Part shown: in pieces, positions 1-64,000 of the stretch | How the letters are laid out: every line of letters starts with the position of its first letter | Position numbering within the stretch: position 1 is the first letter of the stretch | From: an uncultured Caldithrix sp. | Lineage (GTDB): Bacteria > Electryoneota > AABM5-125-24 > Hatepunaeales > Hatepunaeaceae | Reading direction: 5' to 3' | Assembly (NCBI GenBank): GCA_964355675.1 | Contig: CAYHEC010000004.1 | Span: 131,924 to 195,923 of the forward strand | DNA length: 64,000 nucleotides | The notes under the pieces: model-generated | Databases searched by the model: none | What the model saw: the letters and a program-made list of their open reading frames with translations, nothing else | What the model was told of the DNA's origin: nothing | Translations under genes and position numbers: made by a program

Positions 1-620
1 TAGATCTCCATCAAAAAGTGTATCATGGCCCCCCGGGATAATCGTTCGTCCCGCTCTGCCTATGGCAACTATTCTGAATGGTATCTCCCCATCATCGGGA
101 GTCAACTCTTTAAGTGATTTTCCCAGTATTAGTGAGTCAGCGGTTAGCCTGACACCGGTAAGAAACATTTTCCCGCCAGCGCACTCAACGATATCGACGG
201 CATCAGGATAACGGATGAGACGAACTACCTCCTTAGCAGATTCGAGTTCTGGGTGAATTACCTGATCTATCCCGAGAGATTGCAGTGGTACTGGCGAATT
301 TATCTTCGAGTATTCCTGATTTCTGATTCTTGCGATGCGAGTCTTGACGCCCAGCTCTCTTGCCAGCATACAGGCGACAATATTGACTTCGTCCACATTT
401 GTCACTGCAAGGAGTAAATCAGCACGTTGCGCCCCTGCCTGCACTAAGGTCGATATCGACGTACCACTGCCCCTGATAGCAAGAGCGTCTATGGTTGAAG
501 TGACTTGATCAACCAACTCTTGCCGATGATCAATGACAATAACTTCATGCCCCTCCCACGATAAACTTCTGGCAAGGTGCAATCCGACTGCACCTGCACC
601 AACTACAACTGTTTTCAAAA
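1..620 (-). CDS. trkA: Trk/Ktr potassium-uptake NAD-binding subunit (RCK_N + RCK_C); C-terminus runs off the window start
   Basis: The minus-strand translation reads LKTVVVGAGAVGLHLARSLSWEGHEVIVIDHRQELVDQVTSTIDALAIRGSGTSISTLVQAGAQRADLLLAVTNVDEVNIVACMLARELG … GEIPFRIVAIGRAGRTIIPRGHDTLFDGDL. It has the Rossmann GxGxxG and the TrkA/KtrA-type ADLLxAVTxxDExNIVAC motif. There is no stop before position 1. Confidence 0.75.
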
Positions 621-1904
621 GAGGTCCTTTGCCGCTGTTATGATAGTTTTCCCACCCATGTATTGCCTCAAAATCGGAGGAATAATCAGTGACCCTTCCT
701 TTGTCTGGTTATTTTCGATAATTGCCACCATCACCCTTGACGTTGCCAGACCAGAACCATTAAGTGTATGCACGAATTCGCTCTTGCCAGTAGAATTTCG
801 TCGAAATTTAATAGATGCTCTACGTGCCTGAAAATCCTCGCAGTTACTGCACGATGAGACCTCCAGCCATTTGCCAGTCGCAGTTGCCCAGACCTCAAGG
901 TCGTAACAAGCGGCCGCATTAAAGCCCATATCACCAGAACAGAGTCGTAAGACGCGATAAGGCAATTCGAGCAGTTGCAGAATTGCTTCGGCATGACCAA
1001 CTAATTGCTCTAAGGCGGCGTAAGATTCTTCGGGTTTCTCGAGACGAACCATCTCAACCTTGTTGAATTGGTGGACTCTTAGGAAACCGCGAGTATCCTT
1101 CCCGTAGGTACCGGCTTCTCGGCGAAAACAGGGCGAGTAAGCCGTGTATCGTATTGGTAATTCAGATTCGTTTAATATTTCGCCCCGATGTAGGTTCACT
1201 AAGGTAACCTCAGAAGTCGGAATCAAAAATAAATCCTCTTTTTCACAGTGATACATATCATCTTCAAGGCGGGGAATCTGTCCCGTCGCCTTCATACTCT
1301 CGCGTGTGGCGACAAACGGCGTCATCATTTCCTTATAGCCGTGAACGCCCGTATTCGTATCAAGGAATAGATTGATCAGAGCTCGTTCCAGACGCGCTCC
1401 GTCACCTTTCCAGACCGGGAACCCAGACCCGGCGATTTTTCCTCCTCGCTTGAAGTCGAGAATATCCAGTCGTTCGGCTAAATCAAGATGATCAAGCGGT
1501 GTAAAATCGTGCTTTGGCGGCTCACCCCAGTTTCTTACAACTACATTCGCTGAGGCGTCTTTGCCGTCCGGTGTCGTGTCGGAAGGAAGATTAGGAATGT
1601 TGAGCAACATCTCATCAACGAGGATATCCAGCTCTCTGACTGAGCTTTCGTCAGTCTGAATCTTGTCGCCGAGAGCCCTCATTTCCATTTCAAGTATCTG
1701 AGAATCACCGCCACTCTTGCGTAAAGCCCCGATTTCCTTGGATGCGGAATTTCGTCTGGCGCGCATATCGTCAAGTTGCGCGACGAGATCTCTTCTTTCC
1801 ATTTCAAGTTCAAGTAAACGGTCCAAGGAGTGGTTCTCGCCACGTCGCGAAAGTGCTGATAGAAATTTCTCGGGATTTTGTCGAATTTGTTTGATATCGT
1901 GCAT
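615..1904 (-). CDS. serS: seryl-tRNA synthetase
   Basis: 429 aa. It has the N-terminal coiled-coil arm (MHDIKQIRQNPEKF…) and the class II aaRS core with SerRS motifs (…TGQIPRLEDDMYH…, FRREAGTYGKDTRGFLRVHQFNKVEM, GSGLATSRVMVAIIENNQ). Confidence 0.95.
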   Translation of the reverse strand: MHDIKQIRQNPEKFLSALSRRGENHSLDRLLELEMERRDLVAQLDDMRARRNSASKEIGALRKSGGDSQILEMEMRALGDKIQTDESSVRELDILVDEMLLNIPNLPSDTTPDGKDASANVVVRNWGEPPKHDFTPLDHLDLAERLDILDFKRGGKIAGSGFPVWKGDGARLERALINLFLDTNTGVHGYKEMMTPFVATRESMKATGQIPRLEDDMYHCEKEDLFLIPTSEVTLVNLHRGEILNESELPIRYTAYSPCFRREAGTYGKDTRGFLRVHQFNKVEMVRLEKPEESYAALEQLVGHAEAILQLLELPYRVLRLCSGDMGFNAAACYDLEVWATATGKWLEVSSCSNCEDFQARRASIKFRRNSTGKSEFVHTLNGSGLATSRVMVAIIENNQTKEGSLIIPPILRQYMGGKTIITAAKDLF

Positions 1905-3289
1905 CAGGAGTGTCCTCCTCCCCGCAACATTTTAAGCGCTGTTGCAATAAGGATTTTTAAATCAAGTAGTAAACTTAAATGATCAATATAGAAAAGGTCG
2001 TAGCGAGTCTTTTCCGCTACATCGGCGATTGATTCATCGTATTTATGGCGAACTTGCGCCCAGCCAGTAATTCCGGGCCGGACCCGAAGCCGACGCTCGT
2101 AAAGCGGAATCTTAGTCTTAAATTCCTCAACGAATTGGGATCTCTCGGGACGTGGACCGACCAGTGACATCTGTCCAAGTAGTACATTGAAAAATTGTGG
2201 CATTTCGTCAAGATGACTTTTGCGAAGAAATCTCCCGATCTTAGTCACTCTCGGATCGTCCTTTATCGCCCATACCGCCCCCGAGGCACTTTCCGCGTCT
2301 TGAATCATCGAACGGAACTTGAGGAGTGTAAACTCACGGCCACGACGTCCAACACGCTTCTGAGAATAAAAGACAGGCCCCGGGCTCTCTAATTTGATCA
2401 GAATAGCAATGAATGGGGTCATGGCAACAACCACCACTGACATTAACAACCCCATTACAATGTCGAAAACTCTTTTAATGGTTTTTATAGTAGGCGATAC
2501 GAGTTGAGGATGTACTTCAATCAGCGGCAAACCATGTATTTCAACGGTATGAACCAGCCCAATCACCATCTGATATTGGTCGGCAACTAACATGAAGCGA
2601 AGTTTCATATCACTACATTTCTGAAGTACTTGCGTAACCAGTTTTTCTGCGTCAGCTTCAGGAGCAACAAAAATCCACTCAATACCATTTCTTTTCACTA
2701 ATTCAGGAAGATCATCAATTTTGCCTAATAGTTGACTGCCATGGTTAGGGTTATCTGAGTCGGTATCATCCACAAATCCATGAACGTGGAATCCCCAAAC
2801 TGGATAAGTATCCAACTGCCATCGAAGCTTCTTTCCAACTTCGTTGCGTCCAACTATAATGGCTTCCCAAAGTCCCTTTTTTAGCCAGCGGAGTCTCCTC
2901 TGATAAGTTCTGATGATTATTCTGCCGATACCTGTAAACAGAATAATCAACACACCGTAATATGCGAGAAGTAGTCGTGTCGGGCTTACTGGATTTGGCA
3001 CATCAATTGTGGCAATGAAAAGTACGATAATTCCAATAAGAACAGCTTTAATAACTTGTTCAAGTTCAGAGAATCGTGAGAGAGCGACTGGAACAATGTA
3101 ACGCCCCCGGATAGCAAAAATAATCAACCAGAACATCGTCAGGACAACACCGGGCCAAAATATGGATGCAGGTGTCGGATTGGAAAACATCCCGCTTTCA
3201 TACCGCAACAAATACGAAAGACGCCACGCCGCGGCGGTTCCTATCGTATCAGAGATCAACAACAGAATCACAATATACGATTTATTCAT
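1904..3289 (-). CDS. polyprenyl-phosphate hexose-1-phosphate transferase (WbaP/exopolysaccharide 'bacterial sugar transferase' family)
   Basis: 461 aa with N-terminal TM helices. The C-terminal sugar-transferase domain shows PGPVFYSQKRVGRRGREFTLLKFRSM … MSLVGPRPE … RPGITGWAQV. The stop overlaps the serS start (TGATG). Confidence 0.85.
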   Translation of the reverse strand: MNKSYIVILLLISDTIGTAAAWRLSYLLRYESGMFSNPTPASIFWPGVVLTMFWLIIFAIRGRYIVPVALSRFSELEQVIKAVLIGIIVLFIATIDVPNPVSPTRLLLAYYGVLIILFTGIGRIIIRTYQRRLRWLKKGLWEAIIVGRNEVGKKLRWQLDTYPVWGFHVHGFVDDTDSDNPNHGSQLLGKIDDLPELVKRNGIEWIFVAPEADAEKLVTQVLQKCSDMKLRFMLVADQYQMVIGLVHTVEIHGLPLIEVHPQLVSPTIKTIKRVFDIVMGLLMSVVVVAMTPFIAILIKLESPGPVFYSQKRVGRRGREFTLLKFRSMIQDAESASGAVWAIKDDPRVTKIGRFLRKSHLDEMPQFFNVLLGQMSLVGPRPERSQFVEEFKTKIPLYERRLRVRPGITGWAQVRHKYDESIADVAEKTRYDLFYIDHLSLLLDLKILIATALKMLRGGGHS

Positions 3290-4370
3290 TTTTTACAGGT
3301 AATTGACTATAAAGGGATTTGGCAGTTTCTATAACCAGTTGTGGAGATAGCTCCTCCATGCATCGTATTGTATTGAATATACATCCATTAAATACGCCGT
3401 AATAACATGGGCTACAAGGAAGACCCAATTTCACACCGACAACATGACTGCCAAATGGAAGCTTATATTCTGAGCCTGTGGGACCGAATATCCCGACTGT
3501 TGGCGCCCCAACGGCGGCTGAAATATGCAGAGGAGCTGAATCATTCGCAAAAACAATCTTACTGAGTTTCATTAATGCGGCTGTAATTCTGATGCTGGTA
3601 TTGCCGCTGATATCGAGAAGTGTATTTCTTGACAAACGAGAGACCTCCAAACAAACAGATCGATCATCGTTGGATCCGGCAAGTACAACTTCCATATCTA
3701 ATTGATCAGTCAACCACTCAGCTAACTTTGAATACCCGCCAACACTCCAGCGCCTCTCATGGCCAGTGGTGCGAGGATTCGTTCCTCCTCCCGGAAAGAG
3801 CATCGCGAAGTTATTATGTTTTATACCGAGTGCCTCGATAATCTCGCCCGCTTCCTTTAATTCATCCTGAGTAACAGACCAATAATACCTGAGATGGTCA
3901 ACATCGGGCGCTAATTTTACTCCTGTCATTTGAAACAGTAATAAGTCCGCCAAATCACAAGCATTTGGGGCGCTATGTCTTGTCTCGTCAAGTTTAACCG
4001 TTTGAGGAGAATCAGCTGAAGCATAACTGAAGAATCTTGATCGATTTCCAGATAATTTTAAAAAGGCATTGATCGCCTTGGAACGGTGGAAAGAGACTAC
4101 TCCGTCAAATTTTGCTTTACTAAGCCTGTATCCCAAACCTAAGAGTCTGGGAGATGACTTAAATAAATTGCCAAAAAACAATTTTGAGGGAACTGAAATA
4201 ATCTTATTAAAGAACGGCAATCCAATAGCCGCCGAAACAGTCCAGTCGGTTGTAAGCAGTGTGATCTCGGCTTCAGGGAATCCTCGCCTCAACCTTTCGA
4301 ATGCAGGTGTATGAATGACAAAATCGCCTAAAGCATGAAGTTTGACTACCAATATTTTCACTTGCTTCAT
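3282..4370 (-). CDS. glycosyltransferase family 9 (ADP-heptose:LPS heptosyltransferase-like)
   Basis: 362 aa. It has the GT9 N-terminus (KILVVKLHALGDFVIHTPAFERL) and the C-terminal GT-B half (GGGTNP … DSAPLHISAAVGAPTVGIFGPT). Confidence 0.8.
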   Translation of the reverse strand: MKQVKILVVKLHALGDFVIHTPAFERLRRGFPEAEITLLTTDWTVSAAIGLPFFNKIISVPSKLFFGNLFKSSPRLLGLGYRLSKAKFDGVVSFHRSKAINAFLKLSGNRSRFFSYASADSPQTVKLDETRHSAPNACDLADLLLFQMTGVKLAPDVDHLRYYWSVTQDELKEAGEIIEALGIKHNNFAMLFPGGGTNPRTTGHERRWSVGGYSKLAEWLTDQLDMEVVLAGSNDDRSVCLEVSRLSRNTLLDISGNTSIRITAALMKLSKIVFANDSAPLHISAAVGAPTVGIFGPTGSEYKLPFGSHVVGVKLGLPCSPCYYGVFNGCIFNTIRCMEELSPQLVIETAKSLYSQLPVKNE

Positions 4371-4378
4371 TCTGCCTG

Positions 4379-5347
4379 TTATTTCGGTCGAATTTTGTCG
4401 TTATAGTAATCAGGGCTCATCACAGATAATAATGCGGACATATACCCCTTCAAGCGAGTTCTCTTGTTTGCGCCGGGTATAACCAGTGTAATAAACCATT
4501 TCACAGCGAGCATTACCATCCAAATAAAAATTGCGACTTTGGAGCTGATAGGATTAAAGTGCTTGGTTAAATAATACTTCAGACTCCAACTTGCCGAAGC
4601 AGTTCCCAGAATCGACAGGGAATTCAGCGTCTGACCGCCGAGATGGATCGCCTCAGCGCCGGGATCATAAACGACTTCGTAACCAGCCTTCCAAGTTTCA
4701 AGACAAATATCTTCTTCCTCAGAGTATAGAAAATAGTTCTCGTCAAACCCGCCAAGCTTCTCGAACAGCTCGGTGCGCATCATGAATGCCGCCCCCAACA
4801 GTCGATCCACACTAACTCTTTTTTCTGGTGGTTTGCGGCGAATTTCAGGACGGCCATCTCTTCGATTTAAAGGGATCAGCCGGTTAAGGCCAGTAGCAAT
4901 CCAGACGGCATAAAACGGAGTAATAAATCGATATGAGGAGAGTGTGTTAAGGCCGGCTTCGTCGAGAATCTTCGGCCCAACAATACCGACCTTTGAATCG
5001 CCATCGAGCAATCGAACCAAATATTCTATCGAACCTGGTAACGACCTAGCGTCAGAATTGAGAAAGTACAAATATTCGGCTTGGCACCCTTTAACTCCGA
5101 TGTTGTTGCCAGCCCCAAAACCAATATTACCGCCCGAATTGACTACTTTAACCCAGCTATACTCTTTATTAATAAAATTTAACGTATCATCAGACGAGTT
5201 ATTGTCGGCAACTACAACTTCTATCAAATTGCTTTGATAATCAACGACAAGCGAGAACAAACAATCTCGAATAATCCTGGCGGCGTTGTAAGTAACGATT
5301 ACTACTCGAACGCGCGGTTTTGAAATTTCTCCCACAGATGCTTTCAA
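4379..5347 (-). CDS. glycosyltransferase family 2
   Basis: 322 aa with GT-A signatures: VVIVTYNAARIIRDCLFSL, ADNNSSDDT, DxD-like SDARSLPGS, and C-terminal TM helices. Confidence 0.8.
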   Translation of the reverse strand: MKASVGEISKPRVRVVIVTYNAARIIRDCLFSLVVDYQSNLIEVVVADNNSSDDTLNFINKEYSWVKVVNSGGNIGFGAGNNIGVKGCQAEYLYFLNSDARSLPGSIEYLVRLLDGDSKVGIVGPKILDEAGLNTLSSYRFITPFYAVWIATGLNRLIPLNRRDGRPEIRRKPPEKRVSVDRLLGAAFMMRTELFEKLGGFDENYFLYSEEEDICLETWKAGYEVVYDPGAEAIHLGGQTLNSLSILGTASASWSLKYYLTKHFNPISSKVAIFIWMVMLAVKWFITLVIPGANKRTRLKGYMSALLSVMSPDYYNDKIRPK

Positions 5348-5378
5348 TATTGACTATATTCAATGACTTCAGTACAAT

Positions 5379-6614
5379 TCAATAGTCTCTCCTGAATATC
5401 ATACGAAAATCATTTCTATTAGGAATGATAACATTTTCGATTCCCAGCCCTGACTCTGATAGGAAGAAATGTAGATATGTCAATCCCACTATTGAATTCG
5501 TGACGCTCGAAATGGCGGCGGCCCCAGCAATTCCGAATTTTGGGATCAAGATTACAGCCGCAATGATGTTCAATACAATAATTAGAAAAGTAACAATTCC
5601 ATTAAAATGGACATTTTCTTCACCAAACTGGTCATTGGAAAGCGATTGTTTTAAACTGTATATCACAACACCGGGGAGTAATATAAGCACTGCACCGTAC
5701 GCAGACAGATATTCGGGACCTGCGAGTATTCTGATTAACCAATACCCTGATAATCCTATAATTATTGCGAAAACGGTGATGATAAATAGAGTTATTCTTG
5801 TCAACTGTGCAGTTAGTTCATCCCCAGATTCGATGCTAAACTCAGAGATATACGGGCGCAACATTTGACTTATAGCAGTGGGTAAAAACCAAATACAGGC
5901 AACCATAGCCATCGCAACAGAGTAGTAACCTACATCTGACGGGGTCATAAACAAGGCAATCAGAAGAAATCCTAAACTCATAAGAAACAGTGGCAATATA
6001 TTGATATTAAACGACTTATAACTATTATAAGCTGTATGCCAAAGTAACTCGACATCGATTCGAGGGCTTTCGCCAACTATAAATATCGCCTGAAGTAACA
6101 TCAATCCCGCGCCAATTATTGCGCTTACAAGCCACAATGAAGCAACTCCAACAGTACTTAAATCACTTGTATTTGCCAATAAAATCACTAAGAACAGTAA
6201 AAGCACATCTCTGCCAAGCAAAGTGATGGTAAACCTTCGTACTGCATTCATTCCGAGAATTAATCCATTACTTAACTCCTGAAGGAATAATGGAATAACC
6301 GAGAGGAACACGATAGCCCAAAGACGATCCGTCATGTCGGGGTAAATTAATTTACGAAGACTTGCCAAAAGAACAACGAGGAGAATCGTGACCAGACCGC
6401 CCCAGACGACAGCTATGCTAATGCTGTTACCGATCAATCCCGGTCGAGATTCTGGGTACCGTTCAGCCAGGTTGGCGTTTTCAATCCCGAGCGAACCGTG
6501 AAAAATCGCAACAATTATTGAAGAAAGGCAAAATGTAACGGTAAACAATCCCATACCGGCTGGACCAAGAATGCGGGCGATCACCAATGATGTGACTATT
6601 CCTGTAATAATCAA
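5379..6614 (-). CDS. polysaccharide biosynthesis protein / Wzx-type oligosaccharide flippase (MOP superfamily)
   Basis: 411 aa and almost entirely hydrophobic, with about 12 predicted TM helices. Its position within the EPS operon supports the call. Confidence 0.6.
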   Translation of the reverse strand: MIITGIVTSLVIARILGPAGMGLFTVTFCLSSIIVAIFHGSLGIENANLAERYPESRPGLIGNSISIAVVWGGLVTILLVVLLASLRKLIYPDMTDRLWAIVFLSVIPLFLQELSNGLILGMNAVRRFTITLLGRDVLLLFLVILLANTSDLSTVGVASLWLVSAIIGAGLMLLQAIFIVGESPRIDVELLWHTAYNSYKSFNINILPLFLMSLGFLLIALFMTPSDVGYYSVAMAMVACIWFLPTAISQMLRPYISEFSIESGDELTAQLTRITLFIITVFAIIIGLSGYWLIRILAGPEYLSAYGAVLILLPGVVIYSLKQSLSNDQFGEENVHFNGIVTFLIIVLNIIAAVILIPKFGIAGAAAISSVTNSIVGLTYLHFFLSESGLGIENVIIPNRNDFRMIFRRDY

Positions 6615-6714
6615 ACCAAGCTGTCCGGCAATGCATACTAAATCAACGGTATCGGCTGATTCTCTGGTATATCCACGCGTACAATGATTATGCGATGGTA
6701 TTAAAATAGGACGA

Positions 6715-8100
6715 TCACCTGAGCTGAGAGTCAGAAAGTTCTAAAACCTGTTGAGTCATCCGAACGGTCTCGCGCATTCGAGCAACTATTACAAACTGGA
6801 ACGCCAACATCGTCCAGAGGAATAGTGCAGAAGCGGTGTGGTGGAAAGTCGCATCAACCATGCTGGCAGTCAAACCAGAGATCAAGCCTCCATTGATGGC
6901 AAGCAGAAGTCTTCTATCGTCTTCGACTAATGGAGATAAGTATTCCTTAACGGCTCGCATAGCCTTCATCAAGCTCTTAAGAATAATCGCCATGTATGCC
7001 GCTAATCCGAATATTCCGAGATCAAATAGCCATTTTAGATACACATTATGAACGTGGACAGCACGAATGAAGCTATACGGATAATCGGTTGGATAAAGTG
7101 TTTTGAAGCTATCAATCCCCATCCCAAACCAAAAATATCTGGGTATATAGTTAATACTGTTCAACCAGATCTGAACTCTCCCAACCGATGACCAATCGGG
7201 ATTGTCCCCAAATCCGAGCAACATTGCGAGTCGATAAATAATCAAGCCGGGTAACGCGATGCTCGCGACCAAAATTGCCGGTAACATGACTTTTAATATT
7301 CGACGATCTTTAAATGCAATATAGACCATAGCTATAAAAAGACTTACAAGTACAGCTCGAGTTTGCGTTACCAGTATGCCAGCCAACACGCCTGAAAAAA
7401 TGAAAGTCCATATTATCTTCGATCTCTTTCCTGTTGCATCGATCAAGGCGAGCAGAGTAAATGGAAGCACCATTCCCATAAAGCAACCGGCTACATTCTG
7501 CGATTCCCATCGGAAAATGTAACGCGGGATCCCGGTCTGTATCCAGAGAGCAAGGCTTATCCAACCGAGAAGAGCAGTCGCTCCGGTTACTATCGTTAGA
7601 AATGTTTTCATTTCAGCGGCAGTCGGACGTAGATTATAATATATAATAAATGCTATAATTGGAATTACAAATGCAAACTCGTAAAAATACCTTCCCATGT
7701 CTCTGTCGACGGCCCGGATCAATCCATTGGCTCCTGCGACTAACAAAATACAGAGAAGCAGAGGATGAGGTACATGTATGGTGATATCACTATGATTAAC
7801 TCGATCTGCTAAGAAAGAAATAATTAGTAAAATAATTAATGCGAATATTACATGATCAATAATTACAAGATAATAAAATGGTAAAATGATGATGCTGAAC
7901 GCCCTGACATTGTAAAAAAGGGCCAATCCCAATAATCCTACGACAACAACAAAAACACTCAAAGCTATCCGATAGTCATAGACCCCATAGGCAATAGCCA
8001 AAGGAGTTAGAACAGCCAATAAGAAAATTGACCATATCAAACCGGACGCGAAATCACGTCCGGTTCTTTCAATGAAAACCTGACGGTAATAGCCCAACAA
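6715..8100 (-). CDS. O-antigen ligase/polymerase family membrane protein (Wzy-like)
   Basis: 461 aa with at least 10 TM helices and a large periplasmic loop, in the EPS operon. Confidence 0.6.
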   Translation of the reverse strand: MLGYYRQVFIERTGRDFASGLIWSIFLLAVLTPLAIAYGVYDYRIALSVFVVVVGLLGLALFYNVRAFSIIILPFYYLVIIDHVIFALIILLIISFLADRVNHSDITIHVPHPLLLCILLVAGANGLIRAVDRDMGRYFYEFAFVIPIIAFIIYYNLRPTAAEMKTFLTIVTGATALLGWISLALWIQTGIPRYIFRWESQNVAGCFMGMVLPFTLLALIDATGKRSKIIWTFIFSGVLAGILVTQTRAVLVSLFIAMVYIAFKDRRILKVMLPAILVASIALPGLIIYRLAMLLGFGDNPDWSSVGRVQIWLNSINYIPRYFWFGMGIDSFKTLYPTDYPYSFIRAVHVHNVYLKWLFDLGIFGLAAYMAIILKSLMKAMRAVKEYLSPLVEDDRRLLLAINGGLISGLTASMVDATFHHTASALFLWTMLAFQFVIVARMRETVRMTQQVLELSDSQLR

Positions 8101-8101
8101 A

Positions 8102-9304
8102 CTATTTTATCTCCCGTCGTAAGATACTCTTAAGTTCCTGAATCTTTGACCAATCTTTCTGATTCTTTTTTGGTAGTCCATGCCAATATTCGAGAAGAAG
8201 GATGATAATTAAAGTCATCAGAATCGACGAAGCCGCCGCGATCATAACTATGATTCTTCGTGCTGGTTTCAATTTCTTGAAAGGAATGCGAGCCGTGTCC
8301 AATATTTGTACATTCGAAGTTTCCCGCGCCTCTTGGATACTGGCATTTTCGTACTGTGGATATACAAACTCAAGCAATGCAGTCTGAATTTTCACTTGCC
8401 TGACTATTTCAGCATATGTTTTCGATATTTCAGGTAATTGATTTAATGCAATAAACAAATCTCCTTCAGATCCATCCAATAACCCCTTGTATCGCCTTTC
8501 AAACTCAATGCTTGTTTTCTGTAATTGTGACACTTCCGGATGATTATCTCCCATAGTGCTTCGAAGTAATTGCAGTTGAATTTCGCTGGCGATCTGTTGA
8601 GCCTTTAAATTAGCGGCGGCCGTTATCATGGCTGTGGTTTGATCTGGAACTGAGATTGCGTTATGTTCGACCTGAAATATGGCGATACTATCCTGAAGGA
8701 TATCCAGAGTATCATTAATCTGTTTAAGTCTTTTTCCAATGAAAATCCGGTTGTTTCGTGCACTCTTTCCGGTTATTTCACGATAATAATTATCGAGTTC
8801 AGCTACACAGGCATTGGCAATATCCGAGGCTCTTTTGGTATCTTTATCTACAAATGAGACTTCAATCGCCATGTCTTCACGAGTCTTCACCTCATAATGC
8901 GATTCAAATTTCTTCATTAAATCTTCAGGTTTCACATCATCTTTCATCTTATAAACTTCACGCAGATGAAAGCGTTCAATGATACGCTCCTTTAGTGTAC
9001 GACTTGATAATATGGACTGATAAATATCTTCGGTTGGCATCTCAAGTCCAAAGTTTGCGGCAACTCCCACGAGATCTTTGGATAGAAAAGAAGGAAGTCC
9101 GCTACCACCGCCTGCAGGTGGCAATATTACCGTGGTCGCCCGATACCAAACTGGAAGCACCATGGAAATTATTGCCGCAAGGGCAGTCACAACAATAAAG
9201 TTGATGATGAATAGCTTGCGCCAACGTGCGATAAGGATCAGCAGATCATAAAAGTTCAATTGAAAAACCTGGTCTTTCTCAGGCATTCCTTCTCCGATTT
9301 TCAA
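8102..9304 (-). CDS. polysaccharide chain-length determinant (Wzz / PCP family, no kinase domain)
   Basis: 400 aa. It has an N-terminal TM, a long coiled-coil periplasmic region and a C-terminal TM (IIVMIAAASSILMTLIIILLLEY). The start reads MPEKDQVFQLNFYDLLILIARWRK. Confidence 0.7.
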   Translation of the reverse strand: MKIGEGMPEKDQVFQLNFYDLLILIARWRKLFIINFIVVTALAAIISMVLPVWYRATTVILPPAGGGSGLPSFLSKDLVGVAANFGLEMPTEDIYQSILSSRTLKERIIERFHLREVYKMKDDVKPEDLMKKFESHYEVKTREDMAIEVSFVDKDTKRASDIANACVAELDNYYREITGKSARNNRIFIGKRLKQINDTLDILQDSIAIFQVEHNAISVPDQTTAMITAAANLKAQQIASEIQLQLLRSTMGDNHPEVSQLQKTSIEFERRYKGLLDGSEGDLFIALNQLPEISKTYAEIVRQVKIQTALLEFVYPQYENASIQEARETSNVQILDTARIPFKKLKPARRIIVMIAAASSILMTLIIILLLEYWHGLPKKNQKDWSKIQELKSILRREIK

Positions 9305-10854
9305 GTTCTGTAACCTATTGAAATATAATACCTATCAGGTATAATGGACTGACGATCCCCCGTAATATTGCCGAGTTCCACCAAGCATCCCGGAACAGCC
9401 TCCCACTCAATTCCGATTTTTGAAGCTGACCAGTTCGTTCTAATGCCATCAAGAAAATGAACGCTGTGTAGCCCGGAATGCGGAAGTGATTCCTCCACAC
9501 TTCCACCAAGTGAACCATGCCGGTTGAGGGCACTGGACAAGTTTAAGGTAATGTCGAAGGTCGGCCGGTATAGCAGGGTCAACTCGAGTCGGTCGCTGTT
9601 TGGCTGTAAATCGGCACCCAACGAAGAATTCCAGTTGGAAAAACGATTGATAGGATAAAAATGAGAGTAAACATAAGGTTCAAGCCTTGTATATTCAATA
9701 CCAACGTCCAACCCGTCAAGAAATAAGTCGGTTGAAAATACTCCCGTAAGGAAGCCCAGTTTGTTCCCGGCGTCTCCCTTTCCAAGTTTCGATATCTTCA
9801 TGTCGTCTATCAGCAAAGCGCCATAGAAAATTCCTCGAAATGGTAATCGTGCTACAAAATCGCCTGACATCACCACATTATCTCTGTCTCCACCATCATG
9901 TTGTGCGGAATAGAGAAAATAGAGAGGATTGAGATAAGCCGCGTCAAGCCCGCGCTCACCCCAAATAACAGCTTCACTCACAGAGAGTAAAAGCCAATGA
10001 GCTGGAGTGTATTCCAATCGATGTGCGGCAATCCACTTTGGATTGATCTTTACGCGATCCCAGCCTTCAGGGGTTCGGTAAGTATATTCCACCAAACCGG
10101 GCGTAGGATGAAGACGTCCGATAAGATAGGTGAATTGAGATGACCTGCCAAGGTGCGTCTTAATTCTAAGTTGATCAAAAGATGGTGCATGATCCGATAT
10201 TAGAAGATTCGTCCGCCTACCCGGCCCCCAGGAAACCTTGTCTTTACCAAATGTGACATTTATCCAGTCTTTCCCCCAATTTAAATACGCTTCAGTTGCA
10301 TCGTAATATGTCTCTTTGCCTCCCATTAGTGGTCCAACATACCCGTAATGATCCACCAGAAGCTGATCACGCCTTACATAAGGACCGTTTCCGCGTTCGG
10401 TGTTATCGACGAACCGGAAGTAATAGCCTAAGTATGCATTTATCGATCCGTAAAATTGAATTCCGCTGGCACGTTTGACTATAGTTTTGTGTTTGCCGCT
10501 TTCAACCCGGTAGATAAACCGGGGATTAATTGTAAAGAATGATCCGTCTTTATTGTGTGTACTGTAAAGGTGCCAATTCCATCGCATCCATTTTGAATGA
10601 CGGGATGGCGTCAGCAGTTGCACCATTGAGTCCTCATTGGGCTCTTGATAGCGGGAAACAGGACGATTTGTCAGTAAGTCAAGCGGTGCTCCCGAAACGA
10701 CATTCCTTTCGATTTGTCGGCATATTCTATCATCCAATGGAATATTCGATAAACCATGCGGCGGCAATAATGATATTTCTCCCGTACCATTTACAGCCGA
10801 AGCCGTGCAAAGAAACATCGATAACATAATTACTGTACGACGGGAGAACTTCAT
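9301..10854 (-). CDS. secreted β-rich outer-membrane protein, possibly Wzi-like capsule-assembly family
   Basis: 517 aa with a signal peptide (MKFSRRTVIMLSMFLCTASAVNG). It is rich in Tyr, Gly and aromatic β-strands and is translationally coupled between wzz and rfbB. The family assignment is by context only. Confidence 0.4.
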   Translation of the reverse strand: MKFSRRTVIMLSMFLCTASAVNGTGEISLLPPHGLSNIPLDDRICRQIERNVVSGAPLDLLTNRPVSRYQEPNEDSMVQLLTPSRHSKWMRWNWHLYSTHNKDGSFFTINPRFIYRVESGKHKTIVKRASGIQFYGSINAYLGYYFRFVDNTERGNGPYVRRDQLLVDHYGYVGPLMGGKETYYDATEAYLNWGKDWINVTFGKDKVSWGPGRRTNLLISDHAPSFDQLRIKTHLGRSSQFTYLIGRLHPTPGLVEYTYRTPEGWDRVKINPKWIAAHRLEYTPAHWLLLSVSEAVIWGERGLDAAYLNPLYFLYSAQHDGGDRDNVVMSGDFVARLPFRGIFYGALLIDDMKISKLGKGDAGNKLGFLTGVFSTDLFLDGLDVGIEYTRLEPYVYSHFYPINRFSNWNSSLGADLQPNSDRLELTLLYRPTFDITLNLSSALNRHGSLGGSVEESLPHSGLHSVHFLDGIRTNWSASKIGIEWEAVPGCLVELGNITGDRQSIIPDRYYISIGYRT

Positions 10855-11876
10855 CGATCCCCATACTGTGTTTGGTAATATGTGCGATAGGCTCCGCTCG
10901 TCACCTGTTCAACCCAAACACGATTATTCATATACCACTCAACAGTCAATCGACTTCCCTCCTCAAAATCATAAAGTGGTTTCCACCCTAATTCACGCTC
11001 AGCCTTGCTCCAGTCCATTGCATACCGGCGATCATGGCCAGGACGGTCCTTTACGAAGGTTATGAGGCTCTCCGGCTTGCCGAGTAAGGTCAATAAATGC
11101 TTGATGAGTGAGAGGTTCGGTAATTCATGCTTCCCGCCAAGATTATAAACCTCCCCTGGTCGTCCATTTTCGATTATATTGATTAATCCATAATTATGAT
11201 CATCAACGAAAATCCAATCCCTGACTTGCATGCCATCTCCGTAAACCGGAATGGGAATGTCATTAAGCGCATTCGATATCAGAAGAGGAATCAGTTTCTC
11301 GGGAAATTGATAGGGCCCATAATTATTCGAACAACGTGAAATCATGACTGGCAAACCGTAAGTCTTGAAATAAGCGCGTGCTAAAAGATCCGCGCCTGCC
11401 TTAGATGCCGCATAAGGACTATTCGGTTTCAGGTAGTGATCTTCAGTAAAGGCGTGATCGTCGGGTTGCAGACTGCCATAGACCTCATCTGTCGAGACCT
11501 GAAGAAATCTCGCAACGCCAAGATTTCGCGCCGCATCGAGCATCACTTGAGTGCCGAGAGTATTCGTCTTTAAGAAGGGAGTTGCATCAAGAATTGATCG
11601 ATCTACGTGCGATTCTGCCGCAAGATGCATGACGCCCCAACAACCATTCATCGCCTTCGTGACAGAAGTCGGATCACAAACATCTCCTCTGATAAAATTA
11701 TAGCGAGAATTTGTTTCAAGATCTGCGAGTGAAGAAAGGTTGCCTGCATAGGTAAGAAGATCGTAGTTTACGACTTCCCAATGCGGACGTTCCTTTAGTA
11801 TCAGTCGGATCAAATTTGAACCGATGAACCCCGCACCCCCGGTTATTAAAACCCTTCGATTATTGCTTTCGTTCAC
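10851..11876 (-). CDS. rfbB: dTDP-glucose 4,6-dehydratase
   Basis: 341 aa showing VLITGGAGFIGSNLIRLIL, the YAASKAGADLLARAY catalytic YxxxK, and the extended-SDR RfbB pattern. Confidence 0.92.
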   Translation of the reverse strand: MNESNNRRVLITGGAGFIGSNLIRLILKERPHWEVVNYDLLTYAGNLSSLADLETNSRYNFIRGDVCDPTSVTKAMNGCWGVMHLAAESHVDRSILDATPFLKTNTLGTQVMLDAARNLGVARFLQVSTDEVYGSLQPDDHAFTEDHYLKPNSPYAASKAGADLLARAYFKTYGLPVMISRCSNNYGPYQFPEKLIPLLISNALNDIPIPVYGDGMQVRDWIFVDDHNYGLINIIENGRPGEVYNLGGKHELPNLSLIKHLLTLLGKPESLITFVKDRPGHDRRYAMDWSKAERELGWKPLYDFEEGSRLTVEWYMNNRVWVEQVTSGAYRTYYQTQYGDR

Positions 11877-12008
11877 GATTAAGGTTCTATCCTTCCACTT
11901 TTAGATGCATCTGTGATCTGCGTACCAAACAAGTTAATTTACCCTTTTGGTGGTTACAAAGTCAATTGCTTTCGCACCAATGTACCTTTATGATTATTTG
12001 AACACGCA

Positions 12009-13490
12009 TTAATGAGGCGATGGAAGCACAAGCGTACGAAGTTCCGTCATCTCTTCGATAGCATACTTAACACCTTCTCGTCCAAATCCCGACTCCTTTA
12101 CACCGCCGTAAGGATAGTTGTCGGCTCGAAACGTCGGTATATCGCCAATAATTACGCCCCCCACCTCCAATCGGTTGAAGGCGTTCATTGCTTGATTCAG
12201 GTCATTTGTGAAAATGCCCGTCTGTAATCCGTATTGCTGTGAATTTACCCAATCCACCGCTTCCTCAAATTTAGAGTAGCTCCTGAGCACAGTTACCGGT
12301 CCGAAAACTTCGTCTCGGCTGATACGGCACGAATCAGGGACGTCGATCATGATGGTCGGCGTGACCTTGTTACCGTTTCGGTAACCGCCTGTTAGTATTT
12401 TTCCATCCGCCTTGACGGCTTCGCTGATCCATTCCTCAATACGAATCGCTTCGTCAAGATCGATCATCGATGCAATTTCGGTTGAATCATCGATAGGATC
12501 ACCCATCTTAAGACTTGCAACAAGTTGGACATATCTTTCTTTGAATGCCTCGAAGACGTCCTCCTGAACTAGGACGTGCTGTATAGAGATGCAGATTTGG
12601 CCGGAATAGGCATATCCTCCCACGACAATCCTCTTAACCGCGGCTTCCAAATCAGTGGTTGGTTCCACAATAACGACTGCATTGCCGCCAAGTTCAAGAC
12701 AGACGCGCTTTTTCACCGCGCGCTGTTTTATTCCCCACCCGACTGCTCCCGAGCCAGTAAAGGTTATCAACTTGACGCGCGGATCTTCGATCAGAGGCAC
12801 CGCCAGTCGTGATTCACACGGAAGTATGTTGCAGGCTCCCTCGGGAAGACCTGCTTCGAGAAGAAGATTGCCCAACATCAGCGCGGTCATCGGCGTAGAA
12901 GAAGCAGGTTTGAGATTTATAGCGCACGCAGAAGCAATCGCCGGAGCGACCTTATGCGCCACAAGATTCAACGGAAAATTAAATGGAGATATACCAGTCA
13001 CAAGACCCACCGGAAATCGGCTGACCAGAGCAATCCGGTCACCAGCGGCAGGAGTCACATCGACAGGCAGAATATGACCTTCCAATTGTCGGACGGATTC
13101 GGCGGCGAGACGGAAAGTTGACTCGGCACGAATGGCTTCAGCTCGAGCTTCGCGGATAGGTTTACCGCTCTCGAGGGTGATAGTTCGTGCAAGTACTTCC
13201 TTGCGGGAAGCAATTAAATCGGCGGCTTTATGAAGGATGTCAGCCCTCTGATAAGCACGAAGATTTCGCATTGTCGCCGATGCCCTCGCGCCGAGGCTGA
13301 GAGACTCTGAAATCTGCTCACTTCCAGCGAAGCAGACCTCGCCAACCTCTTCCCCGCTCCAAGGACTGCAAATGGTCTTGGTTTGGTTAGTCTCGACCTG
13401 TTTGCCGTTCAAAATGATACGATGAGGATTCATGCGCTTTTCAGATAATATTATTCTAATGGTGTGCTGTCGCGTGCCCTCACTTGACAA
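12009..13490 (-). CDS. NAD(P)-dependent aldehyde dehydrogenase family protein
   Basis: 493 aa showing ELGGNAVVIVEPTTDLE (catalytic Glu) and SGQICISIQHVLV (catalytic Cys). Confidence 0.85.
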   Translation of the reverse strand: MSSEGTRQHTIRIILSEKRMNPHRIILNGKQVETNQTKTICSPWSGEEVGEVCFAGSEQISESLSLGARASATMRNLRAYQRADILHKAADLIASRKEVLARTITLESGKPIREARAEAIRAESTFRLAAESVRQLEGHILPVDVTPAAGDRIALVSRFPVGLVTGISPFNFPLNLVAHKVAPAIASACAINLKPASSTPMTALMLGNLLLEAGLPEGACNILPCESRLAVPLIEDPRVKLITFTGSGAVGWGIKQRAVKKRVCLELGGNAVVIVEPTTDLEAAVKRIVVGGYAYSGQICISIQHVLVQEDVFEAFKERYVQLVASLKMGDPIDDSTEIASMIDLDEAIRIEEWISEAVKADGKILTGGYRNGNKVTPTIMIDVPDSCRISRDEVFGPVTVLRSYSKFEEAVDWVNSQQYGLQTGIFTNDLNQAMNAFNRLEVGGVIIGDIPTFRADNYPYGGVKESGFGREGVKYAIEEMTELRTLVLPSPH

Positions 13491-13500
13491 CTATTAATAA

Positions 13501-13632
13501 AGGTCTGCTGAAAAACTCCTGTGGAGTTCAGGCGGACGCCCTCGTCCGCCCTTTCACTGTGCTTAGGAACAACGGCGGACGAGGGCGTCCGCCTGAACAT
13601 TTCGGTTCATTTTCAACTTTTTCAGCAGACCC
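13501..13632. repeat. compound palindrome: outer arms ggtctgctgaaaaa/tttttcagcagacc enclose two inverted copies of the hairpin ggcggacg-NNNNN-cgtccgcc
   Basis: Read directly from the sequence. It lies in the intergenic region 3' of the 1948-aa gene and 5' of the aldehyde dehydrogenase. Confidence 0.8.
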
Positions 13633-13656
13633 TAATTTAGTCAAGTAATGGTAATT

Positions 13657-13741
13657 CTTGGAGAGCGGCTTTTCAAGCCGCTCTTGCCCACACGTTTTGG
13701 GCTTTCAAGCCTATTAGAGCGGCTTGAAAAGCCGCTCTCCA
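13657..13741. repeat. pair of inverted hairpins agagcggcttttcaagccgctct / agagcggcttgaaaagccgctct; the same element recurs at 60755-60785
   Basis: Read directly from the sequence. The core cttggagagYggcttttcaagScgctct is shared between the two loci. Confidence 0.8.
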
Positions 13742-13819
13742 AGTGAATTTCACTATAATATGCCCACATACTTAATGGTAACTCCTGCCAATTCGAATTG
13801 TTCCTTATCAAAGAAAGAC

Positions 13820-13862
13820 CCCCCGACCGACTTCAGCGCCGGCCGGGGGGCTTTTGCAATCA
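13820..13862 (-). terminator. rho-independent terminator candidate for the 1948-aa T9SS gene
   Basis: A GC stem ccccccgaccg…cggccgggggg is followed on the minus strand by tctttctttg, 15 nt 3' of the stop. Confidence 0.55.
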
Positions 13863-13876
13863 GGAAGATCGGTGAA

Positions 13877-16800
13877 CTACCGAACCAGAATTGCTTTCTG
13901 CATTCCGACAAACGACCCGGACTGCATCTTGATCAGATAGATACCTGAGGTCATGCCCTCCGCCATCCAGTTCAGCTCGTACTGGCCGGCCTGATGATAA
14001 CCTGCGGCGAGCTCTGCTACCATGCGGCCATGCATATCCCAGACACTCACTTGGACGTCTCCCGGAGTCGGCAGACCAATCCGGAGGGTCGTGCGGTTAT
14101 TGAACGGATTCGGGTAACTATTTGAGATAAAGTAGTCCTGCGGCATCTCTGCATGTGGAATCTCAGTTATCTCAAGCGCTTTGGCAGTGAACGCAAAATT
14201 GTTATTTGCGGCCGGGACGTTGCGTTGGTTCTGTTGCGGCACAAGCATCCCACGATCGACCGCAATCACTTTCCAGTTGACAGTTATATCGCGATCTCTA
14301 AGAATACCTCCAAAGAGGCTGTCATAAGGAGGAGTGTAACTCGTCATCGACAGAGTGTCGAACTTCAGCGTGTCATCGATGCCGGGAATCCAAGCACGGA
14401 AATAATATCTAACCGAGTCGATTTCCCAAGGATTCTGGATTGCTTGCTCCCAAGAGAAATTGAATGGTCCAAGAGAATCAGCATTTTCGAAGTTGTGGTT
14501 GTTTTCAGGAGTAAGCAACCTGAAAGCCCCACCACCACCGGCACGTGCATCCGGTAAATCGTTGACGTCCGGCGTTATCGTAATGGTGAAGAACGACGTG
14601 TCGAAATCGCCTGCTCGGTCAGTGGCGATAACAACTACGGTATCTGAACTCATTCGACGGTTTTCGAGATCGTATGTGTTGTAGTTCGGAGCAAATTGGC
14701 GACTCAGCGTGCTGGTCTGGGCATTGACCACAAGACCAAGCTCCTCAGCGCCACGGACGGTAAAGACAAGTGCATCACCGACATCAACATCTCTGAACTT
14801 GAGGCTCAGGCGGATGATATCTCTTCGGTTGGGGTCAACATCTTCGACGATGAGAGGGTTAACGCCAAGGTTTGGTATGAGAGGCATAATGAATGTCGGC
14901 CTGTCGTTGACGGACGCTACTGTTACGTGGATCGTATGACGAACCTCGTTTGGCGCTTGGGCGCGGTCACGGCAGTACACAATCACATCATATTCCCCAA
15001 AGGTATTAACGCGTGGCTGGACACTGACTTCTGTCGTCTGGACATTGTATTGCACCTGCAAATCTGCTGGCAAGGGAGCCACGACGCCAAAGTTGAGCTG
15101 GTCACCTTGATCGGGATCGATCCAGTGGTTGTCGTTCAACGTAGCAATGACTGTTCGCGCCGCATCTTCTTGCAAGTTAGCATCGGGAATAGGATGTGGC
15201 TCAGCGAGTTGCTGATTGTCATCAAGATAGACTGGCGGATCATTGATGTTGCGAACATTGATGGTCAGGGCAAGATTGTCTTGTCCGCCATCGGCGTCCG
15301 TCATCCGAACAACAGTATTATACTGCCCAATGTCCGCGGCGACTGGTTGCCAGGCAAGATGAGCCGTGCCATCGCGGTTGTCGGTAAATTGAGCCGCATC
15401 GGGAAGCCCTCCACGATCGGGCATGGTCCAGACAATTGCCTGCCCCTGACTTTCAATATCAGTACCATTGAATACCAAATCGGCGTTCTGGCGCTCATCG
15501 ATATTCCAAACGAATGCGTCGTTTCGTGTCGGTTCGGTAATTCCGGGCAGATCGTTGACTGAGTTAAAGTGAACCGTGAAAGCATAATCCACGAATAAGT
15601 CGCGCACCGGCACTCCGGCGGGGTCGGACGCATCCGCATCGATGATACTTGCTCCATCAACGCCGCGTAAGTCTCTTCCCGGCATTCCTCCTTGCTGGTC
15701 ATCAGCGCGAATGACAACGGCGACGTCGCCAAAGAAGTTTGGCGGGGGACCTAACTCGAATACCTGAACTCCGCCGAACAATACTGTTCTGTTGAACATA
15801 TTGGGATTGACGGAGACCGGACGGAACAACATTGGGTTTCCGTCAGGATCGTTGAACATGACGTTAAGATTCTCCACCACTGTAAATCGAGGCGGATTGT
15901 CACGCATCTGCGGATCCTCGTCGAAGGTCACCACGTCATTCTGAAATGGGTTGGCGACGATGGGTCGTTGATTGACGTTGCTTAGTGTCACCATGACGGT
16001 CACAATATCAGTGATATTGCCGTAAGTAGCTTGGAAACGCAGTGCGTAAGGGCGATTTCTAAATGCGTTGAAATTGGTCTCCCAACGGAAATCGGCAGTA
16101 TTGTCATTGTTGTCGGTGAAGGTAACGTTACCGGCATTTTGAGCGATTGTATCGCGGTCATTAAAGGTGAAGCGCATGACGTCAGGAGGATTAGCGACGG
16201 TGAAATGAATATTGACAACTTCACCTTCACGGAGGTTAACTGCAGGAGGATTGGGGATTACAGCAACGACGCCCTCAATCGAAATATTGACAACCGTGAA
16301 GCCATCAGCCGTCCAGATCAAATCTCCCTGAACCACCTCAGGCTCAATATTGTCATACTCATGGTTCTGGCTGAAATCCCAGACCTTGAGCGTCATCGTC
16401 TCGTCTTGGGCAAAACCTTCGACACAGAAACGAGTGTCGGGATCATCATGCCAGGCGGCGATACCACAGACTCCCGGATCCTCGACTGTTCCAACGCCAG
16501 CGCAAAGCCCGGCTTCGGTAAAGACGCCAACCTGATCCCCGATAGAGGCTGGTGCGCCACCCATCAGGAACTCTTCGACAAGAATGCTGTGGTTTCGATC
16601 TGAAACCATGTAATCAAAATGTCCGCGTTCATCGGAGCCCATTCCGTTAGGACGGAAGGTGAATTGTTCCTGCCCCGGAGCGTCGTTGAAGACCGTCAGA
16701 ACGCCCTCGTACGGAGCTACAGATGTCGGACGGAACGTGACGGTCACATCGATGGATTCACCAGCATGAAGTACGGTCGCCTGATTGTTGAAGTCGTGGG

Positions 16801-19723
16801 TGAACACGTTCATGTTCGAGGCGATCCGTGATACTGTAAGATCGACTCCACCAACGTTCTGAATATGGAAAACGTGCGACGCGTTGGTATTGAGGCGAAC
16901 GGCTCCGAACTGGAAGATCGCGGGATCGACGCCGATTTGCGCTATATCGACCTCGCTGTTGCAACTAATGTCGAGTTCGGTAACAGCCTGTGTTTGGTAA
17001 TTCTGCGGTCCGTCGAGATAAGTCGGTTCGCCAGCAAGTTCCTGACGCGTAGCACGATCCCAGACAAGGAAAGTGAAAGCTTCGCCGTTGGTGAAGCCAT
17101 CCACGACTTCCGTGCCCCGGTCATCGCCCCAAGCGGCAAGACCAATAACCTCGCCTTGTTCTTCGATGACAGTGTGTCCAGCACAAAGTCCATTGGTGGT
17201 AAATATCGCGATTTCACTACCGGGCACAAGCGGCGCCTCTCTGTCTCCGGGCATATGGATAATCGCATGGTCAATCAGAATTGAGTGATTGCCATCGGTT
17301 ACGCGATGATGGAAATGTGACGCCTCATTGACGGCGTCGCCTTCAGCATGGAACCTGATGACGCCATTGTTGGGATCATCTGAAGTAATGACGATATTCG
17401 CCTCAAATGATCCTGCCTGAGCGGATCTGAAATTGACTGTCAGATCAAAAAACTCATTCGCTGGTACGTTACGTGGATTCCCGGGCCAGTTGGTTGTAAA
17501 TGTATTAGAACCTTCGATGGCGATATTCTCAAGTCTCATGAGACCACCGCCGATATTCTGAATTCTTAGGGTGTAGGTTCCTTGCGTGTTGATCAGAAGC
17601 GTGCCGAAGAAATGGTTCGGTTCAGCGAGGTGAATTTCTGGTTCGCGGCGTACATCGACTCCGAAACCGTTCATGTCCACATAGAGTACTGAATCAACTG
17701 GATCATCTGAGGTAATCGTCAGTCGTCCATTGTACTCAACATCCTGTTCTTCCGGGCTGAATGTTACGGTAATGTCGCGTGATTCACCGAGGGCAAGCTC
17801 GAATTGACCATCGAAATCAGTCGTGAAGGAATTGAGGTCGGGGTCGATACCCAACACATTCAAAGCGCCGCGCCCTTGATTGGTAACTGTCAGAATCCAA
17901 TCCTCCCCTTCACCTACAGGAACCTGTCCATAGAAGTGATCGGTCTCGCTGAGCGAAATATCCGGCAGAGGATCTCCGACGTTGGCAGAAAGAGAGAGAA
18001 TCGTCAAAGCGTCACTGCTGTAACCTTCCGGACCTTCCGTGTATTCAGGCGCACCCCAAGCTTCGACACGGGTATTGACATCCCAGACCTTAAAGGAGAA
18101 TGGTTCATCAGCGGTGAAACCGTCGATGATGTCGGTCGATTCGTCGTCGCCATAAGCGGCGATTCCGACCTGTCCGTCACGGGCAACAACACCTGCACCG
18201 GCACAAAGCCCTGATTCGGTAAAGACCGCGACTTCGCCGCCTTCAGCCATTTGAGCGCCCTCGAACAGACTTGCGGTGATCAGAATCGTGTGATTAATGC
18301 CAGTATTGTAGGTTTGAAAATGGACGGCATTGGCGGCTACGCCCACGCCCGATACCGGAATTGAGAGTTCACCATTTTCTTCATCGTTGCTGAAAACCGT
18401 CAAAGAGCCCTCATAGAAGGCCGCACCACCAGGGTTAAATGAAGTATTGATATGGAGAAAATCTCCGGAACGAAGGCGAATGGCGTCGTTCCCGAATTCG
18501 ACGCTGAATGCGTCATCACTGCTCTGGGCGCCGGTAACGAGCAGGTCACTGCCACCTTCGTTGATGACAACCATACGCCATGAGGCGCTCTGCCCGGCGA
18601 CAACGGCTCCGTAAAAGTGCTCGCTCGCCGTAATAACGGCTACAGCGGCCTGTCCCTCTGCCATACCTTCGCCATAAAGCGGCAGGTTGACAACTTCATT
18701 ATCAGGATCGTTAGAAGTGATGGCGAGGTTAGTCTCGTATGCTCTTCCCTCACTGGGATTGAAGGTGATGACCGCTTCATACCGCGCTCCACCTGCTATC
18801 TCGATATGAGGATCGAAGTCATAAGAAAAGGCCTCATCTCCGGTCGTCATGTCAGAAATTTCCAATGGGAGATCGCCTTCATTTGAGATGAAGACCGTCA
18901 TATTGCGAGATTGTCCCACCATGACGCGCCCAAATCGTCGTTCGTTAGCGGAGAGGGCGATATTTGGCGCGAGCGGTTGTTCACCTGTTGCGGTTAGATG
19001 AATGGCAACTTCAGACTGGCCGGTAGCATTGGATCTTATTGTCAGATCCCCAGCGAAATCACCGGCGGCGTCCGGAGTGAAAGTTACCTCGACAGCAAGA
19101 TTTTCACCAGCCGCGATATCGACCGCATTTTGGAAATCGGTGGTAAAAGCCTCATTAGTGCTCTGAATGCTCGCAACCGTAAGAGGTGAATTTCCAACAC
19201 TCTCTATCGCAAATTGCCAAACTCCCACACGTCCGACTCTGACCGCGCCAAAGTCATGGGCGTTTTCAGCGACCCGTATTCTTGGAATCGCTTCACGATT
19301 AGCGGCTATATTGCAAACATTGAAATCATCGCGATGATAGACCCCTTCGCCGAATGTTACTTCTCTTTCGGCGTCCCACTCCTCTTCAGCCTGATGATCC
19401 CAAACTTTAAAAGAGTATTCTTCACCATCGACAAATCCGTTAAATCCTTGTACGTCACGATCATCTCCCCACGCGGCGATACCAATGGGAAATCCGTCAT
19501 CGGTAATCTTTGTGGCTCCGGCAAGAACCCCGTCTGGAGTGAAGCAACCTATTTCGTCGTCTGGAACAAGGGATTCACCATCCAATGTTCCTTCTTCGAC
19601 AAGGATGCTCATGTTTGCATCGTTGACCGGTGGATCATAAAAATCCGCCAATACGACGGGCGCCGAGGCCAGGAATGTGACCAGCAGCAGTAGCAACGGA
19701 ATTGAGTTTCTAAAGCGATTCAT
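13877..19723 (-). CDS. giant T9SS-secreted adhesin-like protein with four copies of the unassigned ~115-aa module
   Basis: 1948 aa with a signal peptide (MNRFRNSIPLLLLLVTFLASAPVVLA). The unassigned module sits at aa ~27-140, 466-580, 801-921 and 1033-1150. Copies are interleaved with choice-of-anchor-D/ASH-type Ig-like domains (FGxVxVG…L.V/I…F…F.P…G.F.G.L.I.SND). About five cadherin-like repeats with VNDxP boundaries cover aa ~1150-1860. The C-terminal T9SS sorting domain reads YPNPFNNRTTLRIGLP…GIYLIKMQSG…KAILVR. Confidence 0.85.
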   Translation of the reverse strand: MNRFRNSIPLLLLLVTFLASAPVVLADFYDPPVNDANMSILVEEGTLDGESLVPDDEIGCFTPDGVLAGATKITDDGFPIGIAAWGDDRDVQGFNGFVDGEEYSFKVWDHQAEEEWDAEREVTFGEGVYHRDDFNVCNIAANREAIPRIRVAENAHDFGAVRVGRVGVWQFAIESVGNSPLTVASIQSTNEAFTTDFQNAVDIAAGENLAVEVTFTPDAAGDFAGDLTIRSNATGQSEVAIHLTATGEQPLAPNIALSANERRFGRVMVGQSRNMTVFISNEGDLPLEISDMTTGDEAFSYDFDPHIEIAGGARYEAVITFNPSEGRAYETNLAITSNDPDNEVVNLPLYGEGMAEGQAAVAVITASEHFYGAVVAGQSASWRMVVINEGGSDLLVTGAQSSDDAFSVEFGNDAIRLRSGDFLHINTSFNPGGAAFYEGSLTVFSNDEENGELSIPVSGVGVAANAVHFQTYNTGINHTILITASLFEGAQMAEGGEVAVFTESGLCAGAGVVARDGQVGIAAYGDDESTDIIDGFTADEPFSFKVWDVNTRVEAWGAPEYTEGPEGYSSDALTILSLSANVGDPLPDISLSETDHFYGQVPVGEGEDWILTVTNQGRGALNVLGIDPDLNSFTTDFDGQFELALGESRDITVTFSPEEQDVEYNGRLTITSDDPVDSVLYVDMNGFGVDVRREPEIHLAEPNHFFGTLLINTQGTYTLRIQNIGGGLMRLENIAIEGSNTFTTNWPGNPRNVPANEFFDLTVNFRSAQAGSFEANIVITSDDPNNGVIRFHAEGDAVNEASHFHHRVTDGNHSILIDHAIIHMPGDREAPLVPGSEIAIFTTNGLCAGHTVIEEQGEVIGLAAWGDDRGTEVVDGFTNGEAFTFLVWDRATRQELAGEPTYLDGPQNYQTQAVTELDISCNSEVDIAQIGVDPAIFQFGAVRLNTNASHVFHIQNVGGVDLTVSRIASNMNVFTHDFNNQATVLHAGESIDVTVTFRPTSVAPYEGVLTVFNDAPGQEQFTFRPNGMGSDERGHFDYMVSDRNHSILVEEFLMGGAPASIGDQVGVFTEAGLCAGVGTVEDPGVCGIAAWHDDPDTRFCVEGFAQDETMTLKVWDFSQNHEYDNIEPEVVQGDLIWTADGFTVVNISIEGVVAVIPNPPAVNLREGEVVNIHFTVANPPDVMRFTFNDRDTIAQNAGNVTFTDNNDNTADFRWETNFNAFRNRPYALRFQATYGNITDIVTVMVTLSNVNQRPIVANPFQNDVVTFDEDPQMRDNPPRFTVVENLNVMFNDPDGNPMLFRPVSVNPNMFNRTVLFGGVQVFELGPPPNFFGDVAVVIRADDQQGGMPGRDLRGVDGASIIDADASDPAGVPVRDLFVDYAFTVHFNSVNDLPGITEPTRNDAFVWNIDERQNADLVFNGTDIESQGQAIVWTMPDRGGLPDAAQFTDNRDGTAHLAWQPVAADIGQYNTVVRMTDADGGQDNLALTINVRNINDPPVYLDDNQQLAEPHPIPDANLQEDAARTVIATLNDNHWIDPDQGDQLNFGVVAPLPADLQVQYNVQTTEVSVQPRVNTFGEYDVIVYCRDRAQAPNEVRHTIHVTVASVNDRPTFIMPLIPNLGVNPLIVEDVDPNRRDIIRLSLKFRDVDVGDALVFTVRGAEELGLVVNAQTSTLSRQFAPNYNTYDLENRRMSSDTVVVIATDRAGDFDTSFFTITITPDVNDLPDARAGGGGAFRLLTPENNHNFENADSLGPFNFSWEQAIQNPWEIDSVRYYFRAWIPGIDDTLKFDTLSMTSYTPPYDSLFGGILRDRDITVNWKVIAVDRGMLVPQQNQRNVPAANNNFAFTAKALEITEIPHAEMPQDYFISNSYPNPFNNRTTLRIGLPTPGDVQVSVWDMHGRMVAELAAGYHQAGQYELNWMAEGMTSGIYLIKMQSGSFVGMQKAILVR

Positions 19724-20011
19724 CTGCCCTCCCTAACTTTACGGCAACGTTTGAGCGCCAATACGCCATTTCTTTTCCTCAAGTCAACAAGTGGCAAATA
19801 CGCCACTTAGGTGTGTAACAGGTAATATTCCCGTCATTCAAGTAGAATTAGTATCAAAACTACTTTCGACGAGAAGGACTTAAGCCTGATTAAAATACGG
19901 CGAAAGGTGATAATTGTCAAGCAATTTTCATCTTTCTACCCCTTATTTCTTATGTCAAGATAAAGATGTATGCTATCACATCTCTTGACGAATGTCACTA
20001 AGGGACAATTT

Positions 20012-21082
20012 CTACCGAGTTAATGCCAAGGAAATTGAAGCCACCCCAAAAGACGACTCCAATTTGCAGAGATACTTCCCAGACGGAAGTGTTTCTATTT
20101 CAATAGGTATATTATGGATACCAGCGGTTATCTCTCCAAGGTGTTCACTAAATACCTGTCTGCCATCGAGACTGTACACAGAGATGATAATTTTCGATTC
20201 TCGCGGAAGCGCGTAAGAAATAAAAGTCCGACCATTGAATGGATTCGGGAATGCACCCAAAATTTCGAATTGTAAAGGAAGCACTCCCTCAAGTACGGAT
20301 GAAACTGATATATTCCAAAGTCTGACTGTTGTATTTCCGTTTCTGGCAAATACTTCGTTACCTCTCAGCACCAACCAGTTTGTTGAATCGACCTGATAAA
20401 GGGAATCAACCGATAAATAGCTGAATTGAAAACTATCGCCGACTGAAAAGCCCTCGACAACATCTTCCGTAACGGGATCGTCCTCAAAAGCCCACCCGGT
20501 CGCCGAGTCATTGGTCGCCCAAATTAGCAATCCAGCAACATCACCGTCCGGGGTTCGGATTGCCGCCTGATCGCCCGCTTCGGGGCCAATACCCACATCC
20601 CAATTATAAAATTCGGCTGAAGGACAAATAAACCGGTGCCTGTTTAGAGTTGGATGAATTTCGAACTGTGGTTCATTGTCAGCAAGTTCAATAATAAGCA
20701 AACCTCTATCCCGCCATATCCCGTCACCGGTCAAAAGATAGATTTTTCGCAAGGCAATTTCACGTTCGGCTGAGTCATCCCAGCGTACAAAATACATGGA
20801 ATCACCTTCTCGAAAGCCTTCGATGCTGTCTCTCGTCAAAACGTCGTCACCCCAGGCGGCTATACCCACTGGGAAGCCATCCACTATCGTTCCGCCTCCG
20901 CATCGACCTTCAGGAGTAAACAAGCCGAGTTCATCGCCCTGACCCCACAGACCAGCGGTCAAGTAACACTCTCTGATAAGAACCGAGCAGTTGACGTCTG
21001 TTGTATCAAAATTAAAATAACTCGCTCGAGCAGTAACTGTCGATACAAGCAGAAAGGTTAGAGTAAGCGCTATGTTCTTCAT
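20012..21082 (-). CDS. small T9SS cargo protein: signal peptide + two copies of the unassigned module + T9SS sorting domain
   Basis: 356 aa starting MKNIALTLTFLLVSTVTARA. Copy 1 reads NCSVLIRE…GDELGLFTPEGRCGGG…GIAAWGDD…GFREGDSMYFVRWD and is followed by a degenerate copy 2. The sorting domain reads FPNPFNGRTFISYALP…GKYLCKLES…. Confidence 0.8.
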   Translation of the reverse strand: MKNIALTLTFLLVSTVTARASYFNFDTTDVNCSVLIRECYLTAGLWGQGDELGLFTPEGRCGGGTIVDGFPVGIAAWGDDVLTRDSIEGFREGDSMYFVRWDDSAEREIALRKIYLLTGDGIWRDRGLLIIELADNEPQFEIHPTLNRHRFICPSAEFYNWDVGIGPEAGDQAAIRTPDGDVAGLLIWATNDSATGWAFEDDPVTEDVVEGFSVGDSFQFSYLSVDSLYQVDSTNWLVLRGNEVFARNGNTTVRLWNISVSSVLEGVLPLQFEILGAFPNPFNGRTFISYALPRESKIIISVYSLDGRQVFSEHLGEITAGIHNIPIEIETLPSGKYLCKLESSFGVASISLALTR

Positions 21083-21241
21083 TTAGTAATCTTTATGTTC
21101 ATTTGACTTAAATTCCTATTTGCTACTCAAGTTCGTTAATCAAGAGGCAAATTACAATCATTCTTGGAAGGCGGAAACACCTTCTCCAAGGAAAATGTAA
21201 TTCGATTGTACCCCCCTGTTAATCTCCATCCAACGAGTCAA

Positions 21242-24200
21242 TCATCGTAATAGGATCAGCTTCTCGGCGGCTTTGACTTGTCCTGCTTTCACTTCCAGCC
21301 AATAAATACCGGTTGGCAAATCTTTGGCTTCTAAGGAGAATGAATGCCACCCAGCTTCAAGGTTAGAATTGCTGAGAGACCAAACGACTCGCCCTTGCAA
21401 ATCAATTAATCGGCTTACGACATCAGTTCGGGAAGGTAAACCAAATCGAACCGTTGTCCGGCTGTTAAATGGATTTGGGTATGTGGGCGTAATGGTGAGC
21501 TGAGTCGGCAACTCGATGGCACATTCGACCAACGATGCGGTTTCAAAACCATCGGTTGCATAGGCAATGCCGTCTGAAAGAGGATCCAACCGAGCAATCA
21601 TTCGATTATCTTTGATTGCGACAATCGAGAGACTCTCGTTCTCGAGTGCGCCATCGATTTCGCTCGTCAAAGAGTCGTCTCCTCTTAGTACAATACCAGC
21701 AGGCAACGACGCAATCGTTCCCCATCCGACTGTGAGACCCGTTATATTGGAGATAGCCTGCAATGTAACATCTTCACTAACCACACTCGATGGCGCATCA
21801 AGGATCAACAAACTCATATCAGATCCAGTCTGTCGAGATTGTCGTTCGGCTGGAGTGACAGGCATTCGAGGCATTTCTGCCATATTCTCATTGTCAGTAT
21901 AGACAAGTTCGATTCTTCTGTCAACCTTGACTTTGTAGCCTTCACCAGGAACTAAAAAATCCATTCCGAAAAAACCGAAGCGAGGAGCTATAAAATCTCC
22001 GCTCCCGTTTTTGGCAATCATGAGCGCCTGCATGATACTTTCAAAACCAACGCGAGAATTTACCGGGTGATCGAGGAGATAACCAATGGTATTCCAACCA
22101 ATCGAAAGTTGAATTGGAGTATCAAGCTCTGATTTTCGCCCGATGACAACAAGACTATCGTCGGTTGTCACATTGACCTGATACCCATTCAGTGGGTCCC
22201 ATTGACCGAGACCATTGAAATTGAACCGAGTTGTCCAAAATCTTCCCGCTCCATCCTTGATCATTACCAAATGCTGACGTTCTAAAACTCCGGCAAATAA
22301 TGTTGGAATATCAAGGGAGTTAGGTACGACAAAGCTTGAAATTAGGTTCCAGCCCTGAACGAGATGAACGACTTGCACATCCGGATCTTGAATAACAAGT
22401 CTGACCTGGATTTCATCGTTCTCTCTAAAGTGATTGCCTCCGAAAACGTATTCCACATCCGGGTGGAATTCTTCATTGTATCCTGCATCCCAGACAATGA
22501 ATGTCAACGAATCGCCTTGCCTAAACGCCTGATCCCCTCCGTAAATAAAGAAGTCTGCCGGAGCGTCCACCCACCGGACAGCGCCTCCGACTCGGCCCTC
22601 AGGCGTAAGAACGGCAACCTCACTGCCGACAAGTAATTCTCTGCCATACACATCTGTGGAAAGAATCCTGATACTTGCTCGTCTCTCAGATTCGACCGGA
22701 TCATCAAAGTGGCGGAAACCTTCGACTATCTCAAGCGACGCATGAAGGGAAGCGATCGATCCATCGAAGGCATGAACGACGATATCTGCCTCGTAATTGT
22801 CTCCCTGACTGGCCCCAGGTGGAACAGATATATTTACCGTCAAGTCCTCGTTATCTCGCGCCCCAATTTCACCCTCGATCGGATCCAACGTGATCCAACT
22901 AATTCTTGGATTGACCTCCACACCGATCAGGTGTTGTGGATTTGTTCCAACGACTGCTCCGAGAATCCACCGGTTGGCATCCCAACTCCCGATCATGCAG
23001 AGTCCGGTCGGCGCTCCCTCAAAATGAATATCCGTTTCTTCAATAATCTCGCGTTCCGGATCACTCCGATAGATAGCAGTGGAGCCGTCAGGTTCGAGGT
23101 TGGCGATATAAAGTGGAAGATCGTCGATGTCCTCAGGATTCCAGGCGAAACCGTAAACTCCATCAAGATTATGCTCGTCCCATTCTAACAATACTTCACC
23201 GGCACGGTTAACAAGATACCAAGGCATATCATACTCTCCGCACCAGAAGGCGTCTGTCTCCCTATCATACGCCAAAGCCCGATTCACGGTTATTGGCGCT
23301 CCCAGCTGAACACCGATTAATTCCCCATCGGTAGTAAAGGAGTAGATACTATCGTTCTGTGAACCATACAAATACTGTCCGTCCCATGCCAAATCTCTTA
23401 ACCCCCAACCAACTTGCCTTACTTGCGGTTGGTTGAATTGTCGCATTTGAGTACCATTCCGATTCATCACGGATACTTTTAGACCTTGAACCGGATCACC
23501 ACTTGTGACAAAGAACTGGTCTGAGGCATATTCGACGCCCATTATTCTCTGAAGTCCGGTCACAACAGTCAAATTGATGTCGAACTGAATATCCCCGGGG
23601 CGGTCTCTTTCGGGAGCTATGGACCCCGTTTTTCTGAGCGTCCTGCCGTTTCTATCTCGATTAGGAACTTGATTTAGCAAGCGAAGAGTGTAGGGTACAG
23701 AAATTTCACTCTCGTTGATAAGACTTGTGCCGGTCTGGAAATGGTCGTTACCACCTAGTGCGATACCAATATTTTCGACGTCAAATCTGACGATGGGTTG
23801 ATACAATTCAAAATCAACCCTGATGCTGTCACGAGGGTTAAGTTGTACTTCAAGTTCATCACTGGCATATCCCGGTAACACAGCTGTCAGGTTCGTCATT
23901 CCCGGAATAATGCCGACCAGTCGGTAGCCGCCCTGTTGATTGGTAAGAGAACTGATACGACCGTTTGAGATGGTTGCACCTGATAAACTTTGCCCGTTCT
24001 GATCTCGAGCTGTGCCGTAAACCTGGGATCCGACTGGAGGCGATCCTCCCCAGACCACTAAGTCATCGATATACCAGCCTGCGTACCAGTCGATCTCGTT
24101 ATCTGTCTTGAACTGCCAGCGAAAACGGACAGTGTGACCTTCGAATTCAGAAAGATCAACACTTACCATCTGCCAGGCGGCGATTTCACCCGTCCAGGCC

Positions 24201-27200
24201 GGTTGATTTTGAAATGACGCAACCGTCTGATCGGGATAACCTCCGAGTGGTGTTGCCAGAGTATAAGCTCCGCCATCCACAGAAATCAGTAATTGTCCTC
24301 CATCACGACCGACTTCGGCTGACATGTAATGGAAGAATTCGATGCTCGCCTCAGGTGAGGTTAGCAGGAACTCATTGATTGTCGTCAACGTGAAGTTAGC
24401 ATTGTTCTCGTAATGCCGGGGTGAAGTCTGTCTCGTGCCCCACACATAAGATCCTGAATGAGCGCTCGCCGGTCCATTGACTAAAGCATTAGTCAAATTC
24501 CAACTTCCGAATGGAGAAGCCGTGAATACCGCCGGTGGAGGGGCATTATTGACTCTTTCGAAATTATGGTATTGACTAACACCCAACGGCACACGAACAT
24601 TGGCGGGAGACGAGTAATTGGGCACCTCATCAAACGCTATCAGAGTAAGATCGTGCCAACCCTCCTGGCCAGCGGCTAATTCGCCTGTGAAGGTAACGGT
24701 GGGTGCATCAACTCTGCCTACTTCCTCGCCATTGATAATAACGCGAGTGCCCGCATAGTCCGTACAGAATTGAAGGTTGTCGGCATTTCGAAGCGGAGCT
24801 GTCCATCGTATAGTATAATTCCGCAAATTGTTGGTAACAACTATGTTTGAAGGAGCCGCAGGAGGCATATTGAATTTGGCGGTATCTTCGGGACTCTCTA
24901 ATTCGATATTGTTGCCATAGTTTGCCACAATCGAATAGGTATGATCTCTATCCTCACCAGCAGAACCGACGACGTGCTCCCATAAGCGATTCTGAAATAC
25001 ACCTTCAGCCGCGACCTGACCATCCACGATTATCCTGTAACCTTCGGGCGGATCACGCTCCGGAAGATCGCCCGTGTTAGGATTGGTTGGGATTGATACT
25101 TCGGCTGTTAACTGGGTTGCAACCAGATCGGTATTGGTAACTACGATGCGATCACCTAAATCAGCCAGAGTGAAACTCGGTGAGTTAACTTCTCGTAAAG
25201 GACGTGGAGCTATTCGCTGTTCATTATCATCTTCATACTTGTAAATCACTGCCCGGATCATATTGTCGCCTGGTAGGCCGTTGAAACGACGCCATTGACC
25301 ATCGATACGCAGATGTGTTACATCGGGGTGATCCATCCGGTTATCGAGTCCGGTTGCGTTAAAAGTTACGACGTCTTCATTTATATTCTGATGCCAGCCG
25401 ACATAAAAAGCTCCGGTCAGTAGTCGAACTCCGGTCGATGCGACGGTAACCCATTGAGAGGCGGTACGATTTCTGTCGAAATCGCTCCAAATTTCCTCGC
25501 CAGGAAGGCCTGTTTCGGGGTCTTCAAGCCAAATTCGATAATGGATGGGAACATACGCAAAACCTTGCCAGCCATTGAAACCAAAATCCCCCCGTCGGAA
25601 CATATAGGTTTGAACAGAAACGACATCATACAAACCTTCAGGTTCGAACCTAACCGCAATTACATCGTCTCTTCCCTGTAGATAGACAGCATTGGCAATA
25701 ACACCATTATCATAGCGGAGCGAGTCATTAATCCCGATCATGCCTGGTGGATTCCAAGTCACTACTACCCTGTCATCAAATTTACCATTTAGTTGGATAG
25801 CTCGTATCGGGAGACGGTCATCAAGCATAAAATTTTGCTCTGTCGATTCGCCGTCTCTAATCTCGATTCCAGCTACACTCGCACCGCGCCAACCAGACAA
25901 TCTCGGAGTTACCGTGTAGTTACCTTCGGTCAAACGCATTTCGTAATAGCCGTCGATAGCAGTTGTTGTAACTTGTAAATTATCACCATCTTCTTCATTA
26001 ACAACAGCAATCTCAACTCCTCTTAGCCATCCATCCTCAACATGAACATTTCGCACATAGCCCTGAAGCATCCCCTGGCGAATATGAGAAAGTTGTATGT
26101 CGCGACTTGGATGGGCGTCCGGGGCGATATCGAAGGAATCCGTCTCAAAGGGTATGAAGCCTTCATAATCAGCTGTAAGTTTATAGCGCCCCGGCAATAG
26201 ATCGGCAAATAAGTAATTGCCATCCGCATCCGGGCTGGCCAAACTGTCATTCAGGGATAGGACTACCTCCTGAACATTACCTTCATCATCAAGAGAGACT
26301 TCACCTTCCAGTGAACACGAACCTCCGTTTACAGTTAATCCGAGAGAAAGATTTGTGACCCTACCGCCGCGCGTGTCATAAATTTCGAGATTTCCACCGA
26401 GTTCACTATCCACTCTTCCCCGTGCATCGAAGGAAACCAGCAATTCTGTATCTGCTCTGGGATCTAACTGCCCGGTTAGTGGTGAAATTCGCGCCCAATT
26501 GAGTGCTGGCCATAATTCGTATAATTTCAGGAAATCAGCGTCTCGACCTTGAATAACAACGCCGAGCATCCAAGTCTGGGTGTCATAGAGATAAGTAGTG
26601 AAAGCGCCACCCGCAAAACCTTCCTCTTCCGTGGCAGTCTCCATTTGGCGAATTAATTGTTGAGTGCGTGGATTATAACGATATAAAGCCGCCCCACCGT
26701 TTTCAGATTCCTGATTATGTATATAAAGACAAGCGCCGTCAGGGTCAGTGGGATTCCAAGCCATTCCAACTACGCCGGTGAGACCGTGGTCGGTAACTCG
26801 GTCAACGAGGCTTGTTACGCCAATCCCGGTGCGGTGATACTTATACCAAGTATCATCACGATCCCCTACCCAGAATGAATTCTCGCCAGGAATCCAGGCT
26901 ATAGCACGGTTTACCGTGAGGGGTGTTCTAAATTCAGTCCCCAGAACCCGGCCATCGAAAGGGCTCATCCTGAAGACGCTATTGTTAGCGGAACCATACA
27001 CGAAGGTTCCATCGTACGCCAGATCACGAACTCCCCAGCCATTCAAATTAAACTGATCCCCTTGCGCAACAGTCATAAGAACATCTCCTTCGCGGTTCAT
27101 CAAGTAAAAATGGCTTGTATCGGTAGTAAAATCGCCCCCAGTAGTCAGAAGATTATAGGTTCTTGGCGTACCGTTTCGTACGAATTCTGCGGCAATATGA

Positions 27201-29962
27201 TATTGATCCCCGGTCTCGGCGGTTAAGTTAATCGTTTTAATCAACTGCCATGGATTATCTCTGTTTGGAGCATTGCTGGGCATCTCAGCCGGACCCGGAA
27301 GCAGGTTTCTCCCACCCTGCGGAAAATAATCAATAAATATTTGAAAATTTGTTGGGCTGTCGCCTTCGTTGGCAAGAGTAATCCTTATTACGCTCTGATC
27401 TCCGGAATTAAGTGATTCCTCGATTGTCTCTGGATCTACAGTCAATCGGCTGTTATACTCATCCAAAAAGAATTCTCGAACAATATTTCTATCGGCTTCA
27501 ATCGCAATATTTCCCGCTGAATCAGCAAAACCAATCGCAGAAATTGCATAGGCATGGTTACCTGCTTGAAGTTCGAAGAATTGAAATCGGCCATTCACAT
27601 CCGATATTGCCCGGTTGTTACCGTCTAAAACAACTACTGCGCCTGGAATTGCAATCTGATCAGCGCTGGTTTTAACGAAACCAGTGATTGCCCCGGTTAC
27701 AGGGCGATATATTCGCAGGTCATCGATAAACCATCCCGGACCAACATTGCTGTCGTCAGAACGGAAATGATAGCGCAGAGTAATTTCCTGCCCGGTAAAA
27801 CCTGACAAATCAAAGGTCGAGGATATCCACCCATTGGAATTGCCTGAAAATCCAGGGCCTCCATCGAAAGCAAATATCGAGCGTTCTGGATACCCATTCA
27901 CGGGTACAAGAACATCCCACCTCTCGCCATTATCGAGTGAAAATTCGACTCTTCCCCCGTCCCAGCCGCCTTCGCATAAATACCGATGATTGAAGGATAG
28001 AAAAGTCCTCGCCTGTTCAGGAATTTCAATTCGGGGCGTCACAAGTTCGAAATCTGCCAAATCAGGGTAATTTCCGTTTAAGATGGTTGCCCAGGCTCTT
28101 TGCCCATTCGCAGCTCCACCAGCGGGTATCCCCCACTCCCATCCGCCTTGTCCTGGAATGGGAGTCAACGCACCATTGCTCTGTTCGAATCCGAGCGTAA
28201 CGGGAACGCGCCAAAAACTTGTCGGAGTCACGAAGGCAGGATCGGAAAGCTCCGATTCACCGTCAGGATTTCGATATACCGCTGAAATCGCAAATTCATA
28301 CTGACGACCGTTCTCGAGCTCAATTGCGGTATAGCGTCTGCTGTTGGTAAAGTCAAAAACCTCACCCCCAGCATAAACATTATATCCGAGCAGATCGTCT
28401 CGCTGTGGAACTTCTTGCTCCCTGATCTGATTGAGCTCACCTCTAAGCCTAATAATCTCTGCTCGTGCCTCTTCCGAAGGTTTATCGTGATTCCGTGGAT
28501 ATAAAGCCGCAATCTGATGCTGAAGTTCTAATTGCCGCATAATGATACGATTATCACGATGAGGCATATCCCATTGTAAAACTACTTCCCCATCTCCGGC
28601 TCTTGCTCTCAGATTGACTGGACGAGGAAACTCAGGTGGTGGCACACGGAAAAAATCGACTATCAGACGTATCAAATCCTGCTTTGTCGCGCCATCCCCA
28701 TCGACAAGCCCTCCAAATTCAAAAGACGCTCCAACAGTTCGGTAAACATCTCCACGGAATGATATCATTCCGACTACTGTCTCTTCACCATCACGGAAAG
28801 TTAGAACTTCTTCTGCATCTTCCATTACACCTAAGTGATCTGTGTAATCATTATCCTGGGCATCGTACTCCGCAAAAACTAACCCGTCGGCAATACCACC
28901 GGCTACCCCAGTGATAGGTCCGGATGCCGCATGTCCATCGATAACGCCTTCGATTCTGAACAAGGGATGAGCTTCAGTAGGGGGATCGCCAGTCCAAAAA
29001 TCAGATCCTTCCAAGTATATATTGCCTCCAGCCCGGGCGTAAGCCGCAAGAACATCTCCCTCGGCACGGGTCAATCGATGATAATTCCGGCCATTCTCTC
29101 CGTAATTGCCAAGATTTATGAAAACTGCTTCATAGTCATTAAGGTCTTCTGGTAATTGCTGGTTGAGACGGCTCTGAAGAAAAGTCACGGTGTGCTCTTC
29201 ATCTCGCAATGCCACTGTTTGAGCGGTGCCGGATGGTGTAGATAATCCAGCGTCCCAAACAAGAAAGTTCCCCGGTCCATGATCGCTAAGTAAGTACGCG
29301 GTACGCTCGCCAATTTCTGCGCCATCTCCATTATGACGAACTGTCAATCCTTCGCTTCCGTCATGATTTTCAAGACCTATCGTCCCATCAGCCAAATTGA
29401 AATCTTCACCAATCACTCTAAATTGCAGTAAAATATTTCCATCTGGAGCGAGTGCCACCTGCATAGTGATGGTATTCTCGGGTGCGTGACCTTCCTGATT
29501 GACTTCAAGGTAATTTTGATATTCTATTACAAATTTACCTTCGCGATGTCCTATGAAAACACTGCCTTCCCCCCATTCGGACCGAGGAGTAAGGTTTTTC
29601 CAGAAGAGGGCGATGATATTATTAGGGGAGTTTTGTTCTGGGAGTTCTTGATTATCAGATCGTTCGTATTCATCGGAGGGACCGAAACCAATCATTCCAT
29701 TCGAACAGACGTAGAGATTGTCATAGAGACGTCCGTAAAAAGGAAAGTCGAATCCAATTTCAATTGGACCAACGAAAGAGTTATCTTCTAATTCGACAAT
29801 GGATTCACCGATATCTTCGATTTCAAGCCAATGGAAATCCACGGGATAAAAAAGATACGGATTACCCTCATCTCTGCCCGGCAAGGGATTGCCATTTGCA
29901 GACAACGATATCAGGCATAGTAGAAGCAGTCCGGGAAGCAAGCGAAAAAAGCGTCGCATCAA
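21242..29962 (-). CDS. giant multidomain T9SS cargo protein (MAM-like ×2, carboxypeptidase-regulatory-like ×3-4, internally duplicated ~330-aa unit, one copy of the unassigned module)
   Basis: 2906 aa with a signal peptide (MMRRFFRLLPGLLLLCLISLSANG). Two MAM-like / choice-of-anchor-J-like domains end in GWFIDDLRIY and GWYIDDLVVWG. CarbopepD_reg-like segments are present (e.g. GAITGFVKTSADQIAIPGAVVVLDGNNRAISDVNGRFQF). Two paralogous ~330-aa units lie at aa ~905-1215 and ~2115-2415. The module copy is at aa ~2418-2525. The T9SS domain reads YPNPFNSRTTVRFGLP…GIYWLEVKAG…LILLR. Confidence 0.85.
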   Translation of the reverse strand: MMRRFFRLLPGLLLLCLISLSANGNPLPGRDEGNPYLFYPVDFHWLEIEDIGESIVELEDNSFVGPIEIGFDFPFYGRLYDNLYVCSNGMIGFGPSDEYERSDNQELPEQNSPNNIIALFWKNLTPRSEWGEGSVFIGHREGKFVIEYQNYLEVNQEGHAPENTITMQVALAPDGNILLQFRVIGEDFNLADGTIGLENHDGSEGLTVRHNGDGAEIGERTAYLLSDHGPGNFLVWDAGLSTPSGTAQTVALRDEEHTVTFLQSRLNQQLPEDLNDYEAVFINLGNYGENGRNYHRLTRAEGDVLAAYARAGGNIYLEGSDFWTGDPPTEAHPLFRIEGVIDGHAASGPITGVAGGIADGLVFAEYDAQDNDYTDHLGVMEDAEEVLTFRDGEETVVGMISFRGDVYRTVGASFEFGGLVDGDGATKQDLIRLIVDFFRVPPPEFPRPVNLRARAGDGEVVLQWDMPHRDNRIIMRQLELQHQIAALYPRNHDKPSEEARAEIIRLRGELNQIREQEVPQRDDLLGYNVYAGGEVFDFTNSRRYTAIELENGRQYEFAISAVYRNPDGESELSDPAFVTPTSFWRVPVTLGFEQSNGALTPIPGQGGWEWGIPAGGAANGQRAWATILNGNYPDLADFELVTPRIEIPEQARTFLSFNHRYLCEGGWDGGRVEFSLDNGERWDVLVPVNGYPERSIFAFDGGPGFSGNSNGWISSTFDLSGFTGQEITLRYHFRSDDSNVGPGWFIDDLRIYRPVTGAITGFVKTSADQIAIPGAVVVLDGNNRAISDVNGRFQFFELQAGNHAYAISAIGFADSAGNIAIEADRNIVREFFLDEYNSRLTVDPETIEESLNSGDQSVIRITLANEGDSPTNFQIFIDYFPQGGRNLLPGPAEMPSNAPNRDNPWQLIKTINLTAETGDQYHIAAEFVRNGTPRTYNLLTTGGDFTTDTSHFYLMNREGDVLMTVAQGDQFNLNGWGVRDLAYDGTFVYGSANNSVFRMSPFDGRVLGTEFRTPLTVNRAIAWIPGENSFWVGDRDDTWYKYHRTGIGVTSLVDRVTDHGLTGVVGMAWNPTDPDGACLYIHNQESENGGAALYRYNPRTQQLIRQMETATEEEGFAGGAFTTYLYDTQTWMLGVVIQGRDADFLKLYELWPALNWARISPLTGQLDPRADTELLVSFDARGRVDSELGGNLEIYDTRGGRVTNLSLGLTVNGGSCSLEGEVSLDDEGNVQEVVLSLNDSLASPDADGNYLFADLLPGRYKLTADYEGFIPFETDSFDIAPDAHPSRDIQLSHIRQGMLQGYVRNVHVEDGWLRGVEIAVVNEEDGDNLQVTTTAIDGYYEMRLTEGNYTVTPRLSGWRGASVAGIEIRDGESTEQNFMLDDRLPIRAIQLNGKFDDRVVVTWNPPGMIGINDSLRYDNGVIANAVYLQGRDDVIAVRFEPEGLYDVVSVQTYMFRRGDFGFNGWQGFAYVPIHYRIWLEDPETGLPGEEIWSDFDRNRTASQWVTVASTGVRLLTGAFYVGWHQNINEDVVTFNATGLDNRMDHPDVTHLRIDGQWRRFNGLPGDNMIRAVIYKYEDDNEQRIAPRPLREVNSPSFTLADLGDRIVVTNTDLVATQLTAEVSIPTNPNTGDLPERDPPEGYRIIVDGQVAAEGVFQNRLWEHVVGSAGEDRDHTYSIVANYGNNIELESPEDTAKFNMPPAAPSNIVVTNNLRNYTIRWTAPLRNADNLQFCTDYAGTRVIINGEEVGRVDAPTVTFTGELAAGQEGWHDLTLIAFDEVPNYSSPANVRVPLGVSQYHNFERVNNAPPPAVFTASPFGSWNLTNALVNGPASAHSGSYVWGTRQTSPRHYENNANFTLTTINEFLLTSPEASIEFFHYMSAEVGRDGGQLLISVDGGAYTLATPLGGYPDQTVASFQNQPAWTGEIAAWQMVSVDLSEFEGHTVRFRWQFKTDNEIDWYAGWYIDDLVVWGGSPPVGSQVYGTARDQNGQSLSGATISNGRISSLTNQQGGYRLVGIIPGMTNLTAVLPGYASDELEVQLNPRDSIRVDFELYQPIVRFDVENIGIALGGNDHFQTGTSLINESEISVPYTLRLLNQVPNRDRNGRTLRKTGSIAPERDRPGDIQFDINLTVVTGLQRIMGVEYASDQFFVTSGDPVQGLKVSVMNRNGTQMRQFNQPQVRQVGWGLRDLAWDGQYLYGSQNDSIYSFTTDGELIGVQLGAPITVNRALAYDRETDAFWCGEYDMPWYLVNRAGEVLLEWDEHNLDGVYGFAWNPEDIDDLPLYIANLEPDGSTAIYRSDPEREIIEETDIHFEGAPTGLCMIGSWDANRWILGAVVGTNPQHLIGVEVNPRISWITLDPIEGEIGARDNEDLTVNISVPPGASQGDNYEADIVVHAFDGSIASLHASLEIVEGFRHFDDPVESERRASIRILSTDVYGRELLVGSEVAVLTPEGRVGGAVRWVDAPADFFIYGGDQAFRQGDSLTFIVWDAGYNEEFHPDVEYVFGGNHFRENDEIQVRLVIQDPDVQVVHLVQGWNLISSFVVPNSLDIPTLFAGVLERQHLVMIKDGAGRFWTTRFNFNGLGQWDPLNGYQVNVTTDDSLVVIGRKSELDTPIQLSIGWNTIGYLLDHPVNSRVGFESIMQALMIAKNGSGDFIAPRFGFFGMDFLVPGEGYKVKVDRRIELVYTDNENMAEMPRMPVTPAERQSRQTGSDMSLLILDAPSSVVSEDVTLQAISNITGLTVGWGTIASLPAGIVLRGDDSLTSEIDGALENESLSIVAIKDNRMIARLDPLSDGIAYATDGFETASLVECAIELPTQLTITPTYPNPFNSRTTVRFGLPSRTDVVSRLIDLQGRVVWSLSNSNLEAGWHSFSLEAKDLPTGIYWLEVKAGQVKAAEKLILLR

Positions 29963-30254
29963 AATCCTCGTTGGATCAGGGTAATGGTTATGGGCTAGAG
30001 TTGTCTCAAGACCCGGCGATACCTGAGATCGCCATGATACAATAAATATAATGTACTTATGATTGGTTAATCAAGAGTCTGGATAAATAATCTCTTTTTT
30101 ATTTTTGTAAGAAAACAGGTGAAGAAAAATAATTAAGTCGGTTCGAGAACTTGGATTCTCAGTCGCATGGCTTCTTCGAGTAATTTGAGTCATGGTGTAA
30201 TCGGTTCAATTTGTTCAAGCGGACGAAAGCGTCCGGTAGTCGATTTTCCGATTA

Positions 30255-30290
30255 TTTCAAAAGCGAGGGGGGCAAGAAGCCCCCCTCCTT
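30255..30290 (-). terminator. rho-independent terminator (bidirectional hairpin) 3' of the 2941-aa gene
   Basis: The stem gaggggggc-aagaa-gcccccctc is flanked by T-runs on both strands, ~30 nt downstream of the stop at 30315. Confidence 0.65.
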
Positions 30291-30314
30291 TTACATTACA
30301 ACGTGACGACACTA

Positions 30315-33300
30315 CTACTTCAGCATCGCACCTTTCACGACATGCCGTTCGTTACCGACCTGCAATACGAACAGATAGATTCCTGCCGGATTCCCAACGC
30401 CATTCCAGGCAACCTCGTGATTTCCGGCTTCGAAACGTCCCTCAGCAATAATAGCTATCGCTCGTGCATGCATATCGTACACCGTCAATGTGACATCACT
30501 GGAATGAGGCAAAGCAAAACTCAGCTTAGTCTCAGGATTAAAGGGATTCGGGAAGTTCTGACTCAAATGAATCTCGACTGGAAGGAAATTCTCCTCGTCC
30601 GGAGCGCTAAGGGGTGGAACGACTACTGTCCAGCGTTGACGAGACTCAATAGTCCCTTGTCCATCTGTCGCTTCGACCCACCATCGGACGCGAAGCGAAT
30701 CTTCGAGTCTATATTGAGCTATCAAAGTATCCACGCCACTCAACGCGAAGGTGGTATCCTGCAACGGGCCTCGTCTGAACGTAGTATCGACCGGTGCATC
30801 GACAAATGTGAAGACTATCGAATACCTTATGGCATCATTATCGACATCGGAAGCGCGGGTCCAACTGAATGTCCCGCGATAATCGACAAGTACATGATTA
30901 TCGCGCGGGGCTTGAAGATCGAAGGCTGTCGGATCGTCATTGACGGGGACAACGGTAACCCTGAACTGCTGTGTAGCTTGTAGTGCCCCATCCGTTGCTG
31001 TCACTGTAATCAGCGCTCCAGCGGCAAGGTTGAAATTATCATCTGGCCTGAAGAAAAGGACTCTGCCATTTTCAATCGCCATCCCTAATCCTTGTGGAGC
31101 GCCAGCGAAGCTGAATTGTAGAGCGTCGTTATCCGGATCGGTGAAGTATTGGTTCAGGTCACCGATCTCGTATCTTCCTTCGTCTTCATTGACCGGCACG
31201 TCATCGATCGCTCCTTGACGTTCAGGGGGACGGTTGATGTTAATTACGGTAATATCAACACGAATTCGATCACTCAAGGCTCCCGGATCAGCCGCCTGAA
31301 ATACCGGACTATATGGATTTTGCCTTCCATCATCTGAGCTTGGCGTCCAAATGAACGTGGCGTTTCCATCTCCTGCATCGTTGAACTGCCATCCCTGGGG
31401 TAATCCACCATCATCGATCACAGTCCAGCGGAGAGCGTCATTATCGGGATCTGAAGCACGGAAATTGATTCGAAGCTCTGCGCGTTCATCCACTCTTATC
31501 TGAAATGCGTCTTGATCGCTGGGTTGAGAGATTACTGGTCGGCTATTTAGATCTCGCGCTGTTATCTCGACCACGATTTCATCTCTTCCACCATCAGAGT
31601 CGGTCGTTCTAAATCGAGGAGTATAAGGCTGACGGCGAGCGTCGAATGGTACATCCCAAACGAAACGAGCCGTTCCATTGCGATTATCGGTGAACTGCCA
31701 ACCATTTGGCAAGCCATCGGGATCAGTCAGCTCCCAGACTAAATCTCCACCATCGGGGTCTGAAGAACGAAAATCGACTATTAGACGCTGACGTTCTTCA
31801 ATTTCTACACGGAAAATATCTGCGTTTGCAGGTTCGGTGATTACAGGAAGAATATTGACATTCCTGACGGTTATCGCCAATCGAACCTGATCGGTTGCTC
31901 CCAACGCGTCAGTCGCAACCGCCAGCGGAGTGTAGGGCTGGCGGCGAGCGTCGGAAGGAGGCGTCCAGAGGAGGGTTGCCGAACCATCGCGATGGTCGGT
32001 GAATTGGAATCCATTAGGCATGCCTCCTGCATCCGGAAGAGTCCAAGCGATTGCATCACCATCAGCATCATCAGCGACAAAGTCAACTCGCAATTCGACA
32101 CGCTCATCGACAGCGACGTCGAAGTTAGCTTGCTCGGTCGGTTCGTGGATGACCGGAGCTCTGTTGAAATTGTTTATGGTAATGGTAACCCGGAGGTCGG
32201 TAAACGCTCCAGCTCGGTCTTCGACCCTGAATTCTGGATGATATACGCCCGCGTCTTCGAAATCAGTTACCCAGATAAAGGTCCCGTTGGCCCCTTGGTG
32301 ATCGAAGTTGGCGCCGTTTCCTACTACTCCATCTTCTACTCGCAGGAATATGTTGATATCATCACCCTCATGAGCAAGATCGACGTCATCTGCACGGAGG
32401 GCGAATTCAATTCGATCACCTTCACGCACCGTAACTTCACGCACCGGATTGACCCAGAAGGGATCGTCGTTACCGGCCCGGACAGTCAATACAAACGTAT
32501 CACTGACGCTGAATTCGTTATCATCAGCAGTAACAACGATATTGAAATTTCCATTGATGTTATCAGCCGGATCTACCGATAAGACTCCACCATTGATTTG
32601 GGCGCTGACATTCCCATCAGCTTCGACTCTGAATCTTAGGCCATCCCCATCGGGATCACTGAAGAAGTCGGACAGAGTATATAAATTTGTCCTGTCCGCG
32701 TCTTCATCGATGTTGACGTCGGGAATTGCTCGGACAATCGGCGGACGATTAGTTTGAGCAACATGAATCGCCACATCTCTATCGGTCGAAACGACGTTAT
32801 CGCTGATGCGGAATGTAGCAGTGTAATCACCTGCTTCGTCAAAAGTTGGTCGCCAGGTAAACGTTGCCGTTCCGTTCTGATGATCCTGAATACTAGCTGA
32901 TTGAGGCAAATTATTACGAATCAATGTGATGGTCAATGCCCCATTGTCCGGATCAGATCCTGCAACATCGAAGTTAATTTCGGTGTTCTCTCGACCATCG
33001 ACTCGATCTGGAATGTTATTCCAGACTGGAGGACGGTTGACGTTATGTACAGTAACGAATAGAACCGATCGTGCTGTCAAATTACCATCGGTGACAACCA
33101 ATTCGCCCCGATAATTACCAGCGTTTGTAAAGTTAGTCTGCCAGTGGAAAGTCCCAACTCCATTGCGTACCTGTTCAAATGTAGCTTCCTCCGGGAAGTT
33201 ACCTCGATCGAATGAAAGAGTCAGGTTATCTCCATCGACGTCTGAAGCTGAGACGTCAAACTCAATAAGTGCGCTTTCATTTATATCGATAGCCTGACCA

Positions 33301-36300
33301 GGCACATTCTCCCAACGAGGCATGTCGTTGACTGAAACCACGGTGACCAGGAACGTCTCGGCAACTTCTAAATCACGATTTACACCCTCATTTCCCGAAG
33401 TTGCTATAGAAACCGAACGGATACCACGCCTCGGTTGAGCTCTTGCCGCCTGAGCGGACCCTGCCAAACCATTTGCATGGAACGCGACAAGCGCTACATT
33501 TCTTCCGTCATCGGCTGTAACGCGAACATCTCCCTCGCCGTGGAAGTTTGCGGCAGGAGTGATCGAGAGAATGTTGTTTTCGTCGATAACAGCGCCAATT
33601 TCGCCTCGTCCGGACACCTGAAAGGTCAGGTTATCGCCATCAGGATCAATAAATACTTCATTTAGATCAGCAACGCGTGTCGTCCCTGAGTCTTCATTGA
33701 CTTGAATATCACCAATAGCGTTTACAACTTCAGGAGCACGATTTACGTCCATCACTGTCGCTTGAACATCGAGTGAAACGTCAGGCATACGCTCATTCTC
33801 GCTGAGCAGATGGAACCGAATCAGATATTCGCCCGCGTCATCAAAGTCAGGCGTCCAGATAAAATTCGATACACCGTCACCGAGATTTTCAAGTTCTGGC
33901 ATGACTTCCGGATTTCCACCAATAAACTCAAAGGTCATTTGGAACTGGTCACGGTCGATGTCGGTGGCGGAGATGTCAAAGGTTATCTCTGATCCTTCAT
34001 CGACACTAAATTCGTTGGGAAAATCTACGAACTCAGGTGGTGCATTGACGTCAGAAATGACGATCCTCACTACAATTTCGGCAGTCGAATCGCCATCTGA
34101 GACAATAAAGTGAGGATTATACTCACCTGCATCCAGATAACTCGGCGTCCAGGAGAATGTGCCGGTCCCGTCTTCATTATCAACGAATTGTGCACGATCC
34201 CTAAGTTCAACATCGCCAGTCATTTGCATGCTCAATGCATCTCCGTCAGGATCTGAAGCAGTCAACGTGAATTCGAGATGTGAAACTTCTGAACCCTCTA
34301 CAACTTGCGGAGGATTAACCCAAACCGGTGCATGGTTTGGATTGAAGCCAGTGCCGCTGAGCGAAACCACAACTCGCGGTTCATTTCGATCATTAGACAA
34401 AACGGTGATCGCATCTTGGAAGTCACCGGGAGATGTTGGAATAAACGAGACAGCGAACGCGGCTGATTCCCCCTCCCTCAGCGTATCTTGCTCTCCAAAA
34501 TTCAGTCCGAACGGCTCACCATCGAGTTCGCTCGGGCTTGAAATTATCAGGTCGGCATTCCCACTATTCGAAATCAACATATCCCAACTGGCCTCACTGC
34601 CAACCGGAATCCGACCGAAGTTGTGAGCAAGTTCGATATTGATCTCAGGTTGGGGAAGAGTATAGAGGTCGAGTCGAAGGACTGTAAATCCGTTGGGCGA
34701 ATATTCTTCAGGACCTTCGTCGATGGATGACTCCACACCGGCGTATTCTGTTTCTGATGAGAAGTCATAGTATCGGAAGGACATGCTTTCATTAATAACA
34801 AATCCTTCGACCGGTTGAGTATCAAGGTCGTCGCCCCAAGCCGCCAATCCAAAGGGTTGATCGCTGGCTTCTTCAAGAATAACGCTACCGGCGCAAATGC
34901 CATGCGAAGTGAATACAGCGACCTCATCACCAGCCGCTAATAATTCATCATTCAGTAAAGCGGAAACTACCAGAAGCGAATGGTTGGCGTTGGTAATTTG
35001 ATAGAAGAAGTGCCCCTGCCCCTCAGGTGATGTGGAGGAAAGCGAAAGTACTGAGAAAGCATCTCGATGATAAATTCCTTCGCCTTCCGCATATTCGGCA
35101 GTTGCGGCAAATTCGGCGCCAAGTTCAGGAAGCCAAATGCGAAATGATATGACTTCACCATCGACAAAACCATCGACAACGTTCGGAGTATTATTGTCGT
35201 CACCCCAGGCGGCTATCCCGAACGAATATTCTTCGATGCGGACAGAACCGGCGGAAAGTCCATCGGTCGTAAATACTCCAACTTCCGAACCAATTGGCAA
35301 TTGCTCATCGTCAAGTGTTGCATTTTCAACCAATAGAGACATATTTCCGTCAGTCTGTTGAAAACGCCAGTGTAACGGTGAAGCGACAGCAGTACCTGTT
35401 AGAGAAACGGAAACCGCACCGTTATCGGGATCGTTGGAATTCAAACCAAGTGAAGCGTTGTAGTCCCGGACTTCCTCAGGAGCAAAAGTCACATGCAGAA
35501 CGGCCGCTTCTCCGACGCCAACATCGAATGCGTTATTGGGAGAAATTTCGAATCCAGCTCCATCGAGAGTAGGAGCTTCAATGCTCAACACATCGCCACC
35601 GGTATTCGAGACGATCAAATCCCATACATCCCGGTCTCCGACGCCAATCTCGCCGAACACATGCTGGTCAGCGGAGATCGAGATTTGAGGCGGCGAAGGG
35701 TTAATGCCAACACCACTAAGATTAATTGTCGCTTCTTGATTATCAGGTGCATTTGAGAATACTGTTAGAATTTGGTTGTACTCTCCTGCTTCTTCCGGAT
35801 GAAATTGGACATCGACATTTATCGAGCGATCTGGTTCGATGGAAACCTGATTATTGAATTCGACAGAAAATGGATTTCCTTGCGTATCGATGCGCTCAAC
35901 AATTAGAGTACCATCTCCGATATTGGCGATATTGAGCATCAATGAACGCGATTCACCGCGCAGAACCCGACCAAAGCCTAATTGCTCAGGCTCAAGCAAG
36001 ATACGAGGCGTCGGCACATGTCGGGAACTGAGAGTCGCAACCGCGAATCCGTTCGTGCGATATATACCTTCGCCAACTGAGTAATCAGCGATTGCATTAA
36101 ATTCATTTCCGGACGACTGATCCCAAATCTTCCACATGATCTCTTCGCCATCTCGGAAACCATCGACCCCCTCCTGATTGTTATCTTCGCCCCACGCGGC
36201 AACACCGAGGGGCCATTCATCAGTAATAAGTGTTGCACCAGCGCAGACGCCCCCAGGTGTGATAACCGCAACTTCATCGCCTGAAACGAGCCGATTACCA

Positions 36301-39140
36301 TCGAGAATTGCATCTTCGATTATAATCGACATGTTCTCAGCAGTAATAGTGAAGGTATAATGCTCACCTTCTGGAATGGCACGACCGATCAAATTCACTA
36401 CTACCTGACTTTCATCAGGGTCATCAGAGAAAATGGTAGCCGTTCCGGCAAAGTCGCCTAATTCATCCGGTATAAAAGTTGCCGGAATAACAAATACGTC
36501 ATTTGGGGCGACTACGATGTTGCCGTCAAAATCGACGCTGAAACCGTTTCCTTGCACGGTTACTCGGCTGATGGTCAGATTAGCAAGACCGACGTTGGAA
36601 CCTTCGATTTGCATAGTTCGCTCACCTCCAACGAATAACGCCTCGAAATCCAGTAAATTTGATGCAAGCGCTATGTCCGGAAGTCTTTCCATTACTCCTG
36701 CGCCCGTGACTCTTAGTGGAAACGATCCAACATCTGGGTCGTCGGATATAACCGTAATAGTTCCGTTGTAGGCACGCTCTTCGCGAGGAGCAAACAATAT
36801 ATCGATTGCAACGGTTTGACCTGCTTCGACAGTGAACGAATTATCCAACTGAACATCAAATGCTTCTTCATTTGAAGTAATTCGCTCAACAGTCAAAACA
36901 CTCTCACCCCAGTTGGAAATCTCTAAACTCCAACTGTCACGGTTACCAATGAGGACTTGGCCAAAATCGTGGGCGACTTCATCCATATTCGGAACATCAT
37001 ACCCGCCACCGCTTCCAACGAAGATATTCGGTTCTAAATCGCGACCGACGCCTGTAAGATCAATCCCAATGTCAGGAGTTTCTTGATCGTTGGAAAGTAC
37101 GTGCAATAAAGCGTCCCAACGTCCGAGTTCCCCCGGACTGAATGTCACGGTGAAATCTGCCGATTGTCCTTGATCGAGAGCAAAACCAGCCGGCTCGAAG
37201 GTGAAATAATCGGATCCTTGACCACCATCTAACTCGAATGTGCCTTCAAGAGGGCCGACTCCTTCATTGGATATTGTCAGCGTACGCTCCAAAAACCTGC
37301 CAACAATAACGGAGCCGAAATCGAGACCATCAGCGCTTACAACGATTTGGGGTGGTTCGTGTGCGCCGCGACCAGAAAGTGGAATTTCGAACTCGGGAGA
37401 ATCGGGGTCATTAGAGCTGACCGTCAATATCCCATTGTAAGCGGCGTAGTCTGGCGGCTCGAACGAGACATTGATTTCAATCGATTCACCGGGCTGGATT
37501 ACCGTTTCCTGAATGTCCTCAGGCTGTCTGCGATTTCCTGCGCTTAGATTTACAATCGTGAATGAATCTCGTGAGTAAACAAGCTCTCCCTGAATGATCT
37601 CGGCTCGAGCGTCCATTTCGCTCCTTGCGGAAAGATCCCAAAAACGGAACGACATCTCTTCGCCGTTGCGGAAGCCGTTAATAATCTGATCTCCTGTTTC
37701 ATCGCCCCATACGGCAAGTCCAACCGGAAAGATTCCATCCCCGTCATCAGTCAGAAGCGTGGCGCCAGCACAAAGTCCAGCGGGGGTGAATACTCCTATT
37801 TCGTCATCGACTTCAAGGGATTGACCATTCAGAGTGGCTTCAAGTATCAAGATTGAGTGATTTCCGTCGGTCTGAGTGAACCGGAAGCGTGGTCCATCAG
37901 GAATTTCTTCCTGATAATCGGTTGCGAATACTTCGTTGTCGGAGGTGACGCCAGTTATCCCAAGGGGTTGATCACCGCTGTTAGATATTGTAACCCGTCT
38001 CGAAGCGATATTGCCGACGATGACATCACCGAAATCAATCTCACTCGGATCCGCTCCGATGTTTGGTTGTGGAGGTATATAACCGTTTCCATGAAGTGTC
38101 ACTTCGATTAGATCCTCATCAGGATCATCCGAGACAACCGTGATCGTGCCATCATAAGATTCTTCAGCGGGAGGATCAAAAGTAACCTGCAACACGAGTC
38201 CTTGGCCAGCGCCGATGACTGTTTCACCATCGAAATTGGTTGAGTAGGAGTCGCCTTGGACATTGACTTCGCTCACCATCAGATCGCTATTACCAACATT
38301 GGTTATAGTCAAGTCCGCTGTCGCTGGGTGGCCAAGCTCCACTTCGCCGAAGTTGATTTCGAGCGGGCTAACATTTATATCAGCAATATGTTCGACTGTT
38401 CCTACACCGACTAACTGAACGGTCGCATCCCCATCGGGGTCATTGGCTTCGATGGTTAATGTACCCTGATACTGGCGTTCCTCAGCGGGCGCAAACGTCA
38501 CTTCGACATCACGAGACTCTGCCGCGCCGAGCTGGACTTCCTGGTCAGGGAAATTTGTAGTAAATACATCGAGATTCGATGAAATTCTTTCCACTATCAG
38601 AGGGTCGATTCCTCGATTGGTGATCGTAAACTGCCAGACGACACGCTCGTTGACTAGGACGTTGCTGAAGTCATGCTCCCCAGCAGAAACAAGGATATCA
38701 GGAGGACCCTCCAAATTTGCAGATAAATTCAATATGGTCAGCCCGTCACGCTCATAGCCATGAGGTCCCATTGTATACTCAGGCTGTGCGGCAACCTCAT
38801 GTTGTGTTCCGCGATCCCAAAAACGGAACGCGAAGGCTTCGGCGTTTCTAAAACCATTTGGGGCTTGCCCTCCGGCATTATCATTGCCCCAAGCGGCAAA
38901 TCCGGCTCCATCTCGGCCTTCTCCAGCCGCGTAAACTGTGGCTCCGGCGCAAAGTCCGGCGGGAGTAAAGACCCCGACTTCATCGCCTGCCTCGACAAAA
39001 GCACCATTTATTCGCGACTCTTCGACTAAGATCGAATGGTTGCCGCCAGTCTCCTCGTACCTGAAGTGTGGTTGTCCGAAGGCGGTCGAAGAAGCGAGAG
39101 CAAGCAGGCAAACTGAGAAAATAATTGTAGAACGACGCAT
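30315..39140 (-). CDS. giant T9SS-secreted cadherin-like adhesin with five copies of the unassigned module
   Basis: 2941 aa with a signal peptide (MRRSTIIFSVCLLALASSTAFGQ). Modules sit at aa ~22-140, 415-534, 925-1038, 1255-1369 and 1375-1491, interleaved with choice-of-anchor-D-type Ig-like domains. About 11 cadherin-like repeats cover aa ~1600-2800, with boundaries VNAPPEF, VNRAPEV, VNDMPRW, VNRPPVW, TNRPPIV, GNDDPFW, FNRAPVI, VNILPVI, LNSRPVI, INRPPER and VNDDPTA. Acidic DxDxD Ca-binding-like loops are present. The T9SS domain reads NFPNPFNPETKLSFALP…GIYLFVLQVG…GAMLK. Confidence 0.85.
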   Translation of the reverse strand: MRRSTIIFSVCLLALASSTAFGQPHFRYEETGGNHSILVEESRINGAFVEAGDEVGVFTPAGLCAGATVYAAGEGRDGAGFAAWGNDNAGGQAPNGFRNAEAFAFRFWDRGTQHEVAAQPEYTMGPHGYERDGLTILNLSANLEGPPDILVSAGEHDFSNVLVNERVVWQFTITNRGIDPLIVERISSNLDVFTTNFPDQEVQLGAAESRDVEVTFAPAEERQYQGTLTIEANDPDGDATVQLVGVGTVEHIADINVSPLEINFGEVELGHPATADLTITNVGNSDLMVSEVNVQGDSYSTNFDGETVIGAGQGLVLQVTFDPPAEESYDGTITVVSDDPDEDLIEVTLHGNGYIPPQPNIGADPSEIDFGDVIVGNIASRRVTISNSGDQPLGITGVTSDNEVFATDYQEEIPDGPRFRFTQTDGNHSILILEATLNGQSLEVDDEIGVFTPAGLCAGATLLTDDGDGIFPVGLAVWGDETGDQIINGFRNGEEMSFRFWDLSARSEMDARAEIIQGELVYSRDSFTIVNLSAGNRRQPEDIQETVIQPGESIEINVSFEPPDYAAYNGILTVSSNDPDSPEFEIPLSGRGAHEPPQIVVSADGLDFGSVIVGRFLERTLTISNEGVGPLEGTFELDGGQGSDYFTFEPAGFALDQGQSADFTVTFSPGELGRWDALLHVLSNDQETPDIGIDLTGVGRDLEPNIFVGSGGGYDVPNMDEVAHDFGQVLIGNRDSWSLEISNWGESVLTVERITSNEEAFDVQLDNSFTVEAGQTVAIDILFAPREERAYNGTITVISDDPDVGSFPLRVTGAGVMERLPDIALASNLLDFEALFVGGERTMQIEGSNVGLANLTISRVTVQGNGFSVDFDGNIVVAPNDVFVIPATFIPDELGDFAGTATIFSDDPDESQVVVNLIGRAIPEGEHYTFTITAENMSIIIEDAILDGNRLVSGDEVAVITPGGVCAGATLITDEWPLGVAAWGEDNNQEGVDGFRDGEEIMWKIWDQSSGNEFNAIADYSVGEGIYRTNGFAVATLSSRHVPTPRILLEPEQLGFGRVLRGESRSLMLNIANIGDGTLIVERIDTQGNPFSVEFNNQVSIEPDRSINVDVQFHPEEAGEYNQILTVFSNAPDNQEATINLSGVGINPSPPQISISADQHVFGEIGVGDRDVWDLIVSNTGGDVLSIEAPTLDGAGFEISPNNAFDVGVGEAAVLHVTFAPEEVRDYNASLGLNSNDPDNGAVSVSLTGTAVASPLHWRFQQTDGNMSLLVENATLDDEQLPIGSEVGVFTTDGLSAGSVRIEEYSFGIAAWGDDNNTPNVVDGFVDGEVISFRIWLPELGAEFAATAEYAEGEGIYHRDAFSVLSLSSTSPEGQGHFFYQITNANHSLLVVSALLNDELLAAGDEVAVFTSHGICAGSVILEEASDQPFGLAAWGDDLDTQPVEGFVINESMSFRYYDFSSETEYAGVESSIDEGPEEYSPNGFTVLRLDLYTLPQPEINIELAHNFGRIPVGSEASWDMLISNSGNADLIISSPSELDGEPFGLNFGEQDTLREGESAAFAVSFIPTSPGDFQDAITVLSNDRNEPRVVVSLSGTGFNPNHAPVWVNPPQVVEGSEVSHLEFTLTASDPDGDALSMQMTGDVELRDRAQFVDNEDGTGTFSWTPSYLDAGEYNPHFIVSDGDSTAEIVVRIVISDVNAPPEFVDFPNEFSVDEGSEITFDISATDIDRDQFQMTFEFIGGNPEVMPELENLGDGVSNFIWTPDFDDAGEYLIRFHLLSENERMPDVSLDVQATVMDVNRAPEVVNAIGDIQVNEDSGTTRVADLNEVFIDPDGDNLTFQVSGRGEIGAVIDENNILSITPAANFHGEGDVRVTADDGRNVALVAFHANGLAGSAQAARAQPRRGIRSVSIATSGNEGVNRDLEVAETFLVTVVSVNDMPRWENVPGQAIDINESALIEFDVSASDVDGDNLTLSFDRGNFPEEATFEQVRNGVGTFHWQTNFTNAGNYRGELVVTDGNLTARSVLFVTVHNVNRPPVWNNIPDRVDGRENTEINFDVAGSDPDNGALTITLIRNNLPQSASIQDHQNGTATFTWRPTFDEAGDYTATFRISDNVVSTDRDVAIHVAQTNRPPIVRAIPDVNIDEDADRTNLYTLSDFFSDPDGDGLRFRVEADGNVSAQINGGVLSVDPADNINGNFNIVVTADDNEFSVSDTFVLTVRAGNDDPFWVNPVREVTVREGDRIEFALRADDVDLAHEGDDINIFLRVEDGVVGNGANFDHQGANGTFIWVTDFEDAGVYHPEFRVEDRAGAFTDLRVTITINNFNRAPVIHEPTEQANFDVAVDERVELRVDFVADDADGDAIAWTLPDAGGMPNGFQFTDHRDGSATLLWTPPSDARRQPYTPLAVATDALGATDQVRLAITVRNVNILPVITEPANADIFRVEIEERQRLIVDFRSSDPDGGDLVWELTDPDGLPNGWQFTDNRNGTARFVWDVPFDARRQPYTPRFRTTDSDGGRDEIVVEITARDLNSRPVISQPSDQDAFQIRVDERAELRINFRASDPDNDALRWTVIDDGGLPQGWQFNDAGDGNATFIWTPSSDDGRQNPYSPVFQAADPGALSDRIRVDITVININRPPERQGAIDDVPVNEDEGRYEIGDLNQYFTDPDNDALQFSFAGAPQGLGMAIENGRVLFFRPDDNFNLAAGALITVTATDGALQATQQFRVTVVPVNDDPTAFDLQAPRDNHVLVDYRGTFSWTRASDVDNDAIRYSIVFTFVDAPVDTTFRRGPLQDTTFALSGVDTLIAQYRLEDSLRVRWWVEATDGQGTIESRQRWTVVVPPLSAPDEENFLPVEIHLSQNFPNPFNPETKLSFALPHSSDVTLTVYDMHARAIAIIAEGRFEAGNHEVAWNGVGNPAGIYLFVLQVGNERHVVKGAMLK

Positions 39141-39288
39141 TGAAAATCCTCCGCGTAGTAGTGAACAGGATTGTGATTCAAAAGAAAATGAAGTGAAATT
39201 TCTTCCGAAGAGTTGTCTGATCCAGCTTCAAATCAAAGTAAGTAAAAAGTGTACTTGATCAGTATCGGATGATATAATAACCTTGAAA

Positions 39289-39316
39289 TAATCGTTGTGC
39301 TATGATATTGCGCACA
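39289..39316 (-). terminator. hairpin 3' of the FabK/NMO gene (terminator candidate)
   Basis: cgttgtgc-tatgatattgc-gcacaacg, an 8-bp stem, lies 14 nt downstream of the stop at 39330. Confidence 0.4.
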
Positions 39317-39329
39317 ACGATCAAATAAG

Positions 39330-40358
39330 TCAAACCGAACGAGGTGATGCATAACCGGCAATCCGTGCGGAGGCGATGAAAAATTCCCGAACCATCGAAA
39401 GTACAACCTGTGCGGCAGATTCGACGGTCGTGATATCACCAGCGACTTCGCCAGCTTCCATATAACCTTCTTCCAAATCCCCTTTAAAGGTGCCAAGTTT
39501 AGCACGTCCTTCAAGGAGAAGATTGCGCAATTCTTCCAGAGAACCACCGGAATTCGATAAAGCCTCCGCTCTCGCGGCGAATGATCCGATCAGCATGCGG
39601 GTCGGACTCAAACGCTTCAAAGTCAACACAGTTGCCGGTTCACCAGATTCAATCACTGCTTTTCGGTAATTATCTGAGACCGAACTCTCGAACGTGCAAG
39701 CAAAACGAGTTCCAACTTGAACGCCTTCCGCACCTAATGCCAGAGCCGCGGCCATCCCGCGGCCATCGCGAATTCCTCCCGCCGCGATGACCGGTAGATC
39801 GAGGTGATCGACGAGACGGGGGATCAACGGAAATGTAGGAATCTCTTCATAACCATTATGCCCACCGGCCTCAAATCCCTCTCCGACGATTATATCGACT
39901 TCCCGTGACGCGGCTTTAAGCGCAAGTTTCAAAGAGGGTACAACATGCGCTACTATGACGCCGTGGTCATGGAGAATAGGGGTGAATTTACCGGGATTCC
40001 CCGCTGAAGTGAAGACAATCTTCACTCCAGAATTAATGGTAGTTGCCACTAATGAATCTGCGTCGTCTCGCATCAACGGAATATTGACCCCAAGTGGTCC
40101 ATCCCAGACTTCATGAGCCTTGCGGATATGCTCGGCAAGTAAATGTGGCGACATCGAACCAGATCCAATCAACCCCAAACCTCCAGCCATAGAGACAGCT
40201 GTCGCGAGCTTCCAGCCTGAAGCCCAGATCATGCCTCCTTGTATTATCGGATATCTTATTCCGAGGAGGCGAGAAATTGACGTGCTAATTTTATCAGGAA
40301 ATTGGTCTTCTACGAGGACTGTATCTCGATGGCGCTCGATTGAGATAGAGTCGCTCAA
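39330..40358 (-). CDS. nitronate monooxygenase / enoyl-ACP reductase II (FabK-like) FMN TIM-barrel oxidoreductase
   Basis: 342 aa showing YPIIQGGMIWASGWKLATAVSMAGGLGLIG and GFEAGGH … VIAAGGIRDGRGMAAALALGAEGVQVGTRF, the hallmarks of the NMO/FabK family. Confidence 0.8.
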   Translation of the reverse strand: MSDSISIERHRDTVLVEDQFPDKISTSISRLLGIRYPIIQGGMIWASGWKLATAVSMAGGLGLIGSGSMSPHLLAEHIRKAHEVWDGPLGVNIPLMRDDADSLVATTINSGVKIVFTSAGNPGKFTPILHDHGVIVAHVVPSLKLALKAASREVDIIVGEGFEAGGHNGYEEIPTFPLIPRLVDHLDLPVIAAGGIRDGRGMAAALALGAEGVQVGTRFACTFESSVSDNYRKAVIESGEPATVLTLKRLSPTRMLIGSFAARAEALSNSGGSLEELRNLLLEGRAKLGTFKGDLEEGYMEAGEVAGDITTVESAAQVVLSMVREFFIASARIAGYASPRSV

Positions 40359-40843
40359 GGCCCAACGAGCTGAATATCTGCACCGTCGATATCAAACCAT
40401 TGTGGATACTTGGCGACAGAATCGTACTCGATTTGCAACGACCTCTCATGCCCTTCTTCAAATAAAGCCAGATAAAGCAAAATCCTCTTGCCAGTCGGAT
40501 CGTCAGATTTGTTTGCCGCATCTTTGTAAAACTTCACAGCCTGACGTTCTTTTTCAATTGCTTCGAGGATAATCTCAGCCATCGGAACCTTAAGATCAAA
40601 CGAACCATTTTTACGAGGGGCTTTCTTCGGTAATGGAGGTTTCTCCTCGCCGGTGTACCGCTTCAGCAGATTATAAAGCATCTCGCGATGAGCTTTCTCT
40701 TCGCGAGCCAAGGAGCTGAATTTTTCACGCACCAACGGGTTCTTAACCTGAAGTGCCATTAGTTGATAACGTTTGTAGGCTTCGACTTCCTGTGCTATCG
40801 CAAGACCGATTACCTCTATACTACTGAGGTCTGATTCTATCAT
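40355..40843 (-). CDS. ferritin-like / rubrerythrin-family di-iron domain protein
   Basis: 162 aa with two E-x-x-H helix-pair motifs (EVEAYKRY … EEKAHREML; EKERQAVKFY … EEGHERSL). It overlaps the FabK stop by 4 nt. Confidence 0.55.
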   Translation of the reverse strand: MIESDLSSIEVIGLAIAQEVEAYKRYQLMALQVKNPLVREKFSSLAREEKAHREMLYNLLKRYTGEEKPPLPKKAPRKNGSFDLKVPMAEIILEAIEKERQAVKFYKDAANKSDDPTGKRILLYLALFEEGHERSLQIEYDSVAKYPQWFDIDGADIQLVGP

Positions 40844-41030
40844 TGATTGTCCAGATGTGTGTATAACGAAACGATTTATATTTTGAGAGTTCTGTATCTA
40901 TTTAATAATTAGAGTCCATTGAAAAAGTCTCAAGATTCGGTAGGAAAGGGCGTTCATTCCGGCAAAAGCAGACATAGGCCCGTTCTACCATGCAAAACGT
41001 CCGGTTTACAAACTTTTTTACAGATGCGTC

Positions 41031-41624
41031 CTATTTCCTTGAGACAATTGCCTTTTCAACTTCAGCAAGAACTTCCACTGCATGGCCTTCGACACTAACC
41101 GGCGACCAGACGCGTATAACCTTGCCCTCCGGATCGATCAATACCGTTGAACGAGTCACTCCCTCGTATGATTTGCCCGCAAAGCTCTTTTTTCCCCAAA
41201 CGCCATAGAGCTTAAGAGTCTCTTTACTGGTATCGGCAAGCAGAGTAAAAGGAAGATGATACCCGGTAATGAATTTCACGTGACTTGCCGCCGAATCGGG
41301 ACTCATACCCAATATTACCGTGCCGGTCTTTTGGTATAGCGAAAAATTGTCTCTGAAGTCACATGACTCTTTAGTGCAACCGGGTGTGTTATCCTTTGGA
41401 TAAAAATATAACACAACAAAACTGCCTCGCAAGTCGTGTAGCGAAACTAATTCACCCGCTTGATTGGGTAAGGTAAAATCAGGAGCCTCGCTCCCAATTT
41501 GAAGGATCGAATTTATCGACATTGAATCTTCCGATGAATGATTTAAGGAATTTGAAGGAGTGGCGTCTTGAAGCTGAGGCACGACTGATGTAACGCAGAC
41601 GACCAATATGTAATATAGTAACAT
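41031..41624 (-). CDS. bcp: thiol peroxidase Bcp (peroxiredoxin, AhpC/TSA family) with N-terminal membrane/signal segment
   Basis: 197 aa showing APDFTLPNQAGELVSLHDLRGSFVVLYFYPKDNTPGCTKESCDF. The peroxidatic Cys sits in the TPGCT motif. Confidence 0.85.
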   Translation of the reverse strand: MLLYYILVVCVTSVVPQLQDATPSNSLNHSSEDSMSINSILQIGSEAPDFTLPNQAGELVSLHDLRGSFVVLYFYPKDNTPGCTKESCDFRDNFSLYQKTGTVILGMSPDSAASHVKFITGYHLPFTLLADTSKETLKLYGVWGKKSFAGKSYEGVTRSTVLIDPEGKVIRVWSPVSVEGHAVEVLAEVEKAIVSRK

Positions 41625-41670
41625 CTTTAGGTACTTTTCAAATATAAATTGTATGGAAAACTAACAATCA

Positions 41671-44445
41671 TCACTTGACCAGCGCAATTTTTCTCACTAA
41701 ACTTTTTGAATCGGCATCAAGTTTAAGAAAATAAAGACCCGGTGGAATGGTCGAGTAGTCGATTGTTTGATTAATAATTCCCGTTTCTTCCGTTGTTTCC
41801 AAAGTTCGCACAAGCTCTCCACTTGCGGAGTACATTCGAATTATCGCTCCTGCAGAAGCGGCGTATTTAATTCGAAATGTCGAATTGAATGGATTCGGAT
41901 ATGCTTCTAACAATAGCGGAGAAATTGGCATGATTTCTTTGGTTGGTGTTTCCAAATTGGTGCCAGTTACAGACAGATGGTCGATCGACCATCCGCCTCC
42001 TTCGACCCCGGTGTCAGAGGCGAAGCGAAGCCGGACTCGGATTGCCCCTGCTGGGCCGCCAAGCGGTATTCTGTCTTCCCGCCAATCGAATGATCCGTTC
42101 CAACAAGCGCCACCACCGTATGTCCCAATCTCGACAGACCGGCCATTGTATCCTCCAATAGGTATAGCTCTTGACCACTCCCTACCTCGGTTCACTTCGA
42201 TCACACAAGCGTCATATTCAGCCTCAACGTCGATACAATGACGGATTCTCAGCTCGGCGTCAGCGTCAAGGATCATGAGGGGCATTTCAAGTACGGCGTC
42301 CGAACGCGCTGGGTAAAAGAGCGTATCGGGACCTCCGAAGGCGAGACCACCAGACCCGTCACAAGCCGTGGAATCCCAGCGCCAGACATCGGCGTAACCT
42401 TCCGTCACTGCAAAGTGCTCGATCCACTGAGGAACAATATCGAAATCATCTGTAAAAGTTGCATCCGCTGATAATGGAAGCGCAATGACTCCTTTGCCAT
42501 ACTCAATTCCATTACGGACAACATGCAACCTCACTACACTGCAGAAAGAAGCATTGGCAAACGGCATAATTCTGTATTCTATTGCTTGCGTTACCCTTTG
42601 TTGCCCCGGAGCAAGTGACTCGATAAAACATTGTTCGGAAAGTAAATCAAAATAAGCGTCTAAAGGTTCCAGCAACACCTCCGCTTGACCTGACAGTGAA
42701 TTCCCACCGACATTTCCGAAAGAAACAGTCAGAACACCTGAATCTCCCGGACCTACAAATCCATCCCGATCCTCCTCGGATGCTATGGTAGCAAAGGAGG
42801 TTGGTTGAATTTTAGCATTGCGAATAACCAAAGATACTCTATCCCACCAAGGCTCAGCGTCTAAAGGGGTCATTCTGACAGTAAATATAACTTTATGGTT
42901 ATCGGGCGTTTCGGGTCCGACCGTGATTCGAACGCCATCAGCGGCTATTACTTGGCCAACGGCAACTCCCTCGACTTCGAATTCTGCATGCTGAATGCTT
43001 ATTAATGTATCATCAGTAATTACGATCCCACTGATATTGGAAAAAACCCGTTCACTTCTATTAGTTAAAAAAAGTCTCACATCGACAGTCTCACCTGCAT
43101 CTGGTATGCCGTCTCCATCTCCATCGTCGTCCAAAACCTCATTTTCGACGACTTGTAACCCACGGGGAACTTTGAGTGTCGGGTCGCCAAAATACGTCAT
43201 CCCATAAAACCAGGAGCGCGCCCAATTCTCGTGACCCGCATCATGCGCATGAAGTGTAAACCAGTTCTTGAAGGCATTGCCAAAAGTTTCACCTTCTCCA
43301 AGGGGTGCATAGTAATCATCAAAGAACAGCATTCCTCCGACTTTCGTAGATCCAACCGCACCGAGTCCAAATGGTGGTTTGAGAGAGTAAAGTGCTCCCA
43401 AACATAGGTTCCTATTGAGATTCATCGCTGAACAAGCAAACAGGTTATAGAAAAACGTCTGCGGTACAACATCCTCGCGCAAGGTCCTAAAGCGAAAATA
43501 CTCGTTTTGTCTGTTACGATCAACCCGAAACAGATGAGAATCCGCGGTCGAATGAACTGCAACCTGCACAAGTTCATACCCTTCGCCAAGGCGGTTGATA
43601 TATCCTGCGACGGATGTGGTTTCTGGATCAGCCTCAACGTCAACCAGTCCGAAGGCGAGTTGCATTTCCTCTCCCCATTCCTTCGCAACAAAGGCCCAGT
43701 CATCATCGATATAGCCAAGCGCCTTGTGAGGAAGTGTCAATTCGCCTTGACGGAAGGCATGCGCTCGGTCGAGATAGAGGCCGACGAGTGAGTCTTCACT
43801 TAATCTACTCAAATCGTAGGCGGCAATCCTTCCCAGCCAGACATCGGGCTCCCACTCACCACTGTGACCATCATAAATTCCATTACCTGAGGTATCGATC
43901 CAATCGCCATTAAAATCCATAAAAAAAAGATCTATTGGATATTCGGCGAGACGTAAATTATCGGGTTCTTCTTCCGAATTAAAATACTCGCTTTGCTCAA
44001 ACCATGCTAATGGCATCTGCCCGGCAAACACTATCCCCACCACGTCGTCGCCACCTTCCTGTACGAGTAAGGATTTCAATTCTTCTGCGGTACCTCCTTC
44101 TACGTCAAACAAGGTAACATCATATCCTTCATCCTGCAAATCCTGCCGGTAAATCTCAAATTGATCGACGTGCGCTTCCAACAGGCGGTGATTTACGGTT
44201 AAAAGGATTCGACCATCTTCGTCGCGTTGAGGAATACTAGTCCGATGAAAAGTGGTCGTATTATACGTAACAAATTGTGATTCAGGGAATTTTCGAAGGT
44301 AATCAGCGCGGGTTAGTGGTGGCGAATCCGAGATGTCACGCGAATAGGGAATATAGCCATACTCAATGGGCCGAGAGATTACAGTAGGCGAAACTCCGAG
44401 GATTGAGATCAAACTGAATAGTATAAAGACGAGCTTCATAATCAA
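41671..44445 (-). CDS. T9SS cargo protein, putative clan-CD cysteine peptidase (gingipain/C25-like)
   Basis: 924 aa with a signal peptide (MIMKLVFILFSLISILG). The N-terminal half has a hydrophobic block + His (LVQVAVHS) and a hydrophobic block + Cys (FYNLFACSA), as in the caspase-like fold. A CARDB-like acidic segment (DDDGDGDGIPDAGETVDVRLFLTNRS) follows. The T9SS sorting domain reads YPNPFNSTFRIKYAAS…GLYFLKLDADS…KIALVK. Confidence 0.5.
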   Translation of the reverse strand: MIMKLVFILFSLISILGVSPTVISRPIEYGYIPYSRDISDSPPLTRADYLRKFPESQFVTYNTTTFHRTSIPQRDEDGRILLTVNHRLLEAHVDQFEIYRQDLQDEGYDVTLFDVEGGTAEELKSLLVQEGGDDVVGIVFAGQMPLAWFEQSEYFNSEEEPDNLRLAEYPIDLFFMDFNGDWIDTSGNGIYDGHSGEWEPDVWLGRIAAYDLSRLSEDSLVGLYLDRAHAFRQGELTLPHKALGYIDDDWAFVAKEWGEEMQLAFGLVDVEADPETTSVAGYINRLGEGYELVQVAVHSTADSHLFRVDRNRQNEYFRFRTLREDVVPQTFFYNLFACSAMNLNRNLCLGALYSLKPPFGLGAVGSTKVGGMLFFDDYYAPLGEGETFGNAFKNWFTLHAHDAGHENWARSWFYGMTYFGDPTLKVPRGLQVVENEVLDDDGDGDGIPDAGETVDVRLFLTNRSERVFSNISGIVITDDTLISIQHAEFEVEGVAVGQVIAADGVRITVGPETPDNHKVIFTVRMTPLDAEPWWDRVSLVIRNAKIQPTSFATIASEEDRDGFVGPGDSGVLTVSFGNVGGNSLSGQAEVLLEPLDAYFDLLSEQCFIESLAPGQQRVTQAIEYRIMPFANASFCSVVRLHVVRNGIEYGKGVIALPLSADATFTDDFDIVPQWIEHFAVTEGYADVWRWDSTACDGSGGLAFGGPDTLFYPARSDAVLEMPLMILDADAELRIRHCIDVEAEYDACVIEVNRGREWSRAIPIGGYNGRSVEIGTYGGGACWNGSFDWREDRIPLGGPAGAIRVRLRFASDTGVEGGGWSIDHLSVTGTNLETPTKEIMPISPLLLEAYPNPFNSTFRIKYAASAGAIIRMYSASGELVRTLETTEETGIINQTIDYSTIPPGLYFLKLDADSKSLVRKIALVK

Positions 44446-44620
44446 TTGGTTTTCTTATGGTTAATAAATCCAGAGTGCCAGATGGTAAGGAAGTGTTTGC
44501 AAAATGCCGTCTGGTGAAAAGCTCCTATCGATCCCTTGGACTTTTCGTCAGAAATTTATTAAGATCTCTAAATGGTGAATTTTGGTAGGTAATACGAATT
44601 TTATTGTGTTAGTGATAGGA

Positions 44621-45922
44621 TTATTTTTGCTCCGTTCTTCTCCTATAGCCATTGTAAACTAAATATGCGACAAACAATAATATCAACGAATTGAGTAAGA
44701 TAAATATTCTTCGAGGTGAAATATTCTTAATTGGTTTTCGATTACGTTCCCGCCAATCAGGAACCGGATAAACGTCGTCAGTAATTGCGTTCTCTTGAGG
44801 CCAAATGGTGAGCCAGGATTCCCCCACCTGCTGTTGTGCGAAGGTCGCTGTTCTATTTTGGTGGTAAAATTTGCTGTAACTCTCGAACTGTATCTTCCCA
44901 AAAACCGTAATAAATTGCTGTTCCGAGAGTTCCAGTCTCAACTGCTCGCGTCCAATTATTGTTGGGTTACCAAGAAGGCTTGATAGTATCTGAATGCCGC
45001 TATAACACGCCGCCGCTCGAAAATCAGGCGTCTCTAAATATTTTGCTTCAAACGATTCACAAAATTTCTTTACTTCCGGTTGCGACCGATCAGCTATCCA
45101 AACTCGTGGAGCTATAACATACTCAGCGGCTCCCTCAGAAGCAGATATCAATCGACCATCTCCCAGTTCGGTCATCCCAACGATAAAAGCATACGGAATA
45201 TAATCTGCTTGACGACATTGTCTTAGAAAACGCGCCACGTCCAATGTACTGCCAAAAAGCCAGACCAGCGCCGGTTTAGAATTTGTCAGCAAATCTATCT
45301 GTACCTTGAAGTCTTGAGTGCCATGCTCATAGGGAAACCAGGCCTTGTCGCCTTCCCAATGGAGAGCCAAGTCTCTTTCTATGTCGCCGATGAATCCCGA
45401 AAACCTGGTGCCCCGGTCATAGACTACCGCCGCCAGTCTCCCGCGTCCTGCAACCGTCGCCGCCCAAGAAATAGTTCCGTCATTGAAATCAGAAATCGGA
45501 GGAATCAGCCGAAAGACAAATTTGCGGTAGGTAAAAGTGAGACTGTCTGCAGTGTTACAATCGATCAGGTGTGGAATACCAGCTTCTTCGGCGCATGTAG
45601 CGATTAGCGATGTCGCTGAACTTGGCATTCCTCCAATGAACGCAACAACTTCGGGATCACCAGCATACTTTGATAATACAATAGGAAGACTTTTTAAATC
45701 ACTGCAATCTTCTATTATCAATTCAAAAGGAAGTTCAGAACCATTCGATTGGATTGCGGCATGGTAGGCAGATCGCATTACGTAACCGACCTCAGCCCAC
45801 TCACCGTTTTCTGGTAGAAATGCAACTACCCTGCTGGCGGCAATAGTTGACAGTGATGTACTTCCGATGATAGCTATCCCAGCGCACGATACCGCAAGCC
45901 ATCGAAGGAAGCGGAAAGGCAT
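44621..45922 (-). CDS. periplasmic-binding-protein type 1 (LivJ/ANF-receptor-like) domain protein with C-terminal TM anchor
   Basis: The ORF extends to 46027, but the likely start is MPFRFLRWLAVSCAGIAIIGSTSLS (a signal peptide). The PBP1 fold reads VAFIGGMPSSATSLIATCAEEAGIPHLI. The C-terminal helix is RIFILLNSLILLFVAYLVY. Confidence 0.5.
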   Translation of the reverse strand: MPFRFLRWLAVSCAGIAIIGSTSLSTIAASRVVAFLPENGEWAEVGYVMRSAYHAAIQSNGSELPFELIIEDCSDLKSLPIVLSKYAGDPEVVAFIGGMPSSATSLIATCAEEAGIPHLIDCNTADSLTFTYRKFVFRLIPPISDFNDGTISWAATVAGRGRLAAVVYDRGTRFSGFIGDIERDLALHWEGDKAWFPYEHGTQDFKVQIDLLTNSKPALVWLFGSTLDVARFLRQCRQADYIPYAFIVGMTELGDGRLISASEGAAEYVIAPRVWIADRSQPEVKKFCESFEAKYLETPDFRAAACYSGIQILSSLLGNPTIIGREQLRLELSEQQFITVFGKIQFESYSKFYHQNRTATFAQQQVGESWLTIWPQENAITDDVYPVPDWRERNRKPIKNISPRRIFILLNSLILLFVAYLVYNGYRRRTEQK

Positions 45923-45935
45923 TATAACCTCAATT

Positions 45936-46694
45936 TTAGAATAGCCACCCAAGGTACATTTTGGTAAACCGGATAACCACACCAACGCCAGCGGTGTTTT
46001 CAACTTTATTCCAAAGCCCATTGACACTAAGAAGGATATTGAATCCTATCATAACCGCCACTAAAATACCAATCATCACCGTAGATAGCTTCCGGTAGCG
46101 CTTTAGACTTGTGACCCCCAGTTTGTCGATAAATAATCTAAACCTGACATCCTCAAGCCATCTCGGATCCATAAAGAGACCGACTATCGACCAGGCCGAA
46201 GCCAGCCACCATCCCATCAGAGCGATATAACTTGGAAAATAGGTAAAGAATGTGCCTGGACCTATCCACAGAACGCAAGAAATAATTCCGGCGGCAAGAG
46301 CCGTGTAGGTCACTTTCCGAACATTTCTTATCATTCCGCGTTCGCGCATGATAAAATCACTGCCGTACGGATTCTTCAATGGTAGCAGAATCTTCATGCA
46401 CATATCAATAAGCATTCCACCGAAAAACGTCGCTCCCAGAGCGAGAAAAAGATTGTCTCCAAAATAGGTTAGCAGGTGGGTATGACCGAGCAATATTTCG
46501 AGTAATCCCATACCAATTAAGAAGATAAAAAAATAAATGCTCCAGAAAATAACGCCCTTTTCCTGAAGATATTCTACGAAACCATCCCAGAATAACTCCC
46601 ATTTGGAGGGATCGGGAAGCCTCTCGCCACAATGAGGACATTTCCAATTGACTGGAATTTTAAGGATAAGAGTATCACAAGAAGCGCATTTCAT
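45936..46694 (-). CDS. membrane protein with N-terminal zinc-ribbon (CxxC…CxxC) and ~5 TM helices
   Basis: 252 aa starting MKCASCDTLILKIPVNWKCPHCGERL, followed by hydrophobic helices. No family was recognised. Confidence 0.45.
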   Translation of the reverse strand: MKCASCDTLILKIPVNWKCPHCGERLPDPSKWELFWDGFVEYLQEKGVIFWSIYFFIFLIGMGLLEILLGHTHLLTYFGDNLFLALGATFFGGMLIDMCMKILLPLKNPYGSDFIMRERGMIRNVRKVTYTALAAGIISCVLWIGPGTFFTYFPSYIALMGWWLASAWSIVGLFMDPRWLEDVRFRLFIDKLGVTSLKRYRKLSTVMIGILVAVMIGFNILLSVNGLWNKVENTAGVGVVIRFTKMYLGWLF

Positions 46695-46929
46695 TCAGCT
46701 TCGACCTGACTTTTTATTGTTTGGCAGATAATGGATAAGGTAATCAAGAAGATTACAATGCAAGATGAGGACAGTTAAAATCCCTCTTTTCTATAATAAA
46801 GTCATTTCTAAGCCGTTCAGCAAATTTTCACTGTCCTAATGCTGACTTAAACAGCTTTAGGGGCTGTGGCCCAAATTCCAAATGATAAAAATCGTGGCGT
46901 CTTTGAGCAACAGTCTCTTCGAAGACTCG

Positions 46930-47952
46930 CTAAAGCGTCCTTGAAATACCCAATCGATGAATTCGACCTAATGCTCCAAGCGGAGCGAACGCATAGTCGA
47001 TAGACAAGTGCTGAACGAATAACCCCAATCCGAACGAGAAACCGGCAAAAGTATCACTGCTGTTACCAACCCGAAATCCTTGACCGATACTGCGGTAACC
47101 AAATCGAAGATTGAATGGCTTCTCAGCGCCCGCTGGTAATATCTCGAACTCGCCCCCGACACTGAAAGCTAATCCAGGTTCATTCGGAAGAAAATCGACG
47201 TTCCAATCTCCTTCGCCTTTCCGCCGAAAATTGGTAGCTGTAAAAAGGGTAAGAGGCAGATGTTCAAGTCGTTTCGAAGCAGAGAGAACCAATTCAACCG
47301 GAGTTGGAGATTTATCTCCGGAATTCCCGTCGAAGTTGACGCCAAAATTCCTGATCGACAGACCAAACTTGAACTTTTCCCATTGTGGATCAAGCGTTAA
47401 TCCAGCGTCTAAAGCTCCAGCAGATAAACTCTTGCCATCTAAATTCATCCAGTCAATTTTTCCGGCTACACCCCAACTTCCGCGCCCGAACAGATCTCCG
47501 GCAATTCCAATCCCGAGCAAATTTTCCGATGCGTCAAACGAGCGTCCGGTTGCACCCTGATTCGATTCCATTTCATCGAATTGACCATATCCATAGGTTT
47601 GAAGGTAAATCCCGACTCCAAACTCTCTTAATCGTCCGCTCCCTAACAATCTTCCGCTCCAGATATCGACGGGATATTTTGCATAAGACACCGCGAAAAG
47701 TCTGTCACTGCTATACAGGGATGCTGGGTTTTGAGCAAATGCTCCAACATTTCCTGCTTCGGTCAGAGCCGCCCCGCCCAACGCAAGAAGGCGAGCGTCG
47801 GTAATCTCCATCATCAAGGGAAACCCACTGCGCAAGACAGCACCTCCCGCCTGATGAAATTTCCCCAGCATCAGGACTATTATTCCTATGCTATAGATGA
47901 TTTTGTTTGTCATCAACAGATTCTTCCGCTTCATTTTCAGGACTTTCATTGA
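46930..47952 (-). CDS. outer-membrane β-barrel protein (FadL/PorV/PorQ-like?)
   Basis: The likely start is MKVLKMKRKNLLMTNKIIYSIGIIVLMLG. The pattern DARLLALGGAALTEAG and a Gly/aromatic-rich alternating β-pattern through to the C-terminus support a β-barrel. The ORF extends to 48018. Confidence 0.4.
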   Translation of the reverse strand, partial: SMKVLKMKRKNLLMTNKIIYSIGIIVLMLGKFHQAGGAVLRSGFPLMMEITDARLLALGGAALTEAGNVGAFAQNPASLYSSDRLFAVSYAKYPVDIWSGRLLGSGRLREFGVGIYLQTYGYGQFDEMESNQGATGRSFDASENLLGIGIAGDLFGRGSWGVAGKIDWMNLDGKSLSAGALDAGLTLDPQWEKFKFGLSIRNFGVNFDGNSGDKSPTPVELVLSASKRLEHLPLTLFTATNFRRKGEGDWNVDFLPNEPGLAFSVGGEFEILPAGAEKPFNLRFGYRSIGQGFRVGNSSDTFAGFSFGLGLFVQHLSIDYAFAPLGALGRIHRLGISRTL

Positions 47953-48934
47953 GTAATTCCTCTTGTTCTTCTTCTTCCCACTTCTTGAATTGCTTTCTCT
48001 TTCTAAGCCAGACTGCAAATGCCGCCATCGCGCTTAGCAGTAAAATCACCACCCAGATAATAGTATCCAGATCGAGAAACGCATAACTTCGATACCGTTT
48101 TTGAGCTGATTCGAGCCAGTCCGCCTGCCATGCCTCATACTCAACACCGGTACTTTTTTCAAATGCTGAATCAAATTCAATGCCGGTTCCTACCATAAAC
48201 AGGATGCTCCTGACAACCTCCCAGCCATACCAATCCAGTAGTCCCTGAGCGGCGGCGTGTGACTCGGCGTAAGCAAGCTGGGCGTCTGTGGCTGAAAAAC
48301 TGAGGACGTCTTCGACTCTCGGCAATCCCATCATCCGGTCGGCAAGCGCCGCTCGAGCCAATCGACTCAATGAACCACTGCGCGACTCACCCGACAAAAC
48401 CTGCGAAAATCCCTCATTGAACCATTTCGGTATGCCCTTTCCAGCTGATGCTTCATCGAGCAGAATATGAGCCAGCTCGTGAGCCGTAAGAACAGATAGA
48501 GGAACACCTTCGTTGTAAAACAGAGGCGTCTTTACGACTATTTTGCGGTCTTTGGGATAAGCTACGCCTCCAGCCCATTCCGGCACGCTCCCCTTGGTCA
48601 ACCAAGCGAATTCCGACCGTGTCAACGGTAGCTCTATGTGAACCAAGTCTGGTAGCCGAGTTCCGAGATGTAACTCTATGTCGGGGACTATACTCCGCAA
48701 CTCTCGATCAAGGTCCTCGACGACTCCGGGATCCTTTCCCCCGTACAAGTAAACGAAAGGAGGTCTTGTATAACTGTGGTATGTTCCCGGATCAACAGAT
48801 CCGAAAGCCATACTCAGATACAATAGCGTGATTAAAATCGCTGAGAACCTACGTGAAACAATTCGGGTTATCGGGTGCTCATCAGGTTTCCACGGGATCG
48901 ACATCGATTGCAACAATGAGTTTATCACCTCCAA
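47891..48934 (-). CDS. putative zinc metallopeptidase (HExxH, peptidase-MA-like) with C-terminal TM helix and acidic tail
   Basis: 347 aa. LTAHELAHILLDE is followed by a downstream E (NEGFSQ). An N-terminal hydrophobic segment is present. The C-terminus reads IIWVVILLLSAMAAFAVWL followed by KRKQFKKWEEEEQEELLNESPENEAEE. Confidence 0.45.
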   Translation of the reverse strand: MEVINSLLQSMSIPWKPDEHPITRIVSRRFSAILITLLYLSMAFGSVDPGTYHSYTRPPFVYLYGGKDPGVVEDLDRELRSIVPDIELHLGTRLPDLVHIELPLTRSEFAWLTKGSVPEWAGGVAYPKDRKIVVKTPLFYNEGVPLSVLTAHELAHILLDEASAGKGIPKWFNEGFSQVLSGESRSGSLSRLARAALADRMMGLPRVEDVLSFSATDAQLAYAESHAAAQGLLDWYGWEVVRSILFMVGTGIEFDSAFEKSTGVEYEAWQADWLESAQKRYRSYAFLDLDTIIWVVILLLSAMAAFAVWLRKRKQFKKWEEEEQEELLNESPENEAEESVDDKQNHL

Positions 48935-51332
48935 ATATGCGCGAAATCGTTTCCGCGGTGGTTTTGATTGTCTCTTTAATTCTCATAGTCGTCGCTCCGC
49001 CATGGGAAGGAAGTTTCAGTAATAAACATCTGCGATAAAATCCTTCCAGCCTTTCGATGTCGGGTACTGCGGGCCCCAAAAGTGAAGCTTCGGGCAAACG
49101 TGCTAAAAATTCTTGACGAAATCTATCCCCGGCATCAATAACGTGTGCTTGTTCTTCACTTCTTAAGGTGATTCCAACCAGTCTTCCAAACGGCGGATAC
49201 TGAAGCGGCTGACGAAAAGCAATCTCAGCATGATAAAGGGCAGAATAATCCGCGGCTTGCACCCACCTCAGCGCTGGGTGAGTCGGATTGAGACACTGGA
49301 TAATCACTTCTCCTCCCGAGGCTGATCGTCCAGTTCTTCCGGAAGCTTGTACTAACAGACGAAAACTCCTTTCGAGCGAGCGGAAATCGGTCTGCATTAT
49401 TTCGATGTCGGCGCCGAGAATGCCCACCAATGTCACATTGGGAAAGTCGTGACCTTTGGCGACCATCTGGGTCCCCAAAAGTATATCGAAATTCCCTTCA
49501 GCAACTCCCCGCAACATTTCCGCAGATCCTCCGGCCCGACGAGAAGTATCGAGATCAAGTCTGGCAACTTTGGCAGAGGGAAAGAGCAGTTCAAGTTCGC
49601 GTTCGACGCGCTGAGTCCCGATTCCGTTATATTTTAATCTGGCTCCCTTGCATTCCGGACAACGTTCAAGAACTCGCTGGCGGTACCCACAATAGTGGCA
49701 CTCGAACTTCGTTTCCGTTCTATGATAGCGAAGAGTGATGTCGCAATTCGGGCATTTGACAGTCGCTCCACAGTCGGAACAGAGAATGATGGTTGCAAAG
49801 CCACGACGGTTCACGAGCAATATCGTCTGCTGGTTACGATCTATTCTGTCGGCAATTCGGTCACGCAGTTGAGGGCTGAAGAGCGATCCCGAACCGTTGG
49901 TCCCCCATTTCACAACTCTAACTTCGGGAAGGTGGGAGCCCATATGCCTTTCTGATAACTCTAATAACTTAATTCTGCCCTGTCGAGCATTATAGTACGA
50001 CACCACATCCGGCGTAGCAGATCCAAGAAGCAGAGTAGCTCCGCAATGACTTGCTCTGAAAAAAGCGGCGGCCTTACCGTGATAACGAGGCGGCGGAGAA
50101 TCCTGCTTGTAGCTGTCGTCATGCTCCTCATCGACAATAATCAATCCGAGGTTTTCCACTGGTGCAAACACCGCCGATCTGGGACCCACAACTACTCTGA
50201 TTTTACCGCGGCGAGTCATTTGCCAGATATGTTGTCGCTCTTTATTCTGTAAGCCTGAGTGAATGATTCCGACTAACTCACCGAATCGTCTGCGCAATCT
50301 TCCAGCAAGCTGTGGCGTCAGCGATATTTCCGGAACCAGCACAATTACCCCCCTCCCCATCTCAAGCGCGGTAGAGACTGCCTCCAGATAGATCAAAGAT
50401 TTACCGGAACTGGTCACTCCGTGCAATAAGAACGGCTCGTAAGTCATTAGGCGAATCGCCGTACTGACATCATTCGCAACCGATATTTGCGATTCAGACA
50501 GTGTAGGCGTATCCAACGCGGTTTCAGCAAGCCCATCCTGATGTTTCCCTAAAAAAGTTGTCTCAACTTTTCGAACTTCAAGCCAGCCGCGTTTGATAAA
50601 TGCACGCAAAGAAACGGACGCTCCAGAAACGGTTTGGCGGATTTCACTCGCTTTTAACTCGGCATTGTTGTAAAGTAGATCCCTCAATATTTGCTGTTTG
50701 ACCGCACTCTTAGGAAGCGGGCTATTAGGAGCTTCGCTGATAAAAAGATCGGTGCGACGATAAACGTCTTCATAAGATTGCTTAAGTTGCCGAGTATCGA
50801 CCTCGGTGGTTTCGATCCAGCCCCGACGTTTAAATTTCTCCAATAGGGCAATGCCATCCGCAAAACGCTTTTTTATCTGCTGTTGGGTGAGCGGAGTTGC
50901 CGCGAGAGCACGCCAAAGATCGGCAGTTGATCCCGATTCAGTATCGATCCATGGTTCAGCTCGACCGGAAGTAGATAACTTGAAATGAGGCTTGCTGACT
51001 GATTTAAGCCCGGCTGGAAAAGCCGCGGCGATAGCTTCCCCGATATCACAGAGATAGTAATCTGCCAGCCAGCGCGCCAACGCAAATACGTCACTTGTCA
51101 ATAAGGACGACTCATCTATTAAGGCGTCTATATCTTTCAGACCTTCACGTTCTTCGTCTTCTGATATCTTTGTGACAAAACCTAAGCGAAGCCGATTACC
51201 GAAGGAGACTCTCACCCTGCATCCGGGTTCCAGATCGTTCATTTCTGGCGGAATGCGATAGGAGTATCCGCCCTGTGGAGGCTCGGCGAAGTGAACTTCT
51301 GCAATGCGAGACTGAATAGGCTGTTCAGCCAT
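48882..51332 (-). CDS. priA: primosomal protein N' (replication restart helicase)
   Basis: 816 aa with the Walker A (GVTSSGKSLIY), DEEH box (IIVDEEHDDSYKQ) and Cys-rich zinc-binding region (CSDCGATVKCPNCDITLRYH … CHYCGYRQRVLERCPECKG). Confidence 0.92.
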   Translation of the reverse strand: MAEQPIQSRIAEVHFAEPPQGGYSYRIPPEMNDLEPGCRVRVSFGNRLRLGFVTKISEDEEREGLKDIDALIDESSLLTSDVFALARWLADYYLCDIGEAIAAAFPAGLKSVSKPHFKLSTSGRAEPWIDTESGSTADLWRALAATPLTQQQIKKRFADGIALLEKFKRRGWIETTEVDTRQLKQSYEDVYRRTDLFISEAPNSPLPKSAVKQQILRDLLYNNAELKASEIRQTVSGASVSLRAFIKRGWLEVRKVETTFLGKHQDGLAETALDTPTLSESQISVANDVSTAIRLMTYEPFLLHGVTSSGKSLIYLEAVSTALEMGRGVIVLVPEISLTPQLAGRLRRRFGELVGIIHSGLQNKERQHIWQMTRRGKIRVVVGPRSAVFAPVENLGLIIVDEEHDDSYKQDSPPPRYHGKAAAFFRASHCGATLLLGSATPDVVSYYNARQGRIKLLELSERHMGSHLPEVRVVKWGTNGSGSLFSPQLRDRIADRIDRNQQTILLVNRRGFATIILCSDCGATVKCPNCDITLRYHRTETKFECHYCGYRQRVLERCPECKGARLKYNGIGTQRVERELELLFPSAKVARLDLDTSRRAGGSAEMLRGVAEGNFDILLGTQMVAKGHDFPNVTLVGILGADIEIMQTDFRSLERSFRLLVQASGRTGRSASGGEVIIQCLNPTHPALRWVQAADYSALYHAEIAFRQPLQYPPFGRLVGITLRSEEQAHVIDAGDRFRQEFLARLPEASLLGPAVPDIERLEGFYRRCLLLKLPSHGGATTMRIKETIKTTAETISRIFGGDKLIVAIDVDPVET

Positions 51333-51984
51333 CTAACTTCTGAAAAGTATAAAGAACAGCGACGCCTCCGATAAGTCGTCTTGACCGAATGACGGAGAAG
51401 CCAGCTTGAGCAAGTTCTTCTTCAATCCTGTCCGGTTGCGGGAATTTCAAGACCGTCCTCGATAAATAACGATAGGCATCAAAGTCATAGGCGAGGATAC
51501 CCCCTGCCACCGGTAGAATAAACTTAAGATAGAAATTTATCGGGTTCCATAATGATTTGGTTTGCGGAGGCGAGAAATCGATCAGGGCTCCTCTTCCTTG
51601 TTGGGCGAGGGCTCGATGAAGCTCAAGGAAGGCGCTGGCTCGATCTGATAAATTTCTTAGGACAAACGCCGAGATTATTCTATTTATACTCTCAGATCTG
51701 ACCGGAAGTTTCTCGCCGACGCCTTGAATTTGCAAAAATCTGGCGCTTCCTTCTTTCAACATCGCCAATTCTGGGTCGAGCCCGATTTTCTTAACCTCAC
51801 AGGAAATTAATTCAAGCATTTCACCCGAACCACAACCGAGATCCAGAACGGTCATGCCATGTCTGATTTCAGCCGCTTTTACAGCCGAGCTTCTCCAGAA
51901 TGTGTCTAACCCCAAACTGATGATTTTATTGACAAAATGGTAGCGGCGAGAGATTCGGTTGAATGGTTGTGAGGGTGTTGTCAT
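51325..51984 (-). CDS. ubiE: class I SAM-dependent methyltransferase, UbiE/MenG family
   Basis: 219 aa showing FNRISRRYHFVNKIISLGLDTFWR (UbiE signature) and VLDLGCGSGEM (SAM motif I). Confidence 0.7.
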   Translation of the reverse strand: MTTPSQPFNRISRRYHFVNKIISLGLDTFWRSSAVKAAEIRHGMTVLDLGCGSGEMLELISCEVKKIGLDPELAMLKEGSARFLQIQGVGEKLPVRSESINRIISAFVLRNLSDRASAFLELHRALAQQGRGALIDFSPPQTKSLWNPINFYLKFILPVAGGILAYDFDAYRYLSRTVLKFPQPDRIEEELAQAGFSVIRSRRLIGGVAVLYTFQKLDG

Positions 51985-52142
51985 CGGAAAATTGTTACTT
52001 TGTGAAGGAGGACGGGGTCAAAAATCGATCACTGAGTCACAGATCGTCGTAATCTGTTGCGCGGCATTAAGATACACTGTGATCGAATTGTGATCGATGA
52101 TAAAATCAATCACGTATAATCGGGAAGTGGCTGGAAACAGGA

Positions 52143-52226
52143 GTGGACAGATACGGAGATCCGTCCTCCTGAATCAAGAATGAAGTGGACGGGTACGGAG
52201 ACCTGTCCTCCTGAATCAAGAATAAA
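52143..52226. repeat. 2 × 42-bp tandem repeat, each unit a hairpin ggacRggtacggagaYcYgtcc (REP-like); a third copy lies at 55083-55106
   Basis: Read directly from the sequence. It sits at the 3' end of the ABC ATPase gene. Confidence 0.75.
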
Positions 52227-53223
52227 GGGTTTCCCGAACGAACGAACCAACCTTCCAGCACGCGACAAGATGTCCTTCGACGTGAGTTATCAATGACGGT
52301 TCTTCAGTTCGACATTTCTCATCCGCAATCGGGCAACGAGGGTGAAAACGGCAACCGGTTGGAAAATTGAGCGGGCTGGGAACTGTCCCCTCAATCTGGC
52401 TAAGTCTTTCCTTTCGTTCGCCGATATGCGGAATAGCCGCTTGCAAGCCAACAGTGTAAGGATGGAGTGGATCGTGGTAAATGCTCTGCACGTCTCCCGT
52501 TTCGACGATTTTACCGGCATACATGACAGCAACCCGGTCGGCAACCTCCGCTATCACGCCTAAATCGTGAGTGATCAGGATAATCGCCATTCCGAGGCGT
52601 TCCTGAAGTTGCTGAAGGAGTTGAAGTATCTGCGCTTGAATGGTGACATCAAGCGCTGTGGTTGGTTCATCACAGATCAAGAGATTCGGACTGCAAGCAA
52701 GCGCCATGGCAATCATTACTCTCTGGCGAAGCCCGCCTGATAAAGAGTGAGGATACTCTTCCAACCGGCGTTCAGGATCGTTTATGCCGACCAGTTTGAA
52801 CATCTCAAGCGCCTGACTTCGCGCTTCAGCACGACCGACTTTCTGATGGAGAATGACCGCCTCCATCACCTGATCCCCGCAAGTGAAAACCGGGTTGAGT
52901 GAAGTCATCGGCTCCTGAAAGATCATGGCAATTTCGTTGCCGCGAATTTTCCGCATCTCAGAATCGCTCAATTTGAGAAGATCGACACCGTTGTAGATTA
53001 CCTCGCCACCGGCTATCTCACCGGGAGGCTTCTGGATCAATCGCAAAACGCCGAGGCAGGTGACAGACTTCCCGCACCCCGACTCCCCGACAATTCCAAG
53101 CGTTTTCCCCTTTTCAACTTGCAACGATACGCCATCCACGGCGCGAGCGACTCCGTCGTCGGAGTGGAAAAAGACTTTCAGATCCTTTACTTCAAGGAGA
53201 GGATGTATTGAGATTTCTGGCAT
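52216..53223 (-). CDS. ABC transporter ATP-binding protein (OppD/DppD-type with C-terminal oligopeptide extension)
   Basis: 335 aa with Walker A (GESGCGKS), ABC signature (LSGGLRQR), Walker B ([12 protein letters not shown]) and the OppD-type C-terminal Cys cluster. Confidence 0.88.
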
Positions 53224-53226
53224 CGA

Positions 53227-54159
53227 TCAGCCGATGAACTTTCGGCATGTTTCGATCAGGGCAATCTTGTCGATTTCGTAAAGGCGAGCTAATTCGTCAG
53301 GTTCACCGGAAGTCGTGAACTGGCGAGGAACAGCCAATTTGCGCATTTTGGTCGGATGCTCTTCGGCAAGGACGCCGGCGACCGCTTCAAAGAGACCGCC
53401 TTGCGAGATGTGATCTTCGATAGTTACCACCCGGCCGGTTCGGACTGCAGAAGCAACTATAGCTTCCCGGTCGAACGGCTCAAAAGTCGCAACTCCGATA
53501 ACCTCGGCAACGCCTTCACCTAACTCCTCGGCGGCTTGAATTGCCGTCCAGACTTTATCACCTGAAGCGATGATGGTGACTTGCGAACCACTCATTAGTC
53601 GATAGGCTTTTCCAATCTCAAAGGAAACTGGATCTTTGAGAAAAATAGGGACTTTAGGACGATTAAGCCTAATGTAGTAATACCCCGGTAGCTCCATCGC
53701 CACTTCAAGAACCTTTTTTACCTGTCGAGGATCCCAAGGTGAGATGACGGTGAAATCCGGTATGAGCCTCATACGGGCAATGTCAGTCACATCATGAGCC
53801 GACCCGCCGTCTGGCCCCACAGCAACACCGGTATGAGACGCCGCAATGATGAGATGAAGACCTTTTTTTTGCCTTGCCGCGGTGAGCATGTGCGCATGGG
53901 CATGTTGAAGGAATATCGACATATCGCAGGCGACAACCCGCTTTCCGGTCATGGCGAGACCGGTGGCGATCCCGATCATGCCCGGCTCGTTGATACCTGC
54001 CGTATAAAAGCGTTTTGGGAAGGCTTTCTGAAAACCTTCGCTCATAGTGGAATTCTTAGTCCCTGCGTCAAGGACTCTCACGTCTTCATAACGCTTGCCA
54101 GCTTCGACTAAAGCCTCGCCAAATGCTTCCCGAAGCGATTGACTTCCGAAAGTTTCCAT
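53227..54159 (-). CDS. transketolase, C-terminal (pyrimidine-binding + C-terminal domain) subunit
   Basis: 310 aa. It shares a boundary nucleotide with the upstream N-terminal subunit gene, the split tkt arrangement. Confidence 0.85.
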   Translation of the reverse strand: METFGSQSLREAFGEALVEAGKRYEDVRVLDAGTKNSTMSEGFQKAFPKRFYTAGINEPGMIGIATGLAMTGKRVVACDMSIFLQHAHAHMLTAARQKKGLHLIIAASHTGVAVGPDGGSAHDVTDIARMRLIPDFTVISPWDPRQVKKVLEVAMELPGYYYIRLNRPKVPIFLKDPVSFEIGKAYRLMSGSQVTIIASGDKVWTAIQAAEELGEGVAEVIGVATFEPFDREAIVASAVRTGRVVTIEDHISQGGLFEAVAGVLAEEHPTKMRKLAVPRQFTTSGEPDELARLYEIDKIALIETCRKFIG

Positions 54160-55025
54160 TATTTCACTCGCTGGGCTTCAAGTCCCTTGACATACGCCGC
54201 AACCTCAGCCTCATTCGCCGGAGGTTTGCCATGATTTCCAAGTTTTCCTGCCTTTTCAGGATCGCCTCCCATGCCTTTGACGGTCTTAAAAATGATCATC
54301 TTTGGTACGTCAAGAATAGAAACCGCCTTCCGGTAGGCACTATCGATGCTCGCCCAGTCATGTCCGTCTGCTTCGATGACTGACCATCCCCAAGCCTTTG
54401 CGGCAAGTCCGAGTGGTCCAATGTCAACTTTGGCGTCTTGAGCTAAACCATTGTTATTCACAATCAGAGTAAAATTCCCGCAGGGTGCAAGATTATGCGG
54501 CGCCGAGAGAAGGCCGAGACTGGATGGTTCCTGCATCTCCCCATCGCCGACAATGCAAAACACGCGGCTTTGGAGTTCCAGCGCCGCGCCGTAGGCTTGC
54601 CATAGACCAATGCCAAGACTTCCGTTCGAGTTCTCGAATCCATATTTCAGATTTCGGATGGTGTGTCCTTGAAAGTGCGATTTTGGGCGTCTAATGCCTT
54701 CGAATACTTCCTCCTTCGGGTAATAACCAAGATCGGAGTTCACAAGGTACTGGATAGGGCAGGCATGACCTTCGGAGAGAAAAATTCGGTCGCGATCCAC
54801 CCAATCACCGTTTTTCGGATCGAAGCGATAAGAATCGCTATAAACAAGTCCCAGCCATACTTCCACCAACGCCAGCGAGGTGTCCAGATGGCCTGATTTT
54901 GCCCGATAGATAAGCTCGATCAGATCCCATCGGATTTGATAGGCTTTGTCGTTAAGCTCTGAAGTTGAGATTCGGTACATTCGAGAATAGATTCCTTTAA
55001 TGATTAAGAAAAGTCCCGTGAACAC
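54159..55025 (-). CDS. transketolase, N-terminal (thiamine-diphosphate-binding) subunit
   Basis: 288 aa showing the SGHLDTSLALVEV… and GDGEMQEPSS TPP-binding motifs. Confidence 0.85.
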   Translation of the reverse strand: MFTGLFLIIKGIYSRMYRISTSELNDKAYQIRWDLIELIYRAKSGHLDTSLALVEVWLGLVYSDSYRFDPKNGDWVDRDRIFLSEGHACPIQYLVNSDLGYYPKEEVFEGIRRPKSHFQGHTIRNLKYGFENSNGSLGIGLWQAYGAALELQSRVFCIVGDGEMQEPSSLGLLSAPHNLAPCGNFTLIVNNNGLAQDAKVDIGPLGLAAKAWGWSVIEADGHDWASIDSAYRKAVSILDVPKMIIFKTVKGMGGDPEKAGKLGNHGKPPANEAEVAAYVKGLEAQRVK

Positions 55026-55213
55026 GCACGGTAGAACGAAGCTCCGTATCCGTTCAGTCAGAAGTTATCTCTTTAATAAGGGACAGGTACGGAGCCCTGT
55101 CCTACCAGATATTGCCCACTGCCAAACCGCTGGGGCTGGCATAAGTTTCTACGCGTGTATCGTCTGAGGTCGATTTGGAAATCGACCCTACGCGAGTGTG
55201 TAAAACAGCAAAT

Positions 55214-56035
55214 TCATCTCATAAAAGCAAATATCTGATCACGGACACTTAAGTACATCGCAATCACCGGCGCCGCGGCAAAAAAGCTGTCGAACCTGTC
55301 GAGCGCACCGCCATGGCCGGGAAGAAATGTTCCGGCATCCTTGACGCCAGTCTCTCGCTTGAGCGCAGACTCGACCAAATCGCCTAATTGTCCAATCAAT
55401 CCGGTTGCGAAGGCGAGTACTATCGCCAAATCCCAATTGATAAATCCATACCACCACCATACGACTGAAAATAACGTAGCAAAAATAAATCCCCAGACAA
55501 ATCCTTCGACTGTCTTTCCAGGGCTGATAGAAGGGGCAAGCAAATGTTTTCCTGTCCATCTGCCAAAACCGTAAGCGGCCGTGTCACATGTCCAAATCGC
55601 TCCGAAGAGTCCAAAAGTCAGCCACAAACCGCCTGAAGATGATAGTTCGAAGTTCCTGACAAGTAAAAAGCTACCTCCCAATAACGGCGGATAAGCTATA
55701 CCCCCGAATGTCGCCAGCAGATCTGTATGCGTTCGACCCGTGAGCATGATCGCCAAAGCTAAGGTCAGGAAGAGTGATGCAATAGTCCAGCCGAGAGCCT
55801 CCATCCCGCCAATCTGCCAAAGTGCAATGATCACTAAACCTGCCACAAGACCGACTTCGATCAGTGGCTTGCGACCCAACGCCTCTTGCATCAGGTAATA
55901 CTCGTATTGAGCAGTACACGCTATTCCTGCGATCAGACCAGCCGTCCACCACCCGCCAAGCCAGACAAGGCCGACAAGAAGCGGAATCCCCCAGGATGCG
56001 ACAAGCAACCGTTTGCCAATAGCACTCTTGGTCAT
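55214..56035 (-). CDS. cdsA: phosphatidate cytidylyltransferase
   Basis: 273 aa integral membrane protein with the CdsA signature GLIGQLGDLVESALKRETGVKDAGTFLPGHGGALDRFDS. Confidence 0.9.
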   Translation of the reverse strand: MTKSAIGKRLLVASWGIPLLVGLVWLGGWWTAGLIAGIACTAQYEYYLMQEALGRKPLIEVGLVAGLVIIALWQIGGMEALGWTIASLFLTLALAIMLTGRTHTDLLATFGGIAYPPLLGGSFLLVRNFELSSSGGLWLTFGLFGAIWTCDTAAYGFGRWTGKHLLAPSISPGKTVEGFVWGFIFATLFSVVWWWYGFINWDLAIVLAFATGLIGQLGDLVESALKRETGVKDAGTFLPGHGGALDRFDSFFAAAPVIAMYLSVRDQIFAFMR

Positions 56036-56517
56036 TTTGGTACCGAAATGATTGTGATCTGGACTTCGACGATGCCATCGTTGACCATCCCTAACTCCTT
56101 AGCCGCTCCATACGAAACATCAAGAATACGACCTCTGATCGAAGGCCCGCGATCATTTACCTTCAATTGACAGCTATTGTTGTTCTTTAAATTAACGACT
56201 CTAATTTCTGTACCAAAAGGAAGATAAAGGTGGGCGGTTGTCGGTTCATACATGTCAAATATTTCACCAGAAGCCGTCCTTCTCCCGTGATACTCCTTCC
56301 CATACCACGAAGCTATCCCGCGCCATGTTTGCCCCGGATAAAATCCAGCTTTCGGATTGTGAGTGGAGATTTTTGCGTATCGGGGATCGTCAGTCAGTCT
56401 GGGGCCGCTTGAACAGGCAGGCAAAAGAAGTGACAAAATCAGAAGCGTGAAAGCTGTTTTTAGAAGATTTCTGTCTGAACACACAGCGACAACTGGATAT
56501 TTCTTATGGCTTCTCAA
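56032..56517 (-). CDS. rlpA: septal ring lytic transglycosylase RlpA family protein (double-psi β-barrel)
   Basis: 161 aa lipoprotein-type N-terminus (LLPACSSG). The DPBB domain reads GIASWYGKEYHGRRTASGEIFDMYEPTTAHLYLPFGTEIRVVNLKNNNSCQLKVNDRGP. Confidence 0.85.
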   Translation of the reverse strand: MRSHKKYPVVAVCSDRNLLKTAFTLLILSLLLPACSSGPRLTDDPRYAKISTHNPKAGFYPGQTWRGIASWYGKEYHGRRTASGEIFDMYEPTTAHLYLPFGTEIRVVNLKNNNSCQLKVNDRGPSIRGRILDVSYGAAKELGMVNDGIVEVQITIISVPK

Positions 56518-57424
56518 GCGATCCGATAAGTTCTTTCAATGATTTGACGCCATGTCGTTGACAGTAGCTATCCATCTCCCCTAATATTCGACCAGGCGCA
56601 TAAGGGTCGGCAAATAGTACGGATCCGAGTTGCAAACCACTCGCGCCAGCAAGTAAAAACTCAATACAGTCGATCCCGTTGACTATGCCGCCTGAAGCCC
56701 AAATCGGCAGATCAACTGCATGGGAAGCCTGCCAAACCTTGGCGAGTGCAACAGGTTTTAACGGCAGTCCACTGTAACCCCCCGTTATCGTTCCCAGTAG
56801 CGGTTTCCGGCTTTCAGCGTCGATCATCATCCCTACAAGAGTGTTGATCATCGTCAAAGCACTGGCGCCATTTTTTGCGGCAGATTCGGCAAGTGGTGCG
56901 ACTTGAGTATGATGCGGAGTCAGCTTAACAGAAATGAATTTTGGTGTAATCGCGCGACACTCTCTTACCACTTCGCCAATAGCCGAGGCATCTCCTCCAA
57001 TCGATATTCCGCCATGTCTTACGTTAGGGCACGAGAGATTCAACTCGTATCCGTCGATACTATCCAATGTCTCCAATCGTGTTAGAACAGTGACGAACTC
57101 CTCAACGGTTTCACCGAATATACTAAGGAAAATCTTGGTATGACCTACCGGAAGACTATGGGCTTTATCCAAGATAAAAGCTTTGACGCCAGGATTTGCC
57201 AGACCAATAGAATTGATCACGCCACCTCCGGGAGTCTCGCATATTCGTGGCGGAGGATTTCCGGGTCTGGGTCTTATGGAGAGCGATTTGGTGACAATCC
57301 CGCCGAGCGGTTTGTAGTCGATCAGACTCAGGAATTCGTCTCCATAGCCGAAAGTACCGGATCCGGTCAATAGTGGTGTTCGGAACTCCACTCCCGCCAT
57401 CGTCACGTTAAAATCAGTCATCAT
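56504..57424 (-). CDS. pyrD: dihydroorotate dehydrogenase catalytic subunit (class 1B)
   Basis: 306 aa showing FRTPLLTGSGTFGYG, NSIGLANPG and LSCPN; it is paired with pyrK. Confidence 0.92.
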   Translation of the reverse strand: MMTDFNVTMAGVEFRTPLLTGSGTFGYGDEFLSLIDYKPLGGIVTKSLSIRPRPGNPPPRICETPGGGVINSIGLANPGVKAFILDKAHSLPVGHTKIFLSIFGETVEEFVTVLTRLETLDSIDGYELNLSCPNVRHGGISIGGDASAIGEVVRECRAITPKFISVKLTPHHTQVAPLAESAAKNGASALTMINTLVGMMIDAESRKPLLGTITGGYSGLPLKPVALAKVWQASHAVDLPIWASGGIVNGIDCIEFLLAGASGLQLGSVLFADPYAPGRILGEMDSYCQRHGVKSLKELIGSLEKP

Positions 57425-58221
57425 GGAAGCTCTCCCGTATCCAGAACCACAGTCCTACTATCGAAAATTGGACCCTCTTTACAGACAAGAAAATAGCCTT
57501 TGCCATCGCTTCGCGGAACCGCACAGCTTTGGCAGGCTCCGACTCCACATCCCATTGGTACTTCCAACGACACCAACGCTGGAATGTCGTGTTCGGAGCA
57601 GAATTTCTTCATACCTCTTAGCATTGGACCGGGACCGCAAGCAATCACCAATGGAACACCTTCCTTTCCAAGGTCCTCCACAGTTCTTTCAAGTAATTGA
57701 ACAGTATTTCCGTGAAAACCAATGGAACCATCATCCGACGACCACCGGACGTGTCGAGTTTCAGCTTCAGCAAGTGAAACGGGGATGGTCGATTGGGATC
57801 GAACTCCCAGTATAAAAATCCTCTCCCGTTCATGTGGAAGCTGATCGTCGAAAAGTAGTAGCGGCACAACCCCAATTCCTCCGGTAAGGAAAATCAAAGG
57901 GTGATTGCCGTCAGGAACCTGGATTGGGTGACCGAGAGGGCCGATCAGGTCAATAGGATCGCCCGGCTTTTTAGCGGCCAGTAACCGAGTACCTTCGCCT
58001 CTTACGTGGAATATAAGTCGAAGCACATCGCCAACTATCGGTCCGATGCTAAGCGGCCGGCGAAGAAATGGATTAAATCCTTCTGAAACACGTACATGGG
58101 CAAATTGACCGGCTCGTGTCACGGAGGCGATTAGCGGAGCGATAACTTCGATGTCCCATAAAAGTGGGGAAATCTCCCGCGATTCTTGAACCCTGCCTAT
58201 TTCAGCAATCGGGTGGATCAT
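57421..58221 (-). CDS. pyrK: dihydroorotate dehydrogenase electron-transfer subunit (FAD/[2Fe-2S])
   Basis: 266 aa showing RPLSIG, the FAD/NAD binding fold, and the C-terminal Cys cluster CGVGACQSCAV. Confidence 0.9.
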   Translation of the reverse strand: MIHPIAEIGRVQESREISPLLWDIEVIAPLIASVTRAGQFAHVRVSEGFNPFLRRPLSIGPIVGDVLRLIFHVRGEGTRLLAAKKPGDPIDLIGPLGHPIQVPDGNHPLIFLTGGIGVVPLLLFDDQLPHERERIFILGVRSQSTIPVSLAEAETRHVRWSSDDGSIGFHGNTVQLLERTVEDLGKEGVPLVIACGPGPMLRGMKKFCSEHDIPALVSLEVPMGCGVGACQSCAVPRSDGKGYFLVCKEGPIFDSRTVVLDTGELP

Positions 58222-60695
58222 CGATCGCCTTGAAATTTAAACTCAAACGATTGTTTTATCCTGACGTCCACCGGTGTCCCATTTTTCCTGCCCGGTCGAT
58301 AGGCAAGCATGGTTATTACCTGCGTCGCGGCGTCGTCGAACCCGTATCCTTCCGGATCCGCTCTGTTAATTTCAACGTCAGTCACTTCGCCATTAGCCCG
58401 AACCACCAAACTAACTTCCACATGACCGTTCATTCGTTCGCCGTATGCCTCGAATGGATAATAACTCCGCAGGTAGTCATCCAAAACCTGTGAAGATGTA
58501 ATCAATAGCGGAATCTCATCAACTTTATTCGCTTCGTAAATGACTGGTTCTGCAGGTGTATCATTTGGAATGCGGTCGTCGAGATATGCATCAGGATAAT
58601 CTTCAGAAGGAGCATCCTCTTTCTTCGGTTCTTGCGGAACTGCACGGCTCGGTGTGCGACTGACATTTTTAGGAGATCGTTTTTGCGCCAACTTCGCGTA
58701 GGTAGTTCCTGAAAATTTGCTGGATACTTCAGCGTAAAGTTGATTAGCGAGGCTGTCCTGCCCCAATACTGTGCGGGTTATGAATGCCGCCGCAAGTAAT
58801 CCCCTTGCGCCAGCAGTATCTCCTGAGTCCGCCACTTCTGCCGCTAAAAGGTATAATAATCTCGCCGTTTCCACATCATTCTGATCCCTCCAAATCGCTT
58901 CAGCTGAATCGATTAATGCGGCAGTCTGAGTAGTTGGAGGAAGTTTGACCTCGATACGTAAAGCTTTTTCAGCTCTTTCCCTCCAAATCTTGTCTGGTGG
59001 GTTTGCGAGTATCAAACCATAAAGCGAATCATACGCCAAAGTATCGTTGTGGCTTTTAAAGATATATGCCGCAGTGGCAATACTGCGCGCCCATAATATC
59101 GAATCAAGGTCGGTGGCAAGCAAGGTGTCAATATAATAAGAAGCGCTATCGATGTCATTTCTATCGAAAAGGTGAAGTTCAGCCAGAGACAACCATTCAG
59201 ATTGTTGTTGGGAATGGAAAGAAGATTCGATAGAACACAACTGCAGAGAATCAAGAGGGACTTTGAGGGTATCGGATTGCGGGGCAGATTTGGCGCTTGA
59301 ATCCCTTGCAGTGGTGTCGATTGCCTTAGGCTCAAAATCCAGTAAATTTGCACGTCCGGTCGGATCCGCGGCCATGGCATCCTCAATCATTTTGCCAATT
59401 GGATCATTAGGATCAGATTGGATACCGGGACGAGTCTTCCCTTTAATATCTCCTTTTTTCTTCTTTGAAGATCGATCTTTCGATTTATCAATTTTGTTTT
59501 TTACGAGTAACGAGGAATCTACCCAAACCGTATCTGATGGATAAATTTGTTTAAAGCCTTGACGAGCGCTATCAATCATGGAAAATTGATGAGAATAAAA
59601 TCGCAGTTTCTGGTAATGTTTCATCAAAGCCGCTATTTCAGCGGCAAGTGAGTCCGCCATAGGAACTATTTTGGCTGTCCTTTCGGTTGCTTTGACTGCT
59701 TGAAGGGCGGAAAGCGCGGCGGTATCATCACGGTTGATCTCCCAGTGCAACAAACCCAGTTGATATTGTCCCTCAGCGCCTATCTCTCCGCGTTTTTCGG
59801 TTTCTACAAGATCTTCAAGTCGTTCTTTTGCCTCTTCATTTCTTCCGATTGCCCTTAAAGATTTGGCCGCTTCCAACTCCACCATCGGAAAATCGTCAAC
59901 GAAAGCGCCATCCTTCAATAAAATTTTGCATTCTTCAAATGCCTCCTCAGCATGACCGCTCTCTCTAAGTGCCGACGCTCGTTGAAACGAAGCCTCGAAG
60001 CGAAGGCGCCGCGGGATTTTCTCGCCCAAGATTTCGTTATACAAATCAACCGCTTCTCCGTATCTCTTAAGCAAACTTAATGTCTCACCAGCTTTTACCC
60101 AGCTCTGGCCACGGAGCCAAACGTCATCTACTGCCGACTGCGCGGCGATCCTGAACTCGCTCAGTGCAACTTCGGGCCGTTTTTCGAGGAGGTTGTATTC
60201 ACCCAATCCAAAATGGCCCTGCGCTATATTACTTTTATTAGAAGAATTCAAGAATATTTCACCGAGTATCTGTCGCGCAGAATCGGGTTGAGCGAGACGG
60301 AGCAGTGACAGTCCTTTATATAATCTTGCTTCCTCAACCAAAAGTGATTCTGGAAATCTGGAAAGAAGCTCATCAACCCGACCGGCGGCACTTCGGTATT
60401 TTCCGTCGTAGTAATTGGATTTGGCAATTAGCAACAGCGCGTCATCATCCCATCTGCTACCGGGATAATACTCGAGCATCTTCTCGGCAGAAGCTACCGA
60501 CTTGGCATACCCGGAATTTGAGCTTGCCCGTTTCGATACACCTCGGCTTGGAGTATCGCGTCGTTGTTTCTCGGCAGTCTCAAAGTTTTTCTGGGCGTTA
60601 AAGAAGTAATTGTAATACGCACAGCCGGAAAACAACGACAGAAGGCTCACCGTCAGAAGGCTTACGAGTAAGCTTTTGTAGGTCTGTAAGTTCAA
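58218..60695 (-). CDS. TPR-repeat lipoprotein with C-terminal TonB_C domain
   Basis: 825 aa with a lipobox (LFSGC), multiple TPR-like helical repeats, a Lys-rich linker (SKDRSSKKKKGDIKGK) and a C-terminal TonB-C fold (…GHVEVSLVVRANGEVTDVEI … GTPVDVRIKQSFEFKF). Confidence 0.75.
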   Translation of the reverse strand: MNLQTYKSLLVSLLTVSLLSLFSGCAYYNYFFNAQKNFETAEKQRRDTPSRGVSKRASSNSGYAKSVASAEKMLEYYPGSRWDDDALLLIAKSNYYDGKYRSAAGRVDELLSRFPESLLVEEARLYKGLSLLRLAQPDSARQILGEIFLNSSNKSNIAQGHFGLGEYNLLEKRPEVALSEFRIAAQSAVDDVWLRGQSWVKAGETLSLLKRYGEAVDLYNEILGEKIPRRLRFEASFQRASALRESGHAEEAFEECKILLKDGAFVDDFPMVELEAAKSLRAIGRNEEAKERLEDLVETEKRGEIGAEGQYQLGLLHWEINRDDTAALSALQAVKATERTAKIVPMADSLAAEIAALMKHYQKLRFYSHQFSMIDSARQGFKQIYPSDTVWVDSSLLVKNKIDKSKDRSSKKKKGDIKGKTRPGIQSDPNDPIGKMIEDAMAADPTGRANLLDFEPKAIDTTARDSSAKSAPQSDTLKVPLDSLQLCSIESSFHSQQQSEWLSLAELHLFDRNDIDSASYYIDTLLATDLDSILWARSIATAAYIFKSHNDTLAYDSLYGLILANPPDKIWRERAEKALRIEVKLPPTTQTAALIDSAEAIWRDQNDVETARLLYLLAAEVADSGDTAGARGLLAAAFITRTVLGQDSLANQLYAEVSSKFSGTTYAKLAQKRSPKNVSRTPSRAVPQEPKKEDAPSEDYPDAYLDDRIPNDTPAEPVIYEANKVDEIPLLITSSQVLDDYLRSYYPFEAYGERMNGHVEVSLVVRANGEVTDVEINRADPEGYGFDDAATQVITMLAYRPGRKNGTPVDVRIKQSFEFKFQGDR

Positions 60696-61232
60696 TTAAC
60701 GCCGTCAATGAAATGAGAGATTTGGATTGTAATATTACTATGTGAAATTATGGTTGCTCTTGGAGAGTGGCTTTTCAAGGCGCTCTGTTCGGTCTGAAAC
60801 CCCAACGAGTGTGCTGTCATGGGAATAATGATCGGTAGCATAGCGATTTATCGATCTCATATTGAGATTCGGAAGATAGGGCGCGATAAATCGCTGCGCT
60901 ACCAGCCCCATCATTATTGCTGTAACATGACAGATGATAGGGCGCGGTAAATCGCTGCGCTACCAGCCCCATCATTATTGCTGTAACATGACAGATGATA
61001 GGGCGCGATAAATCGCTGCGCTACCAGCACCATCATTATTGCTGTAACATGACAATAGTGCAGACAAAAGCGGCTTAAAAATCCACTCTATAAGTTCTGT
61101 AATAAATCGACCTGATAAATCTACTTTGATTATCGTTTCGCTAAGATGTTGGGGCACAACTATTGACACCTGACTTTCAATACGTTAAATTACAGTTTCA
61201 TGTAAAATTCACGTTCAATAGGAATATCCCTC
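60696..61232. promoter_or_regulatory. divergent intergenic region between the TPR-TonB operon and rpsT; contains repeat elements
   Basis: 537 bp non-coding region between the start codons of oppositely oriented genes. No promoter motifs were confidently identified by eye. Confidence 0.3.
60875..61057. repeat. 3 × 61-bp perfect-to-near-perfect tandem direct repeat (unit gatagggcgcgataaatcgctgcgctaccagccccatcattattgctgtaacatgacagat), preceded by an inverted partial copy at ~60822-60868
   Basis: Read directly from the sequence. The unit contains the palindrome gcgat-aa-atcgc. Confidence 0.85.
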
Positions 61233-61502
61233 GTGGCACATCATCTTTCCGCAATCAAGCGGATTCGTACAAATAAGAAAGCTAATCTCCGAAATCGTCA
61301 GTACCGTGCTTCGTTGCGCATCGCTTTGCGTCGAGTTCGTGAAGGCGCAACTGTTGATGATAAGAAAGCTCAGTTGGTACTTGCCGTCAGCACGCTCGAC
61401 CGTCTTGCCAGTAAGGGCATCATCCATCGGAATACGGCCGCTCGCAAAAAATCTAATCTTTATCACCAGATCGCTCGGCTTGCGGTAGCCTCGCCCGCTT
61501 AA
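61233..61502 (+). CDS. rpsT: 30S ribosomal protein S20
   Basis: 89 aa starting MAHHLSAIKRIRTNKKANLRNRQYRASLR…KGIIHRNTAARKKSNL. This is the basic S20 pattern and the only plus-strand gene in the window. Confidence 0.9.
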   Translation: MAHHLSAIKRIRTNKKANLRNRQYRASLRIALRRVREGATVDDKKAQLVLAVSTLDRLASKGIIHRNTAARKKSNLYHQIARLAVASPA

Positions 61503-61522
61503 AAACCCTTTGTAGCGAGGCG

Positions 61523-63034
61523 TCACATGTTTACATGATAATTTGGCGCTTCGCGAGTTACAATAACGTCGTGAGGGTGGTTTTCTCGCATTCCGGCGTT
61601 TGTTATACGGACGAATCTCGTTTCTCGCTGAAACGAATCGATGTCTTGACACCCGCAATATCCCATTGCCGCTTTGAGTCCGCCCATCAATTGAAAAACG
61701 GTATCAGCGAGTTTTCCTTTGAAAGGAACTCTACCCTCGATACCTTCAGGAACGAGCTTATCCGCTTCAGCTCCTTCCTGAAAATAACGGTCGGCCGACC
61801 CCTTCTTCATTGCCACCAAAGAACCCATTCCGTAATAGACTTTGTATGATCTGCCTTCCGAAAGGACAACCTCGCCGGGACTTTCATCCATTCCTGCCAA
61901 AATCGACCCAAGCATAACGCTTGACGCCCCTGCCGCAAGAGCTTTAGCGATATCGCCCGAGTACCTTATCCCACCATCAGCAATCATCGGAATATCCATC
62001 TCAGCAAGGGCCTGTGCGCAATCAAGAATTGCTGTCATTTGAGGCACGCCGATTCCAGCGATGACGCGGGTAGTACAAATTGCGCCTGCACCAATTCCAA
62101 CTTTTACACCATCGGCTCCAGCCAAAGCGAGGTCTCGAGCTCCTTCTGCAGTGGCGACATTACCGGCAATCACTTGGGAGTCGGGAAATTTGGCTTTTAT
62201 TTCTTCGACTGTCTTTAATACTCCTTCCGAATGACCGTGGGCAGTATCGACGCAGATAACGTCGGCACCAGCCTCATAAAGTGCTTTAACCCGGTCCATA
62301 GTCCCATCCGCAACACCAACCGCCGCGCCTACTCTAAGCCTGCCTCGCTCGTCTTTGCACGCATCAGGAAACATCTTGTTCTTCTGTATATCCTTGGCAG
62401 TGATTAGCCCGACAAGTTTGTTATTGCTATCCACAACCGGCAGTTTTTCAATCCGGTGCTCTCGCAAAACTTCCTGAGTCTGCTCGATCGTTGTATCGAA
62501 GGGAACCGTAATAATTTTCCCTTTGAACATATAGTGAGAAACCGGTTTACGCAGATCGGTAGCAAACCTGATATCGCGATGAGTAAGCATCCCGACAACA
62601 CAGCCGTTTTCAACAATGGGAATACCAGAAATTCCATATTGATGCATGACGCTCAGCGCCTTAGCCAATGGCGTGGATGGCGGCATGGTAATCGGATTAT
62701 CGATGATAAAACTCTCCGACCGTTTTACAGCATTAACCTGAGCTACTTGCTCTTCAATGGTGAGATTTTTATGGATGATGCCGATTCCACCTTCCCGAGC
62801 CAACGCTATAGCGAGCCTGGAATCAGTCACCGTATCCATTGCGGCGCTAAGAAGAGGCATATTCAAGAAAATTTTTCTCGTCAGTCTGCTCCGAAGGGAC
62901 ACTTGTCTTGGAAGTACCGATGATCTTCTCGGAACAATGAGCACATCGTCAAACGTAAGCGCAAGACGCTCTACTCTTGAATGATGAGAGTATTCTTCAG
63001 TATTCAAATTGTCGGGAGTTGCTTTTACGGGCAT
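61523..63034 (-). CDS. guaB: IMP dehydrogenase
   Basis: 503 aa with a tandem CBS pair, the catalytic loop [11 protein letters not shown], and [27 protein letters not shown]. Confidence 0.95.
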
Positions 63035-63442
63035 TGTTTTCTCAGAAATCGGAAGTATTTGAAAATATAATTACGTACTTGAGTAGTTCGCGCAGAAATA
63101 GCGGAGGGATGCATGGACCGGCAAGACAATAAAAGAATATCCAGATAGATGCTCTTGGGAGGCCGAGAATCTTATTGAAATCTCCTTGCCGGGTGGTATC
63201 GGGAAACAAAAGTTCTCCATTTCGTAACTTGTTTAACCTAAAATAATATAGAATTCTCTATTCCAAATCAACTAATATTCGCGGAAATTGATCCACACTC
63301 AAAAACAAACCATAATTCAGATTCAATTTCTACTTTCTGAAAGCACTGGAAGTCCATGGGGTGGTGCCGTCCATCCACTCTAAATATTTGCAAATTAACA
63401 AATCCAAATAGTCCAGTAGGATACGCGTACAATCTCATGAGT

Positions 63443-64000
63443 TCAAAATGAATTATCAGCCGCTAATCGAATTTTTTCGGCCGCCGATCTGGGACGTTTC
63501 TGGCCATAAATAGCGTTGCCCGCCACTAACAATCTCGCGCCAGCTCCAAAAACCATTGGCGCAGTGAACTGGTCTATTCCGCCATCAACCGCGACAACTA
63601 CCTTGTCAGGAAACATTTTTCTGACTTCAGATATTTTACTCAACATTGAGTTCATGAACTTCTGAGCGCCGAATCCGGGTTCGACAGTCATAACAAGTAC
63701 TTGATCCACCAATTCTTCTAATCCCTCTACTGCCTTCGCGGCAGTCCCGGGCTTTAGAACGATACCTGGCCTAATTCCAGCATCCCTAATCCGTTTAAGA
63801 GTTTTCCATGACGTGGGATCTGCCTCTATATGAAAGGTTAGAAAGTCATCACTGTCCAAGCCAGCATCGATGTAACTCGAAACCCACTCGAAGGGTCTTT
63901 CGATCATTAAATGGACGTCAAGAGGTCGGGGCGAAATTTTTTTGATGGCTTTGATGACCGGAGCGCCAAAAGTCAGATTCGGAACGAAATGGCCATCCAT
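63443..64000 (-). CDS. rpe: ribulose-phosphate 3-epimerase (N-terminus truncated by window end)
   Basis: It shows MDGHFVPNLTFGAPV, HLMIE and VDGGID motifs. The ORF runs off the window, with ~35 aa missing. Confidence 0.9.
   Translation of the reverse strand: MDGHFVPNLTFGAPVIKAIKKISPRPLDVHLMIERPFEWVSSYIDAGLDSDDFLTFHIEADPTSWKTLKRIRDAGIRPGIVLKPGTAAKAVEGLEELVDQVLVMTVEPGFGAQKFMNSMLSKISEVRKMFPDKVVVAVDGGIDQFTAPMVFGAGARLLVAGNAIYGQKRPRSAAEKIRLAADNSF

What the first reader, a model, noticed from the sequence alone, without database searches (positions are those of the whole stretch)
13877..39140. 25-kb island of four consecutive co-directional T9SS cargo genes that recombine one shared domain set
Genes of 1948, 356, 2906 and 2941 aa sit head-to-tail on the minus strand. 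Each has its own intergenic region: 19724-20011, 21083-21241 and 29963-30314, with a clear terminator at 30255-30290. Every gene carries a signal peptide and a PNPFN-type C-terminal sorting domain. All are built from the same parts list: the unassigned module, CoA-D Ig-like domains, cadherin-like arrays, and MAM-like and CarbopepD_reg-like domains in C. This looks like a locally expanded paralogous family produced by domain shuffling. Together the genes occupy ~38% of the window. No T9SS machinery genes (porK/L/M/N, sov, porU/V) lie within the window, so these are cargo only.
Basis: partly seen in the sequence, partly recalled or inferred. Interest (0 to 1): 0.6.

Follow-up and report, generated by a model that had tools for sequence, protein, structure and literature searches.

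The report
Conserved cluster of giant surface-protein genes
Four neighbouring genes in an uncultivated Calditrichota-like bacterium encode very large secreted cell-surface proteins made of strings of small beta-sandwich domains; the cluster is real but old and conserved rather than a recently shuffled island, and its only unusual part is a widespread 120-residue domain that no curated library lists.

Summary
Four minus-strand ORFs (1948, 356, 2906 and 2941 aa) sit at the stated coordinates, each with a signal peptide and a PNPFN-type T9SS type-A C-terminal domain. A hairpin terminator follows the 2941-aa gene. Mis-assembly is excluded: the region has no near-identical DNA repeats, five independent assemblies are collinear with it at 99.8-100% identity, and three diverged relatives keep the same gene order.

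The parts shared by all four genes are the signal peptide, one unassigned ~123-aa module and the CTD. Choice-of-anchor-D and cadherin-like arrays occur only in A and D. MAM-like and CarboxypepD_reg domains occur only in C.

The genes are not a local expansion. Each has a full-length one-to-one orthologue elsewhere (A 64/59/51%, B 56/46/41%, C 65/50%, D 57/46%), whereas A and D share only 27-29%. Every module copy is closest to the same-position copy in an orthologue. Domain numbers are conserved, and the flanking ALDH-epimerase-Wzi genes are syntenic.

A PorQ/PorV-like gene lies in the window, so "cargo only" is doubtful. The module is a confident seven-strand beta-sandwich found in about 5,800 protein clusters, absent from Pfam, NCBIfam and PDB. 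Overall this is an ordinary T9SS adhesin-like cluster containing an uncurated domain.

The parts
30315..39140 (-). Gene D, 2941 aa. Order: signal peptide, module, 2 CoA-D, one split CoA-D with a module nested inside it, 3 CoA-D, module, 2 CoA-D, 2 modules, CoA-D, 11 cadherin/Big_9-like units, ~130 aa unassigned, T9SS type-A CTD.
   Evidence: full-length orthologues P0013 (57%) and P0014 (46%)
21242..29962 (-). Gene C, 2906 aa (2905 aa if it starts at the ATG at 29959). Order: signal peptide, NIDO-like domain, unassigned alpha/beta region, two copies of a ~560-aa supermodule (MAM-like + CarboxypepD_reg + ~340 aa), extra CarboxypepD_reg domains, one module, two 65-aa repeats, a degenerate module, CTD.
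   Evidence: orthologue in L085 65% identical over the full length
20012..21082 (-). Gene B, 356 aa. The minimal architecture: signal peptide, two modules, CTD.
   Evidence: orthologues P0153 (56%), P0150 (46%) and P0154 (41%)
13877..19723 (-). Gene A, 1948 aa. Order: signal peptide, module, 3 CoA-D, module, 2 CoA-D, module, CoA-D, module, 3 weak cadherin-like units separated by unassigned stretches, CTD.
   Evidence: orthologues in L085 (64%), P0019 (59%) and L086 (51%)
38706..39083 (-). Unassigned ~123-aa module, copy D1, directly after the signal peptide. Other copies: D 37524-37898, 36015-36380, 35019-35390, 34662-35030; A 19286-19660, 17972-18337, 16949-17335, 16271-16633; B 20663-21034, 20300-20677; C 22379-22720.
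   Evidence: AF2 model pLDDT 91.7, seven strands. No Pfam or PDB sequence match, and NCBIfam reported nothing in the module regions when the four whole proteins were scanned. No fold match with E<=0.001. 5810 representative proteins match the module profile.
37371..38060 (-). Choice-of-anchor-D Ig domain of D (residues 361-590), split by the nested module D2 (residues 415-539).
   Evidence: the two halves joined give a full-length CoA-D match of 80 bits. The nesting is conserved in P0013 and P0014.
30318..30575 (-). T9SS type-A C-terminal sorting domain of D, below the curated cut-offs. CTDs of the other genes: A 13880-14125, B 20015-20269, C 21245-21499.
30257..30287 (-). Terminator-like G+C-rich hairpin plus T-run downstream of D.
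13808..13851 (-). Terminator-like hairpin (14-bp stem) plus T-rich tail downstream of A.
46930..48018 (-). PorQ/PorV-family-like outer-membrane protein, a possible T9SS accessory component. It lies outside the finding's coordinates.
   Evidence: T9SS_PorQ E 1e-30, 107 bits against cut-off 220; PorV_fam 81 bits against 90. No Pfam or PDB hit.
41671..44445 (-). Fifth T9SS type-A CTD cargo gene (924 aa), with no module and no other assigned domain.

Best explanation
The region is a conserved chromosomal cluster of four anciently diverged paralogous genes in an uncultivated bacterium. The closest relatives found here are Calditrichota MAGs. The genes encode giant non-enzymatic beta-sandwich-array proteins that are exported and displayed on the cell surface.

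Inferred mechanism:
1. The Sec signal peptide takes each protein to the periplasm.
2. [quoted passage not shown]
3. By analogy with Porphyromonas, the CTD is then removed by the PorU sortase and the new C-terminus is attached to a surface glycolipid.
4. The choice-of-anchor-D and cadherin-like Ig arrays (CarboxypepD_reg and MAM-like arrays in C) then act as a long stalk.
5. In A, B and D the mature N-terminus, which is the distal tip, is the unassigned 123-aa module. The module recurs along the stalk and is the most likely ligand-binding or protein-protein contact element.

B is the minimal form, with two modules and a CTD.

Status of the steps. Shown: the gene structure, domain content, orthology, synteny, the old age of the duplications, and the fold class and distribution of the module. 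Inferred: secretion by T9SS, surface anchoring, and an adhesin-like or matrix role. The confidence of 0.65 is for the whole statement: about 0.9 for the descriptive part (real, conserved, old paralogous T9SS-signal-bearing genes) and about 0.5 for the surface-adhesin or matrix function.
For: Gene structure and sorting signals.

No catalytic domain was recognised. There is no HExxH motif and no enzyme family anywhere in about 8,150 aa.

One-to-one orthologues exist with conserved length, module number and module positions.

Synteny holds in three diverged loci:
- L085 (GCA_945865405.1, a Calditrichota MAG): D-C-B-A-ALDH-epimerase-Wzi.
- L086: C-extra gene-B-A-ALDH-epimerase-Wzi.
- L087: C-extra gene-B-A.

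The same locus was assembled in five datasets, collinear at 99.8-100% nt identity with no gaps.

For the module:
- The AF2 model is confident (pLDDT 91.7) and shows a seven-strand beta-sandwich.
- 5810 representative proteins match its profile.
- Of the best 150 plus the window's own fragment (151 proteins), 113 end in a T9SS CTD and 91 carry the module within the first 60 residues.
- In D the modules are more conserved between orthologues (58-78%) than the CoA-D spacers (46-57%).

All family members that carry a public name are 'choice-of-anchor D domain-containing protein [Calditrichota bacterium]' or '[bacterium]'.

The T9SS mechanism is taken from PMC8545088, PMC4804311 and PMC5445135. T9SS is reported across the FCB superphylum in PMC12421860 (abstracts seen).
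Against: - No core T9SS genes (porK/L/M/N, sprA/sov, porU) are in the window. Only a sub-threshold PorQ/PorV-like gene is present, so secretion by T9SS in this organism is not demonstrated.
- D's CTD is below both curated cut-offs.
- About 600 N-terminal residues of C, several hundred residues of A and a further stretch of D remain unassigned. The model of C's N-terminus is poor (pLDDT 56.5), so a hidden enzymatic domain cannot be excluded.
- No ligand for the module is known. Fold searches returned only generic Ig-like or adhesin-like sandwiches with TM below 0.5.
- In A the modules are not clearly more conserved than the spacers.
Confidence: 0.65

Rival explanations
1. One reading: a variable genomic island holding a recently and locally expanded paralogous family that keeps recombining one shared set of domains.
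For: The four genes do share the module and the CTD, and A and D share a collinear N-terminal pattern. Gene number varies slightly among relatives: L086 and L087 carry one extra CarboxypepD_reg + CTD gene of 1355-1451 aa between C and B. Tandem pairs of module-bearing genes are common in other Calditrichota loci.
Against: A and D are 27-29% identical, against 57-64% to their own orthologues. Each module's nearest relative is the same-position copy in an orthologue. Module counts and positions are identical across orthologues. DNA-level repeats are at most 84% identical over at most 56 nt, and there are no tandem repeats. The flanks are syntenic, there is no tRNA, and no integrase was seen among the ORFs scanned.
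Confidence: 0.07
2. An assembly artefact: one repetitive gene mis-assembled into four ORFs through collapsed or chimeric joins.
For: The window's coverage is unknown. Two of the independent contigs have low coverage (4.9-5.3x) and differ from the window in two short clustered patches.
Against: Five independent assemblies from different runs are collinear across the C-B-A junctions, and L001 also across D-C, with no gaps. Three diverged orthologous loci have the same gene boundaries. There are no long or high-identity DNA repeats. Each ORF has its own signal peptide and its own CTD.
Confidence: 0.02
3. At least C is a secreted or surface-bound enzyme, such as a polymer-degrading hydrolase or protease, whose catalytic domain lies in the unassigned N-terminal ~600 residues. 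The other genes would supply substrate-binding partners.
For: InhA-like MAM and CarboxypepD_reg domains usually accompany M6 or M36 metallopeptidases; the NCBIfam hits to M36 and M6-like models cover only those accessory regions. C residues 211-440 look like an alpha/beta domain with faint flavodoxin/GATase-like fold matches. C's N-terminal part is its most conserved (70-74% against L085).
Against: There is no HExxH motif. No Pfam, NCBIfam or PDB sequence hit falls in residues 1-620 except a sub-threshold NIDO-like match, which is an adhesion-type domain. The model is low-confidence and its fold matches are not significant (best E 0.017).
Confidence: 0.15
4. The proteins are building blocks of a cell envelope layer or sheath (S-layer-like mesh) that self-assembles through module-module contacts, rather than adhesins for external ligands.
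For: The modules recur along the stalks and also occur in a small two-module protein, B, which could act as a connector. The cluster sits next to a conserved capsule/EPS locus with Wzi, Wzz and Wzy. C has a weak NCBIfam hit to an anammox S-layer glycoprotein through its CarboxypepD_reg region.
Against: There is no direct evidence of self-association. The S-layer hit covers only one generic domain. No expression level is known, whereas S-layer proteins are usually very abundant.
Confidence: 0.15

Closest known systems
T9SS type-A CTD cargo proteins of Bacteroidota (for example P. gingivalis gingipains and Hbp35, and CTD-bearing adhesins of Flavobacteriia/Cytophagia)
   Same: They share an N-terminal Sec signal and a C-terminal ~80-aa beta-sandwich sorting domain (PF18962/TIGR04183) at the extreme C-terminus, preceded by Ig-like domains. 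Surface display after CTD removal is expected.
   Different: The host is a Calditrichota-like lineage, not Bacteroidota. No catalytic domain is present. The proteins are far larger (1.9-2.9 thousand aa). D's CTD scores below the curated cut-offs. Secretion is untested.
Proteins publicly annotated 'choice-of-anchor D domain-containing protein' (NCBIfam NF012200; Pfam HYDIN/VesB/CFA65-like Ig, DUF1573, ASH)
   Same: A and D contain 6 and 9-10 copies far above the cut-off. Public relatives of the family (MBM3325473.1, MBT3231433.1, MFN3820765.1) carry exactly this name.
   Different: That name describes only the spacer Ig domains. The interleaved 123-aa module, sometimes nested inside a CoA-D domain, is not covered by any curated model.
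Giant repetitive bacterial adhesins with cadherin-like/Big_9 arrays (tandem-95 repeat proteins; SprB-type gliding adhesins; RTX/BAP-type adhesins)
   Same: They share long arrays of ~90-aa Ig/cadherin-like units forming a stalk, with a probable distal binding region.
   Different: SprB-type adhesins use type-B CTDs, and RTX adhesins use T1SS. Here the signal is a type-A CTD, and the distal element is a new module.
M6/M36 metallopeptidases with InhA-like MAM and CarboxypepD_reg accessory domains
   Same: C carries two MAM-like and at least four CarboxypepD_reg domains.
   Different: C has no peptidase domain and no HExxH motif. Only the accessory domains match.

Membership tests
T9SS type-A CTD cargo (TIGR04183 / PF18962) | C-terminal sorting domain that matches the model at or above the curated cut-off and lies at the extreme C-terminus | tested here: met
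   A, B and C pass: Pfam 33.3, 31.4 and 36.6 bits against 27; TIGR04183 36.0, 28.7 and 33.3 bits against 23. All end at the last residue. D is the exception (see the next row).
T9SS type-A CTD cargo (TIGR04183 / PF18962) | The same feature for gene D | tested here: inconclusive
   D scores 19.9 bits (Pfam, cut-off 27) and 19.2 bits (TIGR04183, cut-off 23). It does have the FPNPFN motif and matches the CTDs of A, B and C at BLASTP E 1e-10. Its orthologues also end in this domain.
T9SS type-A CTD cargo (TIGR04183 / PF18962) | N-terminal Sec signal peptide | tested here: met
   Judged by inspection of the translated N-termini: a basic n-region, a hydrophobic run of 12-14 residues, and small residues at -3/-1 (VLA|D, ARA|S, ANG|N, AFG|Q). 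No dedicated predictor was available.
T9SS type-A CTD cargo (TIGR04183 / PF18962) | The genome encodes the T9SS core (PorK/L/M/N, SprA/Sov, PorU/V) | not testable with these tools
   Only 64 kb is available. It holds a sub-threshold PorQ/PorV-like OMP and a weak PorW/SprE-like TPR protein whose match is probably driven by the TPR repeats. The rest of the genome could not be fetched.
T9SS type-A CTD cargo (TIGR04183 / PF18962) | Experimentally shown secretion, CTD cleavage and surface attachment | not testable with these tools
   This needs proteomics or genetics.
Choice-of-anchor D domain proteins (NF012200) | One or more domains above the 45-bit cut-off | tested here: met
   A scores 206.7 bits (6 stretches) and D 363.1 bits (9 stretches). 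B and C have none, so this family covers only two of the four genes.
Genomic island (horizontally acquired, variable) | Presence/absence polymorphism among relatives, atypical composition, and tRNA, integrase or flanking repeats | tested here: not met
   The locus is conserved at the same chromosomal site in L085 and L086. GC is 0.46-0.52 against 0.42-0.52 in the flanks. There is no tRNA, and no mobility gene appeared among the flanking ORFs that were scanned.
Recent lineage-specific (local) paralogue expansion | Paralogues within the genome are closer to each other than to homologues in other genomes | tested here: not met
   A and D are 27-29% identical, against 57-64% between orthologues. 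The same holds module by module.
M6/M36 metallopeptidases | Zincin catalytic domain with HExxH | tested here: not met
   None of the four proteins has an HExxH motif. The matches cover only the MAM-like and accessory regions.
NIDO (PF06119) domain, N-terminus of C | A match at or above the 25-bit cut-off | tested here: inconclusive
   The direct hit scores 13.3 bits, E 0.085. However, C residues 43-211 align at E 6e-22 with a region of P0161 (residues 244-401) that contains P0161's above-threshold NIDO match (residues 285-338, 32.5 bits).

The most novel reading that the evidence does not exclude
The 123-aa module is a previously undescribed domain family, so far named only in Calditrichota. 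It would act as the functional 'business end' of a large class of T9SS cargo: a distal, sometimes Ig-nested, ligand-binding or self-association domain. One candidate ligand is the glycan made by the syntenic Wzi/Wzz/Wzy locus. On this reading the conserved D-C-B-A cluster would encode a dedicated surface apparatus (adhesive fibrils or an envelope mesh) characteristic of the phylum.
Probability: 0.25. Interest if true: 0.5.

Novelty: new member of a known kind. Interest (0 to 1): 0.3.

Why it matters
Calditrichota are abundant in sediments, but almost nothing is known about their cell surface. This cluster shows that these bacteria devote about 24 kb to a stable, vertically inherited set of giant T9SS-type surface proteins.

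The cluster also exposes a widespread domain (at least 5,800 protein clusters at 50% identity) that Pfam, NCBIfam and the PDB do not cover. Curating that domain and finding its ligand would improve annotation of thousands of "choice-of-anchor D" or hypothetical giant proteins. Beyond that, the locus is an ordinary example of tandem T9SS cargo genes.

Tried and rejected
- Profile search of the module with the word-indexed protein database returned only a fragment of gene A itself. The exhaustive HMMER search was needed to find the family.
- The genome-contig scan with protein B mostly hit other proteins through the PNPFN CTD motif. It gave distribution hints only, not orthologues.
- The metagenome scan with the flanking NMO/FabK-like gene found only distant homologues (at most 55% identity) and no synteny information.
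- The structure of C's N-terminal 596 aa was poor (pLDDT 56.5), and its fold matches were not significant.
- hhalign of the module against the CoA-D, cadherin-like and CTD alignments from the same proteins gave probabilities of 1.2% or less, so the module is not a diverged copy of those domains.
- There are no Rfam families, tRNAs or tandem DNA repeats in the region.
- Literature searches for Calditrichota or Caldithrix together with T9SS found nothing. The C. abyssi genome paper does not mention secretion or sorting domains.
- A diversity-generating retroelement was considered for the clustered differences between assemblies. It was rejected because the substitutions are not adenine-specific.
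- Exact look-up of D's encoding contig failed, so the NCBI assembly of the window's own genome could not be named.
Full report
**1. Observation**

The ORF listing reproduces the four minus-strand ORFs at exactly the stated coordinates: A 13877-19723 (1948 aa), B 20012-21082 (356 aa), C 21242-29962 (2906 aa, TTG) and D 30315-39140 (2941 aa). The intergenic gaps of 288, 159 and 352 nt and the 38% share of the window follow directly. C more likely starts at the ATG one codon downstream, at 29959, which gives the 2905 aa called in public assemblies.

Every plausible gene in the 64-kb window is on the minus strand. Co-directionality is therefore not a property of these four genes.

A G+C-rich hairpin with a T-run lies at 30287-30265 just after D. 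A second hairpin, with a 14-bp stem, lies at 13851-13818 after A. No terminator was detected after B or C. D alone and C-B-A are therefore plausible transcription units, but this is inference only.

All four N-termini read as Sec signal peptides. All four C-termini carry [YF]PNPFN and align with each other over about 85 residues. Por_Secre_tail/TIGR04183 passes the curated cut-offs in A, B and C but not in D (19.9 and 19.2 bits). D's CTD is nevertheless clearly homologous to the other three.

**2. Not an artefact**

- DNA repeats inside 13.5-39.5 kb are at most 56 nt long and 60-84% identical.
- Tandem Repeats Finder finds nothing.
- Protein B's exact sequence is found on five contigs from five datasets (ENA ERZ4201063 and ERZ4201064; Logan SRR24858484, SRR6684603 and ERR3856787), each with the same neighbours.
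- Those contigs align to the window at 99.8-100% nt identity without a single gap.
- Three diverged loci have the same gene boundaries.

**3. Domain anatomy**

Pfam and NCBIfam scans and HMMs built from the window's own repeats give the following maps.

| Gene | Domain order (residues) |
|---|---|
| A | SP; M (22-146); 3 CoA-D; M (463-584); 2 CoA-D; M (797-925); CoA-D; M (1031-1151); 3 weak cadherin-like units with unassigned stretches; CTD |
| B | SP; M; M; CTD |
| C | SP; NIDO-like domain (43-210); unassigned alpha/beta region; ~560-aa supermodule (MAM-like + CarboxypepD_reg + ~340 aa) present twice (615-1178 and 1832-2378, 23-37% identical); extra CarboxypepD_reg; one M (2415-2528); two 65-aa repeats; degenerate M; CTD |
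| D | SP; M; 2 CoA-D; split CoA-D with M nested inside; 3 CoA-D; M; 2 CoA-D; M; M; CoA-D; 11 cadherin/Big_9 units; ~130 aa unassigned; CTD |

SP is the signal peptide, M the unassigned module and CoA-D the choice-of-anchor-D Ig domain. The NIDO-like assignment in C is transitive: a BLASTP match at E 6e-22 to a region of P0161 that contains P0161's above-threshold PF06119 match.

Only the signal peptide, the module and the CTD are common to all four genes. "One shared domain set" is therefore overstated. No enzyme family and no HExxH motif occur in any of the proteins.

**4. The unassigned module**

- There are twelve clear copies of about 123 aa. The consensus is HF..TD.NHSILI...G..L..GDEVGVFTP.GLCAGA....G.AAWGDD...GF..GE..F..WD...E...Y..G...Y..DGFT...LS.
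- No Pfam hit with E below 0.03 and no PDB sequence hit was found. NCBIfam reported nothing in the module regions of B.
- hhalign shows no relation to the CoA-D, cadherin-like or CTD domains of the same proteins.
- AlphaFold2 on the 12-copy alignment gives a confident seven-strand beta-sandwich (pLDDT 91.7, pTM 0.86).
- Foldseek against PDB and BFVD finds only generic Ig-like, adhesin, pilin or tail-fibre sandwiches (E at least 0.005, TM at most 0.48).
- An exhaustive HMMER search of 1.84 billion representatives finds 5810 proteins at E<=1e-3 and 2736 at E<=1e-10, with up to 15 copies per protein.
- Of the best 150 plus the window's own fragment (151 proteins), 113 end in a T9SS CTD and 91 have the module within 60 residues of the N-terminus.
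- Every member with a public name is [quoted passage not shown], "[bacterium]" or hypothetical.
- Among 79 genome loci fetched from many FCB phyla, only Calditrichota MAGs and unclassified MAGs carried modules, often in two adjacent genes.

In D, module 2 is nested inside a CoA-D domain. Joining residues 361-418 and 540-592 restores a full-length CoA-D match of 80 bits. The nesting is conserved in D's orthologues. It recurs for 48 of 661 modules, in 24 of 166 proteins examined.

**5. Old, conserved paralogues rather than a local expansion**

A and D share 27-29% identity. Each gene has full-length collinear orthologues:

| Gene | Orthologue identity |
|---|---|
| A | 64% (L085), 59% (P0019), 51% (L086), about 40% (P0046, P0026, P0028) |
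| B | 56%, 46%, 41% |
| C | 65%, 50%, 47% |
| D | 57% (P0013), 46% (P0014), 68% over the C-terminal 327 aa in L085 |

Module number and positions are identical in the orthologues. Each window module is closest (57-78%) to the same-position module of an orthologue, never to another copy in the window (at most 49%).

Gene order is conserved:
- L085 (GCA_945865405.1, contig CAMBDS010000012.1, a Calditrichota MAG): D-C-B-A-ALDH-epimerase-Wzi.
- L086 (JGI 3300045115): C-extra gene-B-A-ALDH-epimerase-Wzi.
- L087: C-extra gene-B-A.

The extra gene (1355-1451 aa; CarboxypepD_reg + degenerate module + CTD) is the only variation in gene number seen.

Two further pairs may represent more syntenic instances. 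P0019 and P0013 both come from Logan data with a longest contig of 37,297 bp. P0046 and P0014 both list a longest contig of 216,678 bp. Each pair is therefore probably on one contig, but this was not verified.

The flanking enzymes are 69-79% identical at the same divergence. The cargo genes thus evolve somewhat faster while keeping their architecture. There is no tRNA, and no mobility gene appeared among the ORFs scanned. Composition is not atypical, so the region is not an "island" in the usual sense.

**6. Context**

Downstream of A lie ALDH, an NAD-dependent epimerase/dehydratase, Wzi, Wzz, a Wzy/O-antigen-ligase-like gene, glycosyltransferases and an EPS priming transferase.

Upstream of D lie an NMO/FabK-like gene, rubrerythrin, AhpC and a fifth T9SS-CTD gene without modules (41671-44445). 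Further upstream are a periplasmic binding protein, a PorQ/PorV-family-like OMP (46930-48018) and a Peptidase_MA_2 ORF. The PorQ/PorV-like ORF matches T9SS_PorQ at E 1e-30 and PorV_fam at E 9e-23, both below the curated cut-offs. The claim of no T9SS machinery in the window is therefore doubtful, although no core component is present.

**7. Mechanism**

The best-supported reading has five steps:
1. Sec export to the periplasm.
2. T9SS translocation directed by the type-A CTD.
3. CTD removal and glycolipid anchoring.
4. Display of a long Ig/cadherin-like stalk.
5. The module sits at the distal mature N-terminus in A, B and D, and also along the stalk.

The T9SS steps are taken from PMC8545088, PMC4804311 and PMC5445135. 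The FCB-wide distribution of T9SS is from PMC12421860. In D the modules are more conserved between orthologues than the CoA-D spacers (58-78% against 46-57%). In A the picture is mixed, and the CTD is the most conserved part at 80-85%. Secretion, anchoring and the adhesin or mesh function are all inferred, not shown.

**8. Verdict**

This is a new member of a known kind: tandem T9SS type-A cargo genes for giant adhesin-like proteins, publicly annotated as choice-of-anchor-D proteins. The modest novelty is an uncurated, widespread beta-sandwich module that is sometimes nested inside an Ig domain. Interest is 0.3.

Noticed in passing
window 37371-38060 (D residues 361-590): Module copy D2 is inserted inside a choice-of-anchor-D Ig domain (a domain within a domain). 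Joining the two halves restores a full CoA-D match. The nesting is conserved in orthologues P0013 and P0014, and recurs for 48 of 661 modules in 24 of 166 family proteins.
   Followed up: yes
window 46930-48018 (-) and 47891-48934 (-): A PorQ/PorV-family-like outer-membrane protein (NCBIfam E 1e-30, below the curated cut-offs; no Pfam or PDB hit) lies next to, and overlaps, a Peptidase_MA_2 ORF. This contradicts the claim of 'no T9SS machinery in the window'.
   Followed up: partly
window 41671-44445 (-): A fifth T9SS type-A CTD gene (924 aa) with no module and no other recognisable domain lies 2.5 kb upstream of D. It is separated from D by the NMO/FabK-like, rubrerythrin and AhpC genes.
   Followed up: partly
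window 22829-24469 and 26429-28120 (C residues 1832-2378 and 615-1178): C contains an internal duplication of a ~560-aa supermodule (MAM-like + CarboxypepD_reg + ~340 unassigned residues), 23-37% identical.
   Followed up: yes
window 29333-29836 (C residues 43-210): The N-terminal domain of C is NIDO (nidogen)-like by transitive homology (E 6e-22 to a region of P0161 that contains P0161's above-threshold PF06119 match; the direct Pfam hit is only 13.3 bits). The following ~400 residues are unassigned and were modelled poorly.
   Followed up: partly
window 24250-24328 (C residues 1879-1905) and 19016-19078 (A residues 216-236): Differences between the window and otherwise identical independent assemblies cluster in two short patches. 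In L001, 7 of 8 mismatches fall within 79 nt. In L004, 17 of 18 fall within 63 nt and create a stop that splits A. The substitutions are not adenine-specific, so they are not DGR-like. Low-coverage error and real micro-heterogeneity could not be told apart.
   Followed up: partly
L086 5609-9964; L087 4150-8217: Two relatives carry an extra 1355-1451-aa gene (CarboxypepD_reg + degenerate module + CTD) between the C and B orthologues. The window has only a 159-nt spacer there.
   Followed up: partly
window 1904-13490: A capsule/EPS/O-antigen-type locus (priming transferase, heptosyltransferase-like, GT2, Wzy-like, Wzz, Wzi, epimerase, ALDH) directly adjoins gene A. The ALDH-epimerase-Wzi part is syntenic with the cargo cluster in L085 and L086. 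A functional link, such as supply of the anchoring glycan, is speculation.
   Followed up: partly
window 1-64000: All ORFs that look like genes are on the minus strand and cumulative GC skew falls monotonically, so the whole window is one co-directional block.
   Followed up: no
window 58218-60695 (-): An 825-aa TPR protein with a TonB C-terminal domain gives a weak match to PorW/SprE (62.9 bits against cut-off 250). The match is probably driven by the TPR repeats.
   Followed up: no
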